Assembly (NCBI GenBank): GCA_905178155.1
Contig: CAJINV010000002.1
Coordinates: 6,974,743 to 7,038,742 of the forward strand
Reading direction: 5' to 3'
DNA: 64,000 bases
Source of the DNA: Amoebophrya sp. A120
Lineage: Eukaryota; Protista; Dinoflagellata
The position numbers were made by a program, and so were the translations under genes. Every line of letters starts with the position of its first letter. Within the stretch, counting starts at the first letter, position 1. A model generated the notes under the pieces. It had not been told where the DNA came from, made no database searches, and saw nothing but the letters and a program-made list of their open reading frames with translations. Of the stretch, positions 1 to 64,000 are shown piece by piece.

Positions 1-1471
1 AGTAATGTTCTTGAGTCTCAGCGTTTATACTTTTTGTTTTTCCATTTTGGACCTTGTGTAGCCGTGCTATTCTAGTCGTGGAGCGGCATATCCATGAGCG
101 CCGACGTCGCGATGTTGTGGCGCGCTCGTTTCCGTGAACAATCATGGTCGTGACCGGCCCCCCTTCCATGATCGCGGCCGGGCCCCCGCCTGTGTTCCTG
201 TTCGTGAACAATCAGCATAGGCGGCGTGTGCATGGGAGCGGGGCATCATCTTGCGACCAGGCGTCTCCCCCTGGCAGCCTAGCCAGGTGCAGCCCGGAAA
301 AAGTCGCAGGCGCCCCGGTGGCCAAACGCGTAGCGGTAGCAGCCTGCCCAGCTATCAGGCATCCCAAGCATACGGACGCGTGGCACATTTTCCACAACGC
401 GAACGCATGGAGGCGCGGACCACCAGAAGCAAGGGGGCCCAGCGATTGCTGTGACTGTGGGCACGCAACCGGATCTACGGATGGCAGCGGAGAGGCGTCG
501 GCATACCACAACGAACCAGGCATACCGGCGCGAGCTTGGTGCCCTATCGGAGACCCGGCGCGCGAGGGATGGCGCCCCAGCGGCCTCATCCAGGCAGCTC
601 TAGCAATGCGAACAATGCCAGAGCCTGGGGGCGGGCGCGCTTGCTTCTTGGGGGCCCCGTGGCCCGCCACGCACAGGGCGACACGCGTGCCGCTCGCGCC
701 GTTTGCGGCCAATTGCCCGGGCGCGCCTGCCGCTGCCGGGCCTGAGCCGCTCCCCCCCCCGGCAGGTCGGGCCTTTCGGGCGCCCTCCCTGCCGCACAAG
801 CTTGCCCGCCCTTGTGGCCCGGTTGTTCTTATTTCCGCCCGCCTGCGCAGCGGGCCTGTCAGTCTGGTCTGTGGGTGCGTGTCCGGCCAGCGTCCGCGAC
901 GGGAGGGGCGAGGGAGGGCACCTCGCCGCCGCGGCGCGTCGCGCGCTCAGTCTGTCAGCGATTTGATTCGGATTCACGCGAGCGCGCCCATTAATGTCGT
1001 GCCCGCATTCTGCGCGCCCCTGAATATCGGGGAGGTGTTGCGCGCGTATCTTCGGTGGTCCATCCCCATGTTGAATGAGCACGCCTTTCGCATACATTGA
1101 CAGTCCTCGTAAGATCCCGCCCATTCGTTTGGTGTGGGAGACCGTTACGCGCGACGATGAAGGACAGTATGTTCAGAACAGATGAGAAAAAAATAGATGG
1201 AAGATGAAGGTGTATCTGTACCACGACCATGCCGGTTCCTGTGCAATCCTTCTATTGCAATGGCAGAGCGAAGTAGCTGGTGTGTGGTGTTGAGTGAACG
1301 AAGAGGGGAGCTCAGGTTGATGAACGAAAGTCTAGATTGATCTATGCCCGGTCTCAATTCATAAGGAAGCTGACGCCAGCTCTTTATCTGCATCTGTCTG
1401 TTTCTCTGTTTGTCGTCCTCTTATCCACCTCGCACGCTTTCTACTGCTAGAAAGCAACTACTCCCACCAAG

Positions 1472-4400
1472 ATGCCTCGTGGTCCCAATAAGAATCCCAA
1501 CCCCGTTCCCTCCTCGTCCTCGTCTTCTGCTAAGCAAACCGACCAGAAAGATTTAGAGCGGCTCATCAAGAATTACCACATCGAGGACAGTGGCTTAACG
1601 GATTTCATCGGCGTGGAGCCGCAGTACCTGGAGCAGGACCAAAACACAGCAAACACCCCTGGAGGAGGAACACGAACTCGTCGGAACAGCAACGCCTTCA
1701 ACGACGACGATTTCGGGAATGAGTCGTCCTTTCTCGAGTTCCAGCGGCGGCTTGCTGCGGCCGGCGGCCACCACGACTTCTTCGAGGAGAACCGTTTCAG
1801 GCGAAGCGCGGAGCCGACGCAGGGGGAGATGGCGACTTTTCTGACGTTCGTCAAAGGATTCGTCGGGATCGGGATTTTGTCGCTACCGTACGCGATGAGC
1901 TGCGGCGGCTACATCGGCGGGCCGGTCGGGCTCACGGGCCTGGCCTACATGGCGTACCGGTGCATGATGAAGTTGTTGGAAGCGACGGCGATCATAAACG
2001 AACGGATTGTGAATGACTGGAAGATGAAAACTGTGGTCGAGAGTTACAGCAGTCCGGGAGGTGTGGCTGGGGCTACTTCTTTGCAGAAAAACGACCCTTC
2101 GCCGTCGAGGAATTATGGTGTTACAGATGAAAAACCACCAAAACAACCCGAGCTCGTCCGCACATTCGGCGATGTCGGCAAGTACATTATGGGGAAAACG
2201 GGGAAGTCGCTGATCAACGTTTCTATCATCGTGACGCAAGCCGGTTTCGGCATCGCGTATCTGATCTTCATCCCCGAAAACATCCAGAAAGTGCTGTGCT
2301 ACGAGACAAAACAAACTGTCTGTCCGTCGACAACCAGCATTACGATGTGCGTGGTGCTGTTTCTCTTCCCCTTCGTCTTCCTGCAGAATATGAAAACGCT
2401 CGTGATCCCGACTCTGCTCGCGAACTTCTCGTTGCTGGTCGGCATCGGGTGGGGCTACTTAAACGCGTTCGGTTGGACACCAGAAGCGAGGATGGGCGCA
2501 GACGAAATCGGGGAGGCTGCTTTGCCCGAGGGGGATGGACGAAGTAAAGCTTTGGTGTTGAGAAGATTGCTTTTTGGAGGACAGAATGCAGCAGGGGGTA
2601 GCATTGGTTTCTCTAGTACTTCTGTCCCAGGCGAACAAGCTACCAGTGCCAGTGCGTTGTTTTCCGGGATCCAACTAGAAGGAGCCGCAGCAACAGCTGC
2701 TGCAGCAGCTCTGCCAGCAGCTGCAGCGCCAGCGGTCCCCATCTACGCCATCGCTTCCACCGGTCTCGCGATCCTGCAGGACTTGGCCAAACGAGCGCTG
2801 CAATTGTCACCGGCTGGGCAGAAAGAGGTCGCAAATCTCCTGATCAACGCCCACGACCCAACAAAAGCGAGCACTGCGCAAGGCCACACGGTGGCGGTCG
2901 GGTTTCCGAATTTTGGCACGCCAACCGTAACGACAACAACCACGCCGCGAAGTGCAAGTTCGTCGGTTTCAGCTGCGGAAGATCAGACTACGGCTGCAGC
3001 TATTCCTGTTGGCCCAACACAGCAACAGTCAGCAACTGCATCAGCCACCACAACGCTCACTCCCCACGCGATCGTGGAAAATGCAATCCAGACTCATGTG
3101 AACTACACAAACAGCCTGGTGGCGAACATGACAACAGCAATAGCTGAGTTGTGGTCCACTTCCACCCTGCCTCCGCCGACAACTACCACTACCTCAACAA
3201 CACATCTCAACCCCGCTGCCGCAGAGCACCTGTCGAAGAAGAAGAAGGACCAAATTACGAAAAAAGAGAAGGAGGAATTAGAAAAAGTCCGGCCGCCGTC
3301 TTTAGTCGCTTTCAACTTCGCGCAATACCCGATTTTCTTCGGGATCGCGGTTTTCGCCTTCGAAGGGATAGGCCTACTCCTTCCCTGTCAGCGGGCCATG
3401 GCGAAGCCGGAAAACATGCCGCGAGTGGTGACCAGGTGCATGCTGTTCTTGACGATCTTGTTTGTCAGCTTCGGGCTGTTCTGCTACTTGCGGTGGGGCG
3501 GCGCGCCGAGTGTGGATGACGGAGCGCATGGCGATTTGAGCCATTTGCGGAAGTTGTTTGCTGAGATGACAGGTGGGTTGTTTACACGAACAGCAGGGGG
3601 AGATGGAGTTGTGATGAAGAAGATGGGAGATTCTGTACTAGCGGGTCCAAGTGGAGTTTTGGAGGATGTTCACTACGGGACAGCAAGTTCTCGTGCGTTG
3701 TCCGCAGCTGCAGCCGTCCCTTCTTCCACCGCAGCGCCTGCAATGGTAGCCGCTGCTGCTGCAGTAGCAATGACTACAACTGCACCTCCGCCGTCTCCAG
3801 CCGCTGTAGATCCATCACAAATCAACGCTCCCTCCTCGCAAAAGACTACAGCGGCGTCGGAAACAACAGCTGCACAAGTTGAACCCCAACCTACGCACTC
3901 TTCCTCCAAACACCCCCATGCGGAGATCGACACTGCGGAGGAAACGATCGGCGTGCAGCCGATGGTGACTTTTAACTACCCGGAGTCCACCATCACCTCC
4001 TTCGTGATCCTGTTCTACGTGCTCGGGATCTTTTTCAGTTTCCCGGTCATTATGTTCCCGGTCTTCACGCTACTCGAGAACTCCGTCTTCATCCGGAGCC
4101 AGTGCTGCCTCCCGCACAGAAGGGTGATCAAAAAGATCGGGAAGAAAATCGTGGATTGTTTGTTCGGCGGGGAGGAAAAATTCCGCAGTTGGTACTACTC
4201 TTTCGAAGACGACGAGGACGATTTTCTCGACGACGATGGGGAAGGTTTTCAATTTGAAGACGAAGAGGAGTTTTACGGAGAGGGAGTAAGTGGAAATGCA
4301 GCGGACGACGATGACGAGATGAACAACAACACCGCTGGAGCGACTGTGATCGGGAGTATGAGGACCAGAAGAAGTAGAGACGGAAATAAGACTGTAGACG

Positions 4401-5224
4401 CAGACACGTTTGCCATTGAGGACGAGGAAGACGATGAGCAAGATCCTCCAGAAGTGCTCGGAAGTAGTAGCACTAGGAAGAGCAGAAGTAGCCCTGCTGA
4501 GAAGGATCATGAGACGAGCAACAAGCGAGTGAGCACCACTCCGGAGTCGAAATCTCTGGAGTTGAGTGAAGTGTCGCTATCCTCAACTTCTTCTAACGCA
4601 CGAACACCGGCAAAAAAGGTCGTGCTGGGGCAGCTCCAGGACGACGAACTGCCAGACGACTTTCACACCCCAAATGATCCGAATTTTGACAAAAAAAATC
4701 ATTCTCCCGCCGTTCGCCTGAGCACCATGAGTGCGACGAGTTCCGCTTTTCAAGTAGAAGGACAATCGAACAACGCAACGGGCCGGCGGTCGAGTCGCAG
4801 GTCGAGCATGAATGCGAACAACCAGGTGCCTTTTCTGAACATCTACGAGAAGTGCTTTCTCCGCGTGATTGTCACGATATTATCCGCTTTGACCGCAAGT
4901 ACCATTCCCCACTTCGGCCTGTTCTTGAGTCTGCTCGGGTCAATCACCTGCAACCTACTCGCCTTCATTTTACCGGCCTACTTCCATTACTACATGACGG
5001 TGTCGGACGTCATGAAAAGAAGGGAGAGCATGCGGAACAGCAGTCTCGCATTGCCTTCGTCGGGAATTGCCGGGGGATTTGGAAGTGGTGGCGCTGGGGG
5101 AGGTGGTGGTGGGCAGCAGTTGATGAGTTTTGAGACCACACCAAGAGAAGACGTGTTTTACGCGGTGTTTGGAATTATTGCGGGACTTTGGTCCTTTGGC
5201 GTTACCATTGCGGAGTTTTTCTGA
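1472..5224 (+). CDS. Amino acid transporter, AAAP/Aa_trans (SLC36/38-like), intronless, with long low-complexity insertions
   Basis: 1250-aa ORF with family motifs TFVKGFVGIGILSLPYAM..GG, TFGDVG, FFGIAVFAFEGIGLLLP, FSFPVIMFP, IPHFGLFLSLLGS...LAFILPA. Confidence 0.9.
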   Translation: MPRGPNKNPNPVPSSSSSSAKQTDQKDLERLIKNYHIEDSGLTDFIGVEPQYLEQDQNTANTPGGGTRTRRNSNAFNDDDFGNESSFLEFQRRLAAAGGHHDFFEENRFRRSAEPTQGEMATFLTFVKGFVGIGILSLPYAMSCGGYIGGPVGLTGLAYMAYRCMMKLLEATAIINERIVNDWKMKTVVESYSSPGGVAGATSLQKNDPSPSRNYGVTDEKPPKQPELVRTFGDVGKYIMGKTGKSLINVSIIVTQAGFGIAYLIFIPENIQKVLCYETKQTVCPSTTSITMCVVLFLFPFVFLQNMKTLVIPTLLANFSLLVGIGWGYLNAFGWTPEARMGADEIGEAALPEGDGRSKALVLRRLLFGGQNAAGGSIGFSSTSVPGEQATSASALFSGIQLEGAAATAAAAALPAAAAPAVPIYAIASTGLAILQDLAKRALQLSPAGQKEVANLLINAHDPTKASTAQGHTVAVGFPNFGTPTVTTTTTPRSASSSVSAAEDQTTAAAIPVGPTQQQSATASATTTLTPHAIVENAIQTHVNYTNSLVANMTTAIAELWSTSTLPPPTTTTTSTTHLNPAAAEHLSKKKKDQITKKEKEELEKVRPPSLVAFNFAQYPIFFGIAVFAFEGIGLLLPCQRAMAKPENMPRVVTRCMLFLTILFVSFGLFCYLRWGGAPSVDDGAHGDLSHLRKLFAEMTGGLFTRTAGGDGVVMKKMGDSVLAGPSGVLEDVHYGTASSRALSAAAAVPSSTAAPAMVAAAAAVAMTTTAPPPSPAAVDPSQINAPSSQKTTAASETTAAQVEPQPTHSSSKHPHAEIDTAEETIGVQPMVTFNYPESTITSFVILFYVLGIFFSFPVIMFPVFTLLENSVFIRSQCCLPHRRVIKKIGKKIVDCLFGGEEKFRSWYYSFEDDEDDFLDDDGEGFQFEDEEEFYGEGVSGNAADDDDEMNNNTAGATVIGSMRTRRSRDGNKTVDADTFAIEDEEDDEQDPPEVLGSSSTRKSRSSPAEKDHETSNKRVSTTPESKSLELSEVSLSSTSSNARTPAKKVVLGQLQDDELPDDFHTPNDPNFDKKNHSPAVRLSTMSATSSAFQVEGQSNNATGRRSSRRSSMNANNQVPFLNIYEKCFLRVIVTILSALTASTIPHFGLFLSLLGSITCNLLAFILPAYFHYYMTVSDVMKRRESMRNSSLALPSSGIAGGFGSGGAGGGGGGQQLMSFETTPREDVFYAVFGIIAGLWSFGVTIAEFF

Positions 5225-8200
5225 AAATGGATGCATTTCGATTTCTTGTACGAGATAACTTATTCATTTCTAGTTCTTCCGCATGAAAGGCAAGTGACTT
5301 TTGATTGCCTTCGCCGTGTTGCAAGTTCTTCGTGTTGTTCCACCAGATCAGCCATGTCCTGTCATTTCTGTCACGCATAAAATGTTGCTCGAACAAGAAC
5401 AAGAGACATGAGGGAAAAACGAAGAGAGGCACATGCGGACGACGACTGTGAAAGTTGAACACTCATTGAGAGAGTTATGTGTTGGAGATGGATTGGTACT
5501 GGTCATCAGCGGCAAAAAAAAACGAGAAAAATAAATGCCCGCTTGTTATTTTTGTCTGTAATGGGCATAGTGCATATCATAGACCGACCCCGAAGGTTTG
5601 CCCGCGACCGCGTAGACGGGAGTTGCGGAGTGGGTTACTAGTGTGCCGCGGCGGTGTTGCGCGGGGGCTTCAGTGCTTGCGCCGGGGGTTCAGTATTTTT
5701 CTAATGAATTATGAAAAACGCGCGACGAGCAAAGTGCCCGGCTGGCAGTTGGGCGCTAGCGTGGGCCCGGCGCGTCAGCAAAATAAAACGCTCCGAATTC
5801 TACTACTACTATGGCTATGCTAGTAAGAAGCCGACCAAGCCCGCGCCCCTCGTCGGCTATGTTTTGGGGCAGCAGCCTGCCCGATTTTCGCGGATGCGCC
5901 CGGCCCAGTTTGCGCAGGGCCCGCGCATTTTGGTGGCTGCCCGGCTACCCCCGCCCGCCTGCCCCCCTGCTCGGGCCTCGGGGTTGTTATCTATGTATCG
6001 GGGAGCCGGGTGCGCCGTTTTGTGGAGTCTGCCGGGCGCCTGCATTGGCACGGCTTCCAGGGGGTGTGTTTCGAAGTTCTCCCGCCGCCATCTCCCCCTG
6101 CTGGCTCGCGCACGCCGTGTGGTCTGAGTGAATTGTGGCGCCTTGCTTTTGTTGGCAGAGGCAGTCTGGCCGCTAGATTGCCGTCTTAACGACCCGCAAA
6201 CGGGGCGCATGTGTGTGGGGAGATGCGGCACCATAAAAGATTCAATTGCATGACGATGCAGACTTGATCAGCTTTCCTCTGTTGTTCTATTCATTGGGTT
6301 CAGTTTCAGAAAGATCACAGCATACAACTCAGTAGCAGGAGCAGCGTGTACTAGAGCTGTCTCAGCAGTTCTTTAATCTTCATGATCTGAATTTTAGTCG
6401 TCACGACCATCACCTCGAGCGAAGATCTACTTAGTGTCAATATTGAAGTGAATCCTTCTTCTTCCCGTTATTCTTATCAAGAAAGACGAAAACCCGAGCA
6501 GAGCCTTAGCATCAGCGCTGCGTGAGGAAAAAAAGGATCTAGTATCTTGTGCTGGTGACCATAGGCAGGCCCTGGATATGGATCAGAAACTTCTTTCAAG
6601 TATTCAGCCGACTGCAATAGATTGAACGCGATCTCATTAGTGTGTTTTGTGGCTGTAGTTTTTTTGTCTAATTATCTTAGGGACAACAAGAATATGATCC
6701 TAGCCTTTAGAAGCCGTCATTCTCCGTAGTTGCTGTTGTCGAGATCCAGTAATCTTTTTGATGAGTTGTTTACGCGATTAGGAGAAATGCAAAAAGTAGG
6801 AGCTGCATGCAATTTCCATTGGCAACTTTCCAAAAAAAATGTGTCCTTTACCGCAGACGCTTCCTGTGATCGTGATTTACATAAGATTCCTAGGTTGCTT
6901 ACCAAAACGAATCTAGTGTAGATTACAAGGAGATTCGCCAAAAAGTGATTCATTTAGTACGGCTTTGAAAGAACATGTTCCGCGCTTTCTGAACTAGCTT
7001 TCTTCATTGCTTCTGTGTTTAGGTTTTTTTAGCCATAGACTTCGTCACGACGTGTACATTTTTTTCCACAGTTTCGACATTTTCCCATACTACATGTATT
7101 TATTCGCATACGAGTTCATTTTTCATGTTAGCATGCTAGAGTTGAAGTTGTTCACCTTATCGGATAAAGAGAAGACGTTTAAGTTCTTTCACTAGCTCTA
7201 TCTTCAAGAAGCGAAAAATTGCGGAAAGTGAAAGTATATCACTCGTCCATCGTTTTTGTAGCTCACTATTATAGCGATTTTGTTTTCAAGAGCCTTTATT
7301 TTCGCCCGGTGGCGAACAAAGACACCGCACCGCGGCTGTGGGAACGAAATTCTGGTCGCCAAAAAGCCGAGATAACATCAAGACCAGCCGTAGCAGGATC
7401 GAAGAACCTTTACGAAGCGGGCAGCGGCGCAGCGAACCGATTCGTGTACTGAAGCGAATTGCATAGAAGCTGATTTTGTTGCTTTTCGAGCTGCACTATC
7501 GGCTACGATAGAAGATTTGCACACTGCTGGTGGAAGGACGACGACCAACTCGATAGTCAGCGCCGCTCTGTTGCAGCTGCGATTATGCGAGTCTGCCTTC
7601 CTCTGCACGAACAAAATCTGAATATCGAGCCACTGTGCGCCCGCGTCGAGGACATCAAGGACTCTTGCACAAGCTAGAAAGCGCTCACCAAGCGAAGCAA
7701 ATTCAAGTGGAGAAGAAGAGCTTCAAGAACGTGGTGCGCAAGCAAAGGCATATCAATTGTTCCTACAAAAACGAAAGAGGTCAGGTGAGCTTCTAGCGAC
7801 TCACGAAAAAGCCGAAAAGAGAGTAACTCTTCAAGAAGTATGGGCACCAAAAGTACATTTATGCTTATGGGAACGAAACTAAAGAACTGCGACGAAGCAC
7901 GACGCTGCGACCACGCGAGAAACGCAAACGCTTTGACGTTGGCCTTCGTCTATGTCTAGTTGTAAAAACGAAGCATATTAAAGTGATGACTAGTTCACCT
8001 TCGGCGGCACATCTTCAGCCACACCACAAAGAATACTCGCCAGCACACCACACCTTTTACCAAAACCCGAGACCGCCGTCGGAACAGGGACTTCACTGAG
8101 ATATTACTCTTCTGGGAGCAGGTACTGCGCAAACCGTAGCCGCGTTCTGTAGAAGAAGTGAAGCCGTTTTTCTAACGACGATAACACCGAATATTTTTTC

Positions 8201-9265
8201 AAAGTTTTTCTACTACACAAGCGAAACTGAGACGCGACGAATATTATTGTTCCGGGAGGACCAGTATACAGCCTGAATACCACATAAAATATTGAATGTA
8301 GTTTTACGCGTGACCATTCAGCACTTCGGGCGTTTTTCAAATAGCCTGCTGGTGATATTCTGATTGAGTGTAAAGCCAAAGATTTCTGTTAGAGTAGCAC
8401 GACGTATACGATATTCAAGCGAAAAAACTAATACCAAAACTGAACACAAATCTTGTACAATCCTATAGATACTTTCATGAAAATTCAATTATACAACTCA
8501 AAGTGTGCTGCTGGCCGAAATTGATTGTCCTAAAGATAATTGAAACGAAAGAGGTATAGCACCACCACGCGAGTGTTTCGTCCGAGCCAAGGAATCATTC
8601 CCAGCAGGTTCTATTCTGCTGTCCAGAATCGCTAACTGTAGCGGTATTGGGAAATTTTCTACATTGCAGGCAGGTGATTAGTGGCCAGAACCGCTGGAAA
8701 TCCACTCCAAGTTTCAGTAGAGGCGCTGTGCTTTTTTTAGTAGCGGCGACGTAGTAACTCTCTAAACTTTTTGTTTTTTTCCGCATAGTGAAGTCGCGAA
8801 GTGAATTCGTTTGATTTCCACTGGCCGATTTTTTTCCTGCCTTGTGGTTTCTTTCGGCTGACACTTACATTTTTTTAAAACAGCCACGAGACTGTTGGAT
8901 CCTTCTTTTCCGAAAAGCACTAGTACTTCTCCCGGTCGTGCGCACAAAGCAGTAAAGAGTTGCCGTGCGACCGTACTAGCGTTAGTTGAAAAATACCATT
9001 TGCTTTACTGTGGCACGTGACGCGATTGCTTCTAGTACATCCGCGCATTATTGGACTTTGAGAATATCACGCACCAGCACTGGAAGAGGAGCCAAAGCGC
9101 ACCTAGATGATAGGAAAATCTACGTAGAGGTAGAAGACTTGGATGCGACCAAGATAGCTAGTGTCCGCAGTTCTAGAGAAGCTAAAATTGGAGCTACCCT
9201 GTGACTGGGAGCCCTCTGAAAGGGCGGCGCCAACAACCAAGTAGAACTACACAGACAAGTAGAAA

Positions 9266-12200
9266 ATGTTGGTGCTGAGGATGCCGAGATTGCGGAGATT
9301 GCTTTTCCGCGTGAGCCTGCTGGTGGGATATGGGCAGACCGTCATGGTCACGAGGACCAAAACGGCCCCACAGATGCCACCAACACAGCAGCAGGAAGTC
9401 GATGTTCCTACGCTTCTCCATCCGCAACCTCAAACGCGGCTTGTTGTACCCGCATGCCTGTCGGGACTACCAGTGTGGACATCGATCCATAACACGGCCG
9501 CGCCTTCATCGACCGGACCTTTACGTGGTACTGCTGGTCTTGCTGCGCCAGGAGGTGGAACGACACCAGTAGCCGCTGTACCGGGGAGCCGACGGTGGAC
9601 TCATTGCGGCACCGGCGACCACCCCCGTAGCTGCCGTGGCGCAGGTTACTATCGTCCTTACCCAAATTCACAACTTGGAGGACGAGGTAGAAGTCGCGAC
9701 CCCTCAAACCTAAACGTGATGCAACTAAGGCGCGTAGAGTCTGCCCCGACAGGAGACAGGCTACATCTTTTGGGCGGGCAACCAGGAGCCGGAACAGGGG
9801 TTGCTGCGGAAGAAGATGACGCTCTCGCTCATCCGGCGGTTCAACTCCGCGACGGGGCATTAGGAGGTGCGCAGACGATAAGTCCGCAAATCAGTAGGGG
9901 ATTGCTTGATTATCACGAGCCGCATGCCGGCGCTGATTATAATTATGTGGACCAGCGTTACGCGGACGCAGTGCTTGGCGGAGGAGGTACACAGCATGAT
10001 GTGGAAATGGACGCTCGCCCTCCTGCTCCAGGACGAGCGGGGCCTCTGAGCACTCCGCCGAGCACGGACGACTCGGAGCAGGACATCACAGCACGAAATG
10101 TAGTTGATCCGTCGCAACGGGGTCGGGAGCGCGCCCGGAGTGGCAGTCATGATGTTGCTCAGGAACATCACCACCCAGATAATTACTTGCAGCACGACAC
10201 GGCGGTCCTTCCTGCTGGTGGTCAACTTAGACAAGCTGGGCCGCCCACCTCGTCCGCGGTACAGCAGCAAAACCTAGGCCGATATTATTATGCGAGTGCT
10301 CCTAGTGCCGCCCCGTCATCGACGCCGAGGGCGGGTGTTGGAGGGGCTGCGAACCGGGGACCCAGGGGGAAGAACAAAAGGACTCGCAGCGGCCTCAACA
10401 GAGCGCATCTGCACATAGAAGCAGCAGGAGTGCACACAACGTCGCTTCGCGCCACGCCGGAGCCACCGCGTGACAAGTACTGGACCCTCCCCGTAGATCC
10501 ACGAACGATGCCCGACGAGGAAGGCTTGTGGTCCTTTCGGCACCTCGAACAAGTACAAGAGAGCCTCGAGCAGTTGCGGAAAAAGCGTGAGGAAGAGTGG
10601 GGACAGCATAAGGAGCAGGAGGACGACCACCGGGTCGAGCGGAGGTTTAGTGGATCATTTGGGGCTCTTAGCGCTGGCAGAACAACAGACCTTCCTGGTC
10701 ATGGTCAGCAGATCACTAGTAGAACAGGTCGGCACAACCTTCACCAAGAAGATGAACCAGCAGAGCACAATCCCCGACTCGACGTCAGAACAAATTCGAG
10801 TGGTTTTAGAAGTACTCGCAAAAGTACTACAGCAACCTTCCAGGATGAAGACTCCACGATGAGTGTTGACGACCAAGAACAACTTCCAAGACCTGCACCA
10901 GTAGCAGCTCGAGCCGGCATCGCGGTAGCCGCGCAACAAGACGACGGGGGGAGAAGCACGCTGAATCAAGAAGAAAAAGAAAAGCGACAAAATGCGGAAA
11001 GCAAAAGCCTCACACCCCCACCACCTCCTTCGTCGCCGGATGGACCCTCCATAAGTGGCACTGCAACTGCAGCTGCATTCGGCCGCGCGGCGGCGGCGAT
11101 TAAGTCAATATCAGGTTCTCATCCTGCAGGTCTTGCAGAAGCAGATACGCCAGCCTTCGAGCTTCGAATTGATGAACCTGTCTTCGGTAAAAACCCAGCT
11201 AGCTGTACGGATTGGAACACCAAGAACGCGGAGAATCTTGATCATGTCTCAAATTACCCCTCAGATGAGGTGCCAGCCGCGGCCTTCTGCGTGCGGCCTC
11301 CGCCCCCAACACCGAAGCAACCACCTCCGCCAACTCCGAAAACCGGGAAATGGGGTGCCATGGGCGGTGGGGGTATGGGTGGCGGGGAACAGGTTCCCAC
11401 CTCGTTGCGAAGAAGCACAGAAGCGGCTGATTTCTCTTTGTTTAACGCACACACCAGGAGCGGCCATCACGACCGATCCAATTCGGTGACGCCTGGACCA
11501 GACGAGGACTTTGCCGAGAAGGAGGAAGGAGTTCGCGCCGCTCATGAAAGACATCATCATCGGGGCCTTGATAACGGCGGACACACTAAGGACGATGAAG
11601 ACGATCCGTTTGGGAGCGATGACGAAGATGAGGAGGACGAAATAGCAGAATGGTCGCCAGCCACAGTCCCGGAGGAGGACGATGTGATGGGCAGCACCGT
11701 CGAGACCGCCGCAAGCGCAGCGGATCCGGATCCTCCTCGAAATGGAGGAGATAATCAAGTTCCGGGACGAGGAGCGATTGTGCGCCGCACCAGCAGTTTC
11801 TCCAGCGAAACAATTTGCTCTGACAGCACCCGGGAACCCAGCGTCGCGGCCGGTTCGTTTTCCACGAACCCAGCGTCATCTGCTGCGGGCTCGCGCAGCG
11901 ACAGCATGGAGCGCATGCGGGAAGAAGCACGGGTTGGAGGCCATCATTTAGAAGGCAGCCATTATCCGCCCTTGAGCGCCGGTGGAGGTGCTACCAACCC
12001 CGGCTCACCCAAGATGGCCGATCCTAGGCTGATGTTTTCATCATCATATTATGGGATGATGAAAACGTCACAATCGTTCAGCAACAAGAATAATGATCGA
12101 GAGCGAGAGCTGCCTCGTGGAGGTGGAACAAAGGTCAAGCAGGGCAGCATCAGGAGCCAGCTCGATGTGGCTAATGCAACTGCAGCTGCCCGTGCTGCCG

Positions 12201-15200
12201 CCGAGGCTGATGCGAAGGAACAGCAGGGCTCACCAGATGAGGAAGTTGGTGTCAACTTTAGCGGGCCTATGCGCCCTGTTGCGTCCACAACGACCACATC
12301 AGCCGAGGTAACACCATACCCTCCGTTCGTGCGGCAGAATGGTGCAGCGGGATCGTTTGCAAAACATCACGTAGATGCAGAAGCTGCATCGTCCCCGGTT
12401 AAAGTTAAAGCAACGCCGAGACCGCAGCCTGGCGCCCAGGAAGATGTTGCAATGCCACCAGCACGACGAGGACTCACGCCTGAAACATCAGAGGCTCCTG
12501 GTCGATTTGGTTCCCCTGCAGAAGACAGTACTGGTAGGATCAGTAGTACAAGTACTAATTCTAATGTCGCGACGACCACTGGTGGTCCGCGAGATGCAGA
12601 TCCAACGGACGAGACAGCAGAAGACCCGTCTTTGAAACGGCCAGCAGTGCAAGAAGATCCGAGCAGTCAGCAACATCAGTTGCACTTTTTCGCCGTTCCA
12701 AAGAGCGCTGCGAAACCTGCTGTGGCGGGTGGATTGCCGTTAGCTGGAGGATTAGGGTCTTCGCTGCTTGCGCCACCGCGTTGCACGTCGAGCCCCAGCT
12801 CCCGCCCGTCTCGCACGCGCACCGGCAGTAGCAGTCGCGCCAGGCCGGGGAGCAGCAGTGGCAGTAGCAGCAGCCGTGGTGGTGCGAGCTGCGACGCCAT
12901 TCCGGAAGAGGGGCCCTACGAGGGTGGCCAGGATAACTACGAGACCTTTCCGTCAGTGCCGCCAAGTGGGTTTCTCGAGAAGCTGTATCCGAAGTGGATC
13001 GACGCCATTGCGGACGAGAAGAAGGATATGGCAGAAAAGCATTGTGTAAAGCGTAACTTTGTGCTGTAGACGCTGTTGCAAGATAGTTAGAGTTACTCAA
13101 TTGATGTGATGCTGGACATGAGTGGTCACTCATAGACTAGCTCCTTGCGTGTTTTTTTCACGTTCTGCCTGCGCATGAGGTGCGGTGCCATGCCAGACAG
13201 ATTTGTCATGCTGTTTTCCCAGAAGAGTTACACTAACACAGTTTTTTTCCTTGATAAAGCAGCCAGACGAATGGACGAAGCAGGCCTTCCGCTACCTCGA
13301 TTACCACGGTTGGCCCGCGGGCAGTTTCATGGCCACTATGAAGATCTCCGCGAAGATGGATCTGAAGCCCCGCGACAGAACCACAAACACCGGAGGTCCG
13401 GAAAGCTTTCCCAGCCCGATATTGGTGGAGATGAAGGAGCCCGTCGTACCCCAGAGAAAAATGTCCGCTGACGGCATGATTCGCAACGCGAAAGCCTCGG
13501 AAATTGCGGCCTCCTACGCATGCGGTCGGCCGCAAGATGTTAAGGGAGCTCCTGCAGCGAGCACGGGCACGGCTGCGGCAGCAGGGACGTCGAGGACGAA
13601 CATCAAGCGTGATATTACAGGTTCATCAACAGCACCATCTTCGGCTCTAAGTAGCATATCCTCCAAAACGGCTGCGGAAGCTGCACTAGCTGCGTTCAGT
13701 TGTTGCGGTGTGCGGGAAGAGAGAAAGGACGTGGCAATGAAAGAGGGAGCGTCCAGTGTCCTACAACAAGCTACCGGGGTAGATGGAAGCGGAAGGGTAC
13801 TAGAAGTAGAAGCGAATTATGGTGCTGACTTGGATGGGCTCGCGGGGGCTCTTAGCGCAATGAACCTCGATCACGAGGAAGGAGCTTTGGTGGATGCTGA
13901 TGAGCAACCTGGCGTTCTAACCGAAATCCAGCTTCCGCCGGCAGCAGTCCCAGTCGGATCTTACACGACCAAGAACATAGATATTGCACCGGACCACCAG
14001 CAAGACGCTTGCATGTCGCCAACATCGCAGCAGCATGATCTTGATCAGCAATTTCAAGCTCCTCTTGATGGAAGTAGAAGTAGATGTGGAACAGATGAAA
14101 CCAGTACTACAACAGAAACGGATTGCGACATGGATTGTGGTGCGTTATCGCCGACAGTAGTCTGCCACCAAGAAGAAGAGCAACAGAGTGCTGAGCTGCA
14201 ACACTATCGCAGGGAATTCATCATGCGTCGCGCATTCTACTGGCTTCTCCACTGGGGCAACACAGGAGCATTGCTGAAAGCAACTCCACCGAGCGACAAA
14301 GCAACAGGTGGCGTGGGCAGCAATCCAGGCGTGGAATTGCATCACAAAGACCAACAACTGCAGCAACCTGCGCAACCGTTATTGAATGTGAAGCGGAAAC
14401 GGTGGTGGAAGACAGAAATCGAGCTGGAAACCGCCGTCGAGGGATTCGAGAGCGACGACGACGAGACTGCCACTTCCGCGGGGGGGAAAAGAAGCGCACC
14501 GAAGCAGCCGGAAAAGTATCTTTTGCTCTGCTACGACGAGAACCCCAGTCAGTGCGAACAGGAGCATTTTGGGAACCGGAATAAAAGCGCGGTCGGCGGG
14601 AAACGACAACCGGCGAGTCCGGAACAAGGGCCGACACCAACCGCCTACGAAGCGAGAATGGGAGCTGGAGGATCGAGTACTTCTACACAGATGAAGACGT
14701 TTCTGGGAGCGAGTGGTATACATCATTCAAACTCTTTCTGTGAAAATTGTTCGCAGGAAGTAACCCTGAGCGGCTTTTTTTCTAGTCGTGCCGCGATGAT
14801 GAGTCACGGCGTTGTAAGTAGAAGTAGCCCGCCAATGCAAAAATAACTTCCACATCTTTTCTTGTGTCGTACATATACATTTCTTCAAGATCTTCAAGAG
14901 ACTCCTAATTTAAACTACAGGCTCAGGCGAGCATCGATTTTCCCAGCAGCAGAGGTCTTCCGGCCCTATCAAGGCGAAGCCCGGACTTCTGCGGGAGCTG
15001 AAGCACTGGAAGCTTTTCCAGGGAATGGAAGATTTGAACGCGAGATACTACCTGCCTTACCCAGTCAAGAATCGACCATCCAAAATGGCAGCACCGCAAG
15101 AGCGGCATCCCGGAGCTGGAGGTGGCTTAGGAGTAGAGCACGATGCTTCTACGACTTCTGCAGCTCTCCAACAACCTGCTTCCGACCAGGAACTCGGAGC

Positions 15201-15489
15201 GAGCGCCGCAAGTGGCAGCGGAGCAACGGCTGCTCGCGCCAACAAGCGAAAGGCACCCTCAGCTCCAGTGACCGCGCCGCCACGAGCGGTGTTTGCCCAA
15301 GGGCTTTCGAAGCCGGTCAAGGACAAGGTACTCGTCAAGTTTTTGTTTTTGGGCGACCCGGACGCAAGGCAGAAAAAACGCCTCAATGAGGACGTCAAGT
15401 GGCACTGGGCGAATCTACAGGACAAAATGAAAAACGACAAAATGACGGCTAGTACGATGGCTTGGGCAGGAGATGGCAAAGCGATGTAG
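9266..15489 (+). CDS. Large low-complexity hypothetical protein, 3 exons (~9266-13026, 13262-14715, 14921-15489)
   Basis: ORFs 9266, 13185 and 15025 join in frame after removing a TIR intron (13027-13261) and a GT-AG intron (14716-14920, phase 1); start codon uncertain; no recognisable domain. Confidence 0.7.
13027..13256. mobile_element. Introner-like TIR intron
   Basis: Left TATGGCAGAAAAGCATTGTGTAAAGCGTAACT vs right (revcomp) TATCAAGGAAAAAAACTGTGTTAGTGTAACT; DR AAGGA 13022-26 / AAGCA 13257-61; 235-nt removal restores frame. Confidence 0.75.
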
Positions 15490-18400
15490 TCAGTGGTCTG
15501 ACAGCTGCTCTCGCTGCCGCCCTGGTGGAGTTCTACGAGGAAAGTCCTTGCTGTTCGATCACCTACATCTACTTTCGACGCTGATGGAGAACTAGAACTC
15601 CATTGCTCCGGCAGATGATCTTGAAAACGTTTTCGAATTACGATTTGTTTATTGCAAACCTAAAGATACATATTAATACGCTATTTCTATACGACAATGA
15701 TACGACTTCACAAAAAGATAAAGAATATGATGCAGTAGACCAAATACAGGTACATGAAAATCGCAAGAAAATGATACATAAACACTTACATTGACGCAGA
15801 GAAATATTGATATCGGTAGTTGACTCTCTCGTCCGATCGAAAAAAAACTTTTCGTGAAGACGAGGATATATGAGTCAATAAAACTCACATTCACTTTAAC
15901 TGATTATAACAAAAAAAAATGGTATGATATGAATATTAGCTCCCAAATCTTTTTCTCGCAAAGAAAAGATGCTTTCTAAATCTGAATGTGCGCAGACCTT
16001 ATGCTGAGCCCGGACGAGCTTTCGTCTTCTATCTTCCTCTGCAAATGCAGTTGTCGATACCTCTTGTACCTCATTCGCACATCAAGATCAGGGGCAGCAG
16101 TGGCGCGAGCTGGTGGTGCTGAGGGTAGTGTTTAGATCGAAAGACCGTCTCGGCTCATTATGCTGCTCCCTTTCTTGTCAATTGATTTGTATTCTTTCGA
16201 TATTTTTTTCACGAACGCAACGGCAATCGCGCACCGTTCAAGGAGCTTTATTTCACTTATGTCAACATCATCAGCGGCACTGTTGTGCTTAATTGTTTAC
16301 TTTTTTATCAAATTATCACCTATGCACCAGCGCCAAGAATTCTTTGGCATCTGTCAGGAAGAAAAAAAGCTCCCCTACAGCCACAAGGCGCACTAATTTA
16401 GCAGACCAAGGACGCCAGAGGTACTGCATCGAGTAGAAGAGGCAACAGCATTGTCGGACTCCCGACGTTTTTCTCTGTAGCGTAAATCGCTACAGAGGTA
16501 GTGTCAGGCACGGGAAATCAATGATATCGATCAGATTTATCGATGCAAGTGGTCAGAAAAAAGCCTCGTCGCGTTGGATACTAGAGGTCGTTGTAGTAGT
16601 GCGCTCTTGCAGTGCTATGGCGAAGATAGTGCATGTATTATTGTATATTTTTACTTTTTACTTCAAGAATAATGACGCCGTCCATAAATTATACAGAAGA
16701 ATAAAATGTCTGGTAGTTGTCAAGCTATCGAACAATCACGAGGACTCGTCATGCGCGCGGCGAGATTCTCGTTCTCCGCCGGCTGGTTCTGATGTGATAT
16801 TGCCCAATCGTCATGTCAGATTCAGAAAGATGAAAAGATGCACCAGAAGTAGACAAAAGTTGTTTACTTATTTTCACAATGCGCACGACGCTATTTGTCA
16901 TCAACCTTACTCGACTCAGAGCTTATCCTTGATGAGTGGTTTTTTACCAGAAAGAACGCTTGTTAATGTTGATCTGTAACAAGTAATATTGATTTTCCTT
17001 GCAAAATTTTCTGTCGTGGAATACTAGAATTTTGTTAGCACTATCAGCACCTCCGGCCTGTAGCAAGTTTGCAGACCAAGTAGAAGTGCTATTTCATACA
17101 ATATATCCACCTTGATACAGCTACAATTTTTCCCTCGGAGCCGTGTATAATAATAAATCACTGAAAAATAAGATAAGAAGCAAAAATATGATGATGCTAT
17201 CAGAGGCAGTTGTAGTTGTAGTTGATGAGAGTGAGTGTCAGGATCTTCGGAAGCTTACCAAAGCTGGTGCTGCATCCATGTCTGAGAGAGTTGCCAACCT
17301 GACCAAAAGAAGAACGGTATACGTACCAAACTGAGATTGTTGTGCTTGTAGACTTTCCCCGTAAGCCAAAATGCATGTTACCAGAGCATGCAAGAACTTA
17401 GCACTCACGAAACGGAAACGCGACCCTGGTGGTTTTGGCGCACCATACCGATACGACACTTCAACATCATCACCTCTCTCTCTTATGTATTGCAGCCACT
17501 AGTATTTTCATTTCTCGAGTCTGTTAAGCGAAGACACTTAACAAGTACCCTACAATGAAGGATGTTGGCCTACATCATGGTGACTTTGGACTCTGCTATT
17601 CCCGCGAGTCGGCAGGTTCAGTCTTCATGTGTAGCCAGAATCACAATGTGGTTGTGCTCCTAGTCCTGCCTTGATGTTCATGGTGATATGAAGTTTATAT
17701 GATGTCTTGAAGATATCATGAGCCTCAATTTTCACCAGTCATTTTTTTGCCCTCGTAATATTGCAACTCCAAGTGTCTCAAAACTACCTAGGAACCACTC
17801 AAGAACACCGAGCCACTGTATGCATGTAAAAACCTGAAACTGCATCTTGTGTTGTTGACCTTTCAGCATTATGCCGCTCCCTGCTACACAAACCACGTGC
17901 TCGATCTACCAGAGTAGAACAAAAAAATTTCTTCACCCAAGAAGCAGCGCAAGTCATCATGGACGTCGGGCTATTAATTATACGTACGTGCCAGTATCAG
18001 TTTGTTTTCCAGCGAAGGGCGTAGACATTAGGAAAAAAAGCAAGTGTCTTCTTGAAAAAGCAGAAGGAAAGCAAAACAAGAAGATACTTCCATGGAGAAT
18101 AAGAATATCCTTGTCCATCGCATTCGGAATTACACCCGTGGAGGAAAGCAGGATAAGAGCTACATACGTGGAGAAAATCGACTTGTTGTGTCCATGAAAA
18201 ACCTCTGACGCTGACCAGATGAATGTGGACATGGAGCAGTGTCGTGAGGAACCCCCTCCGAAAAAATGATGCTGGCATAGATATGGAAACAGGAAGATAG
18301 AAGTGCCCGTTATTCTTGAAATCAATGATGAAGCGATTCGCTTCGTTATTCCGAAGGCAAACTACTTACCCAACTTTTCTTCCTCCTGACCTGCTATGCG

Positions 18401-18666
18401 TATCAAGAAAAAACTGCCCTTTACATGAAACAGCTGAAGCTGCTGGACGGAGATAAAGCCAAAGAGCCTACAAAAGTAGGAGCGACAGCTGCGCAGGCAC
18501 GCTGCTAGAAACTATGGCTATTACAACACGTTGAAGAAGCACTAGCTACGTACTTCTGCTTTCTCCGACTTTCTGGCGACCTGACGTCGTCGTATGCTAG
18601 GTAGTAGTACGTTCAACTAGCAGCACGCAGCTTGCGGCGTGATTATGTTCTCAAATTATCAAAAGA

Positions 18667-20546
18667 TTTCTGCTAATAGAGGAGGAGGTTGTCATGTGCT
18701 CAAGGAAAGGATAGAGGTTGTCATGTGCTAAGAAACTTGTGCTTCTTATGCTATGTTGCCTTAGCCTTCCCGCATCATTCTATAAAGGAGTACAAGCAAG
18801 TTGCCGTAGCCATTTTGGCTCAAGCAAGTTTTCTATGCTTGTGCAGAGGCGTGTAGAAGAGAACTTGTTTTCCGGTAGTCTCATGAAATAATGGCGTCGT
18901 CCCCCTCACTGACAGCGCCGCCGCAGCACGGGCCAACGCATAGCCCCGTCGTGGAGTTAGATAGAAGGCTCCGGATAGAGTAGTAAATAGAAAGCAACAG
19001 TAAGACTAGCGGCTGGAGACACAAGCTCGGTGATACGCGAGGCGTGCCCGCCAACTCCGGACCCGCAGGGATACGCCCCTCCCCGCGGGATATCGTGGAA
19101 AAGAGGCATAGATCCCAAACAGCAGACTAGCCGCGGTGTGCCATGAGGGCCGGCGCGGATGGGGACCGGAAGGGGGGAGTCGTGCACCAGGCACCGAAAA
19201 GGCATGCTTGCCCGCCGCAACAGGAGTCGGCATGATGTCATGTGTGAGCGGAGGTGCCAACTGCGCTAGGCAGTGGAAGGGCGGATAGATACAAATACTC
19301 ACTTAGATTGCACAGGTAGAACTTTGAAAAAGAGACTTCTCAGGCTTGAGAAATTGCATAGTGCATTGATCCCCTCCGATGGCCCCGGCACACTGCAGGC
19401 ACGGGTACGGAAACTGCCGCCCGCGATCACAGCGCAGGCGCGTGTCGAAGGCATTTACTTTACTTTACGCGTTTTCCTTTTACCAAAACCAAAACAGAAG
19501 ACTAGTAACCGGGCCTACAACATAACGACTAGTAGTAAATAACACACTCCACCTCCGCGCCCGCCGTGGTCGTGACCTTCGTGCCGTGATCGAGCGACGC
19601 GACAAGGGCCTGCGTTTTTCTTAGGGACGAGGGCGCAGGACATGTCAGTGAGAGGAACCCGCGGGCTTGTCCTTATCGATCTTTTGTCGTTTCCCTGGTT
19701 ATTTCTTTGATTTCACCCAGGCTATCTTTCTTTGTGCATCAGCACAGCCAGCTTGCTCGAGAACAACGCCCTTCTTAACGAAGTCGGACGTGGACGCGCC
19801 TACACGCGCGACAGAAGGACCTCCGCCGACGACGGGGGAGGGGTAACCGAGGATCGACGACGGGGGAGCATTCTGCACAGCGTCGGATCGGGCGGCGTTT
19901 TCATAATATCATCATTCTGGAGTACTTCATGTCGACGGTGGAGGGATAGGGAGTCCTCCACTGCGGGCTTCAGCCGACAGGTAACTCTGTTGCTTCGCCC
20001 TCACAACCATTCGACAGTAGTGGCTCACTTCTTCTCGTCGAGCAGGCGTGGCGTTGGGCACTCTGGTTACGGGCTTCGGTCTCGACCCTGTTGTCGCTCC
20101 AGCGCCACAAATCCAAACTTTGCGCCCCGAGCTCTCTCGCTGTGGTTTGACACGCATCACGGTGTAGTAGCTAGTATGTTGCGTCGTCTCTCCACCGGGA
20201 AATTACGACATCAAGTGAAGACGTACAGCAGGCAGATACAACTACCGCGGATCCAGCGAGCCACTACATTCAAGCGGCCAGCGACACCATGGGGGCGTTT
20301 GCAGTACAGACTCGGGGACGGGCCTTGAGCGGAGAAAAGGAGATCTTCATGGGTCGTGGCACTGAAGTCCTAGGTTTTGTACACCTGGCAGGGCTATTTG
20401 TCCACGATATAAAAACCTATCCCCAGCTCGGCTAGTCGTCTCCAGAACTATGTCCTATAGTTAAGCTTAAGACAGAAGTAGCTTAGTAGTTAGAAGCTGA
20501 CTATAGAGGTTTCCTCCTCCTCCTCCTTTCTGCTAATAGAGGAGGA
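18667..20546. mobile_element. 1.84-kb insertion flanked by a 20-bp direct repeat, carrying a spliced leader (retroposed-like)
   Basis: TTTCTGCTAATAGAGGAGGA at 18667-18686 and 20527-20546; (TCC)5 at 20512-20526; DinoSL inside. Confidence 0.6.
18803..18824 (+). other. Dinoflagellate spliced-leader (DinoSL) sequence, relict copy
   Basis: GCCGTAGCCATTTTGGCTCAAG is an exact match to DCCGTAGCCATTTTGGCTCAAG; followed by CAAGTT, not a GT donor. Confidence 0.9.
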
Positions 20547-22055
20547 TCAACAGTACTTCTGCGCGTCGGTGTGCTGCTGTAAAATTTTTGGGATCGCGAT
20601 TTCTAAAAACGCACGCTATTGCGTGTAGCAGCTGCGAACGAGGGAAGACCTAAATGAGAACAGATGGAGCAAGCAATTCCATTTCGAAGACGAGCGGCAA
20701 AAATTTATTGAAAACAATATACAATCAAATGATCCCGAACCCGAACGAACAAGATCTATGTATGGGTCTGACATCAGCATAGTGCAATGCTATCGGTTGA
20801 TATGTTTCTGTATCATTCTGTGCCTTACTTCAAGGCGTATTCTATCTGTATTTTTGTATTGGTATAGAAAATCGTGGCCGAGGGGGCCGAACGTGAGAAG
20901 TGCCTGCCGGAACTACTTCTTAACTACATTGATTGATCCACCCTAGTAGAAATAAATTACAACTTACAATCTGTAAATACAGAAAACAAAGGACAAGAAC
21001 GATCGCCGTTTGCGTCATCTATCAAAAAGTATCTTCTACTCTTCACAACTTTTTTCAAACCACGTTCGCTGTTTCAGAATACGATATTCATACTCAAGTA
21101 AGTATTTCATAAATAAAATCGAAGCACACGGTAAAAATGAAGCATTGCGCCCTTTCGATGGCGGGAACAATTCATGCCACCCTCCTGCTGCACTCTAGTG
21201 GTGTTGGTTTATACTTTTGTGCGGCCCTTCCTATCGTGCAGTTGGGGGCCAGTAGCAGCACCACTGCAGGTTTTTATAGAGGACTCGCATAGTTATTATA
21301 GGGCCCGCATGGCGAGTCGAGGATTTTGCCGCGATATATCGGAGACACGTTGCGTCTGCGTGTTCTACGGGAACAAGCTAACAATCCATGCGTGTCTTTT
21401 GTGACTGAAACTGATCATGTTGATGCGAGCGGAAATAAAGAGTAAGAGACCTGCGCGGAGGTGGGGCGCTGATCAAGAGATGGAGATCTGTATCAGATCT
21501 ATCCTTGCAGGAGCAACAGGATCTTCTGCCACATGTTCGATGGCATCCCGGATGAAGATCTCCTTGGCGAACATGATGTTGATTTTTTGTTTCTTGGGAA
21601 ATGATTTTTTCTGTGCGACGAGAGCATCAGAGCGGGTGACGATTGTGTTTGTACGTGTTGTCCTGCCGGAGCATCAAAAATGGATCCGCGGCTCGGACAG
21701 GGAGATCTCAACACCAGCAGAAAAACGCAGCGTCCGGCGACCGTCGTTCATGATCGAAGATCCCGTTTGTTTTTTCGATTTCGAATAGAGGCAGAACAAG
21801 AAGTGATTTCGTTGCATGATGTCTCTATCCTGTCTCCCGCTATTGTCGAAATTATTTGTGAAAGTTGTCGATTCTGCTTTATCATATATTACATGAGTAT
21901 CTTGTTTCTTCATCTATCTACTTCACTTTTTGATTATTCATTTTTTGCCTTGCGCTTGCTCCAAAATGTGACACATCCATACCTCATTCTTTGCGCTCGC
22001 TGTGTTAGTGAACAGGTCGTGATTTGCACGGTGATGAAATCACTGGAAATAACAG

Positions 22056-22624
22056 ATGTTTTCAAATCGTGATCCAGCGGAGGATGGCAGTGCTAGCACG
22101 TCGGCCACTGCGCACCAACAGTGGCAGCAGGGAAACGCCAGGTCTTGCGGCTTTTTCGGAACCACTTTGGTACATCCACCGATCACCGCTGGTCAGTTCG
22201 CCAATAATTATCCGAACGCAGTGAGTGCGCATGCTAAGAATGCACCAAGCGTGCTCGCTCCCACCGCGAGTTCCAGTGAAAGAGCCACGACCGTCGAGTC
22301 GGTCCACGAGGCGCTGGAGATTCAGATCCTTCGCGACCAAAAAACGGGTCGGCTTGGATCATTGCCTCCCGGCGCCAGCAGCACGACTTCTTCTAGCGCC
22401 ACGTCGTTGTATTCGAAAAATGTTGCGACCAAGAACCGTACTACAGGTGGTGCGAGCGCTGCTGCAAGCTTGGTCGTCGGTGGTGCTCAAAGAGGTTCCT
22501 ACTTCGATCTTCAGCAACAAGGAGGACAACATCATGAAATAGACCACACCACAGAGACAGTAACTTCACCGCTCTACCGCCTATCGGACATTCGCGTTTC
22601 TGGCCCGATCCCGACTGCATTGAT
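22056..22624 (+). pseudogene. Truncated duplicate of the 5' part of the 24650-29230 gene
   Basis: MFSNRDPAEDGS...PLYRLSDIRVSGPIPTALI is nearly identical to the protein from 24650; homology extends upstream to ~21810 (vs ~24460) and stops at 22624. Confidence 0.85.
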
Positions 22625-22714
22625 TCAAATGCTAATGCAAAATGACTGCGATTTAGAAATGAATGCAAAATGAGTGGTGATTTTGTAATGGTCTGGAATC
22701 CAGAATCAGGTCGG

Positions 22715-22807
22715 GGTGAATTTAGGAAATTGCAAAAATTTCCTAAATTCACCGCCCACCAATTTCTAAATTCACCGCTAAATTCACCGATCGCAGCATA
22801 CCATCGG
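22715..22807. repeat. 17-bp perfect hairpin plus TAAATTCACC direct repeats and AGCATACCATCGG motif
   Basis: GGTGAATTTAGGAAATT-GCAAA-AATTTCCTAAATTCACC (22715-22753); further TAAATTCACC copies ~22767 and ~22779. Confidence 0.8.
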
Positions 22808-23269
22808 TAAAGGGGGTACTTTAGTGCTCTTTTTTTGGGCGAAACAGCACGGCACGCCACATCAGTGATTTTTAGCAAAAGAAGCATTCTCATCATACCA
22901 TGGGGAATGATCTTTAAATGCAAGCTTTTTCCGATGGCAGTGGCGTTTTTTTGCGATTTTGTTGTCCAAAATTAAAACGCTGCAGTTGAACTCTTAAGAA
23001 GAAAGGGAGAAAGTCACGAAACCACCAAAAGACTTGCTTCGCGAAAAAAGACGTGGAAAAGTGTGGTAGGTTGGGCGTTGCCGGGGCGGGGATTGCAATC
23101 AATGTGAGGGAGCCGTGGCGACGAGTCCCGTGTCGCCATCACCTCTATTTGTGCTAGACCTTGCCCCGCGAACCATAACCACCCGAAAGACCGGCCCCAC
23201 GATTCTACGCCACCTCTAAAATCACTCGAAATTCACCACCCTTATATCTAATGGGCGTCCAAGCCGTAA

Positions 23270-23335
23270 AGTAACTTCACCGCTCTACCGCCTATCGGAC
23301 ATTCGCGTTTCGGGCCCGATCCCGACTGCATTGAT
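23270..23335 (+). repeat. 66-bp second copy of exon segment 22559-22624
   Basis: AGTAACTTCACCGCTCTACCGCCTATCGGAC...CCGACTGCATTGAT repeated with one mismatch. Confidence 0.9.
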
Positions 23336-23474
23336 GCAATCGGACTGTCCACTGCCTCCCAACTTGGTCGAAAGTGGACAGCTTTTGGCACTCATGCAAC
23401 ACAGATTTTTGCATTATTCGGAAGTAGCATGACAAGTTGCAATCTTCCAGACCCAGACATTTTTGCAATGCATA

Positions 23475-23990
23475 GAATAGGTGGTCGCGTGTTCACGCAG
23501 ACCTGCGATGAATTCCGCCAGTTTCGCTTTCATGGTGTCCGCGTCCAGCCAATATCAAATGGAAAAATGTCTGGGTCTGGAAGATTGTAAACTTGTCATG
23601 CTGCATTTGGATACTACGAAAATCTGTGTTGCATGAACAGTAGAAGAGGTCCAGTTTATTTTGCCACAGCGAGAGGGCAACATTTCTCATGCGGTAATAT
23701 AGGCATCAGGGAGACCTCACAAAATCTGTGATGCTATGGCATGCATCACAGACGTCAGGAGTCATGCAAAATGTGCATGACAGACCTTGCATCCTTCCAG
23801 ACCCAGACATATTTGCGTTTGATACCCAATCGCCGTCCGCAATTTCCTCGACTTTGTTCTTCAGGCCCTCCTCCCGTTTTTTGGCGCTGTCCACTTCCTT
23901 CTGCAACTGCGGCTTGTCGCACTGCTCCAGTGTGGAATCGCCTGTATTTTCCGGGTTGAATTGGCTTTCACAAGCAGATTTCCGAAACGC
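23475..23990 (-). pseudogene. Captured minus-strand fragment of another gene (two exons, with introners)
   Basis: Minus strand reads ...LEQCDKPQLQKEVDSAKKREEGLKNKVEEIADGDW|LDADTMKAKLAEFIAGLREHATTY after removing the 23553-23824 element; a second, truncated introner end lies at ~23445-23474; upper boundary approximate. Confidence 0.65.
23553..23824. mobile_element. Introner-like TIR intron (GTCTGGGTCTGGA family)
   Basis: TATCAAATGGAAAAATGTCTGGGTCTGGAAG ... CTTCCAGACCCAGACATATTTGCGTTTGATA; DR GCCAA/CCCAA; same TIR core as 61286-61539. Confidence 0.8.
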
Positions 23991-24247
23991 GCACCGAGCA
24001 AACGAATAAGAATCTAGTACACAGTCAACCGAGGGCTCGAACACTACCCACAAGCCAATAGTGTTCTTTAGGCGCAAGCAGAAATAAATCTAGGACAAAT
24101 GTATTCCAAAATAGGCACAATATCCATCAATGTGTTCTGGCTGGACCCAGTCCAGCCCAAGCGTAGCAAAGGTTCGACGTGCTTCATTCTAACGCATCGC
24201 GTAAGGTCCCTAATGTTCCCCGTGTCACAGCAGCACATCTGAGAATC

Positions 24248-24446
24248 ACTACAGGTGGTGCGAGCGCTGCTGCAAGCTTGGTCGTCGTCGGTGGTGCAGC
24301 TCAAAGAGATTCCTACTTCGATCTGCAGCAACAAGGACAACTTCATGATATAGTTATAGACCACGCAGCAGGGACAAGAATTTCACCTCTCTACCGCCTA
24401 TCGGACATTCGCGTTTCGGGCCCGATCCCGACTGCATTGATTCTGC
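24248..24446 (+). pseudogene. Third, more diverged partial copy of the same exon
   Basis: Encodes TTGGASAAASLVVVGGAAQRDSYFDLQQQG...PLYRLSDIRVSGPIPTALIL. Confidence 0.85.
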
Positions 24447-24649
24447 CTGTATCGTCCTGTCTGTTGCACGATGCCTGTATCGTCCTGTCTCCCTATTATA
24501 GAAGTGTGTGACAGTTGTCGATTCTCATTCTGCTCTAACATATATTTAAGTAGACGAGTATCATGTTTATGCATACCTCATTCATTGCTCTCGCTGTGTT
24601 GGTGAACAGGCCGCGATTTGAATGTTGGTACAATCACTGAAAATAACAG

Positions 24650-27600
24650 ATGTTTTCCAATCATAATCCGCCGGAGAAAGGCAGTGCTGGCACGTCGGCC
24701 GCTGCGCATCAACAGTGGCAGCAGGGGAACGCCACGTCTTCCGGCTTTTTTGGAACCACTTTGGTACATCGACCGGTCACCGCTGGAGGTCAATTCGCCA
24801 ATAATTATCCGAACGCAGTGAATGCGCATGCGAAGAATGCACCAAGCGTGCTCGCTCCCACCGTGACTTCGTCCAACGAAAGAGCCACGACCGTCGAGTC
24901 GGTCCATGAGGCGCTGGAGATTCAGATCCTTCGCGACCAAAAAACGGGTCGGCTTGGATCATTGCCTCCCAGCGCCAGCAGCACGACTTCTTCTAGCGCC
25001 ACGTCGTTGTATTCGAAAAATGTTGCGACCAAGAACCGTACTACAGGTGGTGCGAGCGCTGCTGCAAGCTTGGTCGTCGGTGGTGCTCAAAGAGGTTCCT
25101 ACTTCGATCTTCAGCAACAAGGACAACATCATGAAATAGACCACACCACAGAGACAGTAACTTCACCGCTCTACCGCCTATCGTATGACTCGACGGGGTG
25201 GATGAGAATTTTCAGGTGCCGGTTTGGTGACGATTTCAAAAAAACAAAAATAAAAACTTTCTATTTCCAGAGCTGACCCGGGCCCATCCCCACATGTTTT
25301 TGTGGTGTGTGTGGATGTGTAACGGGTTCGTTCCAAATATGGGCCGCGGGTGCGCTCATCCTAGGGTCAAGCCGCAGCGGTTTTGATTCTGGGTGTGTGT
25401 CCTGCCTTGTTGCGGGTTTTGGCGTCCTCCCCTTTAGGCGGGGTCGGCAAGCTTCGCTTCTCCTTTCGGCTTAGTGGGGGCACAGCATGTGCACAATCTT
25501 GCTCGGCGCGCAGGTTGACGGACCCGTGGTGTCTCCTTGCTGGTTGGTTGGTAGTCTCGTGACAGATGAGTGACGGTTTGTGGGAAGGATATTTGACGTT
25601 CCGGCGACGGTTTGTGACGGTTGTTTGACGGTTTGTGACGGTTTCGTCAGAAATTCCGCTAAAACGGAGCATACCATCGGGGAAGAAAAACTGTCACTAA
25701 CCAAATTGGAACCGCCTTCCAACTTGTGACGGTTCTGTCACCATTCCGTCAAATTGCGTCATTTCATTCTTGGGCTACCTGAGGGCCTACCTAGCTACTT
25801 ACCACCAAAGGCGCCCATGGGAAACGTCAGGCGGCAACCCAGAATATGGCCAACGTCCAGCCGTTGCGCGCCCCTGCGTTGGCTGGTGGGATGCCAGTCG
25901 TTGGGCATTTGGGGTTTGCCCTTTCGTCTTTTTGTGTTATGGGGGCCCACACAATTTTCAACGCGTGTGGCGACATGCGTGCACGCTCCCCAGGCAGACA
26001 CTGTCCTGGGGTAGGACCAATGGTGCTTCGCGGTGTGTTTCGCGGCATGGCTTTGCCGCCTATCGCCCGAAGCTATCGTAGTGCCGAGCCACAGTAAAAT
26101 TTTCGCTTTTCTTTTTTCAAAACGTCACGAAACCGTCAGACCATGTAACTCATCACGAGCCGTCAGGTTGAACTATCGGACATTCGCGTTTCGGGCCCGA
26201 TCCCGACTGCATTGATTCTGCTCGCGACCGAGCACGGCCCGCCCGGCGTCTTCTTTCACCGCAATACCGGCGTTGCCAGTGTGGCGATACAAGTCACCGA
26301 CGACAGCCAGGGCTTTTTCCCCTTCCTGAGCCGCGTCTCGGCTTTCCACGTCACCTGGGAAGCCCGCGCGAGGGACGCAGGACTGAAGACGAACCTTCCG
26401 GCGGGGGCGAATAGTACCAGTGCCGGTCGACTAAATGGAAGTTCGTCTTCCGGTGGTGGTCGCCAAATTATGAATGCGTCGAAGAACGTGGTTGGCGGTG
26501 CCGCTGCCATCCCGGCTATACCGCCAAAAAAATTGATCGAGGAACATCTGCCCATGGTTTTCGTCGGCCAGATCTTGGTTCTCAGAGACTGCAAATCCGA
26601 AATCAAAAAGCCGAGGTTCTGCAAACTCACCGCCGGGAGCTATCGGGTTCTGAGCCCGGTGGAAGAACAGGAGATTTTGAGAAATGAGGAGTCGACTGCA
26701 AGTGCTCCACTGAACGCGAACACCAGTAGGTCACTTTTCACTTCGCAAGAGCTTCACCGAATCCGAGAGTTGATTGCCTACCGCGGTTGTGTGTTGCGGA
26801 ATTCAAAAGACTCCGTGCACGCGGTTTACGGATACCTCCGGGACGACGACATTTATGCCAGTCTCAAAAAGACGGCGGCGAACATGTTTCGGCTGAGGCT
26901 GTTGACGAGAAGAAAATCAAGTAAATCGTCTCGGTGCTTGGGACTGTTGCAGAAAACATCACAGGGCGAGAATCGTCCACAACACGAGAGGAATGTCAAA
27001 CAGCAGCAGACAAATATTACCAGAAGCAAACTAATTATGGAGAGAAAAAAGTTTGTCACAGTCACTACCTTGCACTTGCAGGTTTTGCATTACAAATTCT
27101 TTCAGCATCACAGCTTTTCTTTGTATTGCAGAAACACTAGGGAAATCCCTTATGAAGTTTGGCTGTGATGCATTTTTACGCATGACAGAAAATTTTGTAT
27201 TGCAAAAATGCGCATGAGTGATCGTGACGAACTTTTTTTGTTTGATACTAATCGACATCAAATCGCGGCACGAAAACAACGACTTTTTTCTTTTGAAAAA
27301 TCTGGACCGAGCATCCCGAACCGGGGCCGTGGTAAGAGTCGTCGTCAACAATAGCAATAGCGGCGGTTCGGGTTCGGATAAAATCAACGCACTACAGACA
27401 GATCTTGTTTTGAGCAGCAGGCAATGTCAAGCGGTGGATACTGTATTCCAATCGACAACGGACCGCGTGACGCTCGTGCATCCGGACTTCTTTTGCGCGC
27501 AGCAGGAGCAGCAAAACAACTTGAGGTCGTACAGAAATGAACAACTGCAGCTGCACCACGACGAGAACCACGCCCCGCATCAAATAGTAAACTCAAGCGA

Positions 27601-29230
27601 AGGGGTGAAAATGGTTGACAGTGAAGAAAAGAACGGAAATAAAACTTTTTTTCTGCAAGCCGAAATAGTGAGTCAGTTTGGAGGTGGCACCAGCTGTAAC
27701 GCCTTTTTTTCCTCGTCACGAGGCTCTGGCTCCTCTGTCGCTGCAGCACCAACGGGAGCTCTTTCTATGTCCGTCCGTGACTTCAAGACTTTTCTCCGCC
27801 GAAAATATTTTCAACCAGCAGTCGACGCGTCGGATTGCTTGGTTGCGAAGATTCAGGAGCAGTTGCGCAAGAGGAAGATCCAGGGGAGATCGCAGAGGAG
27901 TCAAGCACCAGCATATGGGCAGCAGGAAAACGAAATGAGCCATTTAGGCGAGGATGTGGAAATGAAAGCAGCCATCGACGCTGGCAATAACGTTGTTGAG
28001 AATGGACGAGGTGGATCGTGCAGGGTCGACGATCCTACTAGTAGCTACGACCCTACTGCGAGGACTGCATCAAATGATTCATCTTCTTGCAGCAGCCAGC
28101 ACCAGTACATAATTGTCAACTACGACGAATGTACCTTCCTTGGTGGTGGCCGTGTGGAGTTACCACCGTACGAACAGCAAGCGCGGACGCGACCAGGTAG
28201 CAGCAGTAATATCAGCACCTTTTTCGCCAGTACTGCCAATTCGTCCACAGAGAGACCCAAACTCTTTGCCGAGCACGGCCGCGTGGATCATTTTTACGTC
28301 GCGGCCTGGGAGCTCAGAACGTCACGAAATCCGAAAACATTACATAAGTCTGGCGTTCCACCGAACCAGGAAGCCAGCGGGGGGCCGTCGTCCAGCGCGT
28401 GTTCTGGTTCTGCTGGGAAGACGAATCTTGACCAGCTTGGACAAGATGAGAACTCCATCATCGTGTATTCCGATGAGCTGGAAGATATGCTCGCGCCCTT
28501 GTTTGAAGACGACGAAGAGTTCGCACTGATGTGTACTACCTCTATGCCCCCAGCAGCAGGGATGAATCATGGAAGCTCAAGCTGCGCGGGAGGTTCGTCT
28601 TCTGTCATCTTCGAGAAAGCAATGGAGCGACTGTTTCAGCCCGAGGTCGTTCCTCTTCCAGAAGCAGACCTCCAAAAGGATCCGAACAGACAACAAGATG
28701 GAACACGCCTGCAGTGTCCTCGTGGTCCAGTAGGAACGAGAAACCACGATCAACCTCAGCAACTTCCTCCTAGTAGCTGCGTGGTCGGCAACATCAACTC
28801 GTTTTCCGTTGTTCAGCAGCATGACAGATCTATTTCCTCCGCGAACTGCGAAGTGAATAGTACCACGTCGAACGGCACATCCTCGAAGGCAACGAGCAAA
28901 TCGAATGCGACACCATCACGAGGAACTTCAAATCGAGCAGCAAGTCTCTTCCCCGGGAAGGGCACGGTGTGTGTTTCCCTCGGAATGGATGGAAGATCTG
29001 TCCCCGGTCCGCACGCAATTCCGTTGGGGGAGACTATTTTCCGAAACGCGTACAAAATCACGCTGACTGAAATCTTTGAGCGAGGAACACAAACTGAGCT
29101 TGCGATGAAGTTCACTGATGTAGATGATCACCATCACCATGGAAGAACTCACCTTGAAGATGCTTCTGCCGCGGAAAATTATCATGATAAGGCTGACGAA
29201 GCAGAAGCAGATGTCATAATGCAGGATTGA
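24650..29230 (+). CDS. Hypothetical protein with a possible POT1/TEBP-like OB fold; exons 24650-25183, 26179-27035, 27253-29230
   Basis: Three ORFs join in frame across two DR-flanked elements; SVAIQVTDDS...SAF...LPMVFVGQILVLRDCK resembles the POT1 OB1 pattern (function tentative). Confidence 0.7.
25184..26172. mobile_element. ~1-kb non-autonomous TIR element (MITE-like) inside a coding exon
   Basis: DR CTATCG 25178-83 / 26173-78; ~80-bp imperfect TIRs sharing GACGG, GATGAG, CGGTTTxGTGACG and A tracts; internal GTGACGGTT tandem repeats; empty site in three paralogous copies. Confidence 0.85.
27036..27247. mobile_element. Introner-like TIR intron
   Basis: TATGGAGAGAAAAAAGTTTGTCACAGTCACT vs revcomp TATCAAACAAAAAAAGTTCGTCACGATCACT; perfect DR CTAAT; in-frame join KLI|DIK. 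Confidence 0.85.
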
Positions 29231-29594
29231 AATGGAAAACCTGTCCGCAATAGGTGCTGCGCGAATGACTTGGACATAGAGTGCTCACCCAGATGAACCT
29301 CAAAGGCCACGTTGTTCAGCCAGTGTTTTTTTCGCTCTCTGCAGATCGAGTCGGTCCTCCGATAACGTGAGGCCGCCCTCACCAGTTTGGTGAGTTCTCA
29401 TTTTTGTTGCCCTTGTGTGATAGATCCTTACCTCTCCTCCTCAGCACAGCGGTCAACACTCTACATCGCTCGTTATTTTTGGTAGATGCAGATGATTTGG
29501 TGTAGCGGTAAGTAGAAGCCATTTCATTTTCTTTGATCAACATCAAAGCAATAGAAGAAGCAAACTACTTTGACAGACAAGTTATCAAGCCAGT

Positions 29595-32269
29595 ATGGGC
29601 GCCAAAAAGGGGGGAAAGGGGTCGTTCTCCTGGTCTAAGCGCGACCCAAATAAGCCGAGACTAACGGATGAAGAGAAGCGTGCCAAGGCGAAGATTCATT
29701 TGGAAGCCTTTCGGGCCGCAAAGCAAAACGGAAAATTTCCCGACAAGGACAATCCCGGGAGCTGCAATGCGAACCACGAATCGACCTCGGCACTGACCCA
29801 CAAAGAGAAGCTGAAATACGAGTATCAGGAAAAAGAGCAGCGGAAGGAAATGGTGAAGAACGCGATGCTGATTCAGGAAAAAAATCCTGATCTGCGGGTG
29901 CAGTCGGTTATATGGAAGTGTCAGAATCGAAATTGACAAAATCGAAAAACTTGTGATGCATAAGATCGATACCAGTTGGAGCCTCAGTTTGCAAGCGGCG
30001 CATGACAAATTTCGCGAGCACCCAAGTCCAGTCTGTCACGCTGTTTGGGTAAAGGAGACAGGTCCTGTCATGCTACAATGGCAGCGCATTGCATACTCCT
30101 AAACAGGCTTGCGATCGATCTCATTTGCCTGCTCCCCAATACAGGCCTCCAGTGCCCTGCATTTTATGCATCACAGATTTTTCGACTTTGTCGATTTCGA
30201 TCCTGACACATCCATGGGCTAACCACAATTCGCTGATGTTCGGGAAAAAGATGCAGCGTGATGGTGTTGATGACGACGAGGAAAGCGATGCTGAAGCTGG
30301 TGAAAACGACAGACATTTTCTCGGGTCAAAACGAAGTAGAGAGAATTCGTCTGAGGAAGAAGGTGGTGAAAATCGGCAGCAGCATTTCAGCAGCCGTGCG
30401 GCTACCGCGAGAATAAACATCAAAGATGATTTCAACGCGCAGCTTTGGGATGCGCATGCAAAATCTGCCAGCGCAAGCACTGCGAGGAGCGGGACAAAAG
30501 GAGCCGTCGCTCAGCAAGCAACGACAATGACCTCGACCGGGGCAACCGCTAAAATAAATTTGTCTTCTGCAACAGCAAGCAAACCGTCTGGCAGTTCATT
30601 TGAACAAGAGGAAAGGGAGTTTGCCGTGGCTTTGAATTGGCACGAGAACTTGGAATTTCTAGCGACGGCGGAGTTGGAGATTATGCGGCAGTATTTGGAA
30701 AATAGCAAAAGGCAACTGCAGAAAGCGGCGACGGACTTTGATAAGAAAGACCAGAGCGAAGACACAACCGCAACGACGCTGCAGTTTCCTCAGCTCGACG
30801 ACTACAATACGAGTTTGCTGAAGTTTTTAGTGAAAAAAAGGTTTAACTTGCAGGTTTTACCACCCGTGAAACAGTCTCTGGCAACCTCAAGGGTGACGAA
30901 TGACGTTGCAAGTAGGAGATGTGGGGGCATTCGCGTGAAAATTCCGTCGACCGTTTCCAATGCAGCGTTTGCTCCTTTCGGCCGACGGAGTGCTAGAACC
31001 GCTACTGATGCTGGCGACGAGAAGAGCAGCAGCAGTGCAACACTTTCCATGACCCTCCCTTCCATGTCTATCGTAGACCTGGTTTGCACCTCAACCGGCG
31101 CAGCGGAGGTGCCGATCACCATGGGAGTGGAGCAGACGTTTGCAGAGGAAAGATTAAGGCAGTTGCTGCGCATGACAAAGAACTCAACCAGAACTACTAG
31201 CAAGAGCGATCTGCTCTTCATCAGCGACACGATTTTCAAAAAGCATTACGAGGACAACGACAGCGACAGCAACTCTGACGAGAGCGATAGCGGTGAGAAT
31301 TTCATCGGCGGGCCACCGAAGAAATTGCTCCAAAACACCGCGAAAAGGAGGAGAGTGGATGATGAAAATTCTGCTGCGGGGGATACGGCTGGTAGAATAC
31401 AACACACCGCGTCCTCTACAACATCATCTGCTGTTGTCTTTCCGCACTACAACTTCGAGCGTTTTCGCGAACAGGAAGGCAAGTCGTGGAAGGAGAATTG
31501 GGCGACGGCGAAGTGGCCAAGCCTGAAACTGGACAACCGCGCCCAACCGATCGAGGTAGACACGATGAACGGGGCTGTTTTGTCCTTTCTCTTCACGCCG
31601 AGGGACTTCGCGAAGGAGAAAGAAGGGCTGGAACTCCTGCTGGAAAATTTTCCACCGAGGAGAAACGGTGGCGATTCCGATCTTCCTGCGAACACAGTGG
31701 GAGAGATTATGAAGATGAAACCCATCTCGCTGCGGTTGATCCGAACAGAGAACTTCAACAAGAGCAAGAAGAGAAGTCCCTGGAAGTTGAAGATGAAGGG
31801 GCTGCTGGAGAACATCGAGTATTGTATTGGGACTCAAAACAGCAAGTCACCACTGTTCTGGATGGAGAAGGAATTTGAGTTTTCGGAGAGCTCACAGCGG
31901 ATCTGGATCGCATTCCTGGACGGCTGCAAGGTGGTGGTGGGCACGTACCCAGGCCTGCTGCAAAATAAGATCGCGGAGTTCCAGGTGGTGAAACCGACGG
32001 AGGACGGAAGTAGTGAAGAGGGAGAAGTAGACGGGAACGATGGCACCAGCAACGGCGTTAGCATGACAAAAGTTCGATTCGGGTTTGTCGGTGGCGAGAA
32101 GGGAGGGCAGTCAATATTTGGCTTCGGGCGTGCAGTGCCGACTGTCACGAGTATCAGTCTGCAGCCCAGGAAGTTGACAGATTTGCTGTGGACGAACGTA
32201 GAAAAGGAAGTGCCGTCCAAAGATACGTCCGCTTTTCTGAATGCCAAAAGTGTGAATTTGAGTCTCTGA
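29595..32269 (+). CDS. Hypothetical protein, 2 exons (29595-29910, 30222-32269)
   Basis: ORFs 29595 and 30089 join in frame after removing 311 nt; Lys-rich N terminus; no confident domain. Confidence 0.75.
29911..30216. mobile_element. Introner-like TIR intron, 306-bp family
   Basis: ~50-bp TIR TATGGAAGTGTCAGAATCGAAATTGACAAAATCGAAAA...; DR GGTTA/GGCTA; colinear with 38125-38430. Confidence 0.9.
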
Positions 32270-32622
32270 CTATGCTGCTCAGAAGAAGGCTGATGCTGTT
32301 GATGATCGATGACTGAAGAAGAAACACTAAATGAAAATGAAAGACGCAGTCTTTTGTTCGCGACCAGGAATGAACAACAAGGGGAATGAAAATCAGGCCT
32401 GTGCCAAAGCAGAGACACGTGTTGTGGCTTCTCCTACTTGCGTTCTTGGTTGCCGTTTAAATCGATGCAACGGACGATGGAAATCGGTTTTGCAGCTGCG
32501 AATCCGCCGCGACGCTGTGGCCGCGCAAACCTGCCTCGCCCAGGCAAGTCGCAGCCGTCCGAGCGCTGGCGCGCGTGCCGGGTTTCTCTGCCTGTTCAGG
32601 AGATGCAGGCAAAGTTTCTGGC

Positions 32623-32700
32623 GCCTGACGCAAAACAGCCCGACGCGGTGCCTGACGCAAAAGAATCCGAAGTGGTGCCTGACGCAAATAAAGAGCCCGA
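32623..32700. repeat. 3 x 27-bp tandem repeat (GCCTGACGCAAA core)
   Basis: Core at 32623, 32650 and 32677. Confidence 0.8.
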
Positions 32701-34566
32701 AGGCAAAGCCGAGGCGCAAAAGACCGACCCGAGGCCGAGTCTTCCTCCGAAAGGGGCGGCGGGGCTCTCAGTGGCCGGCGCTCCCCACCCGGATGGCGTT
32801 GGTTGCGGTGGTTGATGCGGAGTTTTGGAAACCTGGAGGGGGCCCCTATCCCTCCGTAAATGTTGCCCCCCCGGCCAGAGAGCAGGGCGGCGACGCAGTC
32901 CCTGAAGCGCGCGGCGCCCCCTGCCGCCGCCACCCGCCCCGCCGGCGTTTGGGTTTTGTCTGTGCCGCGCCCCCGGGACAGATCGGCGCGCCCGTGTCCT
33001 TGCCGGGGCTTGGGGCAGGTACACGGGCGCGCCACGCCTTGCAGCTGGTACATTGCTGGCGCGCGCGAGGTTGGTAGGTTTGCGAAGCATTTTGCGCCCG
33101 TTTGTTAGCCAGCCCGCGGCCCAATCGTATTCGTTCGAGGGGGTCGGGGTTTGGGGGCAAATAACGCGCCGGAGTCCGATTGGGCCCGCCGAGTGCGCCC
33201 TTTGCCGGCCCGTCTTGCCTCTCTTTGCAGCAGTTGGCCGAATACAACGACGCGCGCGTGGGTTTGCCGATCCCGCCGCCGCTTGGTTGCGTCTCTTGCG
33301 CCCTTGACGGCAGGGCCGGCCGCCCGCCCGTCTGTCTCTCTCTCTGCGCGCGCCCGTCGCACCGCGCGCAGGAGGTTGGCCGGCGCGCCGATTAATGTTG
33401 CCGCCTCCCCGGCGCGCCGGCCTTGGCCCGCCCGCCCGGGTCAGCCTTCGCGCGCAGCCCTTCCTTGACAAAAAGAAGCGGTGGGGGGGGGGGGCGCGCT
33501 CCTTCTTCGGTGGCTCTACCTCATCCGCCTCCGGGATGGCGGGCCGGCGCGCGACCCTGTTCCGGCTCGGGACGGACCCCGGCGGGGTGGCTTCAAAAAC
33601 GGAGAGGCCGAAGAACGCAAGCTCTACGGCGAGACGGTAGCTACGCCCTACCGCGCGCCGCGTTTGTGCGCCAATCTTTGCGCCTGTGTTACTAGCTTGG
33701 GCCTGTCGTCGGCCTTCGATCGCCTGCCGCGCGCTGGGCCGGCCCGCCTACCTTCCGGGCCACCGCGGGGGCAGCCGCAAGGCAGGCACCTTGCTGCCTG
33801 CCGGCATTGCCAGCCTGCGCCCCCTTGCGCGCACGTGGGGCATTTCGCCGGCGCCGTTCAAGTGTTAGCTTGGCTTGCTGGGCGGCCCCGCCCCCCGCCC
33901 TTCCCACCATCGCCCATTTTGTGGGGTAGGTCTCCTCTGGTGGGCGCCCCCTTTTGGCGGTGGGTCTTGGGTGTTGATATAAGTCAGTGCATGCTTTTGA
34001 TGTGTTGCGCAGCCAGCCGGCCCGCCGCGTTGGGCGCCTGCGGGAAATTCTTCCTCTAGGCGGCTCCCGGCTTCTCACAGTAAGGCTAAGGGCACTCGAG
34101 GCCGCCGGTACGACGAGAATGAAGGCCGGCCGCGGTCCCGCCGGGCAGCCCGGTGCTTTCTTTGTTTTGGGATTCGCCTTTGGTCGTATCTATCAATGAG
34201 TCTTCGGCTCAGCCGCGCGCGTTTTCGCGCATCGGCCAGCAGCTCTAGTGCTTCCCTGCGAAGCAGACTGGAATTGGGAGGAATCGCCGCCAAGTTGGTT
34301 CATCGCCGTGCGTGGACATGTGTTGGTTGCCCCCCAGTGTGTTTTTTCTTGTGTGTTTCCCCTTGCGTATATGTTGTAGAAACTGATGAAACTCAGTTTC
34401 AGTCCATCTGTATGGCCTTTTGCAGATCTACATGCATCACACTACTTTTGGATGACTTGATGGCTTCATCCTGGAGCAGGCATAGATACGAAATGGTCTG
34501 AGTGTGTTCTGCTTATTCGTCCTTCTCAGTCTCGTTCGCGAAAGCGAAACACTTCAAATTTTAAAG

Positions 34567-36349
34567 ATGGCGTCGGACGGCCCTGCACTAGCAGCAGACG
34601 GAGCTGCACCCGGATCATCCGATAGTACCAGTGCCGAGGTCATCCAGCTTGGCAAGACGGAGAATCCCAACATCTCGTCCTACGGCATCATCACGAAGAA
34701 CGGCCTGCTCGCCATGTACGGCGAGGCCCCAAAGCTTCCCGGGAAGGAGTGCGCGCAGAGATTGAAGGCTTTGGCAAACTACCGGGAGGAATTTCTGGAG
34801 CGGGTGGTGCCGGCACTGGAAAAAGCAGGGGATGAAGAGCTGGACCGGGATCAGTGTTGGAGGCTGGTATAAATGAAAGTTAAGATTTCTCTTGAATTGA
34901 AGATATCAACGTGGACGCACCATTTGCATTTCAAACGCCGCGCCGTACTGCAAGAACGCATCGACCACGTCCACATGATGCAAAATGCACTAACTCGGCT
35001 TTCTGCACGACAGCCTTGCACCCAAAAGCAAGGTGTTGAAACTGAGTACTGTGGTAAATATTCAAAACAGATGTCCGACCACACCTGCATGTGGGAGAAG
35101 TATTCCCATCCGACCGTGATAAGCAACGGCCGGGGCGGCTTCAGCTACCACTCGGGCAACACCTGGGGCTGCGAGCAATTTTTCCGTCCGGGAGAGGAAG
35201 TTATTTCCGGAGCGGTCTTCTGCGCACGCGTTCTGCTTGCGGGGCGCTCGAGCGGGGTCAAAATCACCAACAAGGCGGTGAACATCGAGGACTTCGACGG
35301 TATTTGGATAAGTGTTGGCTGTTGCAGCAGCTCCAGAGGTGGTCGTATCTATTCGATGAATTTATGTTGGAGGACGTCGAGGAAAACTACAAACCACACA
35401 AGCAACACCCCGAAGCTCACAAGAGCGTTGCATGACGATAGAGTGGCATTAGTACAACTATAGCACTTTTTTAGAAAGAAATAGAAATGATCAAAACACG
35501 ACGCGCCGCAAATACAGATTTCGAAGACGTTCTTTGGTTCAACGAGCAGCTCCTGATGGAAGCGATTCAGAAGAAATGGGGTGGCGACGAGGACGGTTTT
35601 GACGCGGATGAATTCACGATGGCCCTGCATAAGATGTACAAAAAGATCAAGACACCCTGGATGGAAATCAAAAGCAGAGCCACCATGGGTGGGAAGATCA
35701 CGGAAGTTGGAATCAAGGCACTTTACGGTACAGCTTCTTGATGTTGCCGTAGTTGGTATAGCGGAAATAAAGGATGAACTTGTGATTGGGCGCGTAAGCC
35801 GACACGATTGACTCGTGTCGGGATAATTTCTCATGCCGCTATTTCAGCTGATTTTTGCCAGAATAAAGTACTTACACATCATCTTCTACTCTATCAGGTT
35901 TTACCCACAAGCTCGGGCAGCGGCCGACGGCTGAGGAGAAGCACAATATGAATATCACCAAGATGACGGGGTCGGAGTTCTGCCGACGCTTAGAGCGCGC
36001 CCGTGCCGAGGCGGACTGGGAATTCGTGGGGAAGTTTTACGATAAAGTATGGGACGCACACGGCACGGACGAAAACTTGTACAATTGGATGGAAATGATG
36101 AATCTGGCCACGGAGGCGTTTTATGCATTGCAAAAGCATTGTACTCGTATAAATGCATTACAAATTTCCTCAGCATGAGAAGTAAAATTTGTACTGCGGA
36201 TTCCCCCCAAAAAAAAGATTTGTGATGCATGATTGCAATGCGAGTACGATACTTCTGCACAGGATACGTTTTTCAGCAAACCAAAAGAGTTGGCGGAGGG
36301 CGAGGAGGCGGCCAAAGCGGCTTTGGCAGCCACTCTGGCAGATGATTAA
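34567..36349 (+). CDS. Hypothetical protein, 5 exons (34567-34866, 35071-35299, 35518-35727, 35898-36121, 36272-36349)
   Basis: Three phase-compatible GT-AG introns plus one TIR intron give a continuous ORF MASDGPAL...AATLADD*. Confidence 0.75.
36122..36266. mobile_element. Introner-like TIR intron (TATGCATTGC/TATCCTGTGC family)
   Basis: TATGCATTGCAAAAGCATTGTACTCG ... CGAGTACGATACTTCTGCACAGGATA; perfect DR CGTTT. Confidence 0.85.
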
Positions 36350-37211
36350 GTAGGTTGAGGATAATTCTAAAGCTAAGCAGTTCGCTTACTCATCATCGTC
36401 ATGATCGTGATCGACATTTGGCCAGCGCGAGTTGGTGCTGGGCGTGTAAAATTGATGAACTGCCGCGAACAGCAACAGGTTTCACAGCAAAACATACTCA
36501 TCGTCATTGAAAATTGATCCCACTCCAGCTGGATTAGACAGCAAGAGTAGAAAAGATTGGCCCTTCGTCGTTGTGTGCTAGTTTCAAAGACCTTCCACCT
36601 GTTTTTCGTTTCAAAGACGTTTCCCGCTCTCGAATCTGAATGAAGGAATTGTACTAAAGACGTGCATCTGCAGCTCTGACTCTGACGAAGTGGCCTTTTC
36701 TGAGTCAAGATCCTGATCTAATCTTTGCTCGGTCATCTGTGCTTTCGCTATCGTTGCCTTACTCAGTGTCAGCGGCTCACTCTACCTCTTACGTCGTCGT
36801 CAATTCGGTCCACAATTCGTGTGAATGCAGATTCAGAGCGGATTTGGATCCTCTTACTCTTTTTCTTTTACCTTTGAGGCCCTTAATGTTGCTTCAGCTA
36901 GGCACTTTATCAATGAACATCGAAGAGCTTCTACTTATCGTCGCATCGGCACCATATTGTTGGAGAAGTCAGTTTCGTTCCTGACCGTGACCATCAGAGG
37001 TGGGAAAGTCAAATGCGATCGAGGGTGAGCAGTGTTTGACGATGCCTGCACCCCTCAGTAACTAGCGCGAATCTTGTGAAAAGTACAGCTGGAATCAAAA
37101 CGGAAAACAAAGAGAAAGACCAACAACACTGCGACCACGTGGGAAGCGACAAAAGAGTAAGAGACGACCTCTACACTTAGTACATTCGGAGGACGTCCCA
37201 CAGTTGCAAGC

Positions 37212-40207
37212 ATGCCGGCCTCATCAAGCAGACCCTCGGCTCGAGAAGTTGCGCCAGCTGCTGGTCGCGCTCCTCTGCTGGAAAACTCGGACGATCCCGT
37301 TGCAACCAGAATAAACCCGACCGGTGAATTATCAGGCGGAAGCTCAACCACTGCTTCCTCATCTTCAGGATCAAAGTCAACGTCATCTTCAAGAAAAACT
37401 GTAACAGGCAGTACGGAAATAGCAAAAGGAAATCAAAACCCGACTGAGGCAGAGGCTGCTGCGTCTCAACTCACTAGCTTTCCGCCACCCACAACGGATT
37501 CTGAAATATCCGACCACTCAGAAGTAGCCCGAATCACCGACATCAACTTTCGGGAACATCAAAACGGCTACCCTTTGTCAGCCAATGTGACGAATGCGGG
37601 GACGAGCACTGGAAGACCAACGCAGCACCCGTTGATAGGTGGCGAGCAGAGACCGTACCCGCGGTGGTTTCAGTTCATACGACGGCATCTGTTCAAGGGC
37701 TGGCTGAGCTCGACGATCATCTTCTTCCTCTTGTTCGTGTTAGTCGACGGGTTGTGGAAGGGGTGGACGAATGAGGAATTTCACTCCGATTTGAAATACG
37801 CCTCCATACCGGTGGTGTCAATACTCTTCACCTGGTGGCACGTGTGGCTCGGTTTGCAGATGTGCTTCTACCCGGTGCAGTTTAAGGTATACTAAAATAC
37901 TTGATATAATTGGGCAGTCGTGGCTTGTTGTATTGCGGAAAAGCGATCAGTAGTACCAGTGGTCGACGAGTAGATGAAGCAACTCCATTTTTTTCCAAAG
38001 CATTTACATTCCCCGCATGCAGCAACGACCGCAAAGAAAATAAAAAACGAACTCAGGGTTGCTTCGAGCCCTATCTTGGGTGGCAGGGGATTGTGCCTCG
38101 ACGAGCGGAGGTGATGGCGAAGCGTATGGGTGTGTCAGGATCGAAATCGACAAAATCGAAATGATTTGTCATGCATAAAATGGATTCCGGTTCGAACCCA
38201 GTTTCTAAGTGGCGCATAACAAATTCTGGCGATGCCTAAATCCAGTTTGTAATGCTGTTTAGGCAAAGAAGACTGATTCTCTCACGCTGCTTTAGCAGCT
38301 CGAGCTATAACCCCAAACAGGCTTACAATTGGCCTAACTTGCCTGCTCTGCAACGCATGTATTTCGCGTCATGCATTTTATGCATCACAAATTTTTCGAT
38401 TTTGTCAATTTCGATCCTGACAGTTCCATAAAGCGGTCTTGTGACATAATGATCGGAAATTTGATCACGATAGAGGAGATCGTGGACAGATTGAAGCTAT
38501 GACTTGCTCAAGCGCTACAATCTCAAATGTTACAATAGAATCTGGAATTTGTGTTGCATGATGAGCATGACAGATTCGTACAGCGTTCCACTTTTTGCAA
38601 CACAAATTTCGCCAGATTGTAGTGGGGTTCGGGGCCCCGGAACTTGTCATGCGCAATGCTATGAGAAATGGCTAGATCTTTATGCACTCTTGCATCACAG
38701 ATTTCCATATTCTATTGTAACGTTTGAGATTGTAACACCTGAACGGGTTATAGAAACCGGACGACTTCTTCGAATCCTTGCACCCGGTGCTGCAAGAGTG
38801 TCACGCGAAGATTCTGCAGAAGATTGGGGAAAAGTACTGGCCAAATCTGTGGAGATTAGTACCGGGAAGCGTGAAGGAGGAGATTCACAAGAAGGCGCTC
38901 GAGGAGAGCGAGCAACTGTATTTTTGGGAGTTTGGTTTTTGTCTTGCAGCCGCAAAAGCTTCCTGGGTTTATATGGTGTCAGGCTGGATGAGCTGCGCAC
39001 AACATTTTACATCATTTCCCCTCGCGCCCTGATTCCATCACAGGTTCGCCCCGATCATGGAGGACTTGAAGCAAAATATCAATTCCATCTTCGACGTGAA
39101 GGAGATGTGCATTTACCAGCTCACCTCCCGGCGGGAACTCCTCGTCGAGCTCTTTCAGAAGATCGGTCAACGCGAGTTTCAGTTCATTCTCCACGTCTCC
39201 GCGGTGATGGGCTTCGTCCTCGGTTGCGTGCAACTCATCATCTGGCTGTTCCTGAAAAGCAACCCGCAGGTCTCGCTCTTCATCCTGCCCACGTCCGGGT
39301 TGATTATCGGCTACCTGACGAACTGGCTCGGGTATGCAATGTAAATTTCCTGTACATGTACAAAATGCATGACAAATTCCGCTAACTTGCAGTGTCCAAC
39401 TTGATGTCATGCTACGCTAGGATTGAAGGCAAGTTTTGTCATGCAGGGACTGCATTTGTACGTGTACAGGAAATTTACTGTGGACATCGGGATCACCATG
39501 ATCTTCAAACCCGTCCGGCCGCACATTTTCTGCTGCGGGTACCTGAACTTTCAGGGCGTTTTCCTGAAACGGCAAAAGCAGGTCGCGCGGGAACTGTCCC
39601 GAATGTTGGCGAACTCGCTGCTACAATCGAAAGAGATGATCGAATACGTAGTGAACCACAATCGGATGGAGGGAGGCTACGGCCGGTTGTTGGAGATGCA
39701 CCGGGAGCACACGCACAAAGCGGTCGATTCGATCATGGGGAAAATGGTGCGGGACGCGGTAATACCAATGACAATCGGGAGTGAAGTGTACACGCAGATA
39801 AAAGAGGACGTCGTGCAGGAGATGCTGCAGGTATGGCGAGGGTGATAATCCTGTATTTGAAGTCTACTTCATGTTCATTTACATTTGCAACACAAAAGCG
39901 AAATCATCAAAGTGATTGACGTTACAGACGCGACGCCGGCTGCAGTTGTTCCATGCAGAAGCTAATGAAGTTGCATCTTGAAAAAACGCAGGTCTTCCCC
40001 CGGTACGCCTCGCAGTTTACGGAGTACGCTGATCGGGTCTTCAGTCTGGAGGAAACCTTGAGAACGCGATTGGGAAACTTGCCACCAGAAGAGTTTGAGG
40101 GGATGCTGCACCCAGTTTTTCAAGAGGACGAATGGATGATCTTGCTACTTGGTGGTGTTCTAGGCGTGTTGGTCGGATTTTTCCAGGGATTGGCCTTGGG
40201 GGCGTAG
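37212..40207 (+). CDS. DUF445-like membrane protein, 7 exons
   Basis: Spliced product has FYPVQF.GC...LGWQGIVPRRAEVMAKRSCD, IGYLTNWLGITMIFKP, FQGVFLKRQKQV, LPPEEFEGMLHPVFQEDEW.ILLLGGVLG; GT-AG introns 37887-38056, 38918-39043, 39831-39991 plus three TIR introns. Confidence 0.85.
38125..38430. mobile_element. Introner-like TIR intron, 306-bp family
   Basis: TATGGGTGTGTCAGGATCGAAATCGACAAAATCGAAA ... TTTCGATTTTGTCAATTTCGATCCTGACAGTTCCATA; perfect DR AAGCG. Confidence 0.9.
38498..38752. mobile_element. Introner-like TIR intron (ATCTCAAATGTTACA family)
   Basis: ~55-bp imperfect TIR; DR GAAGC/GAAAC; join DRLK|PDDFF. Confidence 0.85.
39333..39486. mobile_element. Introner-like TIR intron
   Basis: GTAAATTTCCTGTACAyGTACAAA inverted at both ends; perfect DR TCGGG; join TNWLG|ITMIF; right end is ACA rather than ATA. 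Confidence 0.85.
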
Positions 40208-42554
40208 TTGGTTCTGTAGGCTATTTTGGCGGGTGTGTAAGTAAAGCGCATTTGAAAATCCGCCTCGAGCTCGACACGAGGAATCTAGCAACTCGAGGGA
40301 GGCGTATTCCCCATGTGTTTTAGCTGTATCGTGAATATTCATGTACGCGCTTCTACTACTTGACTCTTATTGTTTGCAAGTGCATCAGGATCAGCAACTT
40401 TGCGGCATAAAAGCTACCTCGTGCTGGTGCTCTCATGCAACAATGACATTTTGCTTTCGGCGTTCGTACCACGCCGAATTTTAATTTGACGAGCAATAGA
40501 CAAGAAATGACCATCAAATGACAAGTAGTCATCTAATGTAATCCGTGTATCGCCGTCGCGTTTTGGTCTCGTCGATGCAGATGAGGACAACTCGCGTCAT
40601 TGCACCGAATAGGCGGCAACTGTGTTTTACGATGTGTTCCAGTCAAGCGCAGTCTCGGTGCGTGTAACATATCTTTGCGACAATAGATACGGGGCCCGCC
40701 TTGATGCAACTTGACGAAATAAATGCCCCCACAGTTGTGCAGGTGGCAACTGCGCGCCATGCCTGGGCGCGTGCCGGCCGGCGCGGCGGCCGGGCCTTTT
40801 TGCGGCCCCGAGCCCTCCAACGGGACGCCACGGCGCCGGCGACTAACGCCGCACGGCCGCGCCTCGCTCTTTTGGCGCGTAGCCGAGCCCCAGCCTCGGC
40901 CAACGCCGAGCGCGCCGCTTTTAGCCCCAGACGCGCCGCCCTTGCTTCGACCGGAACCAAGCGGCCCCCGTGGCTTATTTGCCTCGGCGGGGGGGCGCCT
41001 TTGGGCAAGCGCTCCGCTTAGGGGCGCGGAGGGGCCGCGCCCCACCCAGTTCGGCCGAAGACGCCGATGGAGGGATGGGCCGCCCTTGGGCAGCGTCGCC
41101 CTGTGGCCCGGCCGACTCAAGGCAAGAGCCCGCCGGTTTTTGCGCCTTCTGGCGTGCCGGACGGCCGAACGGGCCGGCCGCGCCCCGCCCGCCGGGCGGC
41201 CCCCCCGGCCGCCGGCCGCGCGCGCCGGCCCAGACTTGCAGCCGCCCGCGCGTTCTGGGGCCGTGAGCTTTCCGCCGCCGCGCCCGCGCCCCGGAAGAAG
41301 ATGGGCGCCGGGGGGGGCGCCGAAAATGATGAAGATAGAAGAGGAAGAAAGAAGCCGAAGATGAAGAAACGGCACGGGCGAAAGAAGGGCGTAGGTTTGG
41401 ACGAAATCGGAGCGCGGCCGTTGAAGAATGGCGCGCCGGGGATGCGCTCGCAGTGTTGCCGGCCCCGGTGTCCGATGTTCACTCAGCCCATCCAAGCCCC
41501 GCGCGTAATGGTGGGGCTTCACAGAGAAGCCAAGCGCTCGGGCGCGACCCGACCGGCTTCGTGGGTATTAGCGCCGTGCCCCCCGCCCCGCCCGTATTTT
41601 CGTAAGTGCCCCCCTGTTGGGCGTGCCGCCCCTTTGTGGGCCACCAAGGGCCCTGCCGGTTGGTGGTGGCTCCGTGTAGCGGGCGGCGCTCTTGGGTGTG
41701 TGTGTGTGGGTTCTCGCCTCCCTCGTCTGTTATCAGTCCGGGCGCCCAGTGCCTGTGTGGCGCCATATATTCTCTGCGCGCGCCCGCCGGGTTTTCTGGC
41801 GCGCCGCCGGACCTCCTTACCGGCCGGCCGCGCACAAATGTATGGGCCGAGTGCCCTTCTCGGCCGCGTCCCCTCGCGGCGGGCCTCGGCCGTCGGGGGC
41901 TCCTCCCATTTGCACGGGACTGCCGGAGCGCCAGGGACAGGCGTGTAAGCGTCGCTCGTCCTGGCTCGGCGGTGATTGTATTGCGTTTATTTCCGCAAGC
42001 CGGGGGTGTTATTTGGCTCCTTTGCCAGCCGAACGTGCTAGCGCTGCAAGTTCTGCTCGCGGCGTGACTGACACTGCTTACCCCGGGTGTTGTGGACAGT
42101 GAAACGCAGCCGGGCCAGGAGGTTGCGAAAGATAGATAGAAAAACCGAAACCGCGATAGGGTCCGGTGCCCTGTCTTGGAGCAGCGTCCACGCGGACATA
42201 ACCATTTGTGGTCGCGCTTGATGTTGCCGCGTGATGTTGTTCGTCCTGTTGCTGTTCGAGAAGGACAAGCAATTGACTTAAGAAAGTAAAGCTAGAGGCA
42301 TACAGAACGAAATTCCATGCGCCATGCTTAGTGCAGGTGCAGTTGTCTCAGAACGGTAACGAAATGCCAAGTCTCGCGCGTGAGCTCGTATTAGATTCAT
42401 GCTTTTTGCATTGTGGATCGGCGCCAGCGATTAAGATTATAGCTGCGAAGCTACAACCAACGAACTAAGATACTCGCGTCAAGAACACGCAGCGAAAAAT
42501 TGCTGCATGCTTGCAGTTGAAGTTAAGTTGCAGTTACAAATTTGATGCTCATCC

Positions 42555-44876
42555 ATGCCGTTGCATCTGAAGCCTGGCCAGCCGGTCCCCCTCGGTCCCG
42601 ATCCGCATTCTTTCGCCGAATGGGACCCCGGCAGCACCGGAGCAGTCGTAACAGAGCTCCGTCTCTCCCTTAGAATCGACTTCGAGAAACAGAACCTGCA
42701 TGGATTTGTCGATTTGGTGATCGGTCGAGGACGAAACGAAAACTCTACTTCATCACCGGCTTCGCAGCCCGACTACGTGGTCCTCGACGTGAATCTAGAC
42801 CACATAGCCGTGCAGGAAGTGTGTATCCTTCGTGAAACGGCCGGCGAAGATGGTCAGGAAGAAGAAACCCCCGCGAAATACGACCTTGGCTACGAGACCA
42901 GCGCGTTCGGAGACGCGATGAAAGTGTACTTTCCTCCACCTCCACCGATAAACTGCATGAATGAAGCTACTGCCACATCAGACGCGCCAGACAAAGCAAA
43001 TAAAATCCTTGCTACCATTCGAATCAAGTACCACACGATATCAGCCACAATAAAACCTCCAGCTGCACCAGCTCCCCAAACACCGACTTCTAAGCGCAAG
43101 ACCGCGTCTGCCGTACAGTGGCTCAGGAAGGAGCAGACGAAAGGCAAAGTTGCTCCGCTAGCCTTTTCGCAGGCGCAGGCGATTCTAGCGCGGTCTTTTG
43201 TTCCCTGCCAGGACACACCGGCGGTGAAGCACAAGCTGGACTTCAAGCTCACGGTAGACACGAGCGCCGAAGAGAGCAAAGAGCTGGTCGCGATTTGCTC
43301 GGGCGAGTTGCAGCAAGACTGGGACAAAACTGTGAAAAGCACACAAGCGAAGCAAAAAACCTTCCACTACCGCCAGGAAACGCCCATTCCCGCGTATCTC
43401 ATCGCCTTCGTCGTCGCGCGCTTTGAAAGGGCGAAGATTGGGGAAAATTCCTATGTTTTCGCAGAGCCGGAGATACTCGATTTCGCGCAGAAAGAACTCT
43501 CCGGGGTCTGCGACAAGTACCTGAAAACCGCTTCCGAGACCGTTTTGCTCGGGTCGCCGTACTACTGGGGAAAAACCTTCAACGTGGCGATCATGCCGAA
43601 CTCCTTCGCGTTCGGCGGGATGGAGAACCCCAACTGCACGTTTTTCTCGGCATCCCTCCTAGCGGGGGACCAGTCCCTCACCACGACTTTAGCCCACGAA
43701 ATCACGCACAGCTGGACGGGGAACTTGGTGACGAACAAGCTACACGAGGATTTCTGGCTCAACGAAGGGTTCACCCGCTACGTGGAGCGGAGGATTCTGG
43801 GCGAGATTTTCGGCGAGGACTTCCGCGAACTCTGTCTTCTCGTCGGCTTCAAGGACCTGAAGAAAAACGTGGATCTACTAACGAGCAACAACCAAGTGCA
43901 TTTCACGGCACTGAACCCAGGACAAACCTTGGTTGGCGTGGACCCGGACGAAGCGTTTTCGCGCGTGCCGTACGAGAAGGGTTCGGTGTTTTTGTTGTAC
44001 CTGGAGCGGGTAGTGCTGCAGGGGAGGACAGAGCTGATGTCAGCCTGGCTGAAGGAGTACTTGGAAGATTTCAAGTTCAAATCAGTGTCAACAGAGGAAT
44101 TTAGAGAGCATTTTATCAGGTATTTTCGGAAGTACGAAAGCAAACAGGATGAGCAGCACGGCACCAATGTTCTTCCGCAGAAGCTCGTGGGGGTGGGCAT
44201 CGATATCGACTCGATTGACTGGGAGAAATGGCTATACGGACCGGGGATGCCGGAAGACGAAGATGTCCAGACTGGTGAAACGCCTCTGATTGCGGCAAAG
44301 GAAAGCGGAGAAGGTCGAGGGGCTAATGCGAATAAGAGAACGAAGATGATTGACGAAGTGGAGAAATTGGTGGAGAAGTGGAAAAATGGGCACGGTGTAG
44401 CTGCTCTTGCAGCAGATGCAGCGCCGCCAGCCATTTCTTGTTCTTTCGTGGAAGACCTTAACTTCATTCAATCCTCCTGGAAAGCGCAGCAAGTCATGCT
44501 GTTTTTGGATTTGCTCATTGAAGCGTTGGACAAAAACGAGTTTCAGCCAACAGAAGAGCAAGCGGCCGCGTTTTGGAGTTTCGACGAAACCAACAATGTG
44601 GAGATAAGATTTCGGTTTCTGTTGTTCAAGTTGAAGGAGTCCGGCGCCACCGCGAGGCATCGCGAAGAATCTCCGGCACTTGAGCCCCGATTGGAGGCCG
44701 CTTTGGACTTGTTTTTCGGACAACACGGAAGGGGAAGCTACGTCAAACCACTGTACTTGCAGTTGAAGAATTCGAATCGGGTGGAATTGGCACGGGCATT
44801 TTTCCTGAAGCACAAAAATTTTTACCAGGACACGATCGCCATCGGATTAGCGAAGTCGTTGGGTGTAGAGGTGTAG
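42555..44876 (+). CDS. LTA4H: Leukotriene A4 hydrolase-like M1 aminopeptidase, intronless
   Basis: DPHSF N terminus, FSQAQAILARS.VPCQDTPAVK, GGMEN, HEITH-x18-E (FWLNEGFT), PYEKG, NVEIRFR, GRGSYVKPLY. Confidence 0.93.
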   Translation: MPLHLKPGQPVPLGPDPHSFAEWDPGSTGAVVTELRLSLRIDFEKQNLHGFVDLVIGRGRNENSTSSPASQPDYVVLDVNLDHIAVQEVCILRETAGEDGQEEETPAKYDLGYETSAFGDAMKVYFPPPPPINCMNEATATSDAPDKANKILATIRIKYHTISATIKPPAAPAPQTPTSKRKTASAVQWLRKEQTKGKVAPLAFSQAQAILARSFVPCQDTPAVKHKLDFKLTVDTSAEESKELVAICSGELQQDWDKTVKSTQAKQKTFHYRQETPIPAYLIAFVVARFERAKIGENSYVFAEPEILDFAQKELSGVCDKYLKTASETVLLGSPYYWGKTFNVAIMPNSFAFGGMENPNCTFFSASLLAGDQSLTTTLAHEITHSWTGNLVTNKLHEDFWLNEGFTRYVERRILGEIFGEDFRELCLLVGFKDLKKNVDLLTSNNQVHFTALNPGQTLVGVDPDEAFSRVPYEKGSVFLLYLERVVLQGRTELMSAWLKEYLEDFKFKSVSTEEFREHFIRYFRKYESKQDEQHGTNVLPQKLVGVGIDIDSIDWEKWLYGPGMPEDEDVQTGETPLIAAKESGEGRGANANKRTKMIDEVEKLVEKWKNGHGVAALAADAAPPAISCSFVEDLNFIQSSWKAQQVMLFLDLLIEALDKNEFQPTEEQAAAFWSFDETNNVEIRFRFLLFKLKESGATARHREESPALEPRLEAALDLFFGQHGRGSYVKPLYLQLKNSNRVELARAFFLKHKNFYQDTIAIGLAKSLGVEV

Positions 44877-47433
44877 TTGTAGCAGGTAGCATGGGAGAAC
44901 GATGAAGTAAGATGTTTTGTAGCTGCGTCTGCAGGAGCGGTGCAGTAAATGTTTAACGACAAAGTGTAAGTACAAGTAACAAGAACTCATGCACATGCAA
45001 ACCTAAGAAATAGAAAACCGCAATCGTAACCAATTAATAACAGCCTGTATCTTGTTTGATAAAGGGAAACAGACTCTGCGTCTGCGAGACAGACAAAGCG
45101 AAAACTCGCATCGGCACTCAAAAGGGAAACTCAGAGTCAAGCCTTATGATTATGAAAGATACAGAGTGATATCCAACTATTAAACATGCCAGTGAACAAA
45201 CTGAAAACTTAAAGCATAGCGTCTCTTCTATCTCGTGCTGCAGCGATCTTTTGCTAACGACCGGCGAAGGACGGTGTTGATTCCGCAATGGATTGGCGTG
45301 CTGTGTGTTCGATTTGAATTCTCTGTCGCGTCCCCTTTTCAAGTGCGCCCGCGGCCGCACTTCTGAACCCCAAAAAAAAAAGAGCCGCCATCGCTCAGAT
45401 GCGCGGCGGCACCTGCTTGCTTCAGTTCCGTGGCCTCGTAGCGGGAGAGGCCCGCCGCTTATGGTTATGCTGGAGAAGGCGCTCGGCGGGGCGCGTAGCT
45501 GTCGAAGGATTTCCCGGAAGGCGGCCGACAAAGGGCGGCGCGCTGCGGAAACATTTCGCAGCCGCGCGGGGTGCCTCCTCGCAAGGAGTGGGTGGCGTGG
45601 TTCTTGTCGTTGCTCGGCCGCCCGGCAGGTGATGCCAGCCGTGGGCAAAGTCTGTCGCCAGGAAGCGAGCCCGCCGCAGGCGATAGGGATAGCGCGCGGC
45701 GTGGTGGCGCAGTCTTGTATGGGGGCCGGCTGACCTCCTTGCGAGCGAAAAAAGCGCGGGCGGGAACTGGTTCGGGGTCGTGCGTTGTGCTAAGGGCCCT
45801 GCCCGCCTCCGCCGGCCTTGCGAGCGTTTGTTGCCCCCACCGCAAGTCGGGCAGGCTTGTGTCGCGCAAGACCAGCCGACGTGACGGCTCGACCCGCATG
45901 CTGAAAAAGCCAATGCTGAAAGTTAAGCTGTGCATTGTCGTAGCAGACACGCAAAAACCCGCGTCCGCTGGTAGACCGGTTTGGATCTCGCAACTTATGG
46001 CGCGTGCAAATTTCGCCGACGAAGAAGGCCCGCCCGGGGGGAAAACGTGACGGACGGGGGGAAGGGGGCACCCCACAACGGCCCGGCGCCGCGGTGCCAC
46101 CGGGACCGACGGCATTCGCGCCGGCCCGGAGTTGGGGTGGGCCCGTGCGTCGGCCCGCGTGGCCCCGCGGGCTGTTTGCCGCCCGCCCTGCGCGCCGGCG
46201 GCGCGCGCCCCTGTCGCGTGGCCCCTCTTTCCTTTGGGCGTGGCTTTGCCGCCAAGGGGGCCCCTGCCCGGCCGGGGCCGGCGTGAAGGAAGGATGGAAT
46301 GGGCATGATCGGGCGGACATTCGCGCGCCTTCGCGATAGGGCGGCGGGCCGGCGGGCCAGCGCCCGGGCAGGACGAGGACAGCGTCGGGACTTTGAAGAC
46401 TGTACAGGACGCGCGCCGCTTTCATCCTGGGCCGGCTTTGGCCAGAAGGATGAGGGCCGGGCCGTCCTTGTTGTGTTCCCGCCCCCGCCCCTGCCTGCTT
46501 GCTTCCGGCCTTTTTTCGCTTCCGCGGGGGCGCCGGCTTTTGTTTTGTTGCTTGTTTGGCTGAGTTAGGCCGGGCGGGCTGCTTGGCGGGCCCGGCAGGC
46601 CCTTTGGTTGGGCGGGCCGTACGTCGCGCGCATGCTTGGGCGCTGCTCCATTGCCCCCATTGGTTGGCCCGCGCCGCGGAGTTTTTTCTTTTGCTTCGAA
46701 ACAGTGGCCGGCTGTCTTTTTGACCACCCAGAACCGCGCGGGCCGCTGCTTTTGCCTGTTTGTTTCGCCGCCCCCCGAGCACTAGGTAGCCGAGGCGCCC
46801 CTATTTCTGGTTGAGAGAGTGGGCGGCCCTTTTGCCCCAGCAGCAAGCTGGCGCAAGCAGCCCATCGGCCGGCGCACGCGGTGTCCGCGAGTGTTTTAGT
46901 GGAGACAACCGTCAGCCCAGTTGTTGGCCCAATGGATGTTGCTAACCCAGCGCCGTGCCTGCGTGCGAAGCGCGTACAAAACGAGAGGAATCCTGTTCAG
47001 CAGATTATGAGGCCGATTGGCGATGGTGATTTGGCGATCCGATTGCGATTGAGCTTCATCATGTGGGGTGGTTTCATTCTCGCTTTGGTTTTTCCACCCT
47101 GACTGCAAATCCAAACGCATCGGGATCAAGGTGGTGCTGTGAGTTTGAATTTGATCAAAGAAAAAGCAAGTTCCCTTTTGATGATAGCTATCGCTGCGAA
47201 GGTGTGTCTGTCCTCCCATCCTGCGAGAAAATGAGAAAGCTTCGCTGTGGTAGTTGTTTCTTCTGCAAGCATGTAGGACCGGTGGCTCTTTGCGTTTTAC
47301 GATGATTGTGGATGTTTAATTTTTTCCCAGAAGTCGAAGAATAAAAAGTTTTAAAGGGACTAAGTACAGCTTACGTATTGATTTACATTAGAGGTTTGTC
47401 GAAAGCAGGAAAATTCGAACTGCTGAAGCTACC

Positions 47434-50400
47434 ATGTCGTCCTCATCCGGGAGCGACTGCGACATCAATATGATCGAAGACTGGAAGATGTCCAATATTA
47501 CCGGACCGTGTGAAGAAGAGAAGTTCGAGAAAACGAGCAACACGCCTTTAAAACCGACCTACGACCAAACTTCCGACAGCGAAAAGGACGTCCAGGCCGC
47601 TTTTGCACAGAAAATGAACCAAATTTTGGCCAAGAAAAACCCAAACGGCACAACGACGCCGCCTGGGCTGGCAAACAAGTCGCCGAAATATTTCAGTATC
47701 AGCACACCGGCTGGAAAAGCGGAAGGTGGAGGAGGACAAGATCGCGATGAAAGCGTGGATCAGGTTCAGCAGACGGCGAAGGAGAGAAACAATACCGCTG
47801 TCCCTTCCGCCCAATCTGAAACTTTTCAACAATCACCAGAGCCGCTTTTTCAGCTGAAGAAAGTCGTCAAGAGAACGAGGCGAAAAAAAGCCAGTCCGCT
47901 GAACGTTGCCTCGCCACCTGGTTTATCCCGGAAGGAGAATTGCGAGCAAGCCACTAAAAGTGTCACGAATAAAGCTGCGGACGAGGAATTCTCCGCGGGG
48001 GAAGCGGAACAAAAGAAAGAGGAGAAGATCGCAGCAACCATTACGAACCAGAGCGAAACCAATCAAACACACGAGAAACTCGATCGTGTGGCGTCACCAG
48101 AGTTAGGCGACCGAGCGGAGCAGGTGAGTGTGGAGCTAAAAAAAGAAGGCCACATCCCAGCTGAAAAAAATTTGATCGAGATCGTCGACCAAGCCGGAGT
48201 GCAAGTCACATCTTCGGAAGGCCCTGAGGCCTCGAGCCCCTCTTCGAATACCGGAAATTGTCCTAGCGATGCACATGTGGATCAGGCAGTGGAGCCAGCG
48301 ACGGGCTCGTCTGCGGCGCTGAATCCGATGCCAGCAGCCTCCTTGAATGCGGAGAGATCATATCAGGGAAACTTCGGGCTGCTGGATTGCGTGGTGGGAC
48401 GTGCGATGCTGGGTTATTTGCTCTACTTCTTTCGGCATCTTCTATCATCAATGGAAGAGATTTGGATTTAAACGAATTTGCTTCATCTTCTCCGTGCGAA
48501 TTTTGTAGGACTGCACGAAGGAGAGCGTGAGTGTGTAAAAGTTGCAGCTTTATTTCGTTCATTCAAGAATGCACTAGCTACGCGAAACTTAGGTTTAACA
48601 ACATTCAGCATAGAAGCGACGAGAGAGCAGGACCAAACTTACGCAAAAGTGAGCTCGTCGTCGAGGAGAATGACGGACTCAAAGTGCCGCTGCTCCCCAG
48701 AACTGCTGTTTCAAATGAGTTTAATGTGCTCGCGAATGATAAAAGAGTTGAATGCAGATGCAAATTTGCCATAGATTTTCTTGCTTGACGCAAGCATGTC
48801 AACAAGCGCACTATGTCGATTTCGAGCGCACATGCGTTGAAGCAGCAGCTCTGAAGTCCATTTTTTTTTGAAGCCTCTTACAACTGGTAAAAGACAAAAA
48901 TTATACTTGATCTTACCCTCTGCACGTCGTCCGACCACGTGCGATCACCAGCCCGCTCGCTTTTTCCTTTCCACTACCCGACCTCCTTTCCCACCGTGAC
49001 CTCCTCCGCCAACCTCGACATTATGGAGGCGGAGCACAAGTACCGGGAGCTGAGCGAGCAGAAGTCGCTGGAGGCTATGCAGACCGAGGAGGAGGTATCC
49101 ACAGAAAAAAAACCATCCACATCCATTTTTTGCATGACAAACACATGACTTGCTCCGTGTTCTTTTGCATGACAGATTGGATGCGGATGGGTTTTTTTCT
49201 GTGGATAGGAAGAGAAGTTGGCGGAGCAGGAGTTGGAAAAGGTCCGGAAAATGCAAGAGGAACTGGAGAACAAGATGCAAAAACTCCGCGAGTCCGCGGA
49301 ACGGAAGAAGTTGGAGGCGGCCACCGCGGCGAAGGAGGCCGATCGGCTGAGGGAGGAGCAGGAGTTGAAGCGGAAGAAAGAGTTGGAAGAGTTGGAATTG
49401 CAGCGGAAACTGGAAGAAGAATTGAAAGAGAAGAAGCGGCAGGAAGCGATTTTAGCGAGACAGAAGGAACTGGAGGCGAAAAAAGCAAAATTTGCGCAGA
49501 AGTTTTTTGAAGACATGAAGGCGAAATTTGCAGCGGAGGTGGAAAAATTTGAGGAGGAAATCGAGGAGACCTCTGAAGCCGTTTTGGCCGAAGAAGAAGT
49601 CCAGGAATCACAGGAGAAGAAACATGCTTCACTCACCAGCACCTCTTCTCCAAAACCAAAGCTGCATGAGGATCAAGAGAGTGCCAAAGTTGATGAAGAT
49701 GAACATGATCCCGCTGCGGCTACTGCTTCTGGTGTCAATGAAGCTGGTGTCGTGCGAGGCACGAGCACCAACAGCGCGGACAAACAGGCTGAGGACGACG
49801 TGGTCGATGCGGAAAATAAAAAGGACTCTCCTTCTGCCACCAAAAACGTCACACCGACGACGGAACAGGATGACCGCAATGAAACTCCTTCCTCCTCGAT
49901 CAACAAATCCACGGTGCAAAACCAAGCTGCTGCTGCAATTGGCAACAAGACTAGCGTTGATAATACCACTGCTGTTGTTGTTCCAATCGCAGATGTTGTT
50001 GACGAGAACAAGGAGGACCAAGTCGCTAGCTGTATCGCAAAGCTCGTCCATGAGCACTGGCAGGAGTATTTCAAAATCGCACCGAAAACCGTGATCGAGG
50101 AAAAGGTTGTCGTTATCAACGCGCCGCCCCCCGCTTCTCCACCGCCGGCGGATCACCGGAAAAATACCAATTATACTGCCGTGGAAATGCAAATTGTGCG
50201 GGAACGGTTGAAGGCCAGCGCGCGGCGGCAGCAGGGCGGTCATGGCGGGGGAAGGAAGGGTTTTGGGAAACAAGAAGCTGGCGCCAACAGTGCGTCTTCT
50301 TTTGTAGAGTCCCCAGCAGGTCCAGCAAGTAGTACACCGGGGGCGGCGCACAGCCAGCACGCAGTGTCGTGTTGGGACGGCATTGGGTATGGAACGAGCA

Positions 50401-53400
50401 ACCAGAACGGCTACTACAGCAGCAATACATCAACTCCTGGCAACTACGGGGGTTCTTTCTACGCAGAGTTTAATAACGGAGGCGCGACTAACAACCAGCT
50501 CCAGCACGGGGGTTCATGCAATTACTATGGGACTACAAATCAAGACCATGCTGGCTTCGGCGCGGCGTACGGGATCGGGCAGTCGATTAGCATGCGAACG
50601 GATCACTCGCATGTTCCCAGGCAGAACTTTGACAGCATGAACTACGGCACGACTTTTCCGCCCTCGAATTCTTTCAACCTGGATCTCCAGGCGCAACACA
50701 GTCCTTTGGATGAGCACCAGACCGGCGAGCAGTATAATGTGGGCCAGGAGGAGCAATTCGACTACGCTGCTGGTTGTGCCGCCACCGGGTCTGCGAAAAA
50801 AGAGCAGCCGAAATCCATTGACGAGTTAGTCACCGACATCATGTCGCCGCCGCCGGCGAAGAACAAAGGGGGTTTTGAAAAAGCGGAAGGAGTCCTCGCG
50901 GAAAAATCCGGGGAAGGCGGGGAGGATGAACAAGGTGCTTCAGTTTCTCTTGCGTACAAGTTGGCGCTGACGCACAATGAACAGGAAACTGCTTCTTTGG
51001 CGGGCCACCGCAATCGGAAGAACACCGACGGAACCGCCTCGCTCAACTCCGAGAACTGCACTCCCACCGGGACTGGCGAAATCAAGTACGAGCTGAGGAA
51101 TGGCCGAATGATGGCGGTTGACCGGGGCCACTATCGGGAACGAGAACGCGCCAGGGTCACAACCGGACGAGAAAAAGCTGCGGAGAGGAAGGAGCAGAAA
51201 GTTGATTGGGCGAGCAGCCAGGAGAGGGACCGTGGGGAGGACGAGACCGGGGTGTCGGAGGAGAAAGAGAAATTTGAGCACGATTGGGGTTCCTGGAAGA
51301 CCAAGCTCGATGGCTGGAAGCAGGGTAAGAAAGATGCTGACTGGACTTCTGGGAGCTGGAAGGATAGTGAAGACAAAGCCGCAACTTCTACCGCCGGTGC
51401 TGTTGGCCGCGACAACGAGAAACAGGAGCGGAAGGACACCTGGCAAGAAACCGCGAATGAGGATGAGGTCGATTGGAACACCGCGAAAGAGGCAGGGGTG
51501 AAGAAACAAGATGATTGGAAAAATGACAGCACGGCTGGTCGTCGTGACAACAAGGAGGTCAACGAGACGAATGAAGACTGGTGGGGCACCAGGTGGGAAA
51601 AGAAACCTTCCGATGAGCAGGGCAAAACAGCGACCGCGGAAAAACAAAAAGGCGATTGGGAGAAAGATTGGAACGTGAACGACGACACCACGAATAATGA
51701 CGGCGACAACACGAAATCCTCTTGGGCGTCAGACAAAAACAAGAAAACGACCTACGCCTGGGCCGAGGAGCAGAAGCTGGACGATGTCCAAGACAAGAAG
51801 GGCAAGGATAGCGGAAGGGATTGGTGGAAAAAGGATTATGGTGACTCATCCTCGTCTGCGGATAACGATACTACCAAGGCGGGCAAAAAGAAAGACAAGT
51901 GGTGGAAGGACGATAGTGGTGTTTGGCAGTGGGCGGGCGACGAACAAACGCAGGATGTCAGGTGGAAGATTGCTGAGAAAGAATACACCAAGGGCGACAC
52001 GACCTGCTTGATGAAGGCCGACCTGTACTCCACTGAGCAAGGTGCAGGTGAAGAAGAAAAAGTGCCGTCTTCTTCATCTGAAGATCACCAACCTGCTGAA
52101 GCTGAGACGAACCACTATGAGGGACAGCAGGTTTATTCCACCCCCGACGCCCGCCTCGTCGAAGAAAGTATCATCGACCCCGAGGCGGAGGCGGGCAATA
52201 GCACCACAACATCCAAAAAGTCAACTGCCGCTGCGGTCGTGAACATAACGCAGAACAACAAGCGGAACAAAAAACCCGTTTGCACCATCGACCCAAAATC
52301 GAAGAATAACACACAAATTGTCAGCAAGGAAGAGCTGAAAAACGACAGCGTGAAGATCAAATGGACCCCGAAGTTGAAGGAGACCGAGCACAACTACATC
52401 TTCAAACACTACTCCGATTTGGACCAGCAGCTCCCCGAGTGGCTGATCAACAACTTGAAACAGAAGTTCAACGAACCGATGCTGGTGCAGAAATACGCGT
52501 TGATTCCCGCTTTGTCCGGCGCGGACGTGACCGGTGTGGCGAAAACAGGCTCGGGGAAGACGGTCGCGTTTTTGATTCCGGGGCTGGTGTATCTGGAAAC
52601 GACCGGGTACAATCTGTATCACAGGAAAAAGTGTATAACGTTAACGGTTTTCATAGATTGCAAAAATGCATGACAAATTTTGCCTAGCATCAGCATGCAT
52701 GCTGTGCATGACAAATTTTGGCGCGTTTTGGGATGCGTATCTGCATCACGAATTCCGTTAACGTTAACACGACTTTTTCCTGTGATAACCTGTGGGACAT
52801 GGCGATGGTCTTGACCCCCACCCGGGAGCTGGCGCAACAGACCTGCCAGGTGTGCAAGCAGCTCGCCACGGGACCCAGATACAACGAAATGTACTTACAC
52901 TAAACCGATTTTTGCGAGAAACAATAGTGCTGTAGTTGCATGTCTTTTCATGTTTTTCGATTGGAGTTGTTTTTCACTTCCTGTTGCATTTTGAGAATGA
53001 AGATAACATCATCATCTCGACCTAATACGCACTTCCACTTGCAGCTGCAAACTTCCGAAACTAAATCAAACCCTATTAAAACAGTTGGCCCTGCCTCCTG
53101 GTGGGTGGCGAGAAGAAGAGCCGGCAGGGAGACGACTTAAAATGGTCCCGCTTCGTCATCGGCACGTGCGGCAGAGTGCGGGAATTCATGATCGAATCGC
53201 GGGAGTTAGACGTTTCCCGGTGCGGATTTCTAGCGATTGACGAAGCGGATAAAATGTTAGAGGACGGATTTCACGAAACCATCATCGAAATCTGTTCCCG
53301 GATCAAGGTCTCGAACCGGCAAACCATGTTCTTTTCCGCGACGTGGCCCCAGCACGTGGAGGGCTTGTCCCGGGCGATCTGCAACACGACGCCCTCGGCG

Positions 53401-55854
53401 AACAAAAAGAACGTCGGGAAGAACGCGCATTACCACGGATACAGCAGCTACAGGAACCAGAATTTTTCGGATTTTTCTCATGACAGCACTTCCAAAAATG
53501 CTGATCAGCACAACGACCAAGAACAAGATCAGCCACTACAGAAGCACTTGTTACTCAAGGTGGAGCAGGACGAGAATTCGGAACTCACCGTGGACGAACG
53601 GATCCAGCAGGAGGTGGTAGTTTGGACTGACCCACACTACGAGTACGAGGAGAAGAAGCGACAGCACATGATGAACTACATTTCCAAGGAGTTAGAGACT
53701 TACGGCCAGGACGCGAAGATCGTGGTTTTTATGAACGCGAAGAAGGACGTGGAGCTGGTAAAGCAGATGCTTATCGAGGAGTACAACGTGGACGTGGAGG
53801 ATGATTCGGACATTGAAATCGAAGAGGCAAACTGCCACGAGGGATTCGCGCAAAATAAAACCAATGATCTCGAGTTGGTGGATATTAACAGCGGTGGCCG
53901 GCGCAAGGAGGTTTTTCCGGCAGTCCACTTACCGGCGGTGGATAAAAACATGGTTGCAGACGAAAACGACGCTGCTGATGTAGTTGTCCCGGTGGTTGCT
54001 GAAGAAGATGTGAAGAAAGAAGCGCCGCCGGCCGCTCCTGTTGATGCGAGCTACGACATCGAGGCACTAAAGTGCGACTCCCCCTCTCCGGTTTTGGTCG
54101 AAGAGCCGGAAGAAGATGGTGACTCGGACGAGCAGGCTGAGAAACACGTGGTGGATTCTGGAAATAACGAAGGCCGATCTGTTTCATCTTCTACAGCAAA
54201 AGACTACAAGCCAGATGATGGTGATGGCCGCGAGCAAGGCCCCGGCGCTGCTAGCGATGATGCAGTTGCCCCGTCCAGAAGCTGCCCCAATAACGAAGAC
54301 GAACTACAGTCTGAAGTCTGCAAGACCGTGACGGACGTGGTGACGCAATCGCAGAAATCGTTGCAAAACTCCGCTGGGATTGTACATACGCCTGTTTCTG
54401 CGAAATCCTCGCTAAAGAACAGTGTTTCCACTGCGCAGCAGGACATGAATATGGAAGCACCCTGCTTGAATTCCTCCGCTGCCGGCCACCAACAAGAAAC
54501 GGACCAGAAGGCAGCTCGGGCCAAAGATGGTGATGCTGATAATGATGAAACTTCTGTTCTTGCCGCTTCCGCATATGACTATCCGCCAAGAAAAACGTGC
54601 ATCAGCAACAAATCGAAGAAGATGCAGATTGTCTCGATGACGGGCGACATGAAACACTACGAAAGAAAGGAATCCCTGGAGAAGTTCAAGAAAAAAAGGC
54701 ACTGCCAGATCATGGTCGCGACGGACTTGATCGCGCGCGGCTTGGACGTGCCGACGGTTACCCACGTCATCATCTACGAGTTCCAAACATTGGACAACTA
54801 CGTCCACCGAATCGGGCGTACCTGCCGCGGCCGCAATGAGCTATCTTCATCTACGGGAGGAGGAGGTAGTTTGTCTGGGAAAAGTTCTCTGACCAGCTCC
54901 CCAACAACGACACACCAGGATGTCGAGGTTGGGAGTTTGAACGGAACTAGTACGCAGTTGAACAACGTGAAGAACGGCAGTCCCGGTGCGGTGTCTCTCT
55001 GTAGTAGTTTGTCGACAAGGAATATCAACTTGCAACAGCAGCAGCAAGAAATCCAAATCAAAGACGGTGCTTCGAAAATCAACATCGACGGTGCGACAAC
55101 TTCTGCAAGCCATCAGCTGATACTGACGGCCACCAAGCGGGAGAAGCTATGGCGTTCTCAAATGTTACAATCTCAACTGTTACATGATTTGTCATGCAAA
55201 ATGACCATGATCCGCAAGACGATCAAGCTGCTTCGCATGACAAATCATCGAATGGCTAAACAGCATCTAAATCCGTGCCAAATTTGTGATGCAAGACTTG
55301 CAAGCTTTCCCCTTTCCCTATTGCTGGTTTTGCATGACAAATCCATGTAACACTAAACAGTTGAGAATGTAACAGTTGAGAACGCCATAGAAGGTTTCCA
55401 AAGCTTTGATCTACTTCCAGCACTATGACAAGTACCCGGAAAACGCTGGGAAGTTGAAAAACATGCTGGCCCAGGCGAAGCAGCCGGTACCGGAGGATCT
55501 GGAAAAATTGGCGAAGGAGCACGAGTATCCTGTGCACAAGTATCGTACTCGTGCTTGCGTATGCATTTGCAATATTGGATTAGCAAATCTTTTCTTCTTT
55601 TCGGAAAAGCAAAAGTCTATTGTAATGCAATGTCTACAACTAGTAGAAGTGGAACTAGGTGCGATAGAAGCGATACTTTTGAAATTCATAGCGAATCCTC
55701 GACGGGCTCGAGGAACAAATCCCGGTTTCAGATTTGGTGGGAACGCGAGGTGGTGGCGAAGTTTGCGAAGAACTGCGAGGAGGGCCTGTCGTTCTGGGAC
55801 CTGTACGACTTGGATGCGGAGGGACATGTGACGTTCACCGGGAATTCGTATTGA
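47434..55854 (+). CDS. DEAD-box RNA helicase (DBP2/DDX5-like core) with a very long N-terminal extension
   Basis: AKTGSGKT, PTRELA, GG, TCGR, DEAD, SAT, ATDLIARGLD, HRIGRT, and C-terminal LAQAKQPVPEDL. Introns: 49096, 52617, 52891-53084 (GT-AG), 55148, 55526. Linkage of 47434-48950 to the rest is unresolved. Confidence 0.8.
49096..49207. mobile_element. Introner-like TIR intron (flanking Gs give GT-AG)
   Basis: TATCCACAGAAAAAAAACCATCCACATCC vs revcomp TATCCACAGAAAAAAACCCATCCGCATCC; DR GGAGG/GGAAG. Confidence 0.9.
52617..52787. mobile_element. Introner-like TIR intron
   Basis: TATCACAGGAAAAAGT...TAACGTTAACGG inverted at both ends; DR ATCTG/ACCTG; join GYNL|WDMAMVLTPTRELA. Confidence 0.9.
55148..55389. 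mobile_element. Introner-like TIR intron (ATCTCAAATGTTACA family)
   Basis: TATGGCGTTCTCAAATGTTACAATCTCAACTGTT vs revcomp with 2 mismatches; DR GAAGC/GAAGG; in-frame join. Confidence 0.9.
55526..55690. mobile_element. Introner-like TIR intron, same family as 36122 and 62959 but in reverse orientation
   Basis: Starts TATCCTGTGCACAAGTATCGTACTCG, ends CGATACTTTTGAAATTCATA; DR ACGAG/GCGAA; in frame with the last exon. Confidence 0.7.
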
Positions 55855-58800
55855 GATCATATTGAAACCGAGATGGGATTTACATTTGGCAGAACAGCAG
55901 GCATGCGATGATGTTGTGGCTGTGGTTGAAGACGCAAGGTGTGGATGATCGAGAGAATTTATTACATCACATGGGCATCGGCATCGCCTGCATTTTAGAT
56001 TTTCCAATTTTCTATCTAGTGTAATAGTGATTTACTCTTTATGGTGTTGCCGTAGTCATATGTTGGGGAAGGGGAATACATTAATGTGATAGACCGGCAA
56101 TAGTGTACTCGCCTCCCTTCGATAGGTGCTTCGAGTTGGAAATCACGAAGCCGTCAAATAAATGAAACGGCGAGTCTAAGTCATTCTTACTTTTACGATT
56201 CAAAACTTTCTACAATTTTTTTTTTTTGATTCAGAACATGATGTCTTTCTGACCGTTGGCTTGTTGTAGTTAAGCGAACGGCAGCGACCATAAATTTTGC
56301 AGTATTTTTGTCTCCGCCGAGACGAACACACGCAGCTAGCACAGCTTGTGCCTAGTATAATTCTGTTCTACAGAGCACCTCCAGACCACTTAGGCGACGT
56401 GGGCCCATTTTCAAAAACAAACAGATTTGGCCTCTAAAAGTGTCTATGTAGTCTTCACAACTTCAGTGTCGATTATTTACCACGAAGGACATACTTCTAA
56501 AGTTCAGCTGCGCTTCTCTTACTCTTTCTCATCTTCAAATGAATGCAATAAAGAATATACCTGCTTGATGCATCGGCGAAGGCAAGGCTTTTGACAAACT
56601 TCCCTGACGAAATGTTGCAGTTGCCAGCGATAAAAGTAGAACAGATCAGTTGAGACCTTGGAATTGAAACACGCCCACGCTTATGCTTGCCATTATTTGC
56701 ACGCGCAACGTCAGCCACGCGATCGAATCTTTCGTGGCGTTTTGTGTTGCTTGTCGCTCGTGTGCGTCTAGCCAGGACTCTTGAGCGTGTTGACGATGAA
56801 GCTTGTTGCTACTCGCGTTCATCGCGCCAGAATTCAGGCGCCACCTGTCGCGCACCGGGCGCCATGCCCGGACAGACGAAGCTTGGGGCGGCGGTAGTTG
56901 GCGTCGCGATGGGAACCGTCGCCCCGGTGGCGATGCGGTAGCACCTAGAAAGAGGAGGCGGGCCGGCCGACGTATGCGAGGAGGCTTGCTTGGGGCATGT
57001 GAACGCCCGCGCGGAGCCACGCGCGAGGCCGGCCACGCCTTGTGCTGGCAGGCTGCCGCGCCGGTTGGGGGGGGGGGGGGGTGCGACTGGAATCCCAGCC
57101 GGGGGTGGCCCCGGCGTGCAAAACAGGGCCCGGCGCCCGCGGCAAAAGTGGCCCGCCGGGGCATTGTGTGGCGCACCCACGCGCCGCGGACCGGCCCCGG
57201 GCGGCTTACCGCCGGCGCGCGATCCGCGCCAGGATTTCGATTTCCCCCCCTCTATTCTTTTCCGCAGTTGTTTGGCTCTAGTATGTTAACAGTCACGGGC
57301 AATGTTTTAGTTTGAGCTGGGCCCCTCAGTCAGTTCCAGATCAGTGCCAACCTTTGGACGCCAACGCAGGAAATTTGTCTCCTATGCCTACCGAGGCCAC
57401 ACGCCGGCAGCATGTGGCCTAAGCAGCACGCGGCCTAAGCAGCATGTGGCTGGGGCCGGAGGGGGGGGCGATTGGAATCCGAATCCCAGGCCCGAGCGGC
57501 AACGGCGCCCGCGCACCCACAAGCCACGTTCCTGGCCGCCCCCCACGCGGACAAACCGACGGCGGAGAAAAACTGGCCTGCTCCCGCAAGCCAGCGAGCT
57601 GAGCTCGGCAGCAAAGCCGCGCGCTGTTTTCTGCCAACATGAGCCGCAGGCGAACAGCCGTCATGGGCAGCGGCGCGCGGGCGCGGGTGCTGCAGCTGGC
57701 AGAAGCTCGAGCGCCGGCGATGCAGCCAGGCACCGCACGGCAGCAGCAGCAACACAACAGAAAGACGCAGCAGATTGAAAAACCGCAGAGCGCGCGGCGG
57801 CTTGCAATTAGCCGGCCCGGGCGGCAGGCTGAACGGCGGCGGCGGTGGAAATAATCAAGGCGGGGGAGTTGCCAGCACGCCGGACGGCCGAGAATTCGGC
57901 GAGCGCAGGCGCGCGAGAGCCAGGCGGTTGCTGTGTGTGCGAAAAACAATGCGCGGCGCCCGCAGGGACTGCCCTCCTGGGGCGTTGTGTGGCGCGCACG
58001 TAGCGGGCAGGCCGCTGCATTCGGGCGCGTGTGGGCGTGTGGCTTGGGTCCTCGTGACCTGCCGCCGCGCCGCCGGTGCTAGTTTGTACGTTCCCAGAAA
58101 AAAACACCTGCGCCGCACTTTGCCGGGCCGCGCCGCCGCCGCTTTGGTTCGTTCTTAGTTACCCGCGCCCGCCGGCCGCCGCCTTGGCGCGACTGCCGCC
58201 GGGCCCCTTCTCGCCCCCTTTGCCGCCCGGCCGGAGGGCCCCCCCGCCGCCCCCCCGCCCCCCGAACTTGCCCGGCGCTGCCCCGTCGACACGTGCCGGC
58301 CCCAATCAGTTACTTACCTATCGAGCACTCCCGCGCGCGCAGTTGGCGGCGGCGCAGGAGAGGGGGGCGGTGGCGCGTTGGCTTTCCGGGCGGCGCCGCA
58401 TCGCACAGGGTCTCCCCTCCCTTTTGGCCCGTTGCCTTTGGCCTGCCTGGCAGGCAGGCTGAAAGTTTGCCTCGCCCCCGTCTTTGGTGGGTGGCGCGCG
58501 CGCGTGGCTCCTGGCCCTGGGCCCCGTTTCGGCCGGGGCCGCCGCGGCAGCCAGCCTTATGCACGCTCGTCCTCCTCTGCCTTTATGTTTGCACGCAGGC
58601 AAGCTTTGGACGCTCCGGTCTTGTCGGCGCCCCTTTGTTATCATTATCTTCTTCACCGGCCGCGGACGTAACGTGGGAAGCTATTCTTGACGGTGCTGCG
58701 GCGCATGCCTTCTCTGGTATGTCCCTCCGGGTCGTCACGCGTTCTTTGTTTTCCAAACGAAAGTCATGTAGCATGATGATGTGCGTTTCCCTTTATCATT

Positions 58801-59531
58801 GGCTATCTTGCCCCTTGGTAGTAGTTTTTGATGTTACTTCGAAGTACTTTTAGGGGCCGGAGAGGGAGTACCACAGGAGGTAGCAATCGTGACGCGCCGC
58901 CGTCTTCTGGGGCCTGTATCTGAAAGAAGCGTTTGCAAATTCCGACTGTTGTTCGTGTTGTAAAATAAGTCGTCGAAATCTCAAGAGTCGTTGTTCGTTA
59001 TATTTCATAGATTCAACAACTAAAGGGCAACATCTTCTGCAAGGCTGTTGATGACTAATATGACTCTTGTGGTTGTCAAGGAAATGCAAGGGTCATCTTC
59101 GTCTATGTCTTGTCGTTGTGGTCTTCTCCTTCTCGTCGACGTGTCTGTTCGTAGTCGAAGACTTGGGCGCCAAGTGGCCAAATAAGAACTGAAAATGGAA
59201 ATCCAATAGCGTATCTTTACATAGAAACAAGCTGGTCTCATCCTCGTTTTGGTTTTGATTACTTACTAGTACGTCGTGGAGGGAAATCATGCGAAGAAGC
59301 CCCATTCATCATTTATTCACAAATACGCCCCAGACTGCAGCAGATTTTTTTGTGTTTGGAAATCAGCAGGGCATTACCAAAAAAGGGGCTGAAACGCGGG
59401 GAACAGTAATAGTAGGCTTTTGCTATTAATACCTCGGTAATTACGTGTATCTGCTCCTCACAAAGCAGATTTCAAAAATTTCAATCACTACCAATAAAGT
59501 AGTTCTCGTCCCCGAAAAAAAGAAAGTCATC

Positions 59532-61753
59532 ATGCCCGCAGCGGACGACGATATTGATCCGACGCACCACGGTGGTATCACCGTAGAGGTCGAGCGATGC
59601 AGGGATTGCGGCAATCACCAGTGGTGCAGCAACCACCGCGAGGAGCAGTACGAAGAATACGAGGAGAAAGTCAAATCTGCAATTCTGACGAAATTGGCCG
59701 GCGGTCCCGACATCCGGATCGAGGTGAACCCCGGTCCGAAGGCGATCGGTATGTGTAGATTTTGCTTTTTTCCTAATCGAAGTTTGTGATGCGAGAAATC
59801 GAGGAGGCAAGCGAAGCTGCCATTTTCATTTTGAGTAACAGGCGGAACCAAAAAAAGAAATGACGCGCCGTCCTTACATCATTCTGTTCTCCTCGCGCCA
59901 GGTATGGACGTCCGCGAGTCGCAGCACAAGAAGGGTTTTTTCCAAGCGATGGTGAAGAACCCGATTAACAACAAGTACCTTCCGGACGTGTCCTTCTGTT
60001 ACCCCCGGATCGGTTCCTTCGAGGTCACGGTGATGCGCGGGGGCGTCAGGAACAACCCGACGAGGTCCATTGTCTTCAGCAAGTTAAAGGCGAAGCGGTG
60101 GCCGAACCCGGAGTGGGTCGCGGAAAAGGTGGTGGAGGTGGTGAACAACAAACTCGGCGGCTTCGGACCGGACAGCTCGCTTGCCATGTCGCCAAACCTG
60201 AACAAGAGGTTGCCGAAGACGACCGAAGAGCTGATCAAATACGTGATGGAGAAGTACTTCTCCATGCTGTCTGCCTTCCGCGAGTACGACGGCAACAGCG
60301 ACGGGCTGTTGACGAAAACCGAGTTCGTGGACGCGCTGCGGTCCTGCGGGCTGGAGCAATTGACGAAGGGGGAGATCGCGAAGTTGTGGCAGATGGCGGA
60401 CGGCAAGACAGAGGTCGATTTAGCGACCGGGGAGCTTGTGTCGAAGATGTCGCACCGGCACTTTGGCCGCGTGTTTGAGCGGTTTCTGCCGCACCACGAG
60501 CATTTTGTCGGGTTGAGTCCGAAATCCTTGAAGTCGACGAGAACACCCGGTGGCATGGGAGGAAGCTCGTCCCCAAGCACAAGGAAAAATTCAGGTACAT
60601 CACGAGCGAACGACTTATTTGGATTTTTTGTGTTGCACGATTATAATTATCTTAGAGATTGACCCGCTCCATCTTTTATCTCTTTGGGTTGTTTTCGCAT
60701 ATCGATGTCGTATCCTGTTCCCCGATCATCAAATTCAAAACCACATTATCAATATCTAACACCAGACGGCATCCTCGGGCAAGAGGGGGCTCACGCCCAG
60801 GACCTGATTGACGACGTGGTGCTCGGTTCGCACCCACTGAGCCCGAAGAACTCCCGGCCGAGCAGCCCGAAAATCGTCCGTCGCGGGAGCAGCAACTCCA
60901 GAGCCTCACTGGCGGGCCACAAGCCGTCGATTTCCCAGTTGTCCCGAATGAAAGAAGTGCAGGACATGCCGCTGGAGCAGTGCACGCCGGACTTGATTTA
61001 TCCCACGAAAAAAGTGTTACAGTTACACATTTGTTGTCAATTCAGCAGCACAAATTTCTCTGCATGAGAGAAAACTTGCAATGCAGAAATCCTAAGGGAA
61101 AACGCCTATGAAACTACGAAGCTCCTATGCATATCCGACATGACAGAGCTGGTCTGTCTTGCTTGGCCTGCAACACAATGTGTAACTGTAGCACTTTTTT
61201 TCTTGCGATATGATTCGGGCGAAGATTTTGGCGAGAACGGGGTCGTTGACGAACGCGTTCAAGCAATTTGACGAGAACGGGGACGTATGAACTGCAAAAG
61301 TGTCTGGGTCTGGATGAAGAATGCAGGTGTGTCATGCTTGTCTGGCATGACTTGAGAATTTGTGTTGCATAGGCACGAAAAGGCCTTCTTACCTGTCATG
61401 CAAAAACGCAGTTTGCCATGCGGAATACGTAAGACATGGCAGCCAAAAAATTTGTCATGCATAGCTCCGTATTGCAGTGCGTCTATCATTCACTTTTAGC
61501 ATTACAAGTTTCCAGACCCAGACATATTTGCAATGCATAGGACGGACAGATCAACGCGGACGAGTTTGAAAGGCGGATGCCGTTTGTGCTGGGGGTGAAA
61601 TCCGTGCCAGACCGGGTCATGGAGGACTTGTTCGAAACCTTCGACAAGGATTTGTCGGGCAAGATCGAACTGAACGAGTTCCTGTCCGAAGAGTGCTTCA
61701 CCGACGCGCACGCACTGCAGCAGAAGTTTCTGCAGCAGTTTGTCATGTCGTAA
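59532..61753 (+). CDS. Rdx (SelT/SelW/SelH-like) domain plus EF-hand protein, 5 exons
   Basis: EVERCRDC, PRIGSFEV, VFSKLKAKRWPN; EF loops DGNSDGLLTKTE, DENGDGQINADE, DKDLSGKIELNE; GT-AG introns 59749-59901 and 60595-60765 plus two TIR introns. Confidence 0.8.
60999..61210. mobile_element. Introner-like TIR intron
   Basis: TATCCCACGAAAAAAGTGTTACAGTTACACATTTGTTG vs revcomp TATCGCAAGAAAAAAAGTGCTACAGTTACACATTGTGTTG; perfect DR TGATT. Confidence 0.9.
61286..61539. mobile_element. Introner-like TIR intron (GTCTGGGTCTGGA family) inside an EF-hand loop
   Basis: 29-bp TIR, 25/29 matching; perfect DR GGACG. Confidence 0.9.
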
Positions 61754-62379
61754 CAACGCCGCGTAAGGAAGATAACCATTGGTCTTGTGATGTGCCAGAA
61801 GTTCTTCAGAGTATGCTCGTCGTGCTCTTTCCGCAGGTTGTCGCGGAGGTCAGCTTGACAGATTGACTTCATAGATGACAGTTTGACTTTACGTTTGCTG
61901 CTTCAATGAGTTTCAATTTTAGCATTAGCAATGTTAGATTTGGTATAGCTTGTCACAATTTCACTTTCACACAGCCTTTTTGTCGTTTCGCAATCATCGT
62001 AGGTATGTCGTAGAATTTTTCACTTTTTCTGGTAGATTTTGCACAAACAAATTTCAATTTACACTTTTATCAACAGTTGGCATCCGTTTCGTTCGAGGAG
62101 TAAAAAAACTGGTTTGTAAAATATGCATATTGGCGCACTTGAATTTAGATTTACATTAGACAAAGAAATCCACTTCAACAGTTTTCTCTATTGGGCTTGT
62201 TGTTTCAGATGAGATTATCTTCATCATGTATACCATTGAACAAAAACTTCGAAAACAATCTTCACTGGAGCTGTGTACGTAACCAGCAAGGCAGCTTGCT
62301 CGCCTCTCCGCACGCAACTAGGTGTTTGCTTTTTGATGTCAGTACTGGAAGGATCAGATAGCTGGTCATACGAATCCGG

Positions 62380-64000
62380 TTGTATGCATATGCTACACAA
62401 ACACAAGCACAAGTGCTCACCCGAGAGAAGTACAAGGAGCGAGCTTACAACAATTTCAATTTGATGGGCCACCATCAACTACCTGGTCGTGCTTCTTTTT
62501 TGTGCGTCAACCAATATGATCCCCAGCATGTTGCCCATCACGTGCAAGAAACTGGCCTAAGAAGCGCCGTCCCATAACAACATCAACAAGATGATGGAAG
62601 CTGCGTCCTGGGGTCTCCGCATGGCGGAGGAGCGCCGTGACCGTTTGAAGTCTTTTGATTTCCGGAAACAGGTGGAGCTGGACTACAACATCGAGTGCGA
62701 GAAACATTTAATCCCGCAACTCGACCAGTTGCTCATTGCTTTCGGGGGGATAGGCGGAGGCGGTACATCCAATGGGCCTTCACTCACAGCCGGTGGGTCC
62801 TTCCATTCCGACCCACAGCAAAACCTCAACCCGCTGCTGCAAAACCCGCGAGTGCGGGAGTGGACGGAAACTTTGATCAATTTTCTCGTCCGCGCCAACA
62901 TCGACATCGCTTTTCAAGTGATTGAAGAAGACCTCACGTATTGTAAGATCATGGAACATATGCATTGCAAAAGTATCGTGCTCGTACTAATTGCAGATAT
63001 GCATGACAAATTCAATTTTCTACCTGAAATAGCATGACAAATTCAATTTTTTTCTTTGGAAAATTATTTGTAATGCATTTTATACTAGTACGATACTCTT
63101 GCACAGGATAGAACAACAATTGAGGGAGACCATCGAGCACTTGATCGCGTTACAAACGGAGTACTTCAAGGAGATTTCGTCTCTCAGGAACAAATACCTG
63201 CAGCAGTTGGACGAAAAAGCGAACATTTTCAACCCGGAAAAGTTCAACAACGAGGAGCAGTTGTACGTCCAGGAGATGGCCGAAGCGTGGAAAGCGTTAC
63301 CGGATTTCGAGAAGCACCGGGCACTGTTCCTGGATCCGAAGGAGGAGTGGCAGCAGCGGCTGAGGCCGTTATCGTTGCGGAATGACGACGAGAGCTCGCC
63401 GAACGGGGTTGGTGGTGGAGCGGGTGGGGCTGGAAGTCAAAAGAGTCTTCCTGTCCTCTCCAAACCCTACGAAGTCGACGCTTTGCCCTGGTTTTTCGAC
63501 GTGAACGGCGGGCATTTGGGGAAGAAAATTCAGGAGTTGTGCGCTCTCATGGTGGCGCACCGGGTGAAAGAGATACGAGCGCGGGATAAGGAAATGGAGG
63601 AGGCGGCGCGGAAGGCCAGGATGGCAAAGGACGACGAAGCGGTGCCTAGTTCGATGATGGACGAAAACTTGATGAAGGAAACACTGGAGGAGAACAAGTA
63701 TAAGTAACGGTTTTCGTTTTTTTATTGTGTTCTGTTCTGGTCCTGGTGTAGTTCTTTGTTCCGCTAAGAAAAGTACGTTTCTTTGTTGCATCTTTGTCGT
63801 CTCGGAGCTGCACATACGACAACAACTCACACCAAAAACAGGCGCCTCCAGAAGGAGAACCGAGAGCTCAAAGCGCAAAACGCAGACAAGGATGAGGAAA
63901 TTGCAAATTTGCAGAAGCTTCTGGAGGAACAGTCTAAAAGGATAGAAGAACTTTCCCTGGAAAACGAAGAGTTGAAGCAGAGCTCACGACGGAACTCGAC
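62380..64000 (+). CDS. Coiled-coil hypothetical protein, partial (runs off the window; 5' end uncertain)
   Basis: Joined by probable GT-AG introns 62486-62561 and 63698-63841 and TIR intron 62959-63110; heptad-like ENKRLQKENRELKAQN...LSLENEELKQ. Confidence 0.65.
62959..63110. mobile_element. Introner-like TIR intron (TATGCATTGC/TATCCTGTGC family)
   Basis: TATGCATTGCAAAAGTATCGTGCTCGTAC ... GTACGATACTCTTGCACAGGATA; perfect DR GAACA; join KIME|QQLRE. Confidence 0.9.

Follow-up and report, generated by a model that had tools for sequence, protein, structure and literature searches.

A probable single cutting register for the introners of Amoebophrya sp. A120

The 64-kb stretch of DNA analysed here (the window) contains 15 complete introner elements of Amoebophrya sp. 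A120, and we propose, with a probability of about 0.6, that a single integrase-like transposase mobilises these introners in trans and that a modified major spliceosome removes them at a fixed register. Two proteins named Amoebophrya sp. A120 (P0005 and P0006) were 100% identical to window exons, and the elements therefore belong to the introner system that Farhat et al. described in 2021 (PMC7789003). The earlier note on this DNA had named the correct system but understated what was known of it, as the genome is that of A120 itself and the TAT start was already published.

According to Farhat et al., the inverted repeats of A120 introners begin with TAT, followed by about 7 variable bases and then at least three A, and form hairpins; the DRs are 3-5 nt long with one 5-bp example, the ends are non-canonical, and 29,850 members fall into 1,954 families (PMC7789003). 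The window elements showed the TAT, the variable bases and the A run, the last missing in some families (29911, 55148); their DRs are 5 bp, as in 255 of 285 related pairs (up to 2 mismatches); they are repeated in families, with element bins at summed depths of 1,600-133,000 against about 45; and removal at non-GT-AG ends was found at 7 of 7 elements compared (in runs provisionally taken as RNA). DR length and splice position were called variable in 2021, without a clear splicing signature (PMC7789003), whereas the present elements have a uniform TSD of 5 bp, appear to obey one register (NT-NN), lie in the two orientations about equally often and share one motif across all families. This register, the orientation, the motif and the bypassing of GT-AG options were not found in the accessible parts of published A120 introner accounts and are added here.

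Anatomy of the elements and the 5-bp duplication

The elements are 112-306 bp long, all start with TAT and 13 of 15 end in ATA, with TIRs of about 25-55 bp between DRs that are perfect in 7, have one mismatch in 7 and two in 1; in all this, and in the positions, the earlier note was exact (Table 1). Short, with TIRs, a fixed-length TSD and no coding capacity, they are MITEs in structure, and when left in they carry stops or shift the frame. The grammar mostly held but had been called slightly too strict, as 531 of 550 ends in related loci were TAT and 19 were not.

With a TIR threshold of at least 20/30, a grammar scan recovered 12 of the 15 elements, the chance level from 30 resampled windows being 0.03 per window (maximum 1); at 16/30 or more it recovered 14 and an additional pair, with 3.2 expected by chance. 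Elements 13027 and 52617 reached a TIR score of 16 only, and 55526 was missed by this ungapped scan. Folding z was -3.4 or lower in 13 of 15 elements and about 0 for three canonical introns (30 base shuffles each), with weak stems at 13027 (z -0.5) and 55526 (z -1.6). An Rfam search of the window gave no match.

The wider survey comprised 181 overlapping loci (517 kb) from 10 of the 64 parts of a metagenome collection, in which the TGTCTGGG family pattern of 61286 had at least about 790 matching stretches; the TIR pattern was absent among the viral contigs searched. Genomic copies elsewhere end exactly at TAT or ATA, with loose ends numbering 63 at 55148, 96 at 62959 and 149 at 61539. In a second assembly, where TIR pairs were picked without a DR criterion, 208 of 285 had a perfect 5-bp DR, while lengths of 3-4 and 6-10 bp were perfect in only 0-5 of 285 (0/285 at 6 bp). 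The elements are flanked by a 5-bp duplication, and the earlier view of mobile TIR elements making 5-bp TSDs over many families was borne out, as no other length fits. A sixteenth, truncated element absent from the earlier list was also seen, and no partner end was found for it within the window.

Table 1 Introner elements in the window, with DR copies and the basis for their removal
Feature	Position	Strand	Length (bp)	DR left/right	Family, ends, context	Basis or skipped length
introner	13027..13256	+	230	AAGGA/AAGCA	weak stem	inferred intron 13026-13260; A120 protein P0005
truncated element	23340..23474	-			one end only; family of 23553 and 61286	
introner	23553..23824	-	272	TTGGG/TTGGC (minus strand)	TGTCTGGG family; host gene probably fragment	
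introner	27036..27247	+	212	CTAAT/CTAAT		ORF continuity
introner	29911..30216	+	306	GGTTA/GGCTA	ends ATG; family of 38125	A120 protein P0006
introner	36122..36266	+	145	CGTTT/CGTTT	family of 62959; near stop codon	ORF continuity only
introner	38125..38430	+	306	AAGCG/AAGCG	DUF445 gene	A25 orthologue P0001 colinear over junction
introner	38498..38752	+	255	GAAGC/GAAAC	DUF445 gene; family of 55148	colinear with P0001
introner	39333..39486	+	154	TCGGG/TCGGG	ends ACA; DUF445 gene	53-codon gap vs P0001-P0004
introner	49096..49207	+	112	GGAGG/GGAAG	DEAD-box gene	117 nt (49095-49211 or 49096-49212), pieces directly adjacent
introner	52617..52787	+	171	ATCTG/ACCTG	within DEAD domain	176 nt
introner	55148..55389	+	242	GAAGC/GAAGG		247 nt, right DR base 5 kept; P0007 reads KREKVS
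introner	55526..55690	+	165	ACGAG/GCGAA	weak stem	170 nt; P0007 reads EHESS
introner	60999..61210	+	212	TGATT/TGATT	EF-hand gene	217 nt
introner	61286..61539	+	254	GGACG/GGACG	TGTCTGGG family; EF-hand-like loop	259 nt
introner	62959..63110	+	152	GAACA/GAACA		157 nt, pieces directly adjacent

Loss from transcripts and retention in DNA

Transcript-like contigs (sets X1 and X4, runs provisionally taken as RNA, in which contigs hide minor isoforms) were compared over window positions 48001-64000, which hold 7 of the 15 elements, and the element plus 5 nt was missing at all seven. Two neighbouring pairs were skipped jointly (55148 with 55526, 417 nt; 60999 with 61286, 476 nt), and the skip at 52617 was derived from contig-match coordinates together with a 194-nt GT-AG intron at 52891-53084. 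At 49096, three in-frame GT-AG introns could be drawn (114, 120 and 123 nt), none of which is the skipped form, and at 55526 the P0007 reading shows that the annotated form does not use a 167-nt GT-AG option; these cases support the view that in-frame GT-AG alternatives are passed over. Among the seven elements compared in transcript-like contigs, retention or use of nearby in-frame GT-AG sites, which the earlier note had named as grounds for refutation, was not seen. That note had found no GT-AG register for most elements; in fact GT-AG is absent from every register of element plus 5 nt in all 15, GC-AG or GA-AG being possible in 3, so that the GT(GC)-AG ends of U2-type introns are not the general form here. 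All 8 canonical introns examined start with GTAY.

The statement that removal restores the frame every time stood for most elements: seven through transcript-like contigs, three through protein-level colinearity with the A25 DUF445 orthologue over their junctions, two through A120 proteins and one, 27036, through an open frame that grows from 885 to 1977 nt once the element is taken out. Frame support is weak at 36122 and at 23553, whose minus strand was deduced from the ORF and an upstream ACAG acceptor. In related loci, lengths were spread over all three phases, and one retained DR kept the frame in 67 of 77 same-strand calls.

A hairpin between direct repeats is an anatomy prone to reverse-transcriptase template switching. 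Junctions could accordingly be artefacts and the real mRNAs keep the elements, a reading that fits the anatomy and the presumably cDNA-based origin of all the RNA evidence; we consider it highly improbable, as the elements bring stops and frameshifts into conserved domains colinear with the A25 orthologue, the 67 related insertions keep frame only if removed, and removal also occurs at the two-mismatch DR.

Ciliate IESs likewise have TA-like ends and a transposon origin. We give very little credence to a similar DNA excision at some life stage, with transcripts made from excised DNA. The earlier note had asked for a check of this kind, and it spoke against such excision: DNA-like contigs entered each of the seven compared elements at flank depth (40-43x), a second assembly likewise keeps the elements, and no clean single-element skip was seen among the 15 of 284 joints listed, although Logan contigs lose rare variants and the DNA-like run could represent any stage.

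Cutting register and splicing machinery

One register, with the intron running N-TAT...ATA-NNNN (that is, NT-NN), fits all six informative junctions. The cuts allowed at these are {4,5}, {3-5}, {4,5}, {2-5}, {0-4} and {1-4}, with only 4 in common, and the rule had been noted before the results for 13027 and 29911 came in; P0005 reads KKEPD at the former, which means that base 4 of the left DR is retained, and P0006 reads QSVNH at the latter, which retains base 3 of the left DR. Three of the six junctions rest wholly or partly on annotated proteins that are not independent of the same RNA-seq. The mismatch at 38498 is synonymous and thus uninformative on the register. Over 31 DR mismatches, a likelihood test gave a weak peak at register 4 (+3.0, vs +1.9 for register 5). 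In Table S4 of Farhat et al., all 9 predominant non-canonical classes of A120 are NT-NN (PMC7789003), and register 4 places the largest share of elements in these classes (0.165 vs at most 0.097 for others); the classes themselves may reflect aligner conventions, and CT-AC is the reverse complement of GT-AG. We infer a fixed register in which TAT lies at +2 to +4 and ATA at -7 to -5; the cutting position seems to be counted from the ends of the element, and all introners likely follow this one rule without GT-AG ends.

The earlier note had instead proposed that the stem and the DR guide removal. The stem part is supported; a cut set by pairing or sliding between the DR copies, falling anywhere within the DR, is rather improbable. 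The net product is always the element plus one DR, 19 of the 31 mismatches lie on third codon positions, which could mean that both copies are constrained, and random cuts at six junctions share some register 24% of the time, though register 4 specifically only 2%. Against this, 55526 still yields element plus 5 nt with a mismatch at two of five DR positions, NT-NN dominates Table S4 (PMC7789003), and DR decay is near the neutral expectation. Selection on DR identity was accordingly not supported (decay 4.2% per site; with one copy free of constraint, at most 5.7% would be expected).

There is no preference for G at +1 or for AG at the 3' end (G at DR5 in 58/176, p 0.63; AG at DR3-4 in 12/176). 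The claim that no splice-site dinucleotides are used therefore holds as to G+1 and AG, but the donor still resembles the GTAY of this genome: the TAT coincides with +2 to +4 of that canonical donor, which would be compatible with a spliceosomal 5' site. Among 183 elements, TAT variants occurred 4 times at the 5' end and 8 times at the 3' end; variants at both ends mean that no clear 5' asymmetry marks a donor, and none was seen in terminal conservation. The terminal A at -7 was dismissed as a mimic of a canonical branch point, which was present in 6 of 8 window introns but in 37% of 35 noisy ab initio introns, near background.

We favour a modified major spliceosome that would cut pre-mRNA one nucleotide upstream of TAT and four nucleotides downstream of ATA, always leaving one DR in the mRNA. 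The element TAT would act as +2 to +4 of the usual GTAY donor with +1 relaxed, and the terminal RNA stem would join the ends and set the 3' cut by distance, in place of AG recognition. Because TAT stands at both ends and the ends pair, splicing might accept an insertion whatever its direction and nearly whatever its target, and this would account for the invasion of exons.

A non-spliceosomal route is an unlikely though serious alternative: a nuclease and ligase specialised for the task, or a pathway like that of Euglena, would read the terminal stem, cut at -1 and +4 and release linear or circular RNA. It would suit the lack of AG or G+1 bias, the blindness to orientation, the strong stems of 13 of 15 elements, the unknown machinery of stem-defined Euglena introns (PMC12501133) and the report that U1 was not found in A120 (PMC7789003). 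The weak-stem elements 13027 and 55526 nevertheless appear to be removed, the inferred donor agrees with GTAY at +2 to +4, A120 keeps most of its spliceosome (PMC7789003), and the transposon-derived non-canonical introns of Fritillaria are spliceosomal (PMC11282704, PMC13326754). Slightly more doubtful still is a fuller version, in which an orientation-blind machine reads the paired TAT/ATA stem ends, perhaps via a protein binding the GCATGACA-type motif, and cuts at -1/+4, so that whatever one 5-bp-TSD transposase inserts would be a perfect intron from the start.

The introns of Fritillaria borealis are likewise MITE-derived, with TIR and TSD, a mass invasion and non-GT-AG ends, and are removed by a modified U2 spliceosome that has paralogues of U1 and U2AF and prefers AG-AC and AG-AT (PMC11282704, PMC13326754); unlike these, A120 introners have a 3' dinucleotide without preference, and U1 is reported missing (PMC7789003). 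Nonconventional introns of euglenids also have ends defined by a terminal stem that lies at constant distances from the cuts, show TSD-like repeats and lack GT-AG, but their code is 5'-N3CDG...CH'GN5-6|R, in an unrelated lineage, against N-TAT...ATA-N4 with long family-specific TIRs here (PMC12501133, PMC11282704). Micromonas and Aureococcus introners are TIR transposons too, non-autonomous and turned into introns with the help of the TSD; unlike A120 elements, they bring along or recruit canonical GY and AG sites (PMC9860276, PMC11282704).

Orientation, mobilisation and meaning

Family counts of the two orientations (47:44, 9:9, 7:4 and similar, with noisy strand calls, flank calls being discordant for 22 of 99 elements) are close to 50:50, and all 5 evaluable same-family pairs within one ORF are in opposite orientation; the cutting rule thus likely works either way. 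An internal motif, GCA[TA][GCT]ACA (GCATGACA-type), was present in 288 of 288 elements and would be a candidate binding site for a shared transposase or an intron-marking protein. In non-seed families, divergence was 1.3% for TAT, 3.2% for the TIR core, 3.3% for the motif and 5.7% for the interior, which is only suggestive of higher conservation of the first three, being confounded by element ascertainment and source-copy selection.

Farhat et al. ruled out general mobilisation by transposase, and their account, in the parts available, reports no transposase in A120 (PMC7789003). Long copies (457-1104 bp, with unique cargo) were seen, but the transposase-encoding copy for which the earlier note had hoped was not found among them: none of 97 ORFs, taken from 5 long copies and from 9 stretches that lie behind an unpaired end, gave a Pfam match. 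Its idea of one transposase type for all families remains plausible by the identity of the ends, the TSD length and the motif; such an integrase-like enzyme, making a 5-bp staggered cut, would spread the short non-coding TIR insertions in trans. A 2025 supplement describes fam38, one of 58 A120 families, as "5-bp TSD, TA/TA termini, Ginger", with TIRs of about 50 bp and Copia/Gypsy-like ORFs; the TSD and termini are like those of the window elements, which encode nothing, the likeness being one of description (PMC12130899). Ginger1 and Ginger2 have TGT...ACA ends and mostly 4-bp TSDs, unlike the TAT ends and 5 bp seen here, and GingerRoot shares the TA...TA ends but has a 6-bp TSD and TIRs of 100-150 bp, while TDD-4/5 have a 5-bp TSD (PMC2836005, PMC6839031).

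As the system was already published, the gain is a testable refinement rather than a discovery. How about 65% of Amoebophrya introns are spliced without GT-AG has been an open question since 2021. If true, N-TAT...ATA-NNNN would give the "highly variable splice sites" a single signature, settle intron boundaries that are now ambiguous in tens of thousands of cases and yield exact predictions. The rule may also explain how a transposon could come to fill exons so cheaply: with both ends alike, an insertion in any orientation, at nearly any target, may be spliced out without trace.

Elements of the window and their published setting

Two single-exon queries were 100% identical to proteins named Amoebophrya sp. 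A120, and a third returned a protein of strain A25 with 79% identity across one third of the query. In the parts of Farhat et al. 2021 (PMC7789003) available to us, A120 introners have inverted repeats beginning with TAT and direct repeats (DRs) of 3-5 nt, comprise 1,954 families with 29,850 members and are spliced at sites called 'variable' with respect to the hairpin; U1 was not found and no transposase is reported. The accessible text of Gozashti et al. 2025 (PMC12130899) gives 58 A120 families, with family 38 annotated '5-bp TSD, TA/TA Termini', Ginger. Hence, the introner system and much of its grammar are already published. In the available portions of these two papers we found no fixed register, orientation independence or shared motif, and figures 3 and S19-S25 of PMC7789003 and Roy et al. 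2023 may show part of this; the main text of PMC7789003, as far as accessible, held nothing relevant on orientation, subterminal sites or template switching. The comparison also covered portions of PMC9860276, PMC11282704, PMC11453091 and PMC13326754, and the literature searches listed no later mechanistic paper on Amoebophrya.

All 15 elements claimed in the earlier note, short insertions with terminal inverted repeats (TIRs) named here by window start, were recovered in place at 112-306 bp. TAT opened every element and ATA closed all but 29911 (ATG) and 39333 (ACA), while the 5-bp DRs, i.e. target-site duplications (TSDs), were perfect in seven, carried one mismatch in seven and two in one, as had been claimed. 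The elements were AT-richer than their flanks (GC 0.30-0.47 vs 0.45-0.62). A grammar scan with a TIR threshold of at least 20/30 recovered 12 of the 15, compared with 0.03 per resampled window; 13027, 52617 and 55526 scored below it. Folding z ranged from -3.4 to -15.8 in 13 elements, and folding of 13027 and 55526 was no better than that of shuffles. Several families were represented (23553/61286, 29911/38125, 36122/62959 and 38498/55148). Another, weak TAT...ATA pair, 17979-18101 (TIR 17/30), was at chance level in a relaxed scan and was not counted as an element.

A sixteenth, truncated element (Table) lies directly beside a short segment that recurs at about 22560, 24390, 25160 and 26170, and the ORFs 22053-22673 and 24647-25276 resemble duplicates, which suggests that a local rearrangement broke the minus-strand gene containing 23553. 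Two long single ORFs contain no listed introner: 1451-5224, an amino acid transporter (PF01490), and 42546-44876, a leukotriene A4 hydrolase-type M1 aminopeptidase.

Related copies, orientation and mobilisation

When a metagenome collection was searched with the TIR pattern of the 23553/61286 family, about 790 stretches matched. The resulting set of 181 overlapping related loci (517 kb; the 80 rows listed were all JACKZZ01 contigs) held relatives of all 15 window elements, with 70% or more of the element length covered in 13. Among 285 unique TAT...ATA pairs selected on TIR alone, the 5-bp DR was perfect in 208, had 1-2 mismatches in 47 and at least 3 in 30, and perfect DRs of length 3, 4 or 6-10 occurred in only 0-5 cases each. 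A relaxed-end search gave TAT at 531 of 550 ends, a proportion that the search itself inflates. A coding model, trained on the window plus the related loci, called both flanks of 99 elements; the flanks lay on the same strand in 77, of which 67 fit exactly one DR retained.

Each of the nine families compared had the two orientations at about equal frequency (47:44, 9:9, 7:4, 4:5, 3:4, 4:3, 2:3, 3:1 and 3:1), ratios that strand-call noise could flatten. Among 59 pairs examined, five pairs of the same family that shared an open frame could be evaluated, and all five were in opposite orientation.

The motif GCA[TA][GCT]ACA, chosen by eye in the window, occurred 49 times in 3,188 element bases vs 22 times in the other 60,812, and was present in 288/288 elements of the related loci (14.7 per kb vs 2.0). 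The proposal that one transposase spread all families fits the ends, TSD length and motif common to different families, but this fit does not demonstrate a single transposase. Five long copies with perfect DRs bear unique cargo, and a Pfam search for a transposase matched 0 of 97 ORFs. GC-rich short repeats lie inside the long copy in L026. GingerRoot shares TA...TA ends with the window elements but has a 6-bp rather than 5-bp TSD, and the termini of Ginger are TGT rather than TAT (PMC2836005 and PMC6839031, in part), so the elements match neither group.

Bases 4-10 of both element ends were often unpaired, in the window and related loci alike, and were drawn from a small common set (e.g. TATGCATTGC, TATCCTGTGC, TATCAAATGC) recurring across families whose TIR cores differ, which may reflect end swapping. 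The introner motif was also seen, one copy each at +23 to +57, in five of eight canonical GT-AG introns (0.39 expected in total); possible readings are that certain canonical introns began as introners long ago or that the motif is a general intron mark.

Table. Positions of the truncated element, informative junctions, long copies and motif-bearing introns
Feature	Position	Detail
Truncated element	23340-23474	one end only
Junction	13027	allowed cuts {4,5}
Junction	29911	allowed cuts {3,4,5}
Junction	49096	allowed cuts {4,5}
Junction	52617	allowed cuts {2-5}
Junction	55148	allowed cuts {0-4}
Junction	55526	allowed cuts {1-4}
Long copy	L026:505-1608	cargo without Pfam match
Long copy	L035:632-1465	cargo without Pfam match
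Long copy	L076:3862-4492	cargo without Pfam match
Long copy	L075:571-1051	cargo without Pfam match
Long copy	L039:4314-4770	cargo without Pfam match
GT-AG intron	37887-38056	
GT-AG intron	38918-39043	
GT-AG intron	39831-39991	
GT-AG intron	59749-59901	
GT-AG intron	60595-60765	

Skipping in transcript-like contigs and presence in DNA-like contigs

Sequencing runs were compared over 48001-64000, which contains 7 of the 15 elements. Runs X1 and X4, only guessed to be RNA, behave as transcripts, because their depth is zero across 57079-59214 (46-48 in the DNA-like run X5) and they skip three GT-AG introns. They also skipped all seven elements. Contigs placed the flanking pieces directly adjacent at 49096 (117 nt skipped) and 62959 (157 nt), and the other five skips were inferred from record coordinates (370 = 176 + 194; 417 = 247 + 170; 476 = 217 + 259). 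P0007, a 2000-aa protein identical to the query exon, carries the residues predicted for each of the four DEAD-box junctions. It is very improbable that the junctions are a reverse-transcription artefact. The X5 contigs listed enter each of the seven elements at 40-43x, like the flanks, though the assembly may derive from X5, and contigs conceal rare forms; excision of the elements at the DNA level is just as improbable. Many other genomic copies in X5 contigs lose their match exactly at TAT or ATA.

Among the eight elements outside this region, three show colinearity with the DUF445 orthologue of A25, two agree with annotated A120 proteins, and removal of 27036 joins long ORFs. Removal of 36122 and 23553 from transcripts is weakly supported.

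Position of the cut

Imperfect DRs reveal which copy stays, giving six informative junctions (Table) whose only common cut is after DR base 4 (register 4); the intron would then be N-TAT...ATA-NNNN. With random cuts, any common register would arise in 24% of cases and register 4 itself in 2%, so the six junctions do not settle the matter by themselves; in a likelihood test on 31 DR mismatches, register 4 was favoured only weakly. Register 4 predicts NT-NN, and all nine predominant non-canonical A120 classes in Table S4 of Farhat et al. 2021 (PMC7789003, seen in part) are NT-NN, to which aligner habits may contribute. In the same table, the nine predominant A25 classes are all TT-NN and the inverted repeats begin with TTA, suggesting by analogy a fixed register in A25.

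The claim that most elements lack a GT-AG register was borne out in all 15, none having GT-AG in any register of element+5. There was no G bias at +1 (58/176 targets, p 0.63) and no AG bias at the 3' end (12/176). At 49096, 55526 and 61286, a GT-AG intron 3 nt shorter would also keep the frame, and the forms seen differ from these options. The DR mismatches in the related loci gave no sign of selection on DR identity. The earlier proposal of removal by terminal stem and DR, not splice-site dinucleotides, agrees with the missing G+1/AG bias, but its DR part finds no support, since DR identity looks unselected. It is improbable that DR-guided sliding sets the cut.

All eight canonical introns examined in the window begin with GTAY (three by RNA, four by proteins, one by reading of the frame), and N-TAT agrees with GTAY at +2 to +4. 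We consider it likely, at roughly 60%, that N-TAT acts as a relaxed donor for a modified form of the major spliceosome, with the terminal stem positioning the 3' cut 4 nt beyond ATA. A non-spliceosomal pathway reading the stem, like that proposed for euglenids (PMC12501133, in part), is a less likely alternative, with a chance of about one in five by our estimate, yet more credible than sliding. The sharper rule N-TAT...ATA-NNNN makes the splicing question of a published oddity testable.
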